NCBI GenBank assembly: GCA_048213135.1
Contig: PS015078.1
Span: 45,309 to 109,308, forward strand
Direction of reading: 5' to 3'
Source: Reclinomonas americana ATCC 50394
Lineage: Eukaryota
DNA length: 64,000 bases
Shown: positions 1-64,000 of the stretch, piece by piece
How positions within the stretch are numbered: position 1 is the stretch's first letter
Layout of the letters: each line of letters begins with the position of its first letter
The notes under the pieces: model-generated
Database searches by the model: none
The model's input: the letters and a program-made list of their open reading frames with translations, nothing else
Told to the model about the DNA's origin: nothing
Made by a program: the position numbers and the translations under genes

Positions 1-69
1 GCGCGGAGCTTTCTTTGATGGGAAATGAATGAAGGACAATGCAAGAGGACGGACACGACGACAACTGTA

Positions 70-3000
70 TTATCTCGAGCTTGTTGGTGCTAAAGGTGGC
101 TGCTGTGAGGATGATGGTGGAGGCCGCTGCTGTTGCTGCTGCTGCTGCATAACGTATTCGGTGAGTCGCATGTGGGTGTCCTTGAGCACGGCGGTGGAGA
201 TGTCGCGAGGTGGCTCGGAGAGACGGTGGGCGTGACGTCTGGCACCGGTGCGTGGTTGTGGTTGCAGCTGTTGAGTAGGTGGTGGTGGAGGAGGAGCAGC
301 TGCTGCTGCGGCGGCGGGGCGGCTTCGACGTGGTCGCGGACGTGTTGTTTCGTCGACTTCGGCGTGCTCCAGTGCGGTGAGGTCGTCGACGGAGGAGCTG
401 CGCCGCCGGACATGCATGTTCTGGTGGCTGTTGCTGCGTGGCCGTGTTGATCCACGTACTGGCGTGGGCGAGCGACGACGAGGTGTGGCGCCGGCAGCTG
501 CGGCAGCGGCAGGACCGCCTCGGCTGGCCGACGTCGGTCGTCGCTCCACGGCGGCCGTCGATGCAGATCGTCGTCGCGTGACGCTGCTGCTGGTATGCTG
601 CTGTTGTGACAGTGGCGGCGGTGTGGCTTGTGTGGCCTGGATGCGGCCCGACGACGAGGCACGCCGCAGTTTGCTGCCGCTCGATCCGCCAGCTGCCGCC
701 GACGAGGCCGAGGATTGCCTCGGCACGGTGCCGGCAGCCGAGGGTGGCGTAGAATGTAACACGTGGGCCGACAGCGCAGTCGACGAGGCGGCGGCTGTGG
801 CCACCCACTCGCGATCCACTGCATCCAGTGCCGTCGTGTACTCGGGCACAAACGGATGATGCGGCGAGCCGTGTGCTGTCTCGGATGGGTGTCGCTGGTA
901 CGCCGCCGCCGCCGACGCTGCCGCCGGTGGTGGTCTCCGCACATCGCCGTGCGTCAGCGCACGACGTGGTGGCACGCGAGCTTCGGGTTCGCCAGGCGAG
1001 GGCGCTTCGGAGGACGACAGAACGGCGGCGGCCGACTCGGTGCGACGATGCGTCCGTAGTGAACTGGTGGGCGAGTACGTAGATGAAATCGGGCCGGGCG
1101 TATCGTCAGGTGGCGCAGCGGCAGCCGTCGGTGGTGTGGAGGGTGGTGTGGTGGGTGCCGACAGGGAGACGGCCACGGCGGGAGTGAGCGTGGACGAACG
1201 TGGGGCGGCGCCACGCAGCATGCCCACCTCGGAGACTGGTCGAGCGACCACGGTGGGCTCGTACGGTGCATGCAGTGCTCGTTTGGCCGATCGCGTCGCT
1301 GGGGAACCGTGCTGCATCGACGACTGCGACTGCAAGGGTGTGGTGGCTGGTCTGAGTTGTGACGATGTGAACGAGTGGTCGACCTGTCCATCAACGGCAC
1401 GGGAGTGGGTGAGCATTTGATGAAAGTATGGGTGGCGGATGCGACGCACCATGCTCTTCTCCAGATCCATCTGCAAAATGGTCTTGCGCAGGTATTCCTT
1501 CTTGATGCGTTGGTACTGCCAGATACATGCGCCGATGAGTGGGAGAAGCAACAACACAGGAACACACGATCGAGCGCACTTCGCCCTCCAACGAGGCAGC
1601 CTCCCGGTCCACTTCGCGCAGGTCGTCTTCCAGCATCACTCGCACCGATTTGTCTGCGACGCAAAAATGTGATGAGAACGCAAAGCAGTCCACGATCAGT
1701 GCTGCGACTCGCGACACCTTTGCAGTTGTGCACTCGGATGGCCAGCTGATTCCTCTCGGCCAGCTTGCCTTGCACCGCTCGATGCAGTCGCGACATCTGT
1801 GCCGACGGCGAGAGTGAGACAGGTGGCGATATCGTCAGCAGATGATTGCGCAGACTGTACCTCTTCCTCTGCAAACTCTTTCCACGACGCCAGCGGATGG
1901 AAGTCGGCCTGTTGCGTTGAGAAAGAGTCAGTGGATGAAGAAGTGAGATGCCGAATGATTGCAATACAAACACATACCCTGCCTGCGGCTGCACGCCGCT
2001 CTGCAGCATCGCGCTCACGTGGTGGCGACACCCACGCCTCCCGCACGACCGGCGATTCAGCGGCCGCCATGGAAGCTGCACATCAAGCAAGTGAGAATAG
2101 AGCGAGGATGGCGTCACCATGCGCGCACACAACAAGCACGCGCACCAGCACGAGAAAGCGATGACGGCTGCAGCGCTGGTGGAGGCGACGGCTGCGGTAG
2201 TTGTTGAGGGGACGGAATTGTGATGGGACCCATCGAGGCAGAGCGATCGCGCGATTGACTGCACGCGACAAAGCGAGTCAGAGATGATGAGTGCAAAAAA
2301 ACTACAACACCATCCTTGTTGCACGCACGTTTGTACAAGGCGATGCTGTGCGGCGACGGCTTCCACTCGTGCACGCAAATCCGACATGCCGGCAGTGGCA
2401 GCCACAGACGAACGAGCGGCAAAACTAGGTGGAGGTGGGCTTGGATTACTCTCGGCGACGGCTGGCGCACTGGCCACTGACGCCGAGCTCCGCGATGACG
2501 AGGGTGTGGACTGGGATGACGGCTGCTGCAATCTCTGTCAGCCTGTCGAAGTCCGAGGAAGACAATCACCACACGCACACACCTGCGCGGTAAAATCGCC
2601 GGCCAGCGACACCGTTGCGGGTCTGAATTCCGAGCCCGCGACACCACTGTGCACGCGCACACTCGCATGTCAGTAACGATGCAGCGAGTGACAGTGGTCG
2701 TGGCACGAACAGACCTGTCGACAACCTGCAGTGGTGCCACAGCCAGTTCACGCGTCTGCTGGTGCACCTGCCCTTGCTGCAGCGTGCGACTCCTGCGCAC
2801 CATTAGATTCCGAGTCAGCGGCGAGAGGGAGGAGGCGCAGCAGAGTGACAAGCAAGCAACCACGACACCGATCAGATGAAGTAAAAGTGAGCACGGCCGA
2901 CCCGTTAAGGGCCGACGAGTGCGTAATGGGCGGTCTTTCCAACGGCTCGTGGACAGCGGAAGATCGTCGCCCACTGGACGGTTCTCCACCTCGGTCGGAA

Positions 3001-6000
3001 AGGCCTTGGTCCACTCTGGCAGAGCAGACGGTGAGTGACTGGAACCTAGAATGAACGCGCAGCCAAACACACACTCAACTGCCGCTGCAATTGCTCGAGC
3101 GCAAAGTCCCGGTTGCGTACGGTCTGACGCAGCGTTTCGACATGTCCCTGCATCTCGACGAGCTCCTTTCGCAAATCCTCACGCTCGACTTGCAAACTCG
3201 TACTGTTTCGCGCATCATGAGTTCATCTGCACACGAGGCAGGTCGTGATGCCGAGACGCAACATGTTGCGGTGCACGGCCGCCAGTTCCTCATTCTTCTC
3301 TGCCAGCTCCTCCTTCACGGCCGACATCTGCGCAGGGCGTGATGATGAATGACTGAGGGATGATATCACCTGCTCACTGCACTTGGCCTCGCACCTTTTC
3401 GCGGTGCTTTCGATCGCGCTTCTCCAATCGCTTGTCCTCCTCCAGCATGCGACTCTCCAGCTTGCGAATCGCCAACTCCAGATCTTTCTTGAGCTGTGCG
3501 ACGTTGTTAGGATGACGCCCTCCCAAATGACTTGTGTGTGGCGACGCCACGCGCACCACTTCGTTGATGTTCTTCAGGCGTTCCAGGTTGTCCTTCAGGC
3601 TCGAGATCTGCCCGCGGTACTCGTCCTCTGACGACGTGCGCTCGGCCTCTGCAATCAACAATCGCTCTTCTGCCCGATCGGCCACTTCGCGCGCTCGTCG
3701 GTACTCGGCCTCCAGAGCACGACACGCTGTCTCCAGAGCACCGGCTCCGAGATCTGAGAGGGAGACAATCAATCAGTCGCCTCACCCACCACTGCACAGA
3801 AGTGCCTGCTACATACCACCCGGTTGCACCGTGTGTGATAGAGCCTCGTCATTGACAATGCGACTGATGGCCTGCACCAGCGCCGTGTGCAACAGCAGGA
3901 TGCGCTGCCGCTCAGCACCATACGTATCGGGATCCACACTTGCCGAGATAATTGCCAGCGCCTCGGCGCGTTCCACAGCATCGCTCTGCGACCCCACAAA
4001 GCCGTGTGAGTGCCTTCTCACGTGCCAGCAAAATGAGATGGAGAGAAAGGATAGTACGCACTCGTTCCTGGGAGAGCTTGGCACAGTGCTGTCGCAGTTG
4101 AAGCACCTGATCGTCGAGTTCCTGTCGTGGGTTAAATAAAACTCACACTCAGCCTCCTGTCGCATGCGCAACGTGGACACGACTACAACAACGCACTCGA
4201 ATCTGCAGGGCTTGCTCCGCTGCCGCGACACTGGCATGCTCCAATCGGGAGCGCAACTCGGCAGCCGCCACCGCCGCCACATGAGACTGCTGCGATGGCG
4301 GGGTGGCACCTGCAGTACCACTCATGTGGCCGGCGCTCGCTGTGCGAATCAACTTTTGTTGCGCCTGCAGCTGTCGGCTAACACTCTCCAACTTGGCCAA
4401 CACCTCTGCGCACGACGCATGAGAACATAGAGAAGCACGTGAAGAGTTCAAACGCTGGCGGACCTTGAGCGGAGGCGCCAGACGAAGTAGATGACATGCC
4501 GGCAGACAGGCTCTGCAGCACACGTTGTGTCTCCTCCATCGATCGCACGAGGCGGTCGGCATCAGCCACCGGCATGTCACTCTGCGACACAACACAACAG
4601 AGTGTCGGCCATCGACGCACAAGACGGAAAGAAATCTCGTCTCCTCCCTATACCTGTGCGGGCAAACCACGCTGCAGCAACGCGGCAAGCTCGCGCTCCA
4701 ACTCAGAGAGTAGCAGTCGGTAACGACCGGCCGTGAATCGGCTGCCGGTGGTGTTCAGGCTGAGCGCGCTGGCATGCAACGACGACATTTGCTCGGATCC
4801 ATCCTGCGCAGTTTGCGTCTCCACTTTAGTGAAACGAGCGATGATATCTGTAGCAGTGGAGCGGCATGTGTGCACCTGCAATGCAGTGATTGCGTCGGCG
4901 ACAGAGCGACTCTCACGAATGCGTCGCAGTGTCTGAGCGAGCTCCTCGTCAAACAGATTGCGCTGTGCTTCCAGTTTCTCGGCCAGCTGCATGACAATCA
5001 ACGAATGATGAGAGACGCAGTGCTCGTAGAGGCGTAGAGAGGAGACGCACATCGAGTTGCAGCCGTTCGTTTTCTCGACGCAGTTCATCCTCGCGCTCCG
5101 AGTAGTCCGACGAGAGTGCCTGCAGGCGGCGCGAGTGCTGCTGCTGCAGCTCTCGGTAGGCATCCTTCCAGCAGCGCAGCTGCTCCTGCAACACCTGAAT
5201 CTCCACACTGCGCACCACACGACACAGAGGTCAGCAAACAGAAGGAACAGAAACGTATGAAAAAGGAGAAGCCGAACCCTGGTGTGGATGGCACTGGAAC
5301 GCTGTCCGAGTTCGGAGCCAGAAAGTCGCCCACCATCTACACATACACACATACAGACGCCGTCAACCCTTCAGCTTGCCTACACCAGGCAGCGGCGGCA
5401 ACACGCAACAGGCGACTCGGGAACCGGAATCGGCGCGACCGAGAGCGGCGGAGGCACCGACTGCACGGCACCACCTCCCTGCCGAATCTGCGACAATGCC
5501 GACGAGAAGTCCAGCTGTGGCGTGCCCGTCACCTGTCGCCACCAGCATGAGCACCCTTGTCCCACTCTCGCCCCATGGCACACACACAACCGAACCTCGG
5601 GCGACGGCGACGGCGACTGTCCACTGCGGCGCACACGACTCAATCGCCTCGCCATCTCCGGTTGCATGTGCGGTGGTGGTGGCAGCAGCGACATGCCACT
5701 GCCTGCATCCAGCGGCGGCAGCGAACCCGACGATCCCGACTCGACTTGCGACGAGGCGGACACTGACGATTGCTGCCGCTGATGCTGCTGCTGTTGCGCT
5801 GTGCCCTCGGCCGACACCAACTCCAAGTACCGCTGCCATACGTGAGCCGGCAACGAGTCGCGCTTGTTTACAAAGTCTTGCAGGTCAGGCGACACCACCA
5901 TCCCTCGAACATCTTCTTTCCATACACAAAACACACAAATCAATGAATGAGAATGCGCAACACATAATGATGTCTCGTACGCACTTCCATTGACCGCCAA

Positions 6001-6314
6001 TGAGTCGCTCTTTGCTGTGGGCAACGATGATGACACTGCTGCTGCGTTGGGTGTCGACGACGAGGAGGAAGAGGAGGAAGACGAGTACCACGATGAGTCA
6101 TCATCCTCATCCTCATCATCATCGTGGAGATGCTTGTCATTGTCGCCAGCCACACGCACGTCATCCATTGTCGCTTGTGTAAGCTCCTCGTCCAGGCGAC
6201 GCACGACGCTGCGCCCTGGCGCACTCACTCCTGCGATTGCTGCACTCAGTGGATCGTTCTCGCACTCACTCTCTTCACACACACACATACACACACACCG
6301 TCGTCCGCAAGCAT
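70..6314 (-). CDS. Large multi-exon coiled-coil protein with Ser/Asp-rich N-terminus and Pro/Ser/Ala/Gln low-complexity C-terminus (could be two genes; start uncertain)
   Basis: Chain of minus-strand exons separated by short GT-AG introns, e.g. VEIQVLQEQLRCWKDAYRELQQQ, LEAEYRRAREVADRAEERLLIAEAER, LKKDLELAIRKLESRMLEEDKRLEK, YQRIKKEYLRKTILQMDLEKSM. The terminal exon ends at TAA (70-72). No family recognised. Confidence 0.55.
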
Positions 6315-6530
6315 GGCTCGAGGCTCGACGACGGTCAGTGTCTCTCTCTCGCTCTTGTGTCGTCGATGGAGAGAATGCAACGGACGCCCGCCACCTTTGC
6401 TTGCCAATTTTTGGTAACGAACTTCGATCTCAGAGGCGATCGACGTCGCAAGTGCGTGGCGAAACACGGATACTATGCGTATACTATAGTTGGAGTTTGG
6501 TCTAATGGATTATGTTTCTCTACTGCGTGG

Positions 6531-8569
6531 CTATCGTGCGGGTTGGTGGACTTCGGCAGGCGACGTTGAGTCGACCTTTGCCGTTTCCTCCACTTCCTCC
6601 TCCTCCTCTTCGCTGTCGGCCTCGTCGAGTGCGTCCAGCAGCGTTCGCTTGTCGCCGTGCATGTCGGCCAGCTCGACGTCGTTTTCTGGCGGATCGAGAG
6701 TCTCTGCGGTCGTTGTCGTCGTGCTGCTGCTGCTGCTGGTCGCCGCCGCTTGCTGCGTGGCTTTGAGTTGCTGGCGGCGGCGGACCAGCAGGAACACGGT
6801 CACACTGGCCAGCACAATCGCAGCGCCAGTGTACTGCAGCGGACTTGTGATGGTGCGCCTGCACAGCGAATCCGTGAGCTGCAAGCAAGGAGGCAAGTCG
6901 ATTGAAAAAATCACATACCCCAACACCACCCAGGCGAAAAACGTGGAAGACACCAGTCGCACAGGCATGAGGCTGCTGTGCGTTGGTGCACCGATTGCCA
7001 CAATCACTCTCATCTGCAGCAAGTTGATGAACCACACCAGGCCTGTGTGCGTTGTGTCAGGACTTGTGGTGTTCCGTGACTCACGACAGCAGCGCACTTA
7101 CCCACGGATTGGTATACAAGGCTAAGCCAGCCCTTCCATGTGATTCTTGCCCAGAAGGTCCAGTCTGCGCGCAATCCAGGTGAGTGCATCGGGCACGGAG
7201 CGCAGGTGTCTGGAATGCGCTGCGGCGCACTGACCTTCATTGGAGAGGTACGACACGAGGGGTGCGTAGAAGATGTGTGACATGTTCTGGAAGGTGAAGA
7301 GTGTTTCGGAATTGCTGAGAGCGACCGCAGTGAGACACGTTCCCAGTTGCCACACACAGAAGGGTACGTGAGACTTACACTCCTCGCAACGCCTTCACTT
7401 GTACTGCATGCGAGGACAAGTCACAACGGGGGTCACTGCTGCGAGACACGCACACTGGTGCAAACGTACCAAACCACACGGCCAGCACACAGGCATTACC
7501 AAACGACACTGCACGAGGGTGACAGTGAGTGATCAGAGAGGCACACGCCACGAGCATGACAGCAACGCACCTCCAATGCCAATCGCGTCGTACATGGTCA
7601 ACTCGCTAAAGCCGACGGAGAACAACTGCAGCCGGGTTCACTGTCATGCACGCTGTGGACAGTCGAGAGAAGCACAGGTGATCCACGCAACGTTGGTGGA
7701 CAGCATCAACAGCGTGCCAAATGTCGACGCCAATGCCGTCCAAACTGATTCACAAGGTCAGGCAAACTGACGACTGCGCTCAAGCATCGCAGCACGAAAG
7801 ACACGCAACTGGTGATCGACGGGATGCGTTCACCGTACACACATCGAGCGAGCAGTGCAGTCAAGAACGGCGCCGTGAGCATGACCGCTACGTGTCACGA
7901 TCGATCGAGTCAGCAACGACACAGCAGACTGTCTGCAAAGATGCATGCATGCCAGACCGGAGAAGAACACAGCTGTGGGGAGCACAGGTGAGAGGCAAGC
8001 ACGCAAGGCAGCACATAAGGAAACCTTTGGAGGACGCAACGAGAGGTTAACCGCGGCGCCCAGGCTCCCGACGACCACATCTGTCAAGTCACTCAAGTCA
8101 CTCAATCACTCACTCACGTGATCACTGGCTGCATGCGACACACTGACCAGCATGACTTCTACCATGAAGCACCAGGTGGACCATCGTTTCAGCGCAGCCC
8201 ACTGCGTTTGCGCGGTCACACGTGTGTGATTGGGAGGGGTCAGTGACTGACACACACCTTGATCTTGCCTTGTGGGATCCACACGGGCAAGAGGGCCAGG
8301 AACACGGGAAAGGTGATGATCAGGTTGCCGAGAATCGGAGGAACACCCTCGTCAAGCTGCATGTCAACTGTGTGAGAGAGCAACGAGAGAGAGAGACAAG
8401 GAGGCAATGCATTGACCTGAGTGAAGCGACCAAACACGGGAAAGGTGCCGAGGCCGACGTGTGTGACGATGCTGCCAATGTACCAGCGGATGCGTGAGAG
8501 GAGGGACTCGGTGCTCTTTGTGGCCTCCGCAGGCCCAACAATGGCCAGCGAGGAGGAGGAATGCGACAT
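6531..8569 (-). CDS. Drug/metabolite transporter (EamA/DMT-like) multi-pass membrane protein
   Basis: Hydrophobic exons YIGSIVTHVGLGTFPVFGRFTQ and GNLIITFPVFLALLPVW. The C-terminal IGAPTHSSLMPVRLVSSTFFAWVVLG..TITSPLQYTGAAIVLASVTVFLL pattern is typical of the last DMT helices. Acidic tail. Confidence 0.65.
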
Positions 8570-8742
8570 TCACACCACTGATGACAAAAACACGACAAAT
8601 CTGCCCCAAATCAGACTTTAAAATACTGTCCAAGTGGCGATCGGAGTGCCTCTTCCTCACTGCGTGGTCGCCTGCAAAGCCCTCTGGTGGCCCTTGCTTT
8701 CGGCGATGTTCGCTTTCTGCATGTTGTTACGTATCTACATTA

Positions 8743-10570
8743 TCACCTGAGAATGACTCTTGCCACTGTGCGCCAAAAGTACGGCAACTCGCTCCACGGG
8801 CTGACCGAGTCGTTGTGTCGCCCGCTGTATGTCTGTCCTCGTGTTGGATCGTATGCTGGCGCGTCTGCCAGTACGCTGTCGACGGCGAGGAGGTACTTGG
8901 TCGCCAGATCGGCGCCGGGGCAGGAGCGTTCACCGGCGCCGAACACCGGGCATGCGCTGCCGTGCATGATATCCGAGGCAAACATGACGACCTGCGATGG
9001 CTGTGAGAGAAGAGCAATAAGAATGCAAATGCATTTGCTGCGAACGAACCTGAGTGTTGGCAGGCACAACGACGCGATCGTCGTCCATGATCGCCTCGCT
9101 CACGAACCGCTCAAAGATCGGAAATGGATGCATGGAGCGGAGGGCGTGGTTGAGCAGCGCTGCGTGGGCGCTGCTGTCGGCAGATGGCACTGCGTGCCGA
9201 TGCAGATGCATGGCGGCGAGAACATCGCCGGTGTTGATGGACGGCGAGATAATGTACGGTTGCAGCAGCAGCGAGAAGCGCGCCGGCTGCTCCCACTCTG
9301 CACCGAAAACGCCAGACCATCGCTCGCTGGGTCGAATGAGGCGGCGGAGAAGCACGTCGACGGCGCGGTACTGCACGGACTTGTCGGCGGCACCGCGCAT
9401 GGCCAGCTCCTTGCGCCACTCCATCGATGCCTCCACGAACACCTCGAACTCGTCGCACCACTCCACGTCGAACAGATACTCGATGAAACACTGCAGCGAT
9501 AGCCGCGTCAGCACCACCGCGTCGATCCGACGGTCGCCGCCACGGGCGAGCAAGTTGCGTGCGTGCTTTGTCGCAATGTCGTGCATGACGGCCGTCGGCG
9601 GCGTCCGCGGAGCGACGTGAGCGAGAAAGTCGGCCTTCATCGCGGTCCACAGCTCACCGTCCACCGACTCCAGTGACAGAATGGGCGACCAGGCCGGCAC
9701 CGCCACTCGCATCTCCAACGCAAAGCCCTTCCGGTTCGACGCCTTCATCACACGCCGCGCCACCGCCGGATCCGCGACATTCATCACCCGCACACCCCGC
9801 ACGAGTCCCATCAGGCGAAACAGCGACATTTGCAGCGCACGGCGGGTGGCGGGCAAGCGCAAGCACACCAAGCAGAAGTTGCCGAAGCGATAAAACAGGC
9901 AGGCCACGAGGTCGAGGTGCACGAGCGCCAACTCGTGCGCGGCAAGCGGAAACACAAACAGCAGCGCCGCCGTCAACACCTCGAACGAGTATCGATGCCG
10001 AAAGAATCGCCACGTCTCCCAGTGCCGATCGCCGTACTCGCAAAACGCCTGAATGAGAAACAGCGCAATCCACACGGCACCGTATCGCTCCAAGCCGCGC
10101 ACACTGCCCGTCACACTCAATTGCACCGCCACGATCACCAGCGTTCCTCCACCAATGCCAGTGGCCACGCGCCACGCCGCGGTATCGATCTTTCCCGCGA
10201 CAAAGTCACCCGCGATGGTCTTGGTGATGTAAAAGAGCATGGTGGGGTCGACGGTGGCATCGCGCACCCACACCACTGCGGCGGCGACAAACAGAACAAC
10301 ATTGATCGCCATCGGAAACATCTCCGTGTTCACCAGTGCGCCGGCGACTCCAAAGCACGCGTAGTGCACCCATCGCGACGACGCAAGTAGTGGCTCTACA
10401 GTGCCTCTCTGCTGTTGGTGCCACAGCAGGGAGAGGAGGAGCAGAGTGGCGAGTCGCACACTGCCCCAACCGTACTTGATCAGACGATCGGAGTTCCAGA
10501 AACCAGATGGCGCAGGTGGAAGATGATGCGCAGGCGCGGCTAATGATGGGGAAGGCGATGCGCGCGACAT
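8743..10570 (-). CDS. Atypical cytochrome P450 with N-terminal multi-pass membrane domain (2 exons; intron 8992-9049)
   Basis: Splicing VPANTQ|gttcgt...cgcag|VVMFASD joins the long ORF to the exon with the heme motif FGAGERSCPG. HALRSMHPFPIFER sits at the K-helix/beta1-4 position. The first ~240 aa are hydrophobic. Confidence 0.8.
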
Positions 10571-10790
10571 TGTCTCCGAATGACGGAAATCCTTACCTGA
10601 CTGAACAATGCATAACTTCGACTTCACGCACTCACGCGGTTTCGTCTTTGCGTGGCGATACGCGGTGACTCGTCAGCAGCTCACAGCTGGTCGAGGTAGG
10701 CCGCAACTGGTCACCAGCGTTGAGTCGGATTTCGTGCAGGACCGAAGTCATCATCAGGCTCCTCTTTCACGCGCGTGCACAGTGTGCGCG

Positions 10791-12750
10791 ATGACTGTGT
10801 TAGTGCAGTTTGTGGTGGTCGACTGCGTGGTATGCGTCCACTCTTCTCTCCCCCTCTCCCTCTCAGTGTTCATCACTCATCATCCCTTCTCTCAGTTATG
10901 CGCATGTTACACTGCACTGCTCATTGTCGGCGCTCGTCGTCTTCTCAAGCTGCCCGCCGCCAGTGGACGAACCGGAACTGAACATGCAGACTCGGCCTCG
11001 GGTGAGCAATGTTGTCTCTCCAATCAAAGGAAACCCGGCGCCCACGCATGCGCTTCTCACAGACGAAAGTTCGGCACTGATGACATCGCGTCGTGCTCTG
11101 CAACGCGTCAAGCAACGCGGTCGTCGCTATCGTGTGACTCTGTGTGTGCTGATTGTGCTGGCCAGTGTGAGTTGCGTGCCGACTGACCACACTCTTGCGG
11201 AAGAATATAGACAGTGTTCTCAGTGACGATGCAGTGCGTATCGCCTTTTTCGCCACGGACTCGGTGTTTCATGAGAATCCACGGGATCCCGATGGATGGA
11301 GACATTCAACGGGAGCGACAGCTCTGGATTTGTTCCCGGCGCTCATGTTTAGCAGTGTGCAGCTGCTGGTGCTGTTCTACTGGTCTGTCGCGCAAGCGCG
11401 CGTGTTGCTGCTGCGCCGATTGTTGGGCATGGCGTGCTCATATGCCGTGTGTGTAGGGGCCAGACGATTCGTGCGTTTCGTGTGTCGAACAACTCGGTGC
11501 CGAAGATCTTCCTGGAGCCGAGCATTCCGAGCTCACGGCACGATCACTTTGATCCGTCGCCCGTGTCGGCCGCCTCTGGTGCCGCGTTGCGTGAGTCGCT
11601 GGCCTCGTTGCCGTTGCCGGCGACTGCGTTCCGTGTGCAGTCGACGTCGTCGGTCAATAGCGGCGGCAGTGGTGCGGCGGCGCGTGCTTCCGACAGTGGC
11701 CAGTTCCAGGTGGTGTCTGTCGACGAGCATGGCATGCCTGCGTTTGGCGCTGTCCCGCACACGGGTGGCGACGTGGGCGATCAGGAGACGCTGCTGGCGG
11801 TGCCGCCCATGGCGCCCATGAAACCCAAGCAGCATCGGTGCGATCGTGTACCTTCCCTGCCGCACACATCGACGTTCTTGTTATTTTCCTCACTCTCCGC
11901 GTGCCCGCACAGACGACGCATGACGTTCCTGTTGTTGAACATTGTGGCGTACACGCTTCTCGGCATCATGCTGGTGGGTTGGGCGATGCTGCGCGCCGCA
12001 TCCTTGTCGCCACGCTCACCCACTCATCGATGCGACAGGTTTTCATGGAGGTGTTCGACGACGACTTCACTTACCAGACGCCGACGCTTCTCGGGCCACT
12101 CGGCATCGCCGTGTACATGTATGTGGCGACGCTGTTCGTGTCGTGCGCCATCGGATTCGCGGTGCTGGGCATCAAACTCATCCGCCGGCTACGACGCACA
12201 CCACTGTCGATACCCGTCGTGAACACGCGGTTGACGCCGATTTTGCGCAAAGTGACGCTGCTGACGGTCTACTGCACGCTCGTGTTTGCCACACGCAGCA
12301 TGTTTATCGCGCTGGAGTCCTTTGTCTCCGTGTTGCGTACCGATCAGTGCCTGGGAGTTCTTCCGTATCGCGACACTGACCACCTGTGCGCGTGCAGCAA
12401 AGTGAACGACTACTGGGAGAGCTTTGTGGTGCGTTGTTGTCGATGCAAGCCGGCAGCTGCGATTCGTGCTCACTGTTTACCACATGCAGGGCAACTGGCT
12501 ATTGCTGGAGGTGATTCCACTTGCGCTCGTCCTGTTGTGGATGCCCCAGGAGCGTGCACTGGAGGATGCCAGCAAGCGCGACTCGTCAGAGAGCACCGCC
12601 GCAGCTGCAGTCGCGCCCGTCGCCGACTCGGTGTACACGCGACCCGTGGCCACAGCTGCACAAAGAATACCGGCGTCGAATTCATCCTCCTCAAGCTCCC
12701 GACCTGCAGCGGTCGGCTCGCTGCCCGGACCAAGTAATAGGTCGTTGTAG
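10791..12750 (+). CDS. THH1/TOM1/TOM3 (GPR137-like, DUF1084) 7TM protein, copy 1
   Basis: Exons give DLFPALMFSSVQLLVLFYW, GFAVLGIKLIRRL, LRKVTLLTVYCTLVFATRSMF and LLEVIPLALVLLWM, matching the TOM1-family helix pattern. Divergent from the P450 gene. Confidence 0.75.
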
Positions 12751-12895
12751 TGAATGGTTTTATTGTATTGCTTAACCACGAGGAAAGGAGAGTGATATGA
12801 CGAAGGGCGAAGTCCGCGTGATTGTGACTTTGGACGGACTTCGCTCATTTTCGCCAGAGTGCAAATTTGTTATCAAACGAAGGGAGCTGTGCGCG

Positions 12896-15128
12896 ATGAA
12901 CACGATCCTCAACACCCGCGAGTTGCAAGACGCTTTGCATGAGGCCAACGTCGAGCGCCAGAGGTACTGTGTGTGTGTCTGTAGTTGTGTGTGTGCGTGT
13001 GTGTGTGTGTCTGGTTGGGGAATGGCGCCAGGTCGCTCTCAACTGGTCACTCTCTTTCGTGTTGCTTTGCGTGTGTGACGTGTGGATGATGACGATCACT
13101 TCTCTGTCTTTGCGCACGAGCGCGCGTGTGTGATGGAGAGTGCACTTGTGGTGCGAATCTGCACACGCTCTCTGTGTTGGTCGCCAGCGCGCCATCACTC
13201 GCGAAATCGCCCTCTCTCTCTCCACACACACTCACGCGACTTTACTCTCTCTGTGTGTGTGTGCTCGTGTGTGTGTTCTGTTAACGATGGCACGTTTGTG
13301 TGTGTGTGTGTGTGTGTGTTTCGAGAGTGTGCATTCGGTCATCCTTTTGGGAACCAGATGCAGTTCACATCTCGCCTTGTCGCTCTCTCTCTCTCTCTTC
13401 ATGATCGCCTTGTTATCTATCTCATTCATCGCGGGTGTGTGAGAGAGAGAGCGTGCCCGCTGTTGTGTGTGTGCTTGCGTGTGTGTGTGTGTGTGTGTGA
13501 CAAGACGCGACATTGCGCGCCAAAACTTCGTCCCTTCTCTCACACACTCTTGTCCACGCCAGGCTCGAGGCTGAGCTGAAGGCCATGGACAACACACTGC
13601 GCACCAAGGAGGAGGCACTGGTCAAGTTGTCCAAGGTGTGTGCAGTGTCGGTGATATTTCAACCCCTCCTCTCTCAATATGAGAGTTGAACCGTCGTGCG
13701 CTTTCAGGAGAAGAGCCAGCTGGCGGAGCGCGCTCTGCAGTTTGAGGCCGAGGTCAGCTCGCTGAAGGATCGCCTGCGTGCGTACGAGGACGAGAAGAAG
13801 TCGCTGGCGGCATCCAAGGCGCAGGTGGAGGCGCAGCTGCGCAAGTTTGAGCGCCAGCAGCGCTCAGAAGAGAGCGCGAACCAGCTGGAGCTCAACTACC
13901 AGGTGGAGAAGCTGCAGAATGAGGTGAGCCTCACAGCGGCGACCAGCTGCACGTTGTGTCTTGTGTGTGTGTGCGAGGGTTGCTGACGTGGCGTCCATCA
14001 GAATGCGTTGTTGAACAAGAAGCTGGAGGAGCTGAAGGAGGAGACCAAGACGCTGTACCGCTTCCAGGAGCTCAAGACACAAGCGATTGAGAAGCTGACG
14101 GCGCGCATTCGCGAGTACGGCGATCTGGAGGAGAAGCACAAGGACATGGAGGTATGTGACTGATGGTGACACTTCCTTCACTCTCTCCTCTCCTACACAC
14201 TCATCACCCGTCTCTCTCTCGTCCCGTCGAATAGCACCACTTCCGCCTGTTGCAGGTGGTGGTGCCGGACCAGCAGCGCCACATTGAGCAGCTGAAGGCG
14301 ATTGAGAAGCAGAAGAACGAGGAGATTGAGAAGCTGCTGAAGGAGGCCCGCGAGGACTCATCGCTGACGGCGCTGACCACCGAGAAGAGCGTGCTGAACA
14401 ACGAGCTGAAGCGCTGCCGCGAGATCCGCGCCCAGCAGGTAACGCACACCTCTCCACCATGTCATTGCCATCATCACCATCGTCCTTGCTCACCTATCAC
14501 TCTCCGTGCATCATTAGGACCGCACCATTCGCGCGCAGCAGTTGCGCATTGAGCGCCTGCTGGCCCGTCTGGAGACGCTTGCCTCGTGCAATGGCGGCCA
14601 GAAGAAGAAGCCGCGCGCCGAGCGCCAAGACCTGGCCGACATTGACGTTGAGGGCATCACGGAGGAGACAGTGAAGCGTGAGGAGCGCGAGGAGCTCGTA
14701 CCGGTCAAGCTGTACAACGTGCTGCAAGATGAGGTGCGCGCTCTCCAACAGAGCATTCTCGACAAGGAGGACCTGGTGCGCGAGAAGGACGCTGCGATTG
14801 AGGTGAGTGAGAGAGCTGTCATACAGGGAAAGGAAAAGGTGTGAAGTACTCATCATTCGCCCCCTCGCAGCACCTGGAACGCAAGGTGTCAATTGTCAAC
14901 AAGGCCAAGGTCAGCGATTCCCGCGTGGCGCAGAACGCCTACAAGGAGCTGGAGGCCGAGTTCCTGGCGATGCGCGAGGAGATGGAGATCAAGGAGAGCA
15001 AGTTCAAGGAGCTGGAGGCCTCATTGAGGCGAGAGGTGCACCGTGCCAAGGCCGCCGTACGCCGTGCCGAGGGTGGTCCCTTGGAGCAACAACCAAGCGG
15101 CCGCCGGAGTCAGCAGGGTGGTGAGTAG
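12896..15128 (+). CDS. MAP70-like microtubule-associated coiled-coil protein
   Basis: Seven exons with strong coding codon bias. C-terminal VPVKLYNVLQDEVRALQQSILDKEDLVREKDAAIEHLERKVSIVNKA resembles the recalled plant MAP70 C-terminal motif. Internal VEKLQNENALLNKKLEELKEETKTLYRFQELKTQAIEKLT also aligns by eye. Confidence 0.7.
12964..13562 (+). repeat. Microsatellite-rich first intron: (TG)n and (TC)n tracts
   Basis: Multiple tracts, e.g. gtgtgtgtgtgtgtgtgtgt near 13298-13318 and 13479-13499, and ctctctctctctct near 13383-13398, inside a ~600-nt GT-AG intron. Confidence 0.9.
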
Positions 15129-15585
15129 TGTGTGTGCAGAGTGGAACGTACTGTGTGCTCGTGCTGATTGAGTGTGCTGTGATTGTAGGTGCCGCTGCTC
15201 GCTAAGTGCTCTGCGAGTTCGTGTGCATGATGAATGTGTTGAACCGGAAGAGGATGAAGGATNNNNNNNNNNNNNNNNNNNNNNNNNNNNNNNNNNNNNN
15301 NNNNNNNNNNNNNNNNNNNNNNNNNNNNNNNNNNNNNNNNNNNNNNNNNNNNNNNNNNNNNNNNNNNNNNCCTCTGCTGCTCTTATTTTGTGTGTGTGTG
15401 TTGTCTCCTGTCTGCCTATCTCCATGTCTATGCCGTCTGTGTTTTACACTCTTCTCTTTACAGTTTGTCGCCATGTGTGTGTGTGTGTGTGATCGTGATA
15501 CGATGAGGGAATGAGGGGAAAGAGACATTGCGTTTTCGTCGTTTGAGATCGTCTCCCCACCTCCCCCCGCTCCTTATCGTCATGA

Positions 15586-15997
15586 TTATATAAAAGCCCA
15601 ACAACAAGAGTACACCGATTGATCGTCATNNNNNNNNNNNNNNNNNNNNNNNNNNNNNNNNNNNNNNNNNNNNNNNNNNNNNNNNNNNNNNNNNNNNNNN
15701 NNNNNNNNNNNNNNNNNNNNNNNNNNNNNNNNNNNNNNNNNNNNNNNNNNNNNNNNNNNNNNNNNNNNNNNNNNNNNNNNNNNNNNNNNNNNNNNNNNNN
15801 NNNNNNNNNNNNNNNNNNNNNNNNNNNNNNNNNNNNNNNNNNNNNNNNNNNNNNNNNNNNNNNNNNNNNNNNNNNNNNNNNNNNNNNNNNNGGCGCTCGC
15901 GTCGTCGTGTGTCCAGCGAGTCCTCACTGTCGCTGTCGACATCACGCAGACGCAAGGCAACCGCTGTGCGACCAGAGGCTGCGCGTGGTCGCGACAT
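15586..15997 (-). CDS. Possible small protein spanning an assembly gap
   Basis: ATG at 15997 after an A-rich leader (MSRPRAASGRTAVALRLRDVDSDSEDSLDTRRRER), then an N gap, then a possible end DDQSVYSCCWAFI-TAA. Divergent from the AKAP14-like gene. No family recognised. Confidence 0.3.
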
Positions 15998-16330
15998 TTT
16001 ATTTCTATTTGAATTTCGTCGCAGAGGACGACTGGTGGTGTGACGTCGCTGATACCACTCAGTGTCCCCTGTGCTGCTGCTGCAAGGGTATAGCTATATA
16101 CGAGTGTGGAAAGTATGGGGAGACTGCGGGGAAAGCGAATTCCACGTATCGCGACGTCGAGAGCTCCTATCCATGCACAAGCACACGTCTGCACCATGTG
16201 CATGCATCGCTTCTTGTGCACAGGCAAGGCTCACTCGCGCGCCAAGGAAACACAGGAGCATGGCTGTGGCGCTGCGAAGTTTGCCTGTCCTGAACGTTGA
16301 TCGTCAGTCGGTTTGTGACGAGAGAGCAAA

Positions 16331-16525
16331 ATGGCTGCGCCGCCCGTGATGAGCGCCGCTGAGCGCGAAGTGAGTGTGATTGTGTCCAAGTGGGAGTTCC
16401 AGACGTACGGCTTCAGTGTGCGCACTGCCAAGCGAGCGGAAGACGGCTTGTCAGTCATTCGCGTGCTCTTCAGCCGTTGCGCGCGCAGCATCAGTTGTCA
16501 ACTGTGTGTGAGTGTGTGAGACTGA

Positions 16526-16557
<32 letters not shown>

Positions 16558-16833
16558 GCAGAACCCGATCAGACGTGCCCTGTGCCCAAGACCAGCGTTT
16601 CGGTCGACTTTTTCAAGGACTCGTCGACGGGTCGTCTCAGGTCAGCGCGCGCGCAGTGCTGTTGTGATCGGGGCGTTGGATTGCTGATGGTGAGCTATTG
16701 CAGGTATCTGCTGGAGGGTCAGCAGTTTGAGCATGACGCGGAGGAGGCGTGCAATGAGGAGTGGATTCGGCAGCTGCACGACATGAAGCGCGCGATTCGG
16801 GAACAGTTTGACTCGCTCGAGAGGCCACGGTGA
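16331..16833 (+). CDS. AKAP14/AKAP28-domain ciliary protein (3 exons)
   Basis: Spliced product VSKWEF...IRVLFSQPDQTCPVPKTSVSVDFF...RYLLEGQQFEH...NEEWIRQLHDMK matches the recalled AKAP28 pattern (WS.P....P.P..TASV.F...E.W). Confidence 0.7.
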
Positions 16834-16890
16834 GATCGCCAATGGCACAAGTGTGGCGCGCAATGGACGGNNNNNNNNNNNNNNNNNNNN

Positions 16891-17309
16891 GCATCCGGCG
16901 GCAACGCACGCAACGCCTGCAAGTCGGCCACCTGCTGCACGGCTGCACCCAGCGAGTTCTGCATCAGCTGTCCCACTGCACTGGCAATCGCCAGCGCACC
17001 AGTGCTCGAGCGTGGACCCGCCACAATCGCCTGTGCCATGGCTTGCAAGCTACATCACACGGACGCGCGTGCATGAGACAATGTGAGAGAGAGAGAGACA
17101 AGCAGAAGAGAATGCGCGCGCGCACTTTCTGTTGGTCTCGCGGACCAAGAATGCACCGGGTCCACTTCTCCCGCCCGCGGCTCCACCACGGCTGCTCGCG
17201 CCTGCTCCATTGCCACTCATGTTGCCACTGCGCATCGAGTGCAAGTCGAGCAAATCACTGTCGAGGTCCGAGTCTTGTGCGCGGTGACCCGGTCCACCTC
17301 CGCGTTGGT
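16891..17309 (-). CDS. Inverted gap-flanked contig encoding the probable N-terminus of Sec6
   Basis: Minus strand has two exons joined by a gtgcgc...gtag intron and ends LRALPPD-gc. This joins in frame to g-gaa-gtg at 17330, giving PPDAEVGFLGQPDLF. Confidence 0.7.
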
Positions 17310-17329
17310 NNNNNNNNNNNNNNNNNNNN

Positions 17330-20300
17330 GGAAGTGGGCTTTCTGGGCCAGCCGGATCTGTTTGAGTTTGAGACGGATGCACGTGAGTCGGCGCTGCGCG
17401 ATGTGGCGTCGCAGTTGCGCACGGCGGAGGACTTGGCGCGGTTGCCGGGCATTCGCCAGCGCTTCGATCAGAAGCTGGAGCAGGTCAAGAACCAGCTGCG
17501 CACGCTGTCGCGGACGCAGCTGGAGCAGGCCAAGGTCGCCGTCGGCAAGATCGATCAGGTGAAGGGCACGGTGGCGTCGCTCGACACCGAGTTCTCGTCG
17601 CTGGAGTCTGGCTTTGATCGCGTGTCGGTCGGTCTCGTGCGCGACTACGACCTCATTCGTCGGGTGGAGAACATTCGGCGCAACGTGTTTGAGACGATGA
17701 CGGAGCTGAAGAAGATCCTGGATCTGGAGAGTGAGGTACGTGCGTGCAGGCGTGGCGGGGTGCGCAGCGCAGTGGACAAGTGACGGTCGTATGCATGCGC
17801 AGATTACCAGCATTCAGTCGCAAATGACCGACGACATGCAAATCCACGACGTGTTCCGCCGCACGCGCAAGCTGGAGACGCTCAAGGAGTTCCTGACGCG
17901 AGAGGTGCGTTGGGTTTGCTGATGTTGTCACGTAGCACAACTCACACACATCGACGGGGCGGCAGGTCTCTGGCAAGTATCGTGTGGAATTCGAGCGATA
18001 CTTCCGCCGCGTGGAGGAGCTGACGGTGGACTTTGAGGAGCGCTTCTGGGGTCTCTTTGAGCAGATTCTGATTCTGGCCGATGTGCGTCGCAGCAAAACG
18101 CGCTCGTGTTCAGCAACACCGTTTAATTGTTGTGGCGCACAGGAAAACCCCGCGCTGCTGGTCAAGTTGGCGCGCGTGATTGACGACGACTTGAATGACT
18201 TGGAGCTGAATCACCAGTATGAGGGTCAGATGTTTCTGCGCGTGGAGAAGATTGTGCTGGAGAACTATGTCAAGAGTTCCGACGGCATTCGCTTGTCAAT
18301 TACTTTTCGTCTGCTTCTCACTTTCTTTCTTTCTTGAACGCAGCATACACCAAGAAGGCCGTGCCTCCAGCACCGTCAGAGTCCGATGATGACGATGACG
18401 ACGACGACGACGATGACGATGGCGACGGCCACGACGACTCTGACACAGCTTCGTCCGACGATCCGAAGAAGAAAAAGAAAAAGACGAAGAAGACCGGACA
18501 CAAAAAGAAGCCAAGTGCTGCGAAACCGGCAACAGCAGCTTCTGCCAAGCCTGCAGGTGCGTGCCAATCGTGTCGATTGGGAGTCCTCCGCTGCGGGTGC
18601 TGACTCGTGTTGTCGCAGCGAGTGGATCTCGAGGGAAACCGGCCGACGATGCCGCTGATGTGCAGGTGATGGGTCTCGCCGATTTTGGCATCGATCTGAA
18701 GCGCACCGCCCAACAACGCTCGGCGGCCGCTGCTGCGGCTTCGGGACGAGCCGCCGCCGATGACGACGAAGATGACGACGGCGACGACGATGAGTACGAT
18801 GATGACGACGACGATGATGATGGGCATCGGAGAGGGAAGAAAGGCGGCAAGGGCGACGATGGCAAGAAGAAGCCCGTGAGTGGCGGCACCAAGGACGACG
18901 ACACCAGTCACGATGACGGCAGTGAGGATCTGCCAGAGTCGCCCTTGCCGACTGGCCGTGCACGCGACTCGCCCCCGGCGACGACCAAACCGGGAAGTGC
19001 AGGTGAGCGTGTGTGTGTTTGTGTGTGTGCGAGGTGTACTTGCGGTGTGCACTGACATGATGATACGATGTGTGTAGCAGCGGCGGCAGGAGGTGCGCAG
19101 GGCGACCGTGGAGAGTATGAGTTCGACGATGACGCGTTCCTTGACGGCGACGACGACGAATACGATCCGGAGCTGTACGAATTGGCCAATCGTGTGCCGG
19201 TAAAGCGACCCTCGGACGACAAGAAGGGCAAGGGCGGTGCCGGTGGTGGAGGCGGCGGTGGTAGTGGCGGTGGTGGTGGTGGGAGTGCCAGTGGCAGCAC
19301 TCGTGACGGCAGCGGACGGCCCGCGGGCGGAGCGTCTGCCGCTGCTCCTGCGGCTGCGGCAGCCGCACCTCCACCAGTTCCAGACGGTGCGCATTGTCTT
19401 CATCATCTCTCTATGACGCTGTATACAAGCTCACGTTTGTGTTCACAGAGGACTCTGATGACGGCGAGACGGAAATGGCGAGGTACTCATGCCTGAGCCA
19501 CTCTCCCTGCGTTCCTGACTGTTTCCTGTCTCACGAACCCTTCCTCTCCACAGTATCATGCCCGTGCTGCGCGATCATGGCGTCGAGGAGGCCATTCAGA
19601 AGCTAAAGGAGGAGTTTCCAGTGCTCTCCGACATCAAAGTCGCTCTCGAATGCATCAAGGGCCTCATGGACGACCTGTATGCGGTGGACGTCATGGTGCT
19701 GCCGTGCTTCCCGCTGACGTTGCGTGCATCTGTCTCACTGATTTGAGCCGACTCGTGACCCAAATAACTCTCGTATTTCGTCGCAGGTCACCGATCATGG
19801 ATTACTGGGTGCAGCACACACATCGAGTGGTGGTTCTGTGCCTGAAGCAATTCTCGCAGCGTCTCGACGACCTGGAGATGGAGCAAGTGGTCAACATTAG
19901 TTGCGTTTGTCGCCTTTGTGCTCTTTGGTGTTGCTCGCAGCCACTCACTCGTCGTGGTAGTCGAGAGCTTTGAGCGGTACCGTAAGGATCTGATGGAGCT
20001 GATGGGCTCGCTCGACAAGCTCGATCTGCAGGACTACAAGGCCTACTTTGACACGCTCTGCTTTACATTCTCGCGCCAAGTGGCGGTAAGTCGCTCGGGC
20101 ATCCTCGCTCTCCTTTCGCTTCCTCCGCCCTCATTCCTCTGCGCTGCGCCACAGTCCAAACTTCGCGAATGGCTCGGCAACATTGTCAAGCGCGAGCTCA
20201 CGCGTGTGTACGAGCTCAGCAATGCGGCGGCGTCGGCACAGAGTGGCGAATTGTATGTGAGCAGCGACGACGGTGTAACGACGCTGGCCACCATCTATCT

Positions 20301-22089
20301 TTACCAGATCATCAATCAGCAGCTGGAGCGTATCGGCTCCATCTCCACGGGCACGGTAAGCGGGTTGAGAGAGAGAGAGAGAGAGCGAGGTGGATGTGCG
20401 AGTCACTGACTTGGTCCGCGTCCTCAGCTGCTTTGGGAGGTCTCCAAGGGCTCTGTCGACGCCATCTCATTCTACCAGCAGACTCTCATTGAGACGGCAC
20501 GACGTGCGTTGTTGTCTCTCCTCGTGCAGGGTGCGCTCCGTTTCTCACGGTGTGTTTTTGCGCAGAGAACCGTGATCGCCTGCCCATCCGCTACATGTGC
20601 GCGATTGTCAACAACACCGAGCATGCACTCATGTTGCGTCATGTTCTTCTGTCTTGATTGGTTTCTCGGCTAACGCGATGTGCAGTGCATCGGAGGAGTT
20701 CCGCGGTCTGGTGACTCGCCTGCTGACACCGCTCGTGCGGGCCAAGGCGCGCGAAATGGAGATCCACGGCGGAACTGGCGAAGCTGCGGTCCCGGTGTCG
20801 GAGACGAGTGTTCTGGACTTTTTGAACAAGCTCGACGAAGGTACACGCTGTCCCTCTCATTTATGACACGAGAACACATATCATTTCTCACCTGCTGTCG
20901 CGCCGTCAGTGTTCCTGGATGGTGAGAAGCAGCTTCGCGAGCTGCTGCTGGATCGATTGCAAAGGGAAACAAGCTCTTTCCATGCGAGCCTGTTTGAGGA
21001 GGATTGGGCCAACACGCCCCTGGTGGAGGAGTGGATGGCTGCGGTGTCGACCCTGATGAAGGAGGTGGTCTCGTCGCTGGCCCGCGTGTTTGTCACTGGT
21101 GTCGTTGCGTGCACTTGCTGGCTGCTGCTGCTGCTGCTGCTGCTAGTGTTCCGTCTGATTGGTAACACTGCAACGCAGCTGGGAGAAATGATGAATCGCT
21201 GCTCAAAGGCCTACGTTTCCCAGCTGCTGACGAAGAAAAAGTTGTGCCATGCTGTGTTTTTTTCTTGTGATGCCTGCTGGAGCAGCGAGGCGGGATGACT
21301 GACACCTTGTGGGTGCAGGAAGCTGCAGCCTGGTGCCGACGACATGCTGCACGAGGACTTCCAGATCATGGTGCAGGCGTTTGAGCCGTTCAAGGAGCAC
21401 GAGGCCACCGCCGGTCGCGACTGGGAGACGTTTTGCGAGAGCAACTTTAGACCAGTGCAACTCTTGTCGACGTTGGTGGGAGCGTTGCGTACGGAATCGT
21501 GTGCATCGATTGATGGTGGGAGGGCGTGAGCTGATTGTGAGACGCACGCAGAACGGAGGAAAACATGGCTTTGCAGTATCGCGAGATCTTGCGCATTTTC
21601 CCGGACACACCGCCCGAGTTGGCCTTGCGCGTGCTCGACGCACGCAAGAACGCGGACAAGTCCTTCAAGAAGCGCATGGCGGCTGAGTTGCCGCTGGTGT
21701 ACGATGCGTATGTGGAGCAGCGAAGGAAGTTCCGCGAAGACCAGTTGGTGGCGGCCGGCACAGATCTCGGTGTCAGTGTGTTTGGTTGCGTGCGCACCCT
21801 CGCAAAGTGTCGATCACGCACGCTGCTCGTCGTCTCCTGACACACGCACGTAGGTTTCTTCGCCGAGCTGATGCCGGAAGACGCAGCGCGCTTGGTGGCG
21901 CGCGACGATGCCGCGTACAGGGCAGCCGTTCCTGGAGAAGGTGCCAGTGGTTCAGGAGCTGCCGGTGGAGGTGGCGGCGACAAGCAATCGCGCAAGGCCG
22001 CGGCGGCGGCGGCTGCCGAGAAGACGGCCGAAGCACAATTCGAAAACGTGGAAGTCGGCAATCTCGACGACTTCCTCTCTGGTCTGTAA
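17330..22089 (+). CDS. SEC6: Exocyst complex component Sec6/EXOC3
   Basis: ALRDVASQLRTAEDLARLPGIRQRFDQKLEQVKNQLRTLSRTQLEQAK, FEERFWGLFEQIL..ENPALLVKLARVID, DDLYAVDVMVLPCFP..IMDYWVQHTH and YMCAIVNN are all recalled Sec6 motifs. Stop TAA 22087-22089. Confidence 0.85.
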
Positions 22090-22125
22090 ACAAACAAATA
22101 CTACAACGTGTTTAAAGGTTCGCTT

Positions 22126-25002
22126 TCATCGCCGTGCTCGCTTGGTCGACGGAATCAGCCGCGGTGGTGCATGTCCGCGATCCAAGTGTCTGGCCAGGCC
22201 GCGTGCCACGGCTCGCCGCTGAAGGAATTGGAGGGCGATGAACAGCACCGTGGCCAGCACCTCAATGCCAAACTGTGTGTCACCGCAGCAGTGTCAGTCG
22301 GCGATGCGGAGAATGCAGCAGCATCCGTGCAGCGCAGCTCACCAGAAACAGAAAGGTGACGTCTGTGGGGGAAAGGTGGCAGCAGCACCAGTGTGAGTCG
22401 GCGGCGGGTGAAACATATGAAGAAAGAACGGACGCGCACGCAACGGAAGCACGAGGTTCCGTCGCACGTCAAGTCGCCAGTCACCGGCGATCGTGTCTGC
22501 GTCGAAGAGAAGAGAGAAGCGAGCAGTCAGCAGCACACACAGAGGAAGCTTCTCGGCAACGCCAGCGACGATACCTCGTGTGACGAGTACACGGCAGCCA
22601 CGGCGAGTCCCACCAGAGTCACACCTACACCGACGGCGAGATCGAATGCGGCCACTAGTGTTCCCGCACGCAGAGTGCCAAACATGGTGAGCACCAGAGT
22701 CGGCTTGGACACAATGAGAGTGCCAAAGGCCAGGCCAATGAGGGGGGAGACGAGCTCCACAACCACTGTGTTGTAGGCCGCGGCGAGGGTGGCGTAGCAC
22801 ACCATGACAAGTGCGGATGCCATGGCGGCCCAGTACGTCGGTGCCACACGCTCCCGACTGCACGGAGAGTGTGGTGAGCAGTGGTGCACACACCATGAAG
22901 GAGACAAGCACTGGCAGCGACGCAACAATGAGTCAGAAAAGAGGCCGATCGCAAGGCGACCGAAGGCACTGAATGCCGAGAACATGATGACTTGGCGCAC
23001 TTTGAAGCCGTTGGAATCCTGGCCAATACTCCGTGCAATAAACTGTGAAAACATGGGAAGCAGAACTGAGTCGCCGAAGATGGTACAGCGCGCAGCATAG
23101 GAGGTAGGCAGCAGACCTCGACATTGGCAATATACAGGTAGCACGGAGTGACGCTGCAGAAGACGGCAAACCTACGAATCGTGTGATGACATGAGAATGA
23201 AAGACTGTTATGCAAAGGAGGGGCGGAGCACGACCCATGCCACGAACCACGACGCGTAGAAACGCAGGTCGCACCAAATGGACCGCAAGTTGGCATCCTT
23301 TACAATCTGCGAACCCGACGTGTAAATGCTCGACGTGTCGTCCTCGGTGTCGGTGAGCGACACATGTCTTGAATTCGGCTCTTGTTTGTTGTGCGCCATG
23401 GCCGACTTCAAGTACCTGTCGAGCAGAAGACAGTGAGTATGCACAACCGTCATTTGTCGCGCACACGACACACAACTTGTCAACAAGGAGGGCCGAGGAT
23501 GCGAGTTCAGTGCGCACCAAGGCGCCGGTGAAGAACGGTTGCGGGAGACTGGAGAGAGAAAACGCGTCGTCCAGCGATTCCTCAATTATAGGAGGAGCGG
23601 CGGCCAGCAGACGACTCTGCTCCGTCGCCTCGACATCGGCAGTGGCCCTACACAATCATCATCATAGTCGGCGAACGGCGCCGAAATCCATGAGCAGCAA
23701 AATGACTCACCAGGTGTTGCCGAGAGAGCTGGCCGCATCCTCCGGTGCACCACCCGTCGGTAGTGGCAGCAGGCCCGATTCGCGAATCGCCATGGGTTGC
23801 GTGCGCTGCACAGATGGTTGAGTGAGAACCGGAGGAGACTGACGCTTCGAATGACCAGCAACCGCACCGGAATTTCCTCAGTGCCCGACACTGGCGTCGG
23901 CTTGATATTGATGGCCATGGGTGGTGGCCCTGGTGGCGGAAGTGCTGGATGACGCCTGGAGCGGCGCATGCGGTGACGGAGACTTCGCACGAAAATCTAT
24001 CCAGACACGTAAGCACCTACTAACGAGGAAGAGGATCGCGTTTATCGCAACTCCCGACACCAGGCCGCAAGAGCCGCACACCACCGACAACAGCAACATA
24101 AAGTGCGGTAGCCTGCGTGACTAGTCAGTCGACAGACAAAGGCATGATGGCGAGCAGGCATCCCACGAACCCGTCGGGCCACGAGCTAAAGGTCGACGGT
24201 GCATGCAGCGCGGCCATGAAGACGCCCGACAGAGCAAAGCAGCACACCAGCGCCCCGAGGATCTTGCCACGATGTCGCGACTCGAAGTTGGCATCGTTGG
24301 TCAGTAAACATGCAATGTACACGGCGGCGGATCCCTGCAAGCTCGACATGAATATTTTCCCATCTCATCCCTCATCCCTTTCTCCCTTTGACCATGCGCC
24401 CACCTGTCCAACAATGGCAAAGAATATACCAATGACGATGGCCGGTGCGTGAAACCAGTCCGACGTCACACAGAACAGCAGAAAGTAGCCGACAAACTGC
24501 GCATAGTCGGCATGAGAAAATCGATGAAAGCACACCGGCGTGCATGCATGCACACGGCACCATCAGCAGCGATCCGACAAAGCACGTGATCTGCGAGCCC
24601 ACCCAGTCGTACAACAGCCCTGCTCATCACGAGTGAGGCTGCGTCGGGCACACCTTCTTCGACACAGCACGAACCCATCGGCAGCGACAAGAAGAGTCCC
24701 CAGAACGCCAGGCCCTCCACCACACCAGCCAGCTCCGACTGAGACAGGCCCAACTTGTCCTTGAGATCTTGTGTGTACAAGGCCAAACCGCCCAACTGCA
24801 TGCACACGCGTGAGCCGGGGTGAGAGAATGTGCGAATCTGTGATGATGATGATCGCAATGCATCATCACGATGCATTTTTCCCTCTCTTCCCCCCTCTCT
24901 CTCTCTTCTGTGGATGTGCAACGCAACATTACCAGCAACAAGCATCGATAGGCAGCCACTGCCTAAGCTGAGGTACTGCAGCACTCGTATGGAGACGCGC
25001 AT
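22126..25002 (-). CDS. MFS transporter, nodulin-like/NFD4/MCH1 family
   Basis: LALYTQDLKDKLGLSQSEL, GLLYDWVG, TNDANFESRHRGKILGALVCCFALSG, FSAFSAFGRLAIGLFSD and LIGLAFG motifs. Confidence 0.85.
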
Positions 25003-25199
25003 GATGACGTCGGAGATACTCTCTACAACAAGCAACCAATGAAGGATGTGCAGGAGAGAGAGAGATCGCCGAACACTCGAACACTCGTGCGCACGCGTCA
25101 CAGAAGATGCTGTGGGAAGGGGCACTCTTGCTCTCAGTCACTGTGTGATCGCGTGCGTGTGCGGTCCTGCACTCTGCGTCCTTCATTCGTTATCGATCG

Positions 25200-28146
25200 A
25201 TGCCGCGCGATGCCAACCCGTTTCTGGCCGACGCAGTGTTGCAGGCGCGACCAGTGGACACTCTGCAGCAGCTGCTAGAGGTATGTGCGCGTGTGTGTGC
25301 TCTGTGCATGTGAGCCTGATTTGTTGCGCGTGCAGTGGAATGCAGATGTGTCTTACTGCGAGTGGCAAGTGGCCACGCGTGCATTGCGCAAGCCCACTGC
25401 GCACCCACCCCGATCGCCGTGCCAGAAGCTGCTTGTGTGCCACGATATGATGGGCGGGTGTGTGAACGATCAACATCAGCAATCGTTCATGCACACTTGT
25501 TCACTCGTGTGGCTCACCCTGCAGGTACCTTCCCGACGACGCGTTCGCGCAGGGATCGTCGAATCCACTAGCGTTTCACATGGATCACTTGTCGCTGGTG
25601 TCGACATTCATCTACTTTGCACATCGGTAACGATTCGAGTTGTCTCTCCGTGCGATCTGCCCGCTGCCTCCTGATCCAGGCTTGCATGACGCAGCTTCGT
25701 ATCACCGCCGCCCGTGTGCTGGACGAATGCAGCGCATACCGCCGGCTGTCACGCACTCGGCACCTTCATCGTGGAGGTTTGCTTCCTTGTCATCGAATGG
25801 CGCGTGAGGCTGGCACTCATTGTGTGTGATGACAGTGGGACGAAGGGAAGCGCAAGTTGAACGACATGCTGCATGGATGGTGGAGTGAGAGCGAGCAGCA
25901 GTTCTACGCCGGCGACCATCATCGTCGACTGCGTGGCGATCCGTCGACAGATCTGCAGCCGGCGTGGGTGGTCTGTGCGCACAAGTTGGCAGCCATGGTG
26001 AGGGTCTACCGCTTCGACGGCTTCTTTGTGAACATTGAGTGCGCACTGGACTCGGTCGACGATGCCGTAACGCTGCGCGACTTTGTGAAGCTGCTCAGCG
26101 AGTGCGTGGAGGCTGAGATTGAGGAGTTGCGACACGTGCGTGCGCGTGAAACACACGACACGGATGATCAAGGGTGAACAAACGCAGAGGACAGGTGCTG
26201 TGGTACGACTCGGTGACTGCGGCTGGTGAGCTGCGATGGCAGAACGCCCTTAACTCGCACAATCTCCTCTTTCACCAGGTGTGCAGCGGTGGCGGTCGAA
26301 ACCCCCATCGTGCCAGTTGTCTGTGCTGACTGTTCCCCTCCGTGGAGCAGGCCTGTGCTGGCACATTCCTGAACTACTTTTGGCGAGACCCCGAGCAACT
26401 GGTGAGCTCTGCTGCGTGTGCCAGAGAGGGCTGCACGCTGCCGAGCTCTGTGATGGCTGGCGTTGGTGTGTACACAATATTTCGGTTGTCTTGCGAGTGT
26501 GTATGCCTGGCGTCTCACGCAGTTGGTGTGGTGGCGCGTAGACGTGTTTGGTCGAGGAGCAGTTGCGTAGGCATCGCGCATATACGTGTATGAAGCTGCT
26601 GTTCTTATTCACACAGTGAGCAGTACGGTGGCGGTGGATTCAACACGCATGTGGCGGTGCGATGCGCATTGGAGCACTCGCTGTCTTCTGGTTTGCCTTT
26701 GTCGCTCTGTCGGTGGTTTTCGTGCATTGTCGTGACCACTCTCTCTTTCTCTGCCCGTGTGCAGCCATCTTTGCGCCTGGGTGGACGTACGAATCGCTGG
26801 ACGACAAGGCTGCGTTCTATCGCAATGATAAGCGTCTGTGGCTGGGAGTCGGCGCAGACGACCCCGAGCAATGGCGCGGTGAGAATGCTGTCCCGGCTTT
26901 GCGTTTCGTGCATCTCACCGTGTGCACACTGCAGCATTGCCCGTTGCTCGCCGTTGCTCTCCACGCGGCGCTACACACTGCCGTTTGCAACTTCATTTTG
27001 CAACGGAGTCGGCAACGCGTTCTACGTGGAAGGAGAGGTGAGTCGAATGGCAAGGCACAGCAAATTTTGTTGAGATGTTGATATTATGCGTGCGCAGTGT
27101 GTGTACGACGGTGGATGGTGCAATCTGAGCCAGGTGTGTGGATCTGTACTCTGCAGGATCGCCGTAGCACCCTCCCACACCCTTGCTGCACACAGGCCCA
27201 ACCACAAGCAGTCGACGCACTGCTTGACTCGCCGAGTGCGGGTGTCAGTGTGCATCTCAACGATGACCGGCATCCATACGACGGCGGCTCCGCATTGTCA
27301 TTCACAGTTTGTTGTATTGCTTTCATGCTTGCGCGTGTGAGTACACGTTTTCTGATGCGTGATGCAGGTCCAGCCAAACTGTGCTGCGGACACTCGGCTG
27401 TTCCGCTTCACCGAGAGACTCGTTGCCTCCGGCGTGGATGACGACTCGGACCTGGTCGTGCATTGTGTGTGGAAGACGACAGCTGGTGATGCTGACTTCT
27501 CGCTGTTGCTGCGCTTTGTCGACAATGCCGTCGAGTTGCCCGACTGCGTACAACTCGCCTGCAAGGGCGACGTCGCCGAATCGCACGCTGGCTGCCGTCA
27601 GTTGCCACCGAGTGCGTGTCACGAACTGCGACATGGCTGGTGTCGTCTGACGTGGACCACTCCACGACCGCCGAGCGGAACTGTGTTGGCTGATATTGCT
27701 GCGCGGGTTTGCAATCCGGGCGCCTCTGACGAGGCGAGGATCACCATCGGCGAGCTGTGCGTTACCACTCAGGCTGACGATGCGGTCGAGACACTGGAGG
27801 CCGTCCATGTCATCGTCACCACGGTCGACGAGTCGGCAAATGTGGTGGAAGTGCGGTACGTGGACTCTTGTGGCCAGCAGATGCACTCCCGACCCTCAAG
27901 TGGTGCCTCGTGAACAGATGGACCGATGCAAGCACGACTCCTGTGCAACATTGGGATGTGTGGGCCAAGACGAGTGACGAGCTGTCGCTGCGCTGGCTCG
28001 GACGAGCGTTTCAACCACGTCTGCGCACGCAGTTGCTCTTTGACACGAGCGACGAGTGGACGGTCGTCGTGCAACCGGTGGGAGAGAATGGACAGCTAAG
28101 ATCACTGGCCGACTGTGAGCGGTGGTCGCACGTGGTGAAGCGATGA
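25200..28146 (+). CDS. ENGASE: Cytosolic endo-beta-N-acetylglucosaminidase (GH85)
   Basis: LLVCHDMMGGY, WTNAAH..LGTFIVEWDEG, FDGFFVNIE (catalytic N-x-E), VLWYDSVT..GELRWQNALN, FLNYFW, DVFGRG.YGGGGF, AIFAPGWTYE. Confidence 0.93.
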
Positions 28147-28173
28147 AACTGCGTATATTGTTGCAATTCAGGA

Positions 28174-29842
28174 TCAGATCAGATCGCGCATGTCGAGGGG
28201 ACCGTGCGCGGCAAACACATCGAGCGCTGCATCAAGTGCATCGCTGTCACGTTCCTCGTTCTTCAGCTCGCCCAGCAGTCGCAGCTGAGGCGCCCGACGG
28301 TGCGCCGAGTACAGCATGACCAGGCCGTGCATGGTGATGGTGCCCCACGGAATGGAGGTGTCCGACGCGGCCGACTCGAGCACCTCCACTGTGGCGCAGC
28401 CGTCGCGGACCTGCACGCGGTATGCACCATTGTTCTCCGGGATGACTTCGTCATTGTCGATGCACAGGCCAAACGTGCCGGAGAATGCACGTGGATATCC
28501 TGTGCCAACAAACATGAATAGACGACGACAGAGAAAGAGAGAGCAGCACAACAACAACCGACCTCGCTGCTCCAGAGCCGCCTTCACATCGAGTACCGCC
28601 ATCATGTAGTAACACATGAAGACGCCCGCTGCGGCGACACAAGAGGGTGAGTGCGGTGAAGCAAAGGGAGACCACCTCGCTCCTCGTGTACGACAAACCT
28701 GACACGGTCAGTTCACAAATCTCCGGAGCGTAGTCCGAGACCGGATCCAACGGCTTGCCGTACCATCGCACGTGGCTAGCCATCGGGTAGTGCGAGGCGA
28801 CAATGTCCACCAAGCGCGTCAGCGCATCGCGCGACAGATACGCAATGTCGACGATTTCCACCTTGGCTCGGTCTTCGCCGTTGAGCTCGGCGGCGCGGAA
28901 AAAGATGTAGCCGTCCCACACCTCACGCTGTGAGCCATCCTCGGCCGTCTCGTTGTGGTACACCACGTTGCCGATGTTCTCGTGTCCGCGCAGACGCAGC
29001 TGGCGGCGCCAGACGAATCGATTGCGCGCAACAGCCTGCAAAGCTCGGAGTAAGATAGTGCATGTGGAGGTGGAGATCAGCAGGGGCGAGTACGCACGCC
29101 ATTGATGTTGATGGCGTAGCGCTCGTACAGCGCCTGCGCCTGTGCCATGTCCTCCTCATCGGCCTCAAAGTCGCCATCACTCGTGCCGAGTTTCCGACGA
29201 CGGAAAAGGCGGGTCCGCATGCGCTCCCGCAGAGCACGACCGCACGACGGCAACGCAGCCAGTGGCATGGTGGTCTCGCAGCGAACGCCCACCACGTGGA
29301 AGCCCGCGGAGCGACTGCAGCCACCACACACGTCAGCGATGATTGGTGAATGATCATCGTCGCTACGCAACTAGAGTGGCGTCGTCAGCGGCACCAGCAT
29401 CGCCAGCGGTCCCCACTCGCGCATCTCCCGCATGCTCCGTCGCAGCAGGTCCCTGGCCAGACCAAGACCACGGTACTCGCTCTCCAACGACACCGCCGTC
29501 ACACCCGTCATTCCCACTCGACGACCGCCCAGATACACATCCATGTGCGGCGACATTCCCAGCCCGCCCACCACTTGCCCGTCATCGCCACGAATGAACC
29601 GCAGGTTCTCGTGGCCTTGAAGCAGCCATCGATATGAGCACACGAGAAAGAGAGAGAGGATGTTCGGAAACAAAACATACACACTGACCAAGCTCTCGAT
29701 GCCACTTGCGAACGTTGGCGCCCCACTCTGGCTCGATTGCAAACGCGTGGGTGCAGGCCTCGGCGAAACGCTCATAGTCCTCTCGCTTCTGCTTCTCCTC
29801 TGCAGACAGCTCGGCCTGCTCACTGCTCGCCGACGAAGCCAT
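28174..29842 (-). CDS. Eis-like tandem GNAT acetyltransferase with C-terminal SCP2-like domain
   Basis: GVTAVSLESEYRGLGLARDLLRRSM (acetyl-CoA motif A), PLYRSAGF, MAVLDVKAALEQRGYP, IDNDEVIPENNGAYRV and ITMHGLVMLYS match bacterial Eis architecture. Confidence 0.85.
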
Positions 29843-29903
29843 AATGACAAAAATAAGTCCGGTTGTCCTCCGCAGCTTCTTCCCTTACCTCCTTCAGTCG
29901 TCC

Positions 29904-32900
29904 ATGTGGGCCGCTCTTACACGACGGCTGTTCAGCAGCAGCAGTGTGCGACCGCCATTGCCGGGCTCCATTGCCCCAAGTTTCGCTAGAACGCGACTCT
30001 GCATGCATCTTTCTCTCTCACACTCGCTTGCATTGCCAGTGATGGCCCTGGAGCATCGACGAACGCACTTGTGCGGAGTGCTGCGTGGCAGTGCAGAGTA
30101 CGTGGATCGCTCAGTGCGACTGTGCGGTTTCGTGGATCGTGTGCGACAGATGAGTCCAACGCTGAGCTTTGTGGTGCTGCGAGATGCGTCGGGAACAGTG
30201 CAACTGGTGTGGGAGCCAGAGTTACGCTGCGATTGATCACTCTCTCTGTATGTGTGTGTATGCACATGCTGAAGGAGACGAGTGCAGGAAGCTGGGTGAT
30301 GCGCCGAATGTGGAGAGCTCGGTGAGTGTGCGTGGAGTGGTGCGGAAGCGACCGGAGGGACAGGATCGAGGTGCGACACAGCAGACTGGCGATGTGGAGG
30401 TTGTCGTCAACGAGTGTGCGGTGTTGAATGCACCGGCCACTGCGTTGCCAGTGAAACGCCACACAGACGATGTTGCGTGGCAAGAAAACAGCGGGTGGCG
30501 TCGTGTTGTGTTCTCACGTGCGATGCAGACTGGTGAGGAGTTGCGTCTGCGGCACCGGCATTTGGATCTGCGGCGACCTGTGATGCAGCAGCGTTTGCAG
30601 CTGCGTTCCGATGCAGGTTCGTGTCTCTTGTACGCACGCACGCATGCAGCCGGTGACGCGCTGACGAACCGGCAGCTCGCATCATGCGTGAGTGTTTGCA
30701 TCGAGACGGATTCACGGAGATCGAGCTGCCGACGCTGTTTCGTTCCACACCCGAAGGAGCGCGTGAGTTTCTCGTGCCCACCCGTCACCGGTGAGCGTGT
30801 GGAATGTGAGATATGCACAGCGTCTTTTTCCATGCCACTCATGTGTCGGAGCTTGTTGGCAGCAATCGTTTCTACGCGCTGGCACAGAGTCCGCAGCAGT
30901 ACAAGCAACTGCTGATGGCCGGTGGCGTGAATCGATACTACTCGCTGGCTCGCTGCTACCGCGACGAAGGAGGGCGAGCCGATCGGCAGCCCGAGTTCAC
31001 GCAGGTCGATCTTGAAATGTCGTTTGCTACGGCCGACGATGTGTGTGGGGTGGTGGAGCGAGCGCTGCGCACGTTGTGGAAGCAGACGCTCAATGTGGAC
31101 TTGCCGGATCCGTTCCCCGTGCTGTCGTACCGAAGNNNNNNNNNNNNNNNNNNNNNNNNNNNNNNNNNNNNNNNNNNNNNNNNNNNNNNNNNNNNNNNNN
31201 NNNNNNNNNNNNNNNNNNNNNNNNNNNNNNNNNNNNNNNNNNNNNNNNNNNNNNNNNNNNNNNNNNNNNNNNNNNNNNNNNNNNNNNNNNNNNNNNNNNN
31301 NNNNNNNNNNNNNNNNNNNNNNNNNNNNNNNNNNNNNNNNTGCTATGCGTCGGTTCGGCATCGACAAGCCGGATGTGCGGTACGGACTGGAGTTGCAGGA
31401 TGTCGGTGCTGTGCTGGCCGACAGCGATGCACTGGGACGCCCGCCGCGTGCCTTTGCGCTGCGCGTGCCACACCTCGGCGCCGTGCTGAAGCCTGCCGAT
31501 CTGCGCAAAATGCTGGAGACTGCGGCTCCCGGGGCCACCGCCATCGAAGGACGTGACTCGGCGGTGCAGCTGGCCACCGGTGACCAGCTGCTGCTGAGCA
31601 CTGTGCGCACGGGGGACGGGCGGTGGAAGTCACCACTGGCTCCTCGTGAGCAGGCACAAATCACGGCGGCGCTCGGCGTGCAGCCGGGCGATTTTGTGGC
31701 CGTGGGAGTGTGCTCGTCAAAGGCGACCGAGGACGCCGACGAGGACGCAATTCTGAACAGCCTCGGCCGCATTCGCATCGCGNNNNNNNNNNNNNNNNNN
31801 NNNNNNNNNNNNNNNNNNNNNNNNNNNNNNNNNNNNNNNNNNNNNNNNNNNNNNNNNNNNNNNNNNNNNNNNNNNNNNNNNNNNNNNNNNNNNNNNNNNN
31901 NNNNNNNNNNNNNNNNNNNNNNNNNNNNNNNNNNNNNNNNNNNNNNNNNNNNNNNNNNNNNNNNNNNNNNNNNNNNNNNNNNNNNNNNNNNNNNNNNNNN
32001 NNNNNNNNNNNNNNNNNNNNNNNNNNNNNNNNNNNNNNNNNNNNNNNNNNNNNNNNNNNNNNNNNNNNNNNNNNNNNNNNNNNNNNNNNNNNNNNNNNNN
32101 NNNNNNNNNNNNNNNNNNNNNNNNNNNNNNNNNNNNNNNNNNNNNNNNNNNNNNNNNNNNNNNNNNNNNNNNNNNNNNNNNNNNNNNNNNNNNNNNNNNN
32201 NNNNNNNNNNNNNNNNNNNNNNNNNNNNNNNNNNNNNNNNNNNNNNNNNNNNNNNNNNNNNNNNNNNNNNNNNNNNNNNNNNNNNNNNNNNNNNNNNNNN
32301 NNNNNNNNNNNNNNNNNNNNNNNNNNNNNNNNNNNNNNNNNNNNNNNNNNNNNNNNNNNNNNNNNNNNNNNNNNNNNNNNNNNNNNNNNNNNNNNNNNNN
32401 NNNNNNNNNNNNNNNNNNNNNNNNNNNNNNNNNNNNNNNNNNNNNNNNNNNNNNNNNNNNNNNNNNNNNNNNNNNNNNNNNNNNNNNNNNNNNNNNNNNN
32501 NNNNNNNNNNNNNNNNNNNNNNNNNNNNNNNNNNNNNNNNNNNNTGTGCCAACGCACTCGTGTCGCACGGACAGCTGCAGGTGCCGAGCGACAAGTTTGA
32601 GTTTCTGTGGGTCCGCGATTTCCCGCTCTTCAACTACGCCGACCAAAATGAGCTCGTCACGCGCGGTGAGTGAGGTGAAAAGGAAAAAGGGACAGCCCAC
32701 CTTGTGTGCGTGCACTCACTCATTCTCCCACAGGCCGTGCCTACGAGAGCGCTCATCACCCGTTCACATCGCCGCATCCGGACGATGTTGCACTCCTGGC
32801 CGACCCCCGCTCCACGCGCAAGATTCGTGGCCTCCACTACGACGTGGTGGTGAATGGCATGGAAGTTGGTGGCGGCTCGGTGCGAAACCACTGTCCGCAT

Positions 32901-33288
32901 TTGCAGCAGTACATTTTCGAGCATGTGCTCGGCGTCGATTCGTCGCAGTTTGCGCACTTGGTTTCGGCACTGGGGCACGGCACTCCGCCACACGCCGGTC
33001 TGGCCATTGGCTTTGGTGAGAGGGCGGGAGGGGCGGGCAGCGGGGGTGGCACTCTCTGTGCCTTACCATGGATTGCACAGATCGTCTGTGTGCCATTCTC
33101 ACGGCGGCACCGAGCATTCGCGACGTCATTGCTTTCCCCAAGAGCACTGTGGGTCAGGATCTGCTCAGCGGCGCACCATCCGAAGTGTCTGAGGTGCGAT
33201 TGTGGTCATCCTGGTTTCTCACTCTCCTCCGCTCACTGTAATTGCTCGACAGGAGGCACTGCGAGAATACCACATTCAAGTCCGATGA
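29904..33288 (+). CDS. DARS2: Mitochondrial (bacterial-type) aspartyl-tRNA synthetase; contains two N gaps
   Basis: Presequence-like [14 protein letters not shown], then [117 protein letters not shown] and IRDVIAFPK. Confidence 0.96.
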
Positions 33289-33324
33289 GTGGAAACACAA
33301 AACGCCTTTTCATTAAGGTTAACG

Positions 33325-36300
33325 CTACGAGAGTTTGACGACAAGATTATAGATGTTGAGACCGAATGCGACCACGATCCACGAAATGATGACCCACGTC
33401 CAGAACTTGTGCTTGAACGGTGACATGACTACGTAGCACCTACAATGTGAGTACACACGCTCACGCACACACATACGCGGGCACGCCATGCTACGTAACG
33501 TGGATTGACGGCACGGCCGGCAAACGTCTTCTCCGTCCACCTGTGTAGCAGAAATAACACGATGAGAGACGCACAAGAGGAGGCCGTGTGGAGCAGCAAC
33601 ACGGAACCTTCGTGACATGATGACCAGCATGAGCGGCACGATAAACTCGATACCGAGGCCCGGAAAAGAGCCTGCGCGGGATGGCACTTAAAGAGTCAGG
33701 ACGGGTGCATGCAGGGAATGACAGGTAGACACGAAGGCACGCACCAGTGATATCGACCAACAGCTCCATGTTGCGCGTGGCAAACGCAATGGCGATACCC
33801 GGCACACTCGCCAAGATCGGAAACACAATGCGCTTCCACAGAGCCGGCTTGGAGCGGTGGCCATCCTCTGCAGCGCAAGGGAGCTTGTCAGTACATTCGA
33901 ATACACATGGAATCAGAAGCAAGCAGAGACCCGCTCGTAACTGGAGAATAGCTGGTACAGGTTGTTGCGCAACGTCACGGCAATAATCGGGTAGTTCTGC
34001 GGCACCACAGAGTGAGCATACACACACATGTGTGTGGACGACTCAATGCCCTGCATTCTCATCGCACCGTCCTGCGGGCAAGAAGACAGTAAGACAACAA
34101 GCTCAGCGCGCGCAACTCATCTGCGAGACAGACGCACCAGCACACAAAGCACGGGTACAAGGCAATAAAGTAGGAAATCGGCTTCACGTCTGGAGACGGT
34201 GATGAGCGACAACAGCAAAGCACAATCTTGGAAAACAAGTGCACGGCAGCGCACCATATGAGATGAACTGCACATGTAGATGTGTCGCCACGAGCATGCA
34301 GGTGAGTGAATAGATCTACCGCAGACGAGCAAGAACACTGCGCAACATTTTCCGTGTAAGGAGCCTGTTCACACAATGAGGAGTCAGCAGGCAAGGCAAG
34401 TGTGCGCACGCACTCATGTGAGCATGACACGCACCTGGATCATGCACGGGTGCGAGTCTGTCGAATCGCAGTTGGCGTAGGAGATTTCTCCTGCACATCC
34501 CGCACATGAGCATCTATCCTCTCCTTAGGCCAACGACAACGTGCACACACACACCGAACGCAAACATGGCCGAGTAGCTAAGCAGGTTGTAGCTAATGTA
34601 GACGGCACCGGCGACCATCAGATACAGCCACGATATCCGCTTCTTGTTGCCGATCGGCGTGACAATCGACGGCAGACTGTGGTGGCACATGAAACTGTAC
34701 ACGGCCACGCCAAACAGCTGCGGCAGGTGTCTGCGAGCCGCAAAAAGGAAAAACCACCATCAGTGTACAATTCCCATCACAAGGTGAGTGCCGGTAACGC
34801 GCCATGCGCAACTTGATGGAGAACACTGGCAACTCCTTCGGGTTGGCACCCTGGCCTTCGCCAATGAAAATGAACGCCAAGATGATCATGCTGGCGACGA
34901 AGCACGGAGTCAGTGAGGAACTCGAAAGGTATGGACGTAGACTGTCGGTACGCAACAGCAGGAATGCGAGAAGACGGACGGTCAGCGTGAACAGCTGCAA
35001 CCACTTGGTCTTCCGCAGATCGAAGAACACAAATGCTGCACAGAATGCATAAGAGGCAGGTCAGTTGTCACCGTGCACACGATGCGGATGGAGCGCACTG
35101 ACAGTGACGCACGACATGTGAGCACCGCGAACACGGCCAAGTACACGTAGTACGAGTCGTGCGTGTTGAGACCCAGGAACGGAATGCCTCCGGTCAATGC
35201 GGCCAGCGAATGAGGCACCACTGTGGCAAAAATCAGTCACGAAGCGAAGACGTGACGCAGCAAGTTCACAGTCATACGCACCGATGCCGTAGATGGCCAA
35301 GTCGCGTGCGCAGCGCAAACCACCAGTCAGCATTCCATCACCAAACGCCAGAGAGAATGAAGTTACGTATCATAGAGGTACACAATGAGGCAGGCGTAGA
35401 ACAGCTTGGCACCCCACGGCGTGAAGAACATCTCCGCCGCCATGCCCATCTCCACACGGTGGGTGATGGCAAACGGGCCCTTGTTGGGATTGCTGCCGCC
35501 CTTGTTGACACGTGGGATCAGTTGCGATCCCTCATCGTAATCATCCGGTGGTCCCGGTGCACCGCGCGCCATGCTTCGCAACGTGATGACAACAGTGTGA
35601 GACACAGGCACTGCCACCAACAATGGACGAGAGCGCGCAACATGGCCGGCTTGTCCAGTGGCAGTGTGCCAGCGCCCCCACTCGATCCAATCTGCACATG
35701 TACCGCCGCCTCCTCCGACTGAGACCCACGCACACAATCTCCTCTTCTACATGCGATTGTGCGGAATAAGTACCTCACTCTGATGCGCAAGGAACGCATT
35801 GCCAGCGGCCATGGCCTCAATCATATAGGACACAGTGATCAAGCTGATGATAATCAGTCAGTCACATGACACGCAGTGAGCGAGCGCGATGCACAGAGAC
35901 GCAACGCGAGGAACACGACCAAGGCAAGGAACAGTGGCGACAAGACCTGCAGTCACAGAATGAGAGGGAAGAGAGAGTGTGTTGCAAACAAAAGAGTGTG
36001 CGACATGTCCAAACCGATCCTGTGTGTGCAAGCGCATGTGAGCAAGAGTGGGATATATGTAAAGAGACAGAGAAGCACGTACCAGCGTCTTTGAAGGCCA
36101 GCGGAAGAGCAAGTGCTCCAGTGCCTGGGATGCGAAGTGCATTGAGTATCACATTCTCCGCACAAGGAGGCAAGAGTGCTGCACTCTTTCTCTCTCTCGC
36201 ACACACACACACACACATGCACTCTCTCGCTCTCTCTCTCTCTCTCTCTCTGTGGCACACACCGACAATCAAGTTGAAGCTATACATGAACCCGCTCAGC

Positions 36301-36365
36301 TTCGAGTAGTGGTGTGTCTCCACTGGCGGAGTAGGCACTGCCTGCTCATCCTCTCCAAGTGCCAT
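33325..36365 (-). CDS. TMEM104-like amino-acid transporter family protein
   Basis: YSFNLIVGTGALALPLAF, YMIEAMAAGNA, FAITHRVEMGMAAEMFF, IVYLY..DLAIY, FFDLRKTKWLQ, VYSFMCHHSLPSIVTPI and SPFKHKFW. Confidence 0.9.
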
Positions 36366-36768
36366 TCTCCCCGCACACACGCGCGCGCTTTCAACTCACG
36401 CAAAAAGGAAGAACAAAGGTGAGGACCAATGCAATGCGTTCATCTTTTTTCTGACTTCAGAGGCGTTCTTTCACCGACTCCTGTAGCAGAGAGTATGGAA
36501 AGGCATTTTAACGTACTGTTATCCACCAGGAAAGCGCAACAGAACTGCGTGGAATTCTCACGATCTCGACGTCGACGTCGCCTTCGAAGTCTTCAGTTTT
36601 TCGACATCCACACTTGCCGCACTGGGCACTGCCACGACTGCTCATTTACCACTGTGAGACTGCGGTGGAGCAGTTGAGGCACTGCAGAACGCCTTCTTTC
36701 CGTATTGTGTCCCACGTCGCTGACCGTTGCCACGTTTTTTCGCGGATCGAGGAGAGAAGAGAGAGAAA

Positions 36769-37907
36769 ATGATGGAGGGTCTGGTACAAGAGTTCTCCAG
36801 TCGAGTGAAGGAGCTAAAGACCATGGTGTTGCTGCGCTCAGAAGGCACGTTCTTTCCAGCGCCCTCTCTCGTTGTCTTACTGGTCAACTCATTCTGTGAC
36901 TGCAGATCCCTCTGAGGCATGCATGGCGCTGGCGGAGGTTGCCTCTGCGCTCTCACAAGTCGAGCATGCGTTTGTGGAACTTCGTGACCGGTTGGCCGAG
37001 GAGCAGAGCAAGCATCGACCAGACTTCCTGGCACTGGCTGAGCGACAGAATGAGTACACGCGCTCGATGCAGGCCAACTTGCCTGCGCGTCTGCCGAGTT
37101 GCGCCCATCCCTCACCTCCTGCTTAGCCTCAAGCATTCATGCTCACTCTGTCTCCTTCTCCTTCTCATCGTGCAGGCAGCAGTGCCATTCCAACGAGCAC
37201 ACCTCATCCGGGTGACATTGCGTTTGGTGGCAGCTCATCCATCACGACCACAACCACCACAACCACCACAGCTTCAGCAGCAGCGACACCTGCTGCTCAT
37301 GTACTGGGCGATGTGACTGCGGCCAACGACAACAAGCGAGTGGCGATTGACGAGCCGGTCGATGCACCGGCGCAGAAGCGGAAGAAGCGGCCATCGTCGG
37401 GTGCGTGAGCTCGTCTCCTCCCCAGTCGCTTCATCACTGGCTCACGTGTGACACTAGGAGAGGATGCTGTGCCGCCGATTGCCTATGTCGGTAACAGCGA
37501 GGTGGAGGCTGTGCCAGCGTACATGCGCGGTCGAGCCACCTACGACAAGGTCAACGCAGTGATTGATCAGGTGCTGCCGTTTGTGCGCGCCAAGTACGCA
37601 CTCATGGCCAAGCCGTTTGCCAAGCTGAACAAGAAGGAGACTGCCATGTACAAGGTGCGCTGCGTCTTCCTTCCCTCCCGCCTTCACTGTAGATGCCAAC
37701 GATTCGGGGGCACAGAAATTCCTGGATGATGACCTGCCGGAACTGAAGGGCAAATTCTTCTTCACCGAGGAGGACCTGAAGAGCATTCCCAGCTACAAGG
37801 TCGATGCCACTGGCAAGGCCATCTTCCAGGTGCTGCGGACTCTGGGCAGACTACGCGAAGTGCGTGGCAAGGGTGCTGTGCGATACGTTATTGTGACGCC
37901 CGAGTAA
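36769..37907 (+). CDS. SKA1: Spindle and kinetochore-associated protein 1 (Ska1)
   Basis: N-terminal coiled coil ending NLPARLP, then VPAYMRGRATYDKVNAVID, KGKFFFTEEDLK and GKAIFQVLRTLGRLREVRG of the microtubule-binding domain. First intron is GC-AG (36845-36905). Confidence 0.92.
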
Positions 37908-38002
37908 ACCACACTCGTTACGACAGAGAAGAAGCTGTATTACTATGTTTGCAGCAGCAAGACACGATTACGGAAGAACAAGGGGGAGAACGAAGTGACA
38001 CA

Positions 38003-41000
38003 TTACACAAACTTGTAGACCTCGATCTTGAGGATCTCGAAATGCTGCACCTCACACAGCGGATCGTTTGCGAACGTCTCCGACGCAAACGTCGCGCCAT
38101 TGGTGAGTGTGCCCTCAATTCGGAGCGCCGGACCAGCACTATTTGGAGCACATGAATGAGTAAACTCTGCAAACAGCATGACAAGGCATGCGCTCGCATT
38201 CACGACGAACCCGCCACCGCCAATGGTGATCGCCTCGTTGGTCCCCATCATGAAAAAGTCATTGGCATCGGCTCGTGGAACTTGGGCCATCGCACTCAAC
38301 GACGTAGACCGAGCGGCTGTCAGAGGACCGAGAGTACCCAGCGAAGCGGAGACATCGGGGGAAGGAGGTGGACCGCTCCTGCCGGCCAGCACTGGTGTTG
38401 CGTTGGGTGAATGATTTGGGGTATCTGCTTCGACGATGCAATGTCAATCACCAGCCCCTGCACACACTTGTCACCCCACTCAATGTGCACGCACTTTGTG
38501 CCTGGTACTGTGCCCACCGCCACACACGTTCCTGTCCAGGAGGATGCAATGTGAAGACAAATGTCTCTGCAGTTCCGTAGTAGGCAAACGATCGCCGCAG
38601 GTTGGAGGACAAGAAAGCACCGAGAGCCTGCGTGCACATGTGTTCAGAACGAGAGCAGCCGCATACACATCAACCTCAGTAACATGGAGGACACGCAGAC
38701 GTAACGTAGGTCTTTCCAATGCTCCTTCTCTCTGCTTTCGGTGCTTCCGATGCGGACGCGCCTGCAAGGAATCACGTGAGCACACACATCAGGGGTGAGT
38801 ACTGACTGTCAACGGCGGCGAGCTCACCGGCAGCAGCACTCGGAGGGGCGGCGGCTGTCATTACGGGGGACGGTTGCTGCAAGGCCTGTTTCGAGCACAC
38901 TTGCAGGAGAAGCAGACATGGGCCGTCACCGGCCACTTCGGAAAGGTGATACACAGTGGCCAGCGAGTAGCCATCACGTCCTGAAGCATACATGAGACGC
39001 ATGTCGCGAATCTGCAGCCTTCGCGGTAGCCAACTCCACAGGATCTCCATCTGAGGAAAGCATAGAAAGGCAGAAAGAAGAGTCAGCAGCGTCTCTCGCC
39101 GACATTTCTGCAAAGAAGGAAACCGCACGTTTGCCTCCGAGGCTATCTGCGTGGGCACATCCAGCTGCGGTCGGTAGTACACAAAGCTCGCAGCAACCGT
39201 GTCCGCTCGCGACAGCAGTGGCATGGAATCACGCACTTCGTTCTCCAGATTGTCCAACTGCTTTCGACTAACCGGCACTTTAAAGGCCGTCTACAACACA
39301 ACAGACCCATGAGGACGACAGAGAGGTAGCGCTCGACAGACAGGCGGGCACACACCTTGGCCAGTGTGTCGGGGTCAGTGGCATCGACTGCCAAGTCAGC
39401 CAGCAGGCGCTTGAACTCGGCAGCCGATTTGGTCTTCAGCAACACCGAAGAGTGGATCTTGAACAGAGCAAATGTGTATCTGCATCACGACCACCACGGT
39501 GAGAAAAGCTCACAGCAGCGGATGCACCTGGGAACTGTGCTCACCGTGCAAGCACTTTTCGACCCTCGTGCAAGAACGCGTCAAACAACCGTAGAGTGCA
39601 CTGGAATGAAATGTGGCTGACAAACATCCGCTCGAACCAGCCGGTGATGATCTCCTCAAACTCGACACGCAAACTTGCCGCATGTGAGAACCGTCAAAGG
39701 GGGAAGGAGTCAAGGAGACGCACGACAGGATACAGCAAAAACACACGGAGGGACGGTCGGCAAATAGAAAGGATATGTCTTGCCAGATCCGGAATCTTGC
39801 GCCGCACAACCTCTCCGCACACCGTCACCCACAACCTCTGCGACGTCAGCGAGTTTCGATAGTACCATTGCAAGGCTCGACTCTTCTCCAGCAGCGCGCA
39901 TGCCGCATAGAATGCGTCAGTCTCCTCCAAGTAAATCAGCAGTAAACAAACTGTGCGTGATACGGGTCAATGCACAAACGCCTGAAGAAGCCGAGAAGAA
40001 CCAAGCACACAACTCGTGTCCGGCAGCGCTGGGCAATAGTCGTAGCCCGTAAAGTGTTGCGATAACATGCATAGAATGCGTTTCACCGCCGCGACACCAC
40101 GAGCATTCAACAAGTGTTGCTGCGGCAGGAACTTGCCTCCGAACTCGGGGAACACGCGAGGGATCTGGGTCTGTTGAACGAGGAGCACTTGTGTGAGTAC
40201 CCAGCGTGCGGGAAGCGAAAGAGAAACTCGCACACACCGATGGCGTGTTTCCCTTGGCGTTCGCGCCCCACGTGGCAAGCGAGACTCTGGCGTACAATTG
40301 CGGCTTGGTGGTTTGCAACTGGTCGGCACCCGACAAGCACTTGTATACTGCGCCGCGATGCCGCCCAGGTACTCCACGCCTGATGAGATTCTTCAGCGGC
40401 TTGGTGACCTCGGCGGCTGTGTGTGGCACCTTGGCCTGACTCCATTGCACATCGCGCCCAGCCTGCAAGGACGTGTTGGTGTGAGAGAGGAGAATGGCGA
40501 CGCCACGCGGGCATCACACACAAACCGCTGTGCTCTGGCTCTCCTGCTCGATAAGCGACGTGATAACACTCGGGTCAACATTCGAAGAACATTCGCTGCG
40601 GCAGTTGAAATATGGGTGAGAGGTCGGTGAAGAGCAGCGGCAGGAGATGGAGGGGGGAGGTACGTACATGGGCTGTGATGCCGACACGGCGGCATGGTCC
40701 ACAATCTCGAAGGCGCCAGATGCCCTTGATGGCTCGTCGACCAACACGAAATCATCCAATGCCGACGAGGCGTGCATCTCTGGCATGGCCACCTGTACCA
40801 CGATCCACGTCTCGTAGCGCAGAATTACAAAGTGCTTGGGAATGGCAGAGCTGCCCATGGAACCGGCACCTGCGCGACACCGCCGCGCCGTCAGCGTGAG
40901 ACAAGACTTACACATACTCGCAGATGACCGGTACGCAACGAACGGATCGGCGATCGCCGGCCTGAGCGCGCACCATGTGCTCATGGACGCGTACTTCAGT

Positions 41001-41835
41001 CTCCTCCAGTGGAAACGTGTACTTTTCCCGCAACGAAACAAAGCCGCCGAGATGCGAATCATAGACACGTGCCGTCGTCCACACGTTCTCGTGCACGTCG
41101 GGCACGAGGTTCTCCACACCAAGCATGGCCCCGACCGCCGACACCGACAGCGTAATCGAACACGACGTGTACCGCACCACGCGTTCGAACTGCAACATCA
41201 CATGCAAAATGCACGGCGTGGTGACCTTCCCGGTCGCATCCGGCTCCCACACCAGCGGGAACTCGAGCTACGCGACGCAGATGAGCGCCTCGGGCAACCT
41301 AACGCACGCACGCACGCACGCAAGCCAAACGAAACCTCTCGATCCGACGCCACATTAGGCCGCGCCATCTTGTACTTATCCAGCCGCATGTCGTGAATCA
41401 CCAAGCCCTGCAGGAAGTGCACCGGGCACGAATCGCCGGCGAGAAACGACAGCAACTCCTCCACACTGAATGATGACATATCAATGAGAAGAAAAGTTCT
41501 AATGCATTCAACGCATTGGTGGAGGCGAAAAGCAATGTGTATCTGTGCGTGTGCGTGTGTGTGTGCGTGTGTGTGTTGTGCGCGCTGTGTGCGTGTGAGT
41601 CAGCAACACACACACACACACTCTCTCTCTCTCTCTCCTCTCACACACATGCGCATCAGCAGTGCACATTGATGCGCATACTCATGTGTGCGCGTGTGTG
41701 CGTATGTGTGTGCGCGTGAGTGTGTCAATGAAGACGCAACGTGATTGTGTCTGTGCCCATGGAGATCACCATCACTTTGGCATTGCTCTCGCTCTCCTCC
41801 TCCATCCAGTAGCGCACATGAACAGGGCCTTCCAT
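38003..41835 (-). CDS. TBC + TLDc domain protein (TBC1D24/Skywalker-like) with long N-terminal extension (start uncertain)
   Basis: TBC: LKNLIRRGVPGRHRGAVY, VKRILCML..YCPALP, RLFDAFLHEG. TLDc: LWSWLPRR..LMYASGRDGYSLATVY, YYGTAETFVF, FFMMGTNEAITIGGGG, SETFANDPLC..FEILKIEVYKF. Confidence 0.88.
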
Positions 41836-41858
41836 CCTCGCACAGAACTCTCGCACAC

Positions 41859-41893
<35 letters not shown>

Positions 41894-42004
41894 GGCGGGA
41901 GAGAGAGAAGGGACTCACACACTCACACTCCTCACTCAACACACTGACAAGAGCAAAGGATCTGATGCACAAGAAATTTCACGATCACTCTGTGCTTTTC
42001 TCAC

Positions 42005-43432
42005 ATGACAGCGACGAGACTTGCGTTGGTCACTGGAGGTGCAGGTCCGTCTCCTTCCTTCTATCCTTCCACCTCTTTATCTCCCTCACTGCCTCTCAGG
42101 ATTCATCGGCAGTCACATTGTGGAGACACTCTTGCAGGATCCATTGTGGAGGTCTTTTCCTCCCCTTTTTCCCCTGTTTTCGTGTGCACGTCTCATGTGC
42201 TTTGATAGAGTACGTGTGTTGGATGACTTGTCGACGGGTAGCTTGGATAACCTCGCGCATGTGATGGTGTGTATTCTCCCGATCGCATCGCGACACAGCG
42301 TGTCTGCTCACTCTGTCAAAGGAGCGAGTGGAGTTCATCAAGGGTGATGTGACAGTGGCGGAGGATGTGGAGGCGGCGTTGCGCGATGGTGTGCACTTTG
42401 TGTTTCACACTGCAGGTCAGTCAGTGAGCGACCGTCTTGCAAAAGCGATCTGTTGGGAGTGACCGCGTGACTTGCAGCGGCCATCTCGGTGCCTGAGAGC
42501 ATGAGCGATCCGGCCAGTTTCGTGCCTTGCCTGCATCGCCAACAGTCGCCTGCCTTCGCTCGCTGAGCGCTTTTTTTGTTTCGCGTGCAGAGTATGTGAA
42601 GCAGAACTCGCTGGGCACGTTGACGCTGCTGGAGGCGTGTCGACGATGTGGCACCGTGCAGCGAGTGGTGCTGTCGTCGACGGCGGCCATTTACGGTGGC
42701 GATGACTCGTTCATGGGCGTCGATGGGTGGACCGAGGACGCGGCCTTTCGCGGTGCCAGTCCGTACGCACTCTCCAAATTCGATGGCGAGTTCTACGCGC
42801 TGAAGCTGTTCTCGGCGGCCGACGCCAGCGGATCGACGATGACGGCCGTGTGTCTGCGCTACTTTAATGTGTTTGGCGAGCGACAGAACCCGCACTCGGC
42901 GTATGCGGCGGCGATTCCGCTCTTTGTGCAGCGTGCGTTGGCGAACGAGCCCATCTCCGTGTTTGGCGACGGCGAACAGACGCGTGACTTTGTGTATGTG
43001 CGCGATGTGGCCAGCGTTGCGTCTTTAGTCGTCGTGGTGCCACGCGCAGCATGTCTCGCTCATGCGCGTGCAAGCAGGCCAATGTTTATGTGGCGCTGCA
43101 CGGCGATTGCGTGCCGCCCGGCGTCTACAATGTCGGCTACGGCCAGTCCATCACCATCAACCAGCTGGCGGCGCGTATCATTGGCGCACTGTCGTCCACG
43201 AGGTGAGCTGAATTAAGTGTGCCACACACACAAACCGGCGTGCGATTTGATTACCAACCAATCACGAACCTCATCCAGCACCATTGTACACGCGGACGCG
43301 CGTCCGGGCGACGTAAAACACTCCATGGCCTGCGTGCATCGTCTCCTCTCATGTGGCTGGCAACCGAAATGGGATCTCGACAGCGGTTTGCAACAGACGC
43401 TGTCGTTTGCGCGAAAAACGAGTGGCGAATGA
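42005..43432 (+). CDS. NAD-dependent NDP-sugar epimerase/dehydratase (extended SDR; UDP-Glc/GlcNAc 4-epimerase-like)
   Basis: LVTGGAGFIGSH, LDDLSTG, SSTAAIYG, SPYALSK (YxxxK), LRYFNVFGERQNPHSAYAAAIP, FGDGEQTRDFVYVRDVA and RPGDVKHS. Confidence 0.93.
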
Positions 43433-43522
43433 ATGGCCCCACCGTCAATGATGCACCCACGTGACACCCACCAAACACAAAAGAAAAACGATCAACTCAG
43501 CGTGGAGGCCACCACGACACAC

Positions 43523-45154
43523 ATGCAGCGCAGCAGCTCGGCCAGTGCCGGCGCACAGCGCGTGCTGCTCAACAATGCCTCGGTTTGTGCGACTCGTCGA
43601 GTATGTCAGGGTGCGGGAAATGAGTTCTCACACTCACACTCACTCTCACTGGCACAGCTTTCGCGTCGTGTGGTCACTGTGCCACCCATTGAGCCACCCT
43701 CACCAGCATCATTATCGTCACTGCCATCGGCGTCGGGAGTGGGGCCTGCTACGCGCGTCCAGCCCTCATCGTTACGTCGCATATACATTGCGTGTTGCTC
43801 TCACACTCACTCACACTCTCATCAGGCGGAGACTATCGTCGGCCAGTGTGTTGACCCCGGTGAATCACCACGTGCAGCGACTGCCGAGTGTGGGCGCCGA
43901 CAGTGGCGACCTTGATTCGAAGCCGCGGGCGGTTCGTTCGGTCCCTCGTCGCACAATCTCTTATCACTCACTCACTGACACACAGGTGTCGGCTGCTGCG
44001 GCCAGCAATGCGGCACGTATATGGATGAGGTCGCGAGGATCCGGAGGAGGGAAATCGAATGCGGACGAGCGTCCGGATTCATGGCCGCAGGTGTGGGAGG
44101 TCGACGAGGAACAGCAGCAGCCGCAGCAGCCGCCGTCGTCGTCGTCATCGCAACGGCCGCGACACAGAAAGACCCCGTCGATTGGTGCTGTTCATATCGT
44201 GTATGATGAGCAGCGGCAGCGGCTGTCGGCATTGGAGCGACAGCCGGTGCTGGCAACGCCTATCCTCCGCGCCGGTGGTTCGCGCTCGTACTCGTTGTCG
44301 CCGACTCCGCCGAGCCGGTCGCGACCTATTCTTGTGTCGCCCTCGTCGCCGATGGCCACCGACGGTGCTGCAACCAGTGCGAGTGTGGACGCCATGGGGA
44401 GTCCGAGTCCGCGCGTGTCGTCGCCGCCGTCGCCGGTGGTGTCGGCGAGCTCACCAGTGATCCCCGCCGCCGCCGCTGCCACCACTGCCACACCAGCGAC
44501 GCTCGCACCGCCCGCAGCACAGCGCCAGCGACGCTCCTCTGCCTCACCAGTGCCGCTGGTGCGCAGGCTGGCCATGAGCTCACCGGCCTCATTACAGCAA
44601 CAACAACAACAGCAGCTGTCGTCGCTGCTGCTGATTGGTGGTGCTGGTCGCGCACCAGCAGTGCAAACACATGTGGTAGGTGGTGCACCTGGTTGCTTGT
44701 GCCCCGCCCACTACGTCTCACATACCCACCTCCTATTCCCTCACAGCACGCGGTCAAGCAGGCCGACACGGCGATTGTCATGCTCAGAAGGCGACAGCAG
44801 GGCGCCATCTCACCCTTGTTGCGCACCGATTCTTCTTCCGCTTATCCCTCTATCTGCATAGCTCACCCTGCAGCGCAGAATGGAGGGCTCTGTACCTTCG
44901 GCACCGCACCACATTTTCATCGGCGACATGGAGGCCTTCCGTTCGTTGAACTTGTCGCCATCCGCGGTTGAGCGATCACCGCCAGGTGTGTCACCTTTCC
45001 TTTTCCCCCTCTCTTCTTGTTCACACTAATTGTCTCTGCAGAGGTGCCAGCAAGCCGAGGACGTGTGCGCTTCGCCGCTGTCCACGAAGAGGGAATCAAT
45101 CAGCGCCTGGCCGGCTTGCGTCCACCAGCATTGATACGCAGTGCGGTGCGATAG
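43523..45154 (+). CDS. Hypothetical Ser/Pro-rich, probably disordered protein
   Basis: ATG at 43523, a series of short GT-AG introns and a long SP-rich exon (43987-44676). The terminal exon is inferred to end at TAG 45152-45154. No homology recognised. Confidence 0.55.
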
Positions 45155-45237
45155 CGCCGGGAGGATGCCAACTTGTACGTGTAATAATAATGATATCGTG
45201 CAAGACTTGAAAAAAATGTAAGCGTACTGTTTCAATT

Positions 45238-48200
45238 TCATGGTGCACCGCCTCCGCCCATACCACTGGCGCGCGCCCGTTGTGCTGCCGCGGCAGCTGC
45301 CTGCTTGATTTTCGTGGCATCGCGCTTGCTGAAGTTCTTCACCCTGCGTCCAGCACCGACAAGGATGAGCTCGGCCATGACTTGCAAAAATCACATGCAG
45401 GCACGCAACTTGTCGACCACGGTGGTAAAAAGATGCTCCAGTCGCTCGTTGTGAGCAAACTCGCTTCCAGTAGACACTGCCTTCTCTTCGATTCCCGCCA
45501 GGCCACCGTCGGCCGTCAAAATGTCCATCACCAGGCGCAACTCGGAGAAAAGGTCCTGGCAGTTGGTGGGGAGACCAATGGCGAAGAACTCGACCAGACC
45601 GAGATCCTGCGTGAAATTGACCAGGCCTTGCAAGTTGACCGAGCGCGGCGCAGTGACCACATCCTGTGTGCGTGTCAGTGGGAGAGTCAAAGAATGACCT
45701 GCGCTCTCCGAAGTAAACACACCATGAGTTTGTTGGCAACATGCTGCAGGGTCTTGAGTTGCAGGTGCTCCAGCACCACTGCCGGCACATCAGTCATCGA
45801 GACAAATGTCAGTTGCAGGAAGCGTAGCAGCTCCTGCACCCAGTGGCCAGGTTCGTCGGCCAGACGAGTTGGTAGCCTATGGCACACACAGTGAGACGAT
45901 GCAGACGGCAAGGCCCCTCCTTACACATGCGCACCACACAATGTCGGCCGTGGCCGACATGATTTGGTCGACTCGGTGCACGACCGAGCGCAGAATCAGC
46001 TCCTGACCGCGGTTGCGGGCGCCAATGAGCTGCTCCCGGCACAGTTCGAGGAAGCGCACACGCTCGGCAGCCGGCGTGCTGTGAGCATACACGCACCATT
46101 CAGCTGGTCGCCTCTCACAAGAAGTGCAACGAATGACTCACATTTGTCGGAACTGCGACTCGGCTTGTCGCGCAAAGGTCTCCTGCTCAAACACGTCGCA
46201 GGCGAAGCGCACGTATTCGACGTCGACACAGAGTTGCGCCGACTGCTCGATCGAGTCCACCGGCATCTCGGTCATCTGGCGCTGGATCACGCTGACCATA
46301 CAGCGCACCAGATCCACCACTCCCTTCTTCACAGCATCGTTCATCTCCGGCAGATGCAGCGTGAAGCGAATGTACGAGTCGATGAACTGCTGCACGACTT
46401 GACAGAGCGCCGGCACTGCATTGGAGAATGGTAGCCGCACTGGATATCTGCAAGACGACGATTCAGAGGGGAGAGAGAGGATGAGTGAAGCGCGTGTGGG
46501 TGAAACCCACCGTTTCGGCGCCGAGTTGAACGAGTCGGGCAGGATCTGTTGCAGCTTGCGGTCTTGAATGATCTCACGGAACTCGGTCGCGCTGGAGACG
46601 CTGAGTGCTTCGAATTTCTTTGGTGACAACGCCTGTATCCATGCATTGTGCAAGTCGTTAGCAACACGAGAGAGACGCACGTCGCGAAAAGCATCTCTCC
46701 TACCTCGTCCACTTTCTCCAGCGCCTTTTGCAGCAGCACCTTGTCGAACTGGTCGCGTGCCGACTCAATATACTCGAGCAAAATGGCCACGTTGAGGTCG
46801 TACTGCTGCATCGTAAAGGTGAACGACATGAAAATGTCCTTCAGGTCGATGAAATTGCCCGGATCCCTAATGTTGCCAAACTGCGTGTCCATGAAGCCAC
46901 GTAGCAGCCGCGACGCTTCCTCCCACATGCCGGCCACCTCCACAGCGGAGATGAGGCCGCCGGTCGTGCGCAGCGCCTCTGACTCCACGACAAAGTGACC
47001 GGCCACTCGCTGCAGGTAGTCCTCCGACACGGCAAGGATCAGCTCGTCGCCCTTGAGTGCATTGCCGTCTGTGCCACACATAATCGATGAGCAAATGAAA
47101 CACCGTAGAGACATGTGGACAAGCATGACACCTTCGGCGACGGGCACAATGTTGCTGCCGCCTCCGAGGACATTCGGCGAGGCCTCGGCTTTCTTCATGT
47201 CGTGCGTGAGTTGTACCTGCGGCAGCGGCGGCGGACGTGTGAAGCAGCATCGACGAGTGCGTCACGGAGAAGACCAACAACGTACCCGCCGGTTGCCGGT
47301 ATAGTACGCCTTGAACTCGGTGACAGCATCGAGCTGCACGTAAATCTGCGCGCACAAGTACAGCGGCGAGAAATCGACTCCCAGCGAGGAGACGACATTT
47401 TCTGTTGAATAACGCAGGTTCAGCACACAGGCGAGCGTGTGTGAAGCGACAAGAACAGCACATCACCTCTGTCGGCGTCCCATTGCGACACTGCCGCTCC
47501 CGGTCGTGGTCGGAAACTGGCTCCAGATCCGCCGGCTGCGGCGGCAGCGCCTGACGTGGCACCCACGCTGTCCTCGGTCTCCTGCAGCACACGAAAAGAA
47601 CAGCAGGTGAGTTTGACGGCGGCGAAGAATGCGCATCAGTGCTGGCCCTCTCACCTCAAACGAGAAATCACGACGGCGTCGCTCATCCTCGGCACGCAGT
47701 TTCTGGTCCACTCGCAGAATGGCCAGTGAGCCAATCTCTCCAGCTAGTGACCGCGTTCTGCGTTCATGCAGTGCGCATGAGTGAGGAATGGCGATCGATA
47801 GCCACAACGCGCAGAGTACAACGCACTTTTCCAGCCATCGATTGAACTTCATGGTGACCACGTGCTTGATGCGTGTGCGAATTGCCGGGAAGCGATTCAC
47901 TGGGGCGTTGGCAAGTGAGCAAAAATGATCGCAACACCATGCAGATTGCACGGCTGGTACGCAACACAAGAACTTGGCGTATTCTAGCCGCCGCAATGGT
48001 GACAACTGCTCCTCCATTCGTTGCACCAACTGCACAAGAGAGTGAACAAGTGACGACAGTGAATGGACACCAACACGTGACTCACCATCAGCGCCTTGAA
48101 AAAGTGCGGTCTGAAACTGGACTCGCCAGGCGGAGTCCGTGCGGTCGTGGTGGCCGGTGAGGCAGTTGCCACAGCGGTCGCCGCTGCACGCGCTGCTTGC

Positions 48201-49885
48201 CGCTTGGCATGCCTCTCACTGCATCGCGAGAGGTGAGGATGTGAAGAGGAGTCGAGTTGCACATATACTCACACACACTCACCCGCCACGACGAGGTCGT
48301 GAATCGGCAGACGTCGCCGTGTCCGTGGCGTCGTCAAATCGCGACGCTCGACCGGTGCCTCCCGCGCTAGCACCCCGTTCCCTCGATCGCGCGCCGAGAA
48401 GTGCCTGTCGAGTGCGCGGTCCACTGGCCATCTCCTGCCGGTGCACCTCAACTTCCCGCGTCTCGGCTTCCTCGGCCTGCCCTCAAACTGTGAGAACAGG
48501 GAGAGGCATGAAAGGGGTATGGATATCATGCCGACGCACCTCTTGCAACAGCGTTGTGCACTTGGACGCCATGTCGGCGATCTCCTTCAAGCGCAAGATG
48601 AGAGTAAACACCTCGCGCATGTTGTCGCGCACTTTCTTGAAAGCGACCACGGTCTTGGCCTGCAGTACATTCACGGGTCAGTGAATGTTGAAGATGGGCA
48701 TGCTGTGGCGGGAAGGACACGCACGCACCAAGTCAAGTGCCTCGGTGGCCTTCACATGCACATTGGCACGCAAATCCATCATGCGATTCCGCAGCACATC
48801 GGCATCGGCGCGCGCTGTCTTGAGCTGCGCCACCGAGCGCAAAAACTCTTCGTAGTGGTCCTTGCACAGACTCTCGATACGCACCGCCTGCTGCTCCGTG
48901 AAGGCTTTCAGTTTCGCCAGAAACGACTGCGCCTTGTGCTTGGTGATGATGGTGCGCAGCGTGCCGTACGGTTGATCGCTGCATGCCGGTGAGCGACAGG
49001 AGTGACAAAAAGGAAGGCTGGCAAGCAGCAACAACACACCTCTCCACCAGACTCGACAAGAGGTACTCATCACCCGTCTGCATCAGTCGCTCGTACTCGG
49101 TGGCGGCAGCCTGCAAGCAAGCAGCGGTAAGCGACACAATCACAAAACACAGCGACCTGCTCCACCGCACCTGCTGTCTCTCCTTTTGATCGCGCTCCTC
49201 CTGATCCTCGTCGTCATCATCATCCCCACCCATTCGACCGCCATCCCCGTCACCATCGTCGTGGTGATCCATATCCGCAGACAGCCGCGAGGTGCCGCCA
49301 TTCGCTCGCCCTCCAGAAGCACCCGCCGCCGCAGTCGACGACGGCTGCGCATAGCTGCTCTCACCATCATCGTCCTCGTCGCCAGGTGGCCTATCCAGTG
49401 CCGTGTACACGTTTCCATCCTGTGCGACAATGAGCGACGCTCAAGCACAGCCAAAGACAACTGCGAGAGAGACACGAACATAGGCATCGGTGGGAATGGC
49501 TGCGCCGGTGTTATCCAAGTTGACATCGAAGATAATGTTGACAATGCTCTCCTTGTAGGGACTGGCCAGGCGAAACACCTTGTCCTTGACGACCAGAGCA
49601 AACTCTTCACCGCGTCGCGATCGCAGAATGCGAGAAATGTTCTCAATCTTGAATCTGTGTGCACACACACATGCGCGACGTGTGACACACTGAGAGAGAG
49701 GCAGAGTGTGAGAGAGAGAGAGGAGGGCATCGCAACTTCCTCTTGTACTTGAAACCCTTGTTGAGGAAGAACACAGTGGTCTCCGACACCAACAGCATGC
49801 GTTCACTCCACGACGAGCCCGACATCTTGCGCACATTGCCAGAGAACATGACATAAAAGTCGCCTGTGTGCGCGTGCAAGAGAGT

Positions 49886-49916
<31 letters not shown>

Positions 49917-50008
49917 AAAAGTGTGTCTCTTGTGCGCATGCCATTCTTCTTCAGCAGCTTCTCCACTGCAGGCTCGTTGCTGAAGCCCAGCAAGTCGAGG
50001 TTTGACAT
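45238..50008 (-). CDS. SEC15: Exocyst complex component Sec15/EXOC6 with N-terminal PH/myosin-TH1-like domain
   Basis: IESLCKDHYEEFLRSVAQL, FNRWLE..RSLAGEIG, VDFSPLYLCAQIY, YLQRVAGHFVVE, GLISAVEVAGMWE, LPFSNAVPALC and NLQGLVNFTQDL are recalled Sec15 motifs. Upstream exons join in frame. Confidence 0.88.
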
Positions 50009-50096
50009 TGAGTGTGAGTGGCTCACAGAGTGGCCCAACACAAGAAGAGTGCGCGCGAGTCTCTGTCACTGTCTGTCACTCGTCCTCTTGCAAACA

Positions 50097-50163
50097 ATGC
50101 TGACACGCGAAGTGGTTGCCGAGCACTATGTGAACTGGCTGCGGACCAGTTGCGTGCACTCTA

Positions 50164-50202
<39 letters not shown>

Positions 50203-50988
50203 TTGTCTCTCCTCACTCACGCGCGTCGTAGAGCCTCTTGGCTTTGATCGGTCTGTGGACTGTGCGAGGGGTCTGCAATTGGAGGAGGCCTCTGTGGAGC
50301 GTTCAGAGCTGGTTTTTCTCTTTGAGGTGCATGAGGGCGTGCGGAATGCATATGGGAACTTGCACGGAGGCGCCACTGCGACACTGGCCGACATTTGCGG
50401 ATCGGCTGCCATGTTTCGTCTGCAACTCAGCTTGTGTTTGTTGTTATGTTATGGGTTGTTCACTGTGTTTTGCAGTGTGTTTGTGGATGCTGATCATCGA
50501 CCGGGTGTGACCACCGATCTGACGGTGAGCTTCTATCGAGGAGCACCGGTGAGTTCTCGTCGAGCTGCATGCTGATGCACTGGTCGACTGCTGATCATGA
50601 CTCTCTTTGTTCGTGCGCGCGTGCAGAAAGGATGCAAGGTCGGTGGTCTGTCTTGGTGTGAGGGGCGCACGCATCGTGCTCACGTGTCTCTTCCCCATGC
50701 AGATCCGCATTCGTGCACGAGTTCCCAAGTGTGGCAAGACGCTGGCGTTCACCAGGTTGGATCATTGCGAACTCCCGCTCTCTCTCTCTCTCGTCACTTC
50801 CTCGTGGCTGACTCCTGTGTCGCGTAGTGTGACATTCGAGGATCCGGAGAAGCCGGGTTTGTTGTCTTCTCATTCTTTGCTGCTGTCTCTCGTCTCATCG
50901 TGTTGCAGGTGAGCCATTTGCGCAGGCACACATGACCAAGGCCACTGCCGGTACACCGCCAATCATGACGATGCTGGCGAAGCTGTGA
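50097..50988 (+). CDS. PaaI/ACOT13-family hot-dog acyl-CoA thioesterase
   Basis: NAYGNLHGGATATLADICGSAAI, RPGVTTDLTVSFYRGAP and KCGKTLAFT. Includes a 12-nt microexon (50627-50638). Confidence 0.9.
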
Positions 50989-51046
50989 GACCCCCGACTC
51001 CCCGTTTTGACCATAAGACATTGTATGTTGCTCCATTATGTATTCA

Positions 51047-53045
51047 TTAGCGTGATGATGGTGGTCGCCGCCATCTCTGCGACGTGCCCTGTTGCTGTGG
51101 CTGCTGCTCGCAATATTCGTCCAAGTGGCGAGCCAACATCAACGGCGACGGTGGTGGTGGCGACTGCTGTTGCTGTTGCTGCGATTGTGGTGGTGAATCG
51201 CGCGAGTCGAAAAAGTCCAACAAGTTCTTCCTCCTTCGCTTCTGCGGAGGTGAGCTGCTGTGCCTCCTCGGCGGTTTCGGTGACACCGACGACGGTATGG
51301 CACACGGCATCTCTTCGTCCTCCAAGGCGTGTTGCGGCGGTGTACCGGGCGACGGTTGGGTGGCAACACGCGTCGCTGGCGACGCGAAAAACTCCTCGAT
51401 CGACCTCTTGCGCGACACAGGAGTCGACACACCGTCGGCTTTCGGGGAAGAAGCCACCGACGACGACGACGACGATGCCAGTGTTGCGGCTGCTGCTGCT
51501 GCAGCGGCAGCGGCGGCGGCGATGGCACCAGAGGATGATGATGATGAGGAGGAGGAGGTGGTGGTGATCGCTGGCCTCCGCGGTGGTGCCACGACGGGCG
51601 TCCACATGGGACCGCTGCATTCGAGTTTCGTCGCCAGATCTCGTGCATCCGCACTGCCGACCGCATCCTCCTCGTCCCGCCGACGGAAGCGCACGCCGAG
51701 CTCCACGTTCCACACACGAACCACACCAGTGTCGGAGCAGGTGACAAACTGTGTGGAGGGAGGAAGTGAGAAGGGAGGACAAGACAACACTGCTGCTGCC
51801 GCGCGCACCGTCTCGGGCTGGTGCGGATGGAAATCGACAAACGACACCTCCATGTTATCCGACGGCCACCGGCCGAGATGGCGCGTCGCTCGGGCGTCGT
51901 AGAGGTGCACACTGCCGTCGCTGCTGCCGATGCCGACCAGTGCGCCGTCGCAGGAGACGCCGGTGCGGACGAAAAAGCTGTCGGTCTGGTGGTGACCGGC
52001 GTACACCGAGACGGCCGAGTCGGGGCCATTGTCGGTCCACGAGAAGCGGTACAGCCGACTGTTCATGCACGAGGCAAACAGTTGCGTGCGATCAGGCGTC
52101 ACCGACAGCGATGTGACACCGTGTCGTAACCGCTTCCCGCTGTGTTGCTCGACAAAGCAAAACGACGACAGCAACGGCAGCGTCTCCTCGTCGCCACTGC
52201 TGCTGTTGCCTGCTCTCCGCAAGTCCCACAGCTTGATGCAACAGTCACTGCCGCCACTGGAGGCCACCGTCCGCATGTCCTCATCCACGGCCACCACCGA
52301 TGTCACCGAGTGCGGCACCTCCACCGACTTCCACGGCATGTGCTTGGACGACACACGCGTCATGCGCGACGTGGTGTGCGCCCGTGACAAGCACAGCACG
52401 CGACCATGGTGCTGCCGCACCCGCACATCCCACACCATAATCGCCGAATCGCGGCCGCCACTGACCACCACGTGCGGACTCGGCTCCAGACACGCCACCG
52501 ACTTGACCGACGACGCATGCCCGCGCATTGCGCGACACACGCTCTCCCGTTCCACATCCACCGCATACACCGACTGGTCACCACACGCCACAAACACGCG
52601 ACTGCCACACGCCGACCACCGCAAATCATACATGGCATTGTGGCCGACCGGCAGCGCAGACAACTGCTGAATGCAATCTGTGCTCACAAGTCAGTCATCA
52701 GAAACCCCCCTTTTCATCCGCGCAACAAGCCTGTGCTCACCGTCTTGTGCTCTCAGCACTCGCATCACACCACTCTCTCCACACACCGCCAACACCGGCT
52801 CATGACAGGCCGCCGCTGGTGAGAACCTATGTGAGAGGATGCGTGAGAGTTGCTGCTCCTGCTCATGCACACACACGCGCGCGCGCGCACTCTCACCTAG
52901 CCACAAAGGGCACTGGTGCATCGGGCTCTGTGTCCCACGCACCGTGTGCCACCACACGCGCAGAGGCAGTCGTGCGCAACACTGGTGCTGCGTGGTGGTG
53001 CACACCGCCACCACGCATCTCTCGCTCTTGCAGTGCGCGCAACAT
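51047..53045 (-). CDS. CDT2: Cdt2/Denticleless WD40 substrate receptor of CRL4
   Basis: HNAMYDLRW..GDQS, GHASSVKSV..VVSGGRDSAIMVWDVR, HSVTSV, SSGGSDCCIKLWDLRR, HGVTSL..LFASCMNSRLY and SFFVR. Confidence 0.88.
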
Positions 53046-53394
53046 GACAGCGCGAGATGAAGAGAGAGAGTGAGTGTATGTGTATGTGTGCGCGCGCGAG
53101 TGGCCAATGTGGTGAAGGGAAATGGCAAACACTTTGCAGGTGGTTTTCCATGCAATTGCGCGGCAATTTTTTCTAATTGCCTTTTCTTCGCGGACAGCAA
53201 GCTGGCCGTGTGCAAGCCAACAAACAGCGGTAAACACAGAACGGATCAATTTATAAGGCACTGCTAACATAGGGGTTTGTTGTTGTTTTCGCTTCCATCG
53301 TTGAACTGCATGAGCGTCGGTGATTCAGTTTCTCTCTGAATCCGCGACGACTACGGCGACGACGACGGCGACGACGACAATCAAGACGAGCTCG

Positions 53395-56196
53395 TCAGTC
53401 GCGTGGTGTTTGCGCGGGTGTTACGGCTGGAGTGGGCCACCGGCCGGGGATCACCGCGGCGGAGTTGACTGAGCCGCTGACTGCAGGTCGGAACTCGACG
53501 GCTCCTGGTGAGTAGAAGCCCTTGCTGGGCGATGGTGGCATGGCACTCTTGCCGGTGGCGGTGCCGCCGCGCTTGCCCGTGTCGACCAAGAACATGACAA
53601 TGAAGACGCTCGGCACGAGCTCCAGCAGCGCCCAGAAGGCCACGTAGCAGATAATGACCACTGTCACCGAGATGGCGTTTGTCGACACCTGCGATCGAGG
53701 AAGAGAGAGCAATATGTAAGAGAGTGCACGAGTCAAGACGTTTTCCCGCCCTGCACGCCACACCTGCACGAAAATGTCGAGCAGTCCGCGAATCAGGAAC
53801 GACAGCGTGCACGTGAGGCACACGGCAAAGAGCTTGCGCATGTGACGCCGCATGGAGACGTCGCGATCCAACAACCGTGTCATGCGCACATGCAGCAGCC
53901 GTCCGTACACCACAAAGGCTACCGCCGTGGCAATGGAGAGGCCGGGGAAGAAGATCTTTTTCAGCACCAGCTGATCGAGCGGCCAGTTTTGCGCACTGGC
54001 GTCGTCACCGTCGCCCAGCAACAAACACAACACGTGCCTGTAGTGCAATGGCATGAGCACTACAAAAGGGTGCAGGGTGAGGTGCTATACGACGCAACAG
54101 GACGGCAAACGTGACAACGACGGTGACCGATGTGAACACAAAGGGATAGTTGAGCAGCGAGATGCGTGTGGGGGTCGGCGCTCGATTCGCCAGTGGCTCC
54201 CGACGCTTGGCCAGCAGCGCGGTGCTCGCATGCGGGACTGCAGCTGCTGATACTATGGAGGAGGAGGAGGACGGGGAGGAGTGAGGCACAAGTGCGTGTA
54301 GAGAGTGTGAGTGTGTGCGGAGACGTAACATGGCGACGAGTCGGTGCCGGGTGAGCCCTTGCCCGATCTGCGCCACGTGTGATTAACCACCTCGCCGCCA
54401 GAAGGCTTTTTTCCTTCAACAGGCACTCACCCCTCCTCCGGATCCACCAGCAACCGAATGGCATCGTCATCTTGCGGCGGCGAGTAGCCGGCAAAGAAAT
54501 CACGCGTCGGCGACGTCTTCTGAATGCGCAGCGGCGGCGCCGCCACAATATACCGCTCCTGATCTCGCGGCGTATGTTCCGCCGACGGCGCCGCACTCAC
54601 ATGCCCATCGGGATCCGTAAACATGCTGCTCTGCGAATCTGCGCGGGAGGAGTTGGCACGAAAACGCACTTTGTAGATAGAAAAACACGCTGCAACTGAC
54701 CAAAGCTACTGGTCCGCCCATGCGCCTGCGTCACGCCATGGAACGGACGCTGGATCGGCCGCACCGGCAACGCCGCTCGCGTGGCCTCCACCTCCAGCAA
54801 TCGCGCCAGTTGTCCCTGCATTACCCACAGTCAGCAACAAGCATCCGCGCGCGTCAAGCTCGACAGCAACGGACCCAGTAGAACACAATCAGCAAGTACG
54901 CCACTGCACAAGACGCACAACAACATGAGCACAATGACACTGCCAGTGCGCGTGGAGGGAGCAAGCCGCGAAACTGTAAAAGAGCAGAGTCACGCTCTCA
55001 CTCGAAATCTGCGGAAACGCGCGTCAGCGAAAGACCGATCACACGCAAGACAGCAAATCGTCGCACCACAAGCGACAGAGGCACAGGCATGTCCACCAGA
55101 AACTCCGCCAGGAAGATACACGCGCGACCTGTGTGTTGTCACAAAACAAGAGTCATGTCGCGCGCCATGACACACTCTCTNNNNNNNNNNNNNNNNNNNN
55201 NNNNNNNNNNNNNNNNNNNNNNNNNNNNNNNNNNNNNNNNNNNNNNNNNNNNNNNNNNNNNNNNNNNNNNNNNNNNNNNNNNNNNNNNNNNNNNNNNNNN
55301 NNNNNNNNNNNNNNNNNNNNNNNNNNNNNNNNNNNNNNNNNNNNNNNNNNNNNNNNNNNNNNNNNNNNNNNNNNNNNNNNNNNNNNNNNNNNNNNNNNNN
55401 NNNNNNNNNNNNNNNNNNNNNNNNNNNNNNNNNNNNNNNNNNNNNNNNNNNNNNNNNNNNNNNNNNNNNNNNNNNNNNNNNNNNNNNNNNNNNNNNNNNN
55501 NNNNNNNNNNNNNNNNNNNNNNNNNNNNNNNNNNNNNNNNNNNNNNNNNNNNNNNNNNNNNNNNNNNNNNNNNNNNNNNNNNNNNNNNNNNNNNNNNNNN
55601 NNNNNNNNNNNNNNNNNNNNNNNNNNNNNNNNNNNNNNNNNNNNNNNNNNNNNNNNNNNNNNNNNNNNNNNNNNNNNCGCGCGCGCGCACGCAACCAAGC
55701 AACGCCATGCTGAGGAACAAGTGAAAGAGCGAGGGCAGGCGACACCGCCATCTTCTCCTCGACGAGGCTCTCCCGCGCATCTGCAGCTCGTCTTCCACAC
55801 TGCTGCGCAACTGCAACACGCCTGCTGCAGGAGAGGCGGATGCAGACGAGGCCGAGGAGGCCGGCGAGTCAAGCGCGCTAGGCGGCGCCTGATAGAAGTG
55901 GTTGCTGTCCTCCACCAGCAGCAACACGCGACGCGAGGAGGTCACACTGGAGGGAGAGGTCTCCAGTGAGACGCGCTTTCCTGCGGGTGAGAACTTGCGA
56001 GGTGCTGCTGGTTGTGTTGNNNNNNNNNNNNNNNNNNNNTTGTGGTGGTGGTGACAGAGGAGGAGGCAGTGGAAGGGTGCTTGGCGGCGAGCCAGAAGCC
56101 GTGGAGGAGCACAAAGACCGTGCCGAGAATGTATGTCGAGAAGAGCACGATTTGGAGCACGAGGATGGCGTATAGGTAGCCGTTGTTGTCGGCCAT
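53395..56196 (-). CDS. THH1/TOM1/TOM3 (GPR137-like) 7TM protein, copy 2; spans two N gaps
   Basis: LYAILVLQIVLFSTYILG, LLNYPFVFTSVTVVVTF, AFVVYGRLL, MRKLFAVCLTCTLSFLIRG and WALLELVPSVFIVMFL. Confidence 0.75.
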
Positions 56197-56321
56197 GGTG
56201 GCTCTCTCTCTCTCACACACACACGCTCGCTCTCTCCTCTCTCTTCTTCACAGTCGAATATGCAGAGATGCGATTTCACTTCAAAGGTTGTCGGACGTGT
56301 GGATTGTGGTGTTCGTATTTC

Positions 56322-58048
56322 TCACTCTTGCTCCCAGTACGCGGCTGTATGTACGTACAAGCGTGATGAGTCAACGCGCTTGTGGAGCAGAGGAGAATGA
56401 GAGCAATTCGTTTACCTGTGTGTTTTGCGTAGAACAGCTCGGTTTCTCGTGGCCAGTACTGCTCGTGCACATCTGCATGTGAACGTGGTCAGCAAACAGC
56501 GGAAGCGCAGGGTAGAGTGCCATGCCGACGATGACGACGACGCAACAAGTAAAGTCGGCGGAACCGCCGAATCTCTTCTCCAGCTGTGCCATGTCGGCGA
56601 ACTTGGCAAAGGTCTGCGCATGCAAAATGAGCAGCAGCAGCAGCGACGATCTTCATCAGCACAGCGTCGACAACATGCCTGGTGCTTCTTCGATCCCGGC
56701 TCGCAGCTGCCCGAGGCGAACACAATCTTTCGCGACGTCACCTTGTTGATCTGCCGCGCGATCATGAGGAACACATGTCACGCAGGCACCTTGTGGACGA
56801 GCGAGGCACGCAACAAACGGCGAGATCATGGCCCAGAACATCTTGAAGTAGAACGGTGCGTCGACGACCAGCGCCAAGCCGAGGCGCTCGGGGTAGTGAT
56901 TCGACAGGATGTGCAGCACTTGCTTGCTGACCTGGTGGGTGGGTGAGGAACAAACGGTGAGCGTGACGGCGACAAAACTCCACACACACGCACACACGCA
57001 CCTTTAGTGGTGGCGCATTGCGCATGGTGAAGCCGTTGTTGTCGATGATGAGAATGATCTGCTCCACGCCGTGATGGAGCGCATCCATCTCCTCAATACA
57101 CCGCTCAATAACATACACCGTGAGGCGCACTTGTCGTTCGTGGGTGTCTGTGTTCTCACGCGCCGGTGTCATGACAATGATCGGCCGACCGAACTTATCC
57201 TTGCCTGCGACACGCGCTGTGAGCACGCGCACGACACAAGAGGGGAGGGGGAAGGCAGCGGGGACACACCAAAGCGATAGTTCTTTCCGGTGACCGACTC
57301 GGGTTCGACCTCCTCGGGGCGGATCGTCCACGGCTTGAACTCGCGACGCCACTAAATGATCGCACCACAAGCATGAGCGTCCGCAACGCAAACACCAAGA
57401 AGCGACTTACACACACCTCAATGGTCTCCTTGATCATCGGCACCGACTTTTTCAGCTTCCACTCACGCGCACGCAGATCTGCAAACACATAACAGGCATG
57501 AGTGTGAGCACGAGAGACAGAGAGAGACACTGTGCAAAGTACGCAACAGCGCAGCAGGCACATGTCATCGGCCCACGCACGCTCCCGCTCGTTCAAGTCC
57601 ATGGCATCGACCGCCTCGCGCATGCGACGCAGCTTGTCAACCTAAGAGACAGAGAGAGAGAGAGTGATTTTAGGAAGAATTCTCTTTCTCTCACACTCCG
57701 AATGCTCCACACTCGTAACTTGGTATTCATCGAGTGCGGCCAGTGGATCAAACACCGCCAGCTCGTCGCCATCGTCCACAGCAGAGCCCGACGCAATCCC
57801 CTGTCACACACACACACACACACAACAATGAGAGTGTGAACAGCAAACGCACACAGAGCGTGAAGATCGGAGATGAGAGACGCAACAAGATCGGGGCTGG
57901 AGGGCGTGTCGGGCAGGAACTCGCTGTGGAGAGAGAGGAGTGAGTGTGCATGCACATCTCCTGGTGACGCACACTCACACGTTCTCTCTTGCACAGCTTA
58001 CCCTTTGTGCAGCTCTGCCTCGGCCTCGTTCACCTCCGGGTAGTCCAT
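56322..58048 (-). CDS. CRAL-TRIO/Sec14-like lipid transfer protein (PDR16/RSC5-like)
   Basis: DDMCLLRYLRAREWK, WRREFKP, GKDKFGRPII, LSNHYPERLGLALVVDAPFYFKMFW..ISPFINKVTSRKIVF and LEKRFGG. Confidence 0.93.
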
Positions 58049-58265
58049 GTCGCTGCTGCTGCTGCCGGCCTCGTCGCTCATTCTTTGCGCTCGTCGCCGG
58101 AGTTTATCACAAAAATACCTCGTGAGAACTTTTCGAAGCAAAAACCGCGCTTTGCAAGTCCGCGTAACACACGTGGAGGGGTGTTTCAGTCGCTCTCTTC
58201 ACAACCCCGCTGCATCATTGACAACCAGGTGCAGCAGTAGCTGAAACAAAAAACAGGACTTCACT

Positions 58266-61200
58266 TCAAACGACTCCGATTACAAAGCTCAGGAGATCGG
58301 CAAAGACGGCGGGCACAAAACACGGACCCAGCAACCACAGAAAGACGAGCTTGACGGGCTCGTTGATGAATACGTCGCCTAGCACGCTGCCAGCGGAGGC
58401 ACGCAGCAGCGGCAGTTCGCCCATGGAGGCGAGGAGAACACCGGCCGTCACGAGCGTCATGTAGGTCAGGAAGAGGCCGAGCGCCCAGATGAGCGTGTAG
58501 GCCACGTACACCTGTGCGATACATGCACGTGAGGGTTGGGGCGACACACTTTTGTGAGACGGAGAAAGGGGCATGCTCGCTGACCGTGACATACGGCAAC
58601 TGGCGCTTTCGTAATCTCTGCCACAGTCCTTCTGCGGGTGGGGCAAAGTTGAGCCCCTCACATGCACTTTCTATGAACACGTCGGCGCAACTCTTCTCTT
58701 TCACGACAGTCGTGGCGGCTGCGGCATTTGCCACCGACGACGACGGCACCACCTTGAGGTTGTTATCGTGACGCACCAGCAGCTGACGGTACGTGTGTAC
58801 AGAGTCGTACGTCACCAGTCGGTGCACGGTGCGGAACTGATTGTCGTGTGTGTATATCTCCAGCGGATGGCCGGCGGGTTCTCCAAACGCACCTGGCGTA
58901 CTCAAACGCCGTCGCTGAGCGTCGCAGCGTCGTCGGTGAGGGACGCGACGCGATGATCTGACGGCACATGGCTCACAAACCTCGTTCTCTTCCGCCACCT
59001 CAGCCTGGCGCACGGAACTCACAGCAATGCCGGCAGCCGACGCCTCAAATGACAAGTCACACAGCTCGATCCGCCGTACCGCTTCTCCCGCCGTCGCTCC
59101 AGTGGCCTAGAAGCAACTGTGGCGTGAGAAGAGCGAGAGAACACTCTCTAACGAAAGACAAGTGTGCGCACCGTCGTGCGGCCATCGGTCGACACCTGAA
59201 TCGAGACGGCTGGCGGCAGCTCACGCAACATTCCATCAACTGCCGCATCGTCGAGGTCCGACTGCACGCACGTGGAGCATGATTCGCCGCGAAGAGTGAC
59301 ACGAGAGAGACAGCACTCCAGCTTGCACGGACGGACTCACCTCTCTGCTGTCGTGCCACCGCCGAAGCACCGCCAGTTTCTGCTCGCCCATATCGGTGAA
59401 GCGAAGTGCACAAACGCACTGTGGTGCGCAACAAGGATCAATCAACGAGCACTCTCTTGGCAATCACTTTTTTGAGTACAACACTCACCGCCGTGCTCTG
59501 GCGCATTGAACGAATCTGGAGCGTCCCCGTCCGCGTGCGCGCGCTGGCCGGGATGGTGAATGGTTTGTACATGCCAGGCCGCAAGACGATGACAGCCGGT
59601 ATCACGTCACGGCTCAGCACCGCCTCCAGACTGGGCAGCTGCGAATGCCGACCCCACAAATCACCAGCGTCGGCATGCACCGTGACGGCGTCGGGATCGT
59701 CCACAGCATCCTCATCGTACACAGAATTCTCCGCTCGGTCACCACTGATGCTGCTGTCCGACGCAGCCGTGTGCTCATCGACATCATGCACGATGAAACT
59801 CTCTGACGCGACTGCATCGCCTCATACCAACACGCGTCAGCACGCACGTGACAAGCGAAGCTCGCTGCTGTTCAACCTACGTACCACGACTTGCTGTTGG
59901 TTTGCGTGCCACACTCGGACCGTCTGCAACGAATCTCTCGACGCTGTCGGCGCCTCGTGCGATACTCCCCACCAAGCGAGACGTTAGCAGATTGTGGTCC
60001 ACCATCTGCGGAGAAGAGGGTTAATCACAGTCATCACAAGCAAGCATGCACGGTCGACGGGGCGTCCGTAGTGAGCACTCACACTCTGCATCGACTCGAC
60101 GCCAACGACAGGTCGCACCGTGCTGAAGCGACGGAACTGGGAGGAGAGATGCAATCAGTGAGGCTGCACCTCATCAAGCGCCGTCACTCATCACTCGTGC
60201 ACACACCGTAAACATGGTGGGCGACGGCAATGACACCTCACTGCCCGACAAACTGGCGAGACTCGATCGCCGAGCACCGATCACTACTACAGAGCCGCTG
60301 GATGGAGATCGCTGGATGCGATTCAGCTTGGCAAGCCGACTCGGCGAGTGCGATGACTCGCTGCCAAGAGCCTCGAGTGAAGTGAACTTGGCGGTGGGCG
60401 ACTGCACACACATCCGCGTCGTGAGCGACTGAGAGAGAGTGCACGTAGATCGAGATTCACAGCGATCCACCACGTACCGCCGTAGATTCCGAAGCAGGCG
60501 AGTTGGCGGTCCATTGCTCGTGCCTTTTGGTGCCGTCTGCAGCGTGGTACTCCAAGTCACTGTCCACGGGGACAATTCCTGCCGCAATAATGGGAATGCA
60601 GAATGAGCACACATCATCCACAAGCAAACAGCTCACTGAATGCACGATCATACCCTTGGGGGCTCGCAATTGTCGCTGACGACGACGACTCTGGATCTCA
60701 CTCAGCGACATCAAGGATTCGACGTTGGATCGAGGGGATAGGGGCTCCTCAGAGCGACGTGATCCCTCCGTCGGCGTAGAAGGTGCACGGCCGAGACGGA
60801 GTGCGTTGGCGAGCTGCTGTCGCAAGTTGGTCTCGCCGCGTTCGAACCAGGTGTCGTTCATCGGTAGACGTGGGGTGAATCGGAAGGCAAAGCCGGCGAA
60901 TAAGCATACGGGGACCATGGTGGCTCCTGCGTTCGGTGTTGTAGGTGGAAGCACGTAACACATAACGATGAATTCGCGAACCAATGATAAGGCCGATGAC
61001 GAGGTCGCGGAACAAGGTCGACAGGTCAGAGACATCTCGTTGTGCGGCCAGGACGGTATTGAAGTACAAGGCGCACAAGGTGGCAAGCCACAGCACCTGT
61101 GTGCTCGCACGGTGAGTATTCCTACTCGTTGTGACTTGTATGCTGCATGGCAAGACACGCAACTGTGAGTTTCTGCGTGCGCCGAAAGTTGTCCAACGGT

Positions 61201-64000
61201 TGCGTGGTCATAGTGGCCAACCACGAATGACCGTGCTTGAACATTCGAACCAACTGAGTTCCAGCACGCACTATGGCATACTGCCGACGCCGAGCCTCGA
61301 TCAGACGAGTCACAATCGCTGTTGCACAATGCTTCAGCGACACACAGGCGGGTGCAGGCACAGACACGGAGACACACCCTTGAAATGCGCAATTACTTCG
61401 CTGTGTCGACGCAGTTGTTGAACAAGATCAGGATCACGGATATCCTTATTGCTTTCCACTCTGCCATGGTCTCCGGGAGACTGTGGTCTTAGTGCAACGG
61501 AGGGAGCAACATCGCGATTCGCCTTGAGAGGAAGAGATAGAAGTCAGAGGGTGATTTTGACGAGTGTCCCGGGTGGTGCACGCAACGCGTACCTCGAGCA
61601 TCAAAGCGGGCACAATCTTGCTCTTGGATACCACCAGGCTTCTTGCAGTTTCCAGCATCCGCGATGGAACTGCTGACACTGCGATGCACAATGACACGTG
61701 ATGCTTAGTGTGAGACGAGAAACCGCTGACATCCTCAACAGTTCACCAGCCGGTGGACTGGGCGCATATGGCAGCAGAGATGGGCGTCTCGCGACTATCG
61801 ATGGTGAATCCAACAAGAGGCGCTGGTGACGAAAAGTTTAGAGAAATGCACCCACAAACAAAGATGTGTGCGCGCGTTCCGCTGACCTCCGCAGACTTCT
61901 GCCGGTCGCCAGTCGGCAAACTCGACTCACTCTCCGCCCTCGCACACGGGGTTGCATGTGATGGCCNNNNNNNNNNNNNNNNNNNNNNNNNNNNNNNNNN
62001 NNNNNNNNNNNNNNNNNNCCGGCGCTGTCGTCAACATTGTGTGCGCCTGCAACCACATGACAGACTTCACTGTCGATGCGAGCGACGTGTTTGACATTCA
62101 GTTCACATTTGCAAGCCCGCTGGATGTGGGTGCGTTCTTTTCTGGTTCCGTCGCACACATCCTCCAGTCGTGGACGCTTTGGGTGCTTGCTGCTGTCCAT
62201 GTGTTCTATGCGGTGGCCTGGTGCATTCTCTACCGCTGGGACCTCAGCCGTGATCGAGTTCTTCGACGTTACGAGTCGCTCAAGTTGCTGGCACAGGAGA
62301 GAGTGGTGAGTACTTGCGTTCTTTGTTTCGCTTGTTTGTGAGTTGTGCGAGTGACTGATCAACAACGCACGCTCAGGCATGGCATCAGCAGGAGCGAGGA
62401 CCATTTTGCGGGAAATTCAGTTTTGCCGAACTCGTAAAAGAAGTGTGGCGGCACCAGTACGGCGCCGAGCTTGCCAAGGAGGTGTTGCCTGTCGGCTTCA
62501 TGACCAGGTTAACAAGGGATGGCAACCTCTCTGTTCTTGAAGCCCGCTACTCACTATACAATCTGGTGGTGTGCGTGTAGGGTTTCAGAGCAATCGGCAG
62601 AGACTGGACCACCAAAGACCAATATCGCGTCTGCCTCGTCAGCTACGGGGAGCTCGTCGTCTGACGACGCGTTGTCGGAGCCCGATGATCGTACTTCATC
62701 ATCTCTGGCGCTGTCGCATTCACCACCGTCGTCGCCACTGTCGTTTGCTCCCGACAATCCCCTTCCACACGCAGTACCTCTTGGTGTGACATTGAGGCNN
62801 NNNNNNNNNNNNNNNNNNCCTGGACCTGCGAAACAATGATGGCTTGTTTAGCAAGAGAGGGCATCTCACGGAGCTCGGACAGGAAGCCGTCTTCCAGCAC
62901 CTTTAAGTACGAGCGACAACCATCGGCGCTCCACTTGCCCGTCAGTGTCGACCAATACACGCACATGTCGAGGCGCTGCGGATTGACTGCAAGAGTGGTA
63001 TTTGACGAGGTAGCGGCGGTGGAATTCGTCGTAGACGGCGCCCCCCGCGAACACATATTGAACAGCGGTACGAGCTGAACAGATGTGCTGAATGTGTAGC
63101 TCCCCGGGTTGCACGACTGCATGTAACGCAGCGTGTTGTTCTGTGCGCAGCAGCACTCTACTGAGTGAGTATCGCGTCTGGAAGAGAGAGAGCACAGCGG
63201 ATAGGAGCACCGCCCACCAGCTGCCCGGCGATCTGCTCGCCCAGAGTCCTGTTCGTGCCGCCGAGTTGAAAGTAAAACCACTCCGTCAGATTTGATACTG
63301 AGATTGATGATGAATCCGCCGCGTCAATCAACTTGAAGGTGTGGATGGAGGTGAGCAGCTGGGCTGTCTTGTTACTGCCCTGATTCACGGTGCCGGTACC
63401 AAGTGCGTCGTACGGATTCGTGCCGGCAGCGAACATGGTCGAGATGTACACGGCACTGTCACTGCGCCCACCAACAACGGACGCAAATGAACGCGGAAAG
63501 GCGAAGGATGAAGCCGCCGATGTAGAGTCGCTTGCAGCATCGAACTGAGGCAGAGCTTCCAAGACCGTCGTCGCGTTGTTGTTGTCTACGAACTTGACGG
63601 CGCTGGCGGCAGTCGGTGGCTGCTCGGCTGAGAAGTGCGCTGCCTCCATTGTGAAGGTGGAACCAACAAAGCGAGCAGGTGCATCACCGGGAACCTGCGG
63701 TTGGATTGCATGTCGAAATGTAAGACAAGAAGGCGTACTGCGCGAGCCCCTCTTTCAGCATACCTGCACCGCCACCGCAGTGGTGAGCACTTGCTCTGCC
63801 GACTTTGTGAGTCGGCTGCCCAAGGGACTTGTATCCACAACTTGAGCGATTCCGGGCAGTGTCGCAGCGAGGCGATCGGCAAGTTGCAGTATCGTAGCAG
63901 CAGGCGTATTCTGACTCACGATTGATGACTTCGACACGGCCTCGGATGATGAAACAATGGCTCCAATGACCGCGATGCGCTCCGTTTGAGGAAGCTGCGG
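58266..64000 (-). CDS. Polycystin-1/REJ-like large membrane protein with GPS (GAIN) motif; 5' end lies outside the window
   Basis: CVYWSTLTGKWSADGC followed (on the inverted contig) by CACNHMTDF and a TM helix. C-terminal TM cluster VIGLIIG..YVLPP..FAGFAF and AYTLIWALGLFLTY..SVLGDVFINEPVK. Confidence 0.75.
62019..62798 (+). CDS. Inverted gap-flanked contig carrying the GPS cleavage motif and first TM of the polycystin-like gene
   Basis: Plus-strand GAVVNIVCACNHMTDF...WVLAAVHVFYAVAWCILYRWD sits inside an otherwise minus-strand gene, between N gaps 61967-62018 and 62799-62818. Confidence 0.85.

What the first reader, a model, noticed from the sequence alone, without database searches (positions are those of the whole stretch)
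5409..57547. Abundant second class of 5' splice site with a +1-shifted consensus (non-G|GTTGCGT)
Seen in sequence: frame-anchored donors reading GTTGCG occur at 16476, 19719, 19900, 20633, 21104, 21484, 26562, 30472, 37098, 43016 and 50149 (+) and at 5409, 24927, 29371, 56546, 56814 and 57547 (-). Relatives are GTTTCG (42517, 50413), GTTACG (30221, 43771), GTTCCG (18276) and GTTGTG (21241). All have G at +6 instead of +5, and all follow a non-G exonic base. Donors preceded by G keep G at +5 (G|GTGCGT, G|GTACGT, G|GTTCGT, G|GTCCGT, G|GCACGT). The class is therefore the normal GTGCGT consensus with one extra T. Conserved motifs fix the junctions (R-Y-LRAR in CRAL-TRIO, PL-Y-RSAGF in Eis, DVAS|AN in the epimerase). 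Established knowledge: shifted or bulged U1 pairing at GUUAAGU-type donors is known as a rare exception in mammals. Inference: here it is a major intron class, implying routine shifted-register recognition, or a variant U1/U6 snRNA or dedicated factor.
Basis: partly seen in the sequence, partly recalled or inferred. Interest (0 to 1): 0.85.

Follow-up and report, generated by a model that had tools for sequence, protein, structure and literature searches.

The report
Second splice-donor class with extra U
About one intron in five in this stretch of an unidentified, intron-dense eukaryote starts with GTT-N-CG instead of GT-N-CG, so its recognition block sits one base further into the intron, an arrangement known only as a rare exception in human genes.

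Summary
All 23 listed sites carry the stated letters. GTTGCGT occurs 46 times against 16±4.4 expected. A gene model of my own that scores no donor sequence (any GT/GC) called 172 introns. GTTGCG was the commonest donor hexamer (24), and GTT-N-CG made up 37 of 169 GT donors, against 2% of all GT sites.

Profile and solved-structure comparisons place cleavage exactly at the GT at 43016, 57547, 56814, 56546 and 57719. At the four GTTGCG sites the GC three bases downstream fits worse.

-1G is found in 2 of 37 such donors against 68 of 92 ordinary ones. This is loss of the G preference, not avoidance.

Three points are new. The extra base is only ever T. The class mirrors only GT-N-CGT donors, never GTGAGT or GTGTGT. 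It would pair very weakly with a canonical U1 5' end.

The mechanism is inferred, not tested. A one-base shifted U1/U6 register is my first choice, and a changed U1 5' end is a serious rival. No genome, RNA reads or close relatives were available. I found no description in print.

The parts
3203..3262 (-). class-2 intron, cat|GTTGCGT, 60 nt
   Evidence: donor-blind and donor-aware models
   Evidence: both models
7626..7691 (-). class-2 intron, aac|GTTGCGT, 66 nt
   Evidence: donor-aware model only
7745..7809 (-). class-2 intron, cca|GTTGCGT, 65 nt
   Evidence: donor-aware model only
11171..11234 (+). class-2 intron, tga|GTTGCGT, 64 nt
   Evidence: donor-aware model only
12332..12397 (+). class-2 intron, cgt|GTTGCGT, 66 nt
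   Evidence: both models
   Evidence: both models
   Evidence: both models
   Evidence: both models
   Evidence: donor-blind model; the frames fit by hand; the donor-aware model took a GC donor at 19883 instead
   Evidence: both models
   Evidence: sequence only; called by neither model; read through, it would give a run of leucines
   Evidence: both models
21785..21853 (+). class-2 intron with G at -1, ttg|GTTGCGT, 69 nt (an exception to the -1 rule)
   Evidence: both models
24921..24927 (-).
   Evidence: letters confirmed; called by neither model
   Evidence: donor-aware model only
26903..27008 (+). class-2 intron, tgc|GTTTCGT, 106 nt
   Evidence: donor-aware model only
   Evidence: Both GNAT domains lie either side of it, and an in-frame TAG straddles the donor. 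The exact junction was not verified: the downstream exon found no solved relative. The donor-blind model took a GC donor at 29380 with the same acceptor.
29980..30039 (+). class-2 intron, caa|GTTTCGC, 60 nt
   Evidence: donor-blind model only
   Evidence: both models; the profile could not fix the junction in this variable region
   Evidence: An AspRS profile shows a 16-residue insertion if the intron is read through. GT at 30472 scores 51.4 and GC at 30475 scores 52.6 bits, so the two are not separated. Called by the donor-aware model.
30605..30675 (+). class-2 intron candidate, tgc|GTTCCGA, 71 nt
   Evidence: donor-blind model only; the donor-aware model prefers cag|GTTCGTG at 30617
33429..33499 (-). 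class-2 intron, cac|GTTACGT, 71 nt
   Evidence: both models
33541..33607 (-). class-2 intron with G at -1, aag|GTTCCGT, 67 nt
   Evidence: donor-aware model only
33868..33941 (-). class-2 intron, cca|GTTACGA, 74 nt
   Evidence: both models
34731..34812 (-). class-2 intron, caa|GTTGCGC, 82 nt
   Evidence: both models
35574..35641 (-). class-2 intron, cat|GTTGCGC, 68 nt
   Evidence: both models
   Evidence: both models
40870..40939 (-). class-2 intron, ttc|GTTGCGT, 70 nt
   Evidence: both models
41268..41335 (-). class-2 intron with G at -1, gag|GTTTCGT, 68 nt
   Evidence: both models
   Evidence: both models; anchored by frame only, because cross-mapping to one solved chain failed
   Evidence: The exon ends map to consecutive residues 253 and 254 of WbgU chain 3ruc_A, and likewise in 3ru7_A and 3lu1_A. 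Called by both models.
   Evidence: both models
44818..44878 (+). class-2 intron, ctt|GTTGCGC, 61 nt
   Evidence: donor-aware model only
45344..45409 (-). class-2 intron (Sec15-like gene region), caa|GTTGCGT, 66 nt
   Evidence: both models
47900..47965 (-). class-2 intron, tgt|GTTGCGT, 66 nt
   Evidence: both models
49655..49736 (-). class-2 intron, gaa|GTTGCGA, 82 nt
   Evidence: both models
   Evidence: both models
   Evidence: both models
54038..54098 (-). class-2 intron, cct|GTTGCGT, 61 nt
   Evidence: both models
54253..54329 (-). class-2 intron, cat|GTTACGT, 77 nt (86 nt in the donor-blind model)
   Evidence: the donor is in both models, the acceptor differs
54904..54974 (-). class-2 intron, aca|GTTTCGC, 71 nt
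   Evidence: donor-blind model only
   Evidence: Best of 32 frame-compatible junctions against a profile of 81 homologues: 393.8 bits against 389.5 for the GC 3 nt on.
   Evidence: Best of 26 junctions: 393.8 against 386.2 bits for the GC alternative. The upstream exon ends at Pfam CRAL_TRIO profile position 118.
   Evidence: Best of 24 junctions: 393.8 against 387.1 bits for the GC alternative. The downstream exon starts at CRAL_TRIO_N profile position 38.
57642..57719 (-). class-2 intron in the CRAL-TRIO gene, caa|GTTACGA, 78 nt; no GC at +4
   Evidence: Best of 18 junctions: 393.8 against 392.3 bits for the next best.
57801..57886 (-). class-2 intron in the CRAL-TRIO gene, ctt|GTTGCGT, 86 nt
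   Evidence: both models; the profile cannot resolve it because the N-terminus is variable
58632..58691 (-). class-2 intron, aga|GTTGCGC, 60 nt
   Evidence: both models
61097..61163 (-). class-2 intron, aca|GTTGCGT, 67 nt
   Evidence: donor-aware model only

Best explanation
Shown. GTT-N-CG(T), mostly GTTGCGT, is a genuine second class of 5' splice site of ordinary short GT-AG introns. It makes up about one intron in five in this window and is spread over about 20 of 33 predicted gene models. These introns have the same length, base composition and acceptor as the others. They differ in three ways: one extra U directly after the GU, so that the conserved N-C-G-U block lies at +4..+7 instead of +3..+6; no preference for G at -1; and a strict need for C at +5.

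Inferred. The block is read by the same RNA elements that read N-C-G-U in ordinary donors, first the 5' end of U1 and then the ACA of the U6 ACAGA box, but one nucleotide out of register. In U1 terms, G+1 takes the slot opposite C9 that -1G fills in ordinary donors. This would explain why -1G is no longer needed. U+2 then faces C8 as a mismatch, U+3 pairs with A7 (which would explain why the extra base is always U), and G+6 and U+7 pair with C4 and A3. Cleavage stays at the GU, which means the distance from the cleaved bond to the U6-paired GU is one nucleotide longer than the usual five.
For: The class is real.
- Enrichment of the heptamer: 46 against 16±4.4 expected.
- With no donor information, 37 of 169 GT donors are GTT-N-CG, against 2.0% of GT sites (p 5e-27). 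GTTGCG is the commonest donor hexamer, 24 against 16 for GTGCGT.
- 18-23 of the 46 GTTGCGT occurrences are donors.
- Sense against antisense: 14 to 1 in homology-oriented genes. 31 of 37 introns must be removed to keep the frame open.
- Exact junctions: 43016 maps to consecutive residues of WbgU. 57547, 56814, 56546 and 57719 are each the best of 18-32 frame-compatible junctions against a profile of 81 homologues.
- 13 of the 37 donors have A, T or C at +4, so a GC donor three bases on is not even available.

Same kind of intron. Median length is 68 against 66.5 nt, and composition and CAG acceptors are alike. The only matches between introns are microsatellites.

Register.
- -1G in 2 of 37 against 68 of 92 (p 1.8e-13).
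- The extra base is only T. Donors among all occurrences: GTAGCG 0 of 12, GTCGCG 0 of 83, GTGGCG 1 of 105, GTTGCG 24 of 94.
- +4 in class 2 (G 24, A 6, T 5, C 2) mirrors +3 of GT-N-CG donors. +7 T at 65% mirrors +6 T at 60%.
- For the consensus CCA|GUUGCGU, ViennaRNA's best duplex with the canonical U1 5' end pairs G+1 with nucleotide 9, the shifted register.

Precedent. Shifted and bulged U1 registers are proven in human cells (PMC4856993, sections 3 and 18 read). A U6 register displaced by one, in the other direction, was reported for STAT3 (PMC11162779, passages seen).
Against: - No RNA evidence of any kind: no run was listed, so no junction was seen directly.
- The gene models are my own, trained on 64 kb. 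They merge and split genes, and about 39 of the 172 donors fit no class.
- With the canonical U1 5' end the class would bind very weakly in any register: mean predicted -1.95 kcal/mol, against -4.8 for GT-N-CG donors and -7.9 for the other +5G donors. Site by site, the best duplex pairs G+1 with nucleotide 9 in only 6 of 37, with nucleotide 8 in 14 of 37, and with neither in the remaining 17.
- The shifted register with a canonical U1 does not explain why C at +5 is obligatory (37:1), because that C would face pseudouridine 5. An A there should be better, yet GTT-N-AG is a donor in 0 of 51 occurrences.
- -3C is enriched (19 of 37 against 24 of 92). That would fit exon pairing in the unshifted register.
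- The low -1G does not differ from the background before GTT-N-CG (p 0.25).
- A U6 pairing displaced by +1 has, as far as the passages I saw say, never been described.
Confidence: 0.5

Rival explanations
1. Co-evolved or second snRNA. The organism's U1, or one of several U1 or U6 variants, has a changed 5' end that complements N-C-G-U, and perhaps GUUGCGU directly. The simplest case is a G instead of pseudouridine at U1 position 5. The class then reflects a lineage-specific guide sequence rather than tolerance by a canonical one. This can be combined with a shifted register.
For: - C at +5 is obligatory in class 2 (37:1) and is the commonest base at +4 in class 1 (41%).
- GTAAGT, the usual eukaryotic optimum, is almost absent: 1 donor and 6 occurrences.
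- Predicted binding of class 2 to a canonical U1 end is only -1.95 kcal/mol, yet GTTGCGT is the most donor-specific heptamer.
- I tried 256 guides varied at nucleotides 5-8. The best at telling 168 donors from 1200 decoy GTs has G at position 5 (AUC 0.743). The canonical guide ranks 22nd (0.659). With G at position 5, class 2 rises to -5.8 kcal/mol.
- Irimia and Roy raised the same possibility for the GTGCGTG donors of Ostreococcus (PMC2483917, passages seen).
Against: - The guide search is circular in kind: it returns the complement of the commonest donors.
- From general knowledge, not tested here: the U1 5' end is among the most conserved RNA sequences, and GC-rich algae with GTGCGT donors are not known to have changed it.
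- No snRNA gene lies in the window and no genome is held, so nothing could be checked.
Confidence: 0.25
2. Bulged-U register. U1, and later U6, pairs in the normal register with G+1 and U+2, and one of the two U's at +2/+3 bulges out. This is the 'bulge +2/+3' register of Roca and colleagues.
For: - The register exists in human cells: figure 1C legend and table 3 of PMC4856993.
- In 14 of 37 class-2 sites the best predicted duplex pairs G+1 with U1 nucleotide 8.
- The -3C enrichment would fit unshifted exon pairing.
- A U next to a U can bulge at either position.
Against: - A bulged helix should profit from -1G at least as much as an ordinary one, yet -1G drops from 74% to 5%.
- A bulge need not be U, yet GT[A/C/G]GCG gives 1 donor in 200 occurrences against 24 in 94 for GTTGCG.
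- It does not explain the obligatory C at +5.
Confidence: 0.15
3. Misplaced junctions. The real donor is the GC three bases downstream (GTT|GCGT), or another nearby GT, and the GTT is exonic.
For: A GC at +4 always keeps the frame. In variable protein regions it scores as well as the GT: AspRS 30475 at 52.6 against 51.4 bits, and the CRAL-TRIO N-terminus (57883/57886, acceptor 57761) at 394.5 against 394.3 bits.
Against: - At the four GTTGCG junctions that lie in conserved protein regions the GT is better. 43016 gives consecutive residues in WbgU, and the GC would add one residue. At 57547, 56814 and 56546 the GC costs 6.7, 7.6 and 4.3 bits.
- 13 of 37 donors have no GC at +4.
- An exonic GTT conserved in all three phases (6, 18 and 13 sites) has no coding explanation.
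- Positions after the putative GC donor show no further consensus.
Confidence: 0.03
4. Chance, codon bias or an artefact of my gene models.
For: The models are home-made and noisy. The window is small.
Against: - 0 of 100 shuffles reach the heptamer count.
- Eleven-fold enrichment among donors chosen without donor information.
- A 14:1 strand bias in genes oriented by homology.
- Independent support from homology at five junctions.
Confidence: 0.02

Closest known systems
Shifted-register 5' splice sites of human genes (Roca and Krainer 2009, known to me through PMC4856993, sections 3, 17 and 18 read; the 2009 paper itself is not held)
   Same: The intron starts with GU, the G that normally sits at +5 is at +6 and U is at +7, and G+1 is proposed to pair with U1 C9, so no -1G is needed.
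   Different: In human genes these are rare atypical sites, with A-rich middles such as the tested GUCAAGU oligonucleotide. Here the class is about 21% of introns, the middle is U-N-C, the +3 U can pair with A7, and C at +5 is obligatory. Nothing was tested experimentally here.
Bulge +2/+3 register of U1 pairing (Roca et al. 2012; Tan et al. 2016, PMC4856993)
   Same: Donors that look as if one nucleotide had been inserted after the GU, as worded in PMC11162779.
   Different: It is predicted for 54-68 of 201,541 human sites. Here the -1G preference is lost and only U is found as the extra base, which a simple bulge does not predict.
Two major 5' splice-site classes, AG//GUNNN (U5-leaning) and NN//GURAG (U6-leaning) (PMC11732430, passages seen; LUC7 paper PMC11842720, search listing and start of abstract only)
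   Same: Exon-side strength (-1G) and intron-side strength are anticorrelated. Class 2 here is an extreme intron-side class.
   Different: In the described classes the intron block stays at +3..+5. Here it is displaced by one base.
Non-canonical U6 register at the STAT3 tandem donor (PMC11162779, passages seen)
   Same: The GU that pairs with U6 C42 and A41 is one position away from +5/+6.
   Different: In STAT3 it is one base closer (+4/+5) and it is a single gene. Here it would be one base further (+6/+7) and genome-wide. The passages describe alternative U6 registers as previously undescribed.
AG|GTGCGT(G) donor consensus of Mamiellophyceae green algae (PMC2483917 and PMC3879977, passages seen)
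   Same: The ordinary class here shares the GTGCGT core, a [C/T]GCAG-like acceptor and CTGAC-like branch motifs.
   Different: Those genomes are intron-poor outside one region. The passages I saw mention no +1 class. This window's proteins have no close match to any annotated organism, so kinship is unproven.

Membership tests
U2-type GT-AG spliceosomal intron | GT at the first two and AG at the last two intron positions | tested here: met
   All 37 class-2 introns by construction of the model. Acceptors: CAG 28, TAG 7, AAG 1, GAG 1.
U2-type GT-AG spliceosomal intron | Removal restores a continuous reading frame that matches homologues | tested here: met
   31 of 37 introns contain a stop or shift the frame. 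The spliced CRAL-TRIO product scores 393.8 bits against a profile of 81 homologues. Epimerase exon ends map to consecutive WbgU residues.
U2-type GT-AG spliceosomal intron | Branch-site motif near the 3' end | tested here: inconclusive
   CTRAY lies within 5-45 nt of the 3' end in 10 of 37 class-2 and 25 of 92 class-1 introns. The motif is weak in both.
U2-type GT-AG spliceosomal intron | Spliced junction seen in RNA | not testable with these tools
   No RNA run was listed.
Shifted-register 5' splice site | No G at +5; G at +6 and U at +7 | tested here: met
   By definition C at +5 and G at +6. T at +7 in 24 of 37.
Shifted-register 5' splice site | G+1 takes the place of -1G (no -1G requirement) | tested here: met
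   -1G in 2 of 37 against 68 of 92.
Shifted-register 5' splice site | The shifted pairing is energetically preferred with the organism's U1 | tested here: inconclusive
   With the canonical U1 end, the consensus site pairs G+1 with nucleotide 9. Site by site this holds for only 6 of 37, with nucleotide 8 in 14 of 37. The organism's own U1 is unknown.
Shifted-register 5' splice site | Rescue by compensatory U1 mutations in the shifted register | not testable with these tools
   This is an experiment.
Bulge +2/+3 register | The exon and +1/+2 pair as usual, so -1G still contributes | tested here: not met
   The -1G preference is lost. Only U occurs as the extra base.
GC-AG intron (donor at the GC of GTT|GCGT) | The junction at the GC fits homologues | tested here: not met
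   It is worse by 4.3-7.6 bits at three junctions and adds one residue relative to WbgU. It is impossible at 13 of 37 sites. It is undecided at 30472 and 57886.
U12-type (minor) intron | Donor [A/G]TATCCTT | tested here: not met
   Class-2 donors do not carry it. The motif occurs only at 39776 (-) and 61440 (+), and these are separate candidate minor introns.
Introner-type repeated introns | Sequence similarity between introns beyond the splice signals | tested here: not met
   All-against-all blastn of 172 introns gave only 17-35-nt matches, of microsatellite type in the rows seen (the listing was cut off).

The most novel reading that the evidence does not exclude
This may be a eukaryote in which roughly a fifth of all introns are spliced with both U1 and U6 pairing one nucleotide further into the intron than the textbook register. 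The cleaved bond would then lie six, not five, nucleotides upstream of the G that pairs with the C of the U6 ACAGA box. Alternatively, the near-universal U1 5' end has itself changed (for example G at position 5) and now supports two registers. Either way it would be a natural system in which flexibility of 5' splice-site register is the rule rather than the exception.
Probability: 0.35. Interest if true: 0.82.

Novelty: new variant of a known kind. Interest (0 to 1): 0.68.

Why it matters
How the spliceosome fixes the exact cleavage position is still debated: whether U1 only marks the region, and how rigid the U6 pairing is. Out-of-register pairing has been shown only for a few dozen to a few thousand weak human sites, and for U6 at one gene.

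A genome in which the most donor-specific heptamer is out of register in about 20% of introns would be useful in three ways. It would give hundreds to thousands of natural test cases. It makes sharp predictions: only U as the extra base, C obligatory at +5, and no -1G. And it makes the alternative of a co-evolved U1 5' end testable with a single snRNA gene sequence.

There is a practical consequence too. Gene finders trained with a single donor matrix will misplace many exon ends in this organism.

Tried and rejected
- Whole genome: none is held, so there is no genome-wide logo and no U1/U6 search.
- Rfam on the window: no family at gathering score.
- RNA evidence: no RNA holder was listed for 19001-29000 (one search was one base too long).
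- Earlier notes of this scan: nothing on this genome or on look-alikes. One note on Ostreococcus GTGCGT donors led me to Irimia and Roy 2008.
- Homologues of the gene with six listed sites (exon 19963-20367): none.
- Identifying the organism:
  - the AspRS exon gave only 62-69% identical hits, bacteria, Balamuthia and Aphanomyces among them;
  - the two best-scoring hits owe their score to internal duplications;
  - the WD40/denticleless-like ORF gave 26% identity to a sponge protein;
  - the protein atlas gave no useful taxon;
  - metagenome contigs held no relative.
- Junctions I could not fix by homology:
  - 30221 and 57886 lie in variable regions;
  - 30472, GT against GC, is undecided;
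  - 29371: the downstream Eis exon finds no solved relative;
  - 42517: the upstream exon hits solved chains other than those of the downstream exon.
- Pfam on short exons mostly returned nothing.
- Introner idea: rejected.
- First gene model without acceptor or length terms: too noisy and not used for counts.
- Literature. Full-text searches for GTTGCGT, GUUGCG with 'splice', and GTTGCG with 'intron', 'donor' and 'consensus' returned primers and unrelated papers only. Searches on registers and on Mamiellales and Acanthamoeba introns gave the papers cited but no +1 class. The Micromonas papers were checked by passages. Supplementary figures with the donor logos of those papers could not be seen and might bear on whether such a class exists there.

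Full report
WHAT THE WINDOW IS

The window is a 64-kb stretch with 48-61% G+C per 4-kb bin. It comes from a eukaryote with very many short introns. No whole genome is held for it, the window holds no Rfam family at gathering score, and no RNA run was listed.

Pfam and profile hits show ordinary eukaryotic genes:
- an NAD-dependent epimerase, and a WD40 protein whose best database hit is a denticleless homologue;
- an Eis-like two-domain acetyltransferase, and a Sec15-like protein;
- a CRAL-TRIO protein and a thioesterase;
- a bacterial-type aspartyl-tRNA synthetase;
- a RabGAP-TBC protein.

No protein search found a close relative. The best AspRS matches were 62-69% identical over the most conserved exon, and the WD40 protein was 26% identical to a sponge protein. 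I cannot name the organism.

CHECK OF THE OBSERVATION

All 23 sites read as written, and none has G at -1. GTTGCGT occurs 46 times against 15.98±4.36 expected, and no shuffle out of 100 reaches 46.

There is no annotation or RNA, so I wrote a small generalised hidden-Markov gene model. It uses a three-periodic coding model trained on the window itself, any GT or GC as a possible donor with no sequence score, and an acceptor matrix and intron-length distribution learnt from its own first pass. Donor sequence therefore plays no part in which donors it picks.

It called 172 introns with a median of 68 nt. Their donors fall into clear groups:
- 38 GT-N-CG;
- 54 other donors with G at +5 (GTGAGT, GTGTGT and the like);
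- 37 GTT-N-CG;
- 1 GTT-N-N-G;
- 3 GC donors;
- 39 unclassified.

GTTGCG is the commonest hexamer (24), ahead of GTGCGT (16). GTT-N-CG is 2.0% of all 8429 GT sites but 21.9% of the GT donors (p 5e-27). A rerun that did learn a first-order donor model gave 179 introns, of which 42 are GTT-N-CG, in 20 of its 33 gene models by my count.

Sites 21104, 21241, 24927 and 29371 were called by neither.

Model-independent support:
- 18-23 of the 46 GTTGCGT occurrences are donors, against 16-21 of 115 for GTGCGT.
- In genes whose strand is fixed by homology the heptamer lies 14 times on the sense strand and once on the antisense strand.
- 31 of the 37 introns contain a stop or shift the frame.

ARE THE JUNCTIONS EXACTLY AT THE GT?

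Only homology can decide.

Epimerase. The exon ending at 43015 aligns to WbgU chain 3ruc_A with query residues 5-139 on chain residues 127-251. Its last residue, 141, therefore falls on 253. The next exon aligns with its residue 2 on 255, so its first residue falls on 254. The same holds in 3ru7_A and 3lu1_A. The GT junction gives consecutive residues; the GC would insert one.

CRAL-TRIO. I built a profile from 81 full-length homologues found with one exon. I then scored every frame-compatible GT/GC-AG combination at each junction.
- GTTGCGT at 57547: best of 24 (393.8 bits; GC alternative 387.1).
- GTTGCGT at 56814: best of 26 (393.8 against 386.2).
- GTTGCGT at 56546: best of 32 (393.8 against 389.5).
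- GTTACGA at 57719: best of 18 (393.8 against 392.3).

In variable regions the test cannot decide (57886; 30221 and 30472). For 30472 the AspRS profile does show a 16-residue insertion if the intron is read through.

Two further arguments do not depend on homology. 13 of the 37 donors have A, T or C at +4 and so offer no GC. And an exonic GTT conserved in all three phases (6, 18 and 13 sites) would make no coding sense.

WHAT KIND OF INTRONS THESE ARE

Class-2 and ordinary introns have the same length (median 68 against 66.5 nt), the same composition and the same CAG acceptors. In both, a CTRAY branch-like motif lies within 5-45 nt of the 3' end in about 27%. All-against-all blastn found only short microsatellite matches, so they are not a repeated introner family. 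They are not U12-type.

THE -1 RULE

G at -1 occurs in 2 of 37 class-2 donors against 68 of 92 donors with +5G (p 1.8e-13). So the association is real. However, GTT-N-CG occurrences that are not donors also rarely follow a G (17 of 125), and the donors do not differ from them (p 0.25).

The correct reading is that the strong -1G preference of ordinary donors is absent, not that G is excluded. Exceptions exist at 21785, 41335 and 33607. [quoted passage not shown]

1. The extra base is only ever T. Donors among all occurrences are GTAGCG 0 of 12, GTCGCG 0 of 83, GTGGCG 1 of 105 and GTTGCG 24 of 94.
2. The class is the counterpart of GT-N-CGT donors only. Without the extra T, N-C-G against N-[A/T]-G is 38:47; with it, 37:1 (p 3.7e-9). 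GTT-N-AG is a donor in 0 of 51 occurrences and GTT-N-TG in 1 of 102.
3. With the canonical U1 5' end (as printed in PMC4856993), the mean predicted duplex energy is -7.9 kcal/mol for GTGAGT-type donors, -4.8 for GT-N-CG and only -1.95 for class 2. Yet GTTGCGT is the heptamer most specific for donors.

HOW IT MOST LIKELY WORKS

The pattern is this: the block moves by exactly one base, the extra base is U, the -1G preference is lost, the distribution at +4 equals that at +3 of ordinary donors, and +7T equals +6T.

It is what the shifted U1 register predicts. G+1 lies opposite C9, U+2 is mismatched with C8, U+3 pairs with A7, and G+6 and U+7 pair with C4 and A3. For the consensus site this is also ViennaRNA's best duplex.

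A simple bulge predicts a retained -1G preference and tolerance of any bulged base. Neither is seen.

Cleavage stays at the GU, so the later U6 pairing with the GU of the block would have to lie one base further away than the usual five. According to the passages I saw in PMC11162779, this had not been described; only the opposite displacement, at one human gene, had.

The weak point is the obligatory C at +5. A canonical U1 places pseudouridine opposite it. This, together with the near absence of GTAAGT donors, keeps alive the rival that the guide RNA itself differs. I tried 256 guides varied at nucleotides 5-8. The best at separating 168 donors from 1200 decoy GTs has G at position 5 (AUC 0.743; the canonical guide scores 0.659 and ranks 22nd). 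That calculation is suggestive only, since it tends to return the complement of the commonest donors.

My estimates are:
- the class is real: about 0.9;
- shifted register with essentially canonical snRNAs: about 0.5;
- changed or additional snRNA: 0.25;
- bulge: 0.15;
- misplaced junctions or artefact: 0.05 together.

COMPARISON WITH WHAT IS KNOWN

Shifted and bulged registers are established for human U1. They are rare there: the bulge +2/+3 register is predicted for 54-68 of 201,541 sites, and all validated non-canonical registers together make up about 1.5% (PMC4856993, section 18).

The GTGCGT core of the ordinary class is known from Mamiellophyceae green algae (PMC2483917; PMC3879977). 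The passages I saw mention no +1 class, and I could not see their supplementary logos.

Full-text searches for the motif returned nothing relevant. I therefore rate this as a new variant of a known kind: a known but exceptional pairing mode used as a major class, with constraints of its own.

LIMITS

- Everything rests on 64 kb, on home-made gene models and on homology at five junctions.
- There is no RNA evidence, no snRNA sequence and no identified organism.
- If the organism's genome paper describes this, I could not find it.

Noticed in passing
window 39684-39776 (-): Likely U12-type AT-AC intron of 93 nt. It starts with ATATCCTT, has TCCTTGAC 25 nt before the terminal AC, and joins two exons in frame. 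The downstream exon 39547-39681 matches RabGAP-TBC profile positions 159-198 of 216. My GT/GC-only models forced a 341-353-nt intron here. If real, the organism keeps the minor spliceosome.
   Followed up: partly
window 61440-61447 (+): Second ATATCCTT, with TCCTCAAC about 290 nt downstream. The motif occurs twice against 0.46 expected, and 2 of 100 shuffles reach 2. Strand and coding context were not examined.
   Followed up: no
class-2 donors, position -3 (window-wide): C at -3 in 19 of 37 class-2 donors against 24 of 92 ordinary ones. This could reflect pairing with U1 G11 in the unshifted register, or codon position, since class 2 sits mostly in phases 1 and 2 (18 and 13 of 37) while ordinary donors favour phase 0 (50 of 92).
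   Followed up: partly
window 30472-30528 (+) and 21104-21178 (+): Introns whose length is a multiple of three and which hold no in-frame stop. If retained they would insert 19 and 25 residues without breaking the frame.
   Followed up: no
window 36845 (+), 56678 (-), 19883 (+), 49941 (-): Candidate GC-AG introns from the donor-aware model, all preceded by G: aag|GCACGT, cag|GCATGT, gga|GCAAGT and atg|GCATGC. The first three have G at +5; 49941 has G at +6 instead.
   Followed up: no
window 28174-29842 (-): My models split the Eis-like acetyltransferase into two genes at the TAG that straddles the donor at 29371. Pfam places Acetyltransf_9 upstream and Acetyltransf_17 downstream of it, so it is probably one gene.
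   Followed up: partly
introns window-wide, e.g. 16500-16550 (+), 50160-50195 (+), 21115-21140 (+): Many introns carry (GT)n, (CT)n or (GCT)n microsatellites. These are the only similarities between introns.
   Followed up: no
window 15263-15891, 31136-31340, 31783-32544, 55181-55677 and six shorter runs: 1966 N in ten runs. Two of them interrupt the AspRS gene, so its middle exons cannot be read.
   Followed up: no
proteins P0001 and P0002 (AspRS hits): Both database proteins contain an internal duplication of the catalytic-core segment. This inflated their scores. They are not close relatives of the window.
   Followed up: yes
window 18340-19400 (+): Long acidic, low-complexity coding stretch (runs of D and of G) in the gene upstream of the gene with six listed sites.
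   Followed up: no
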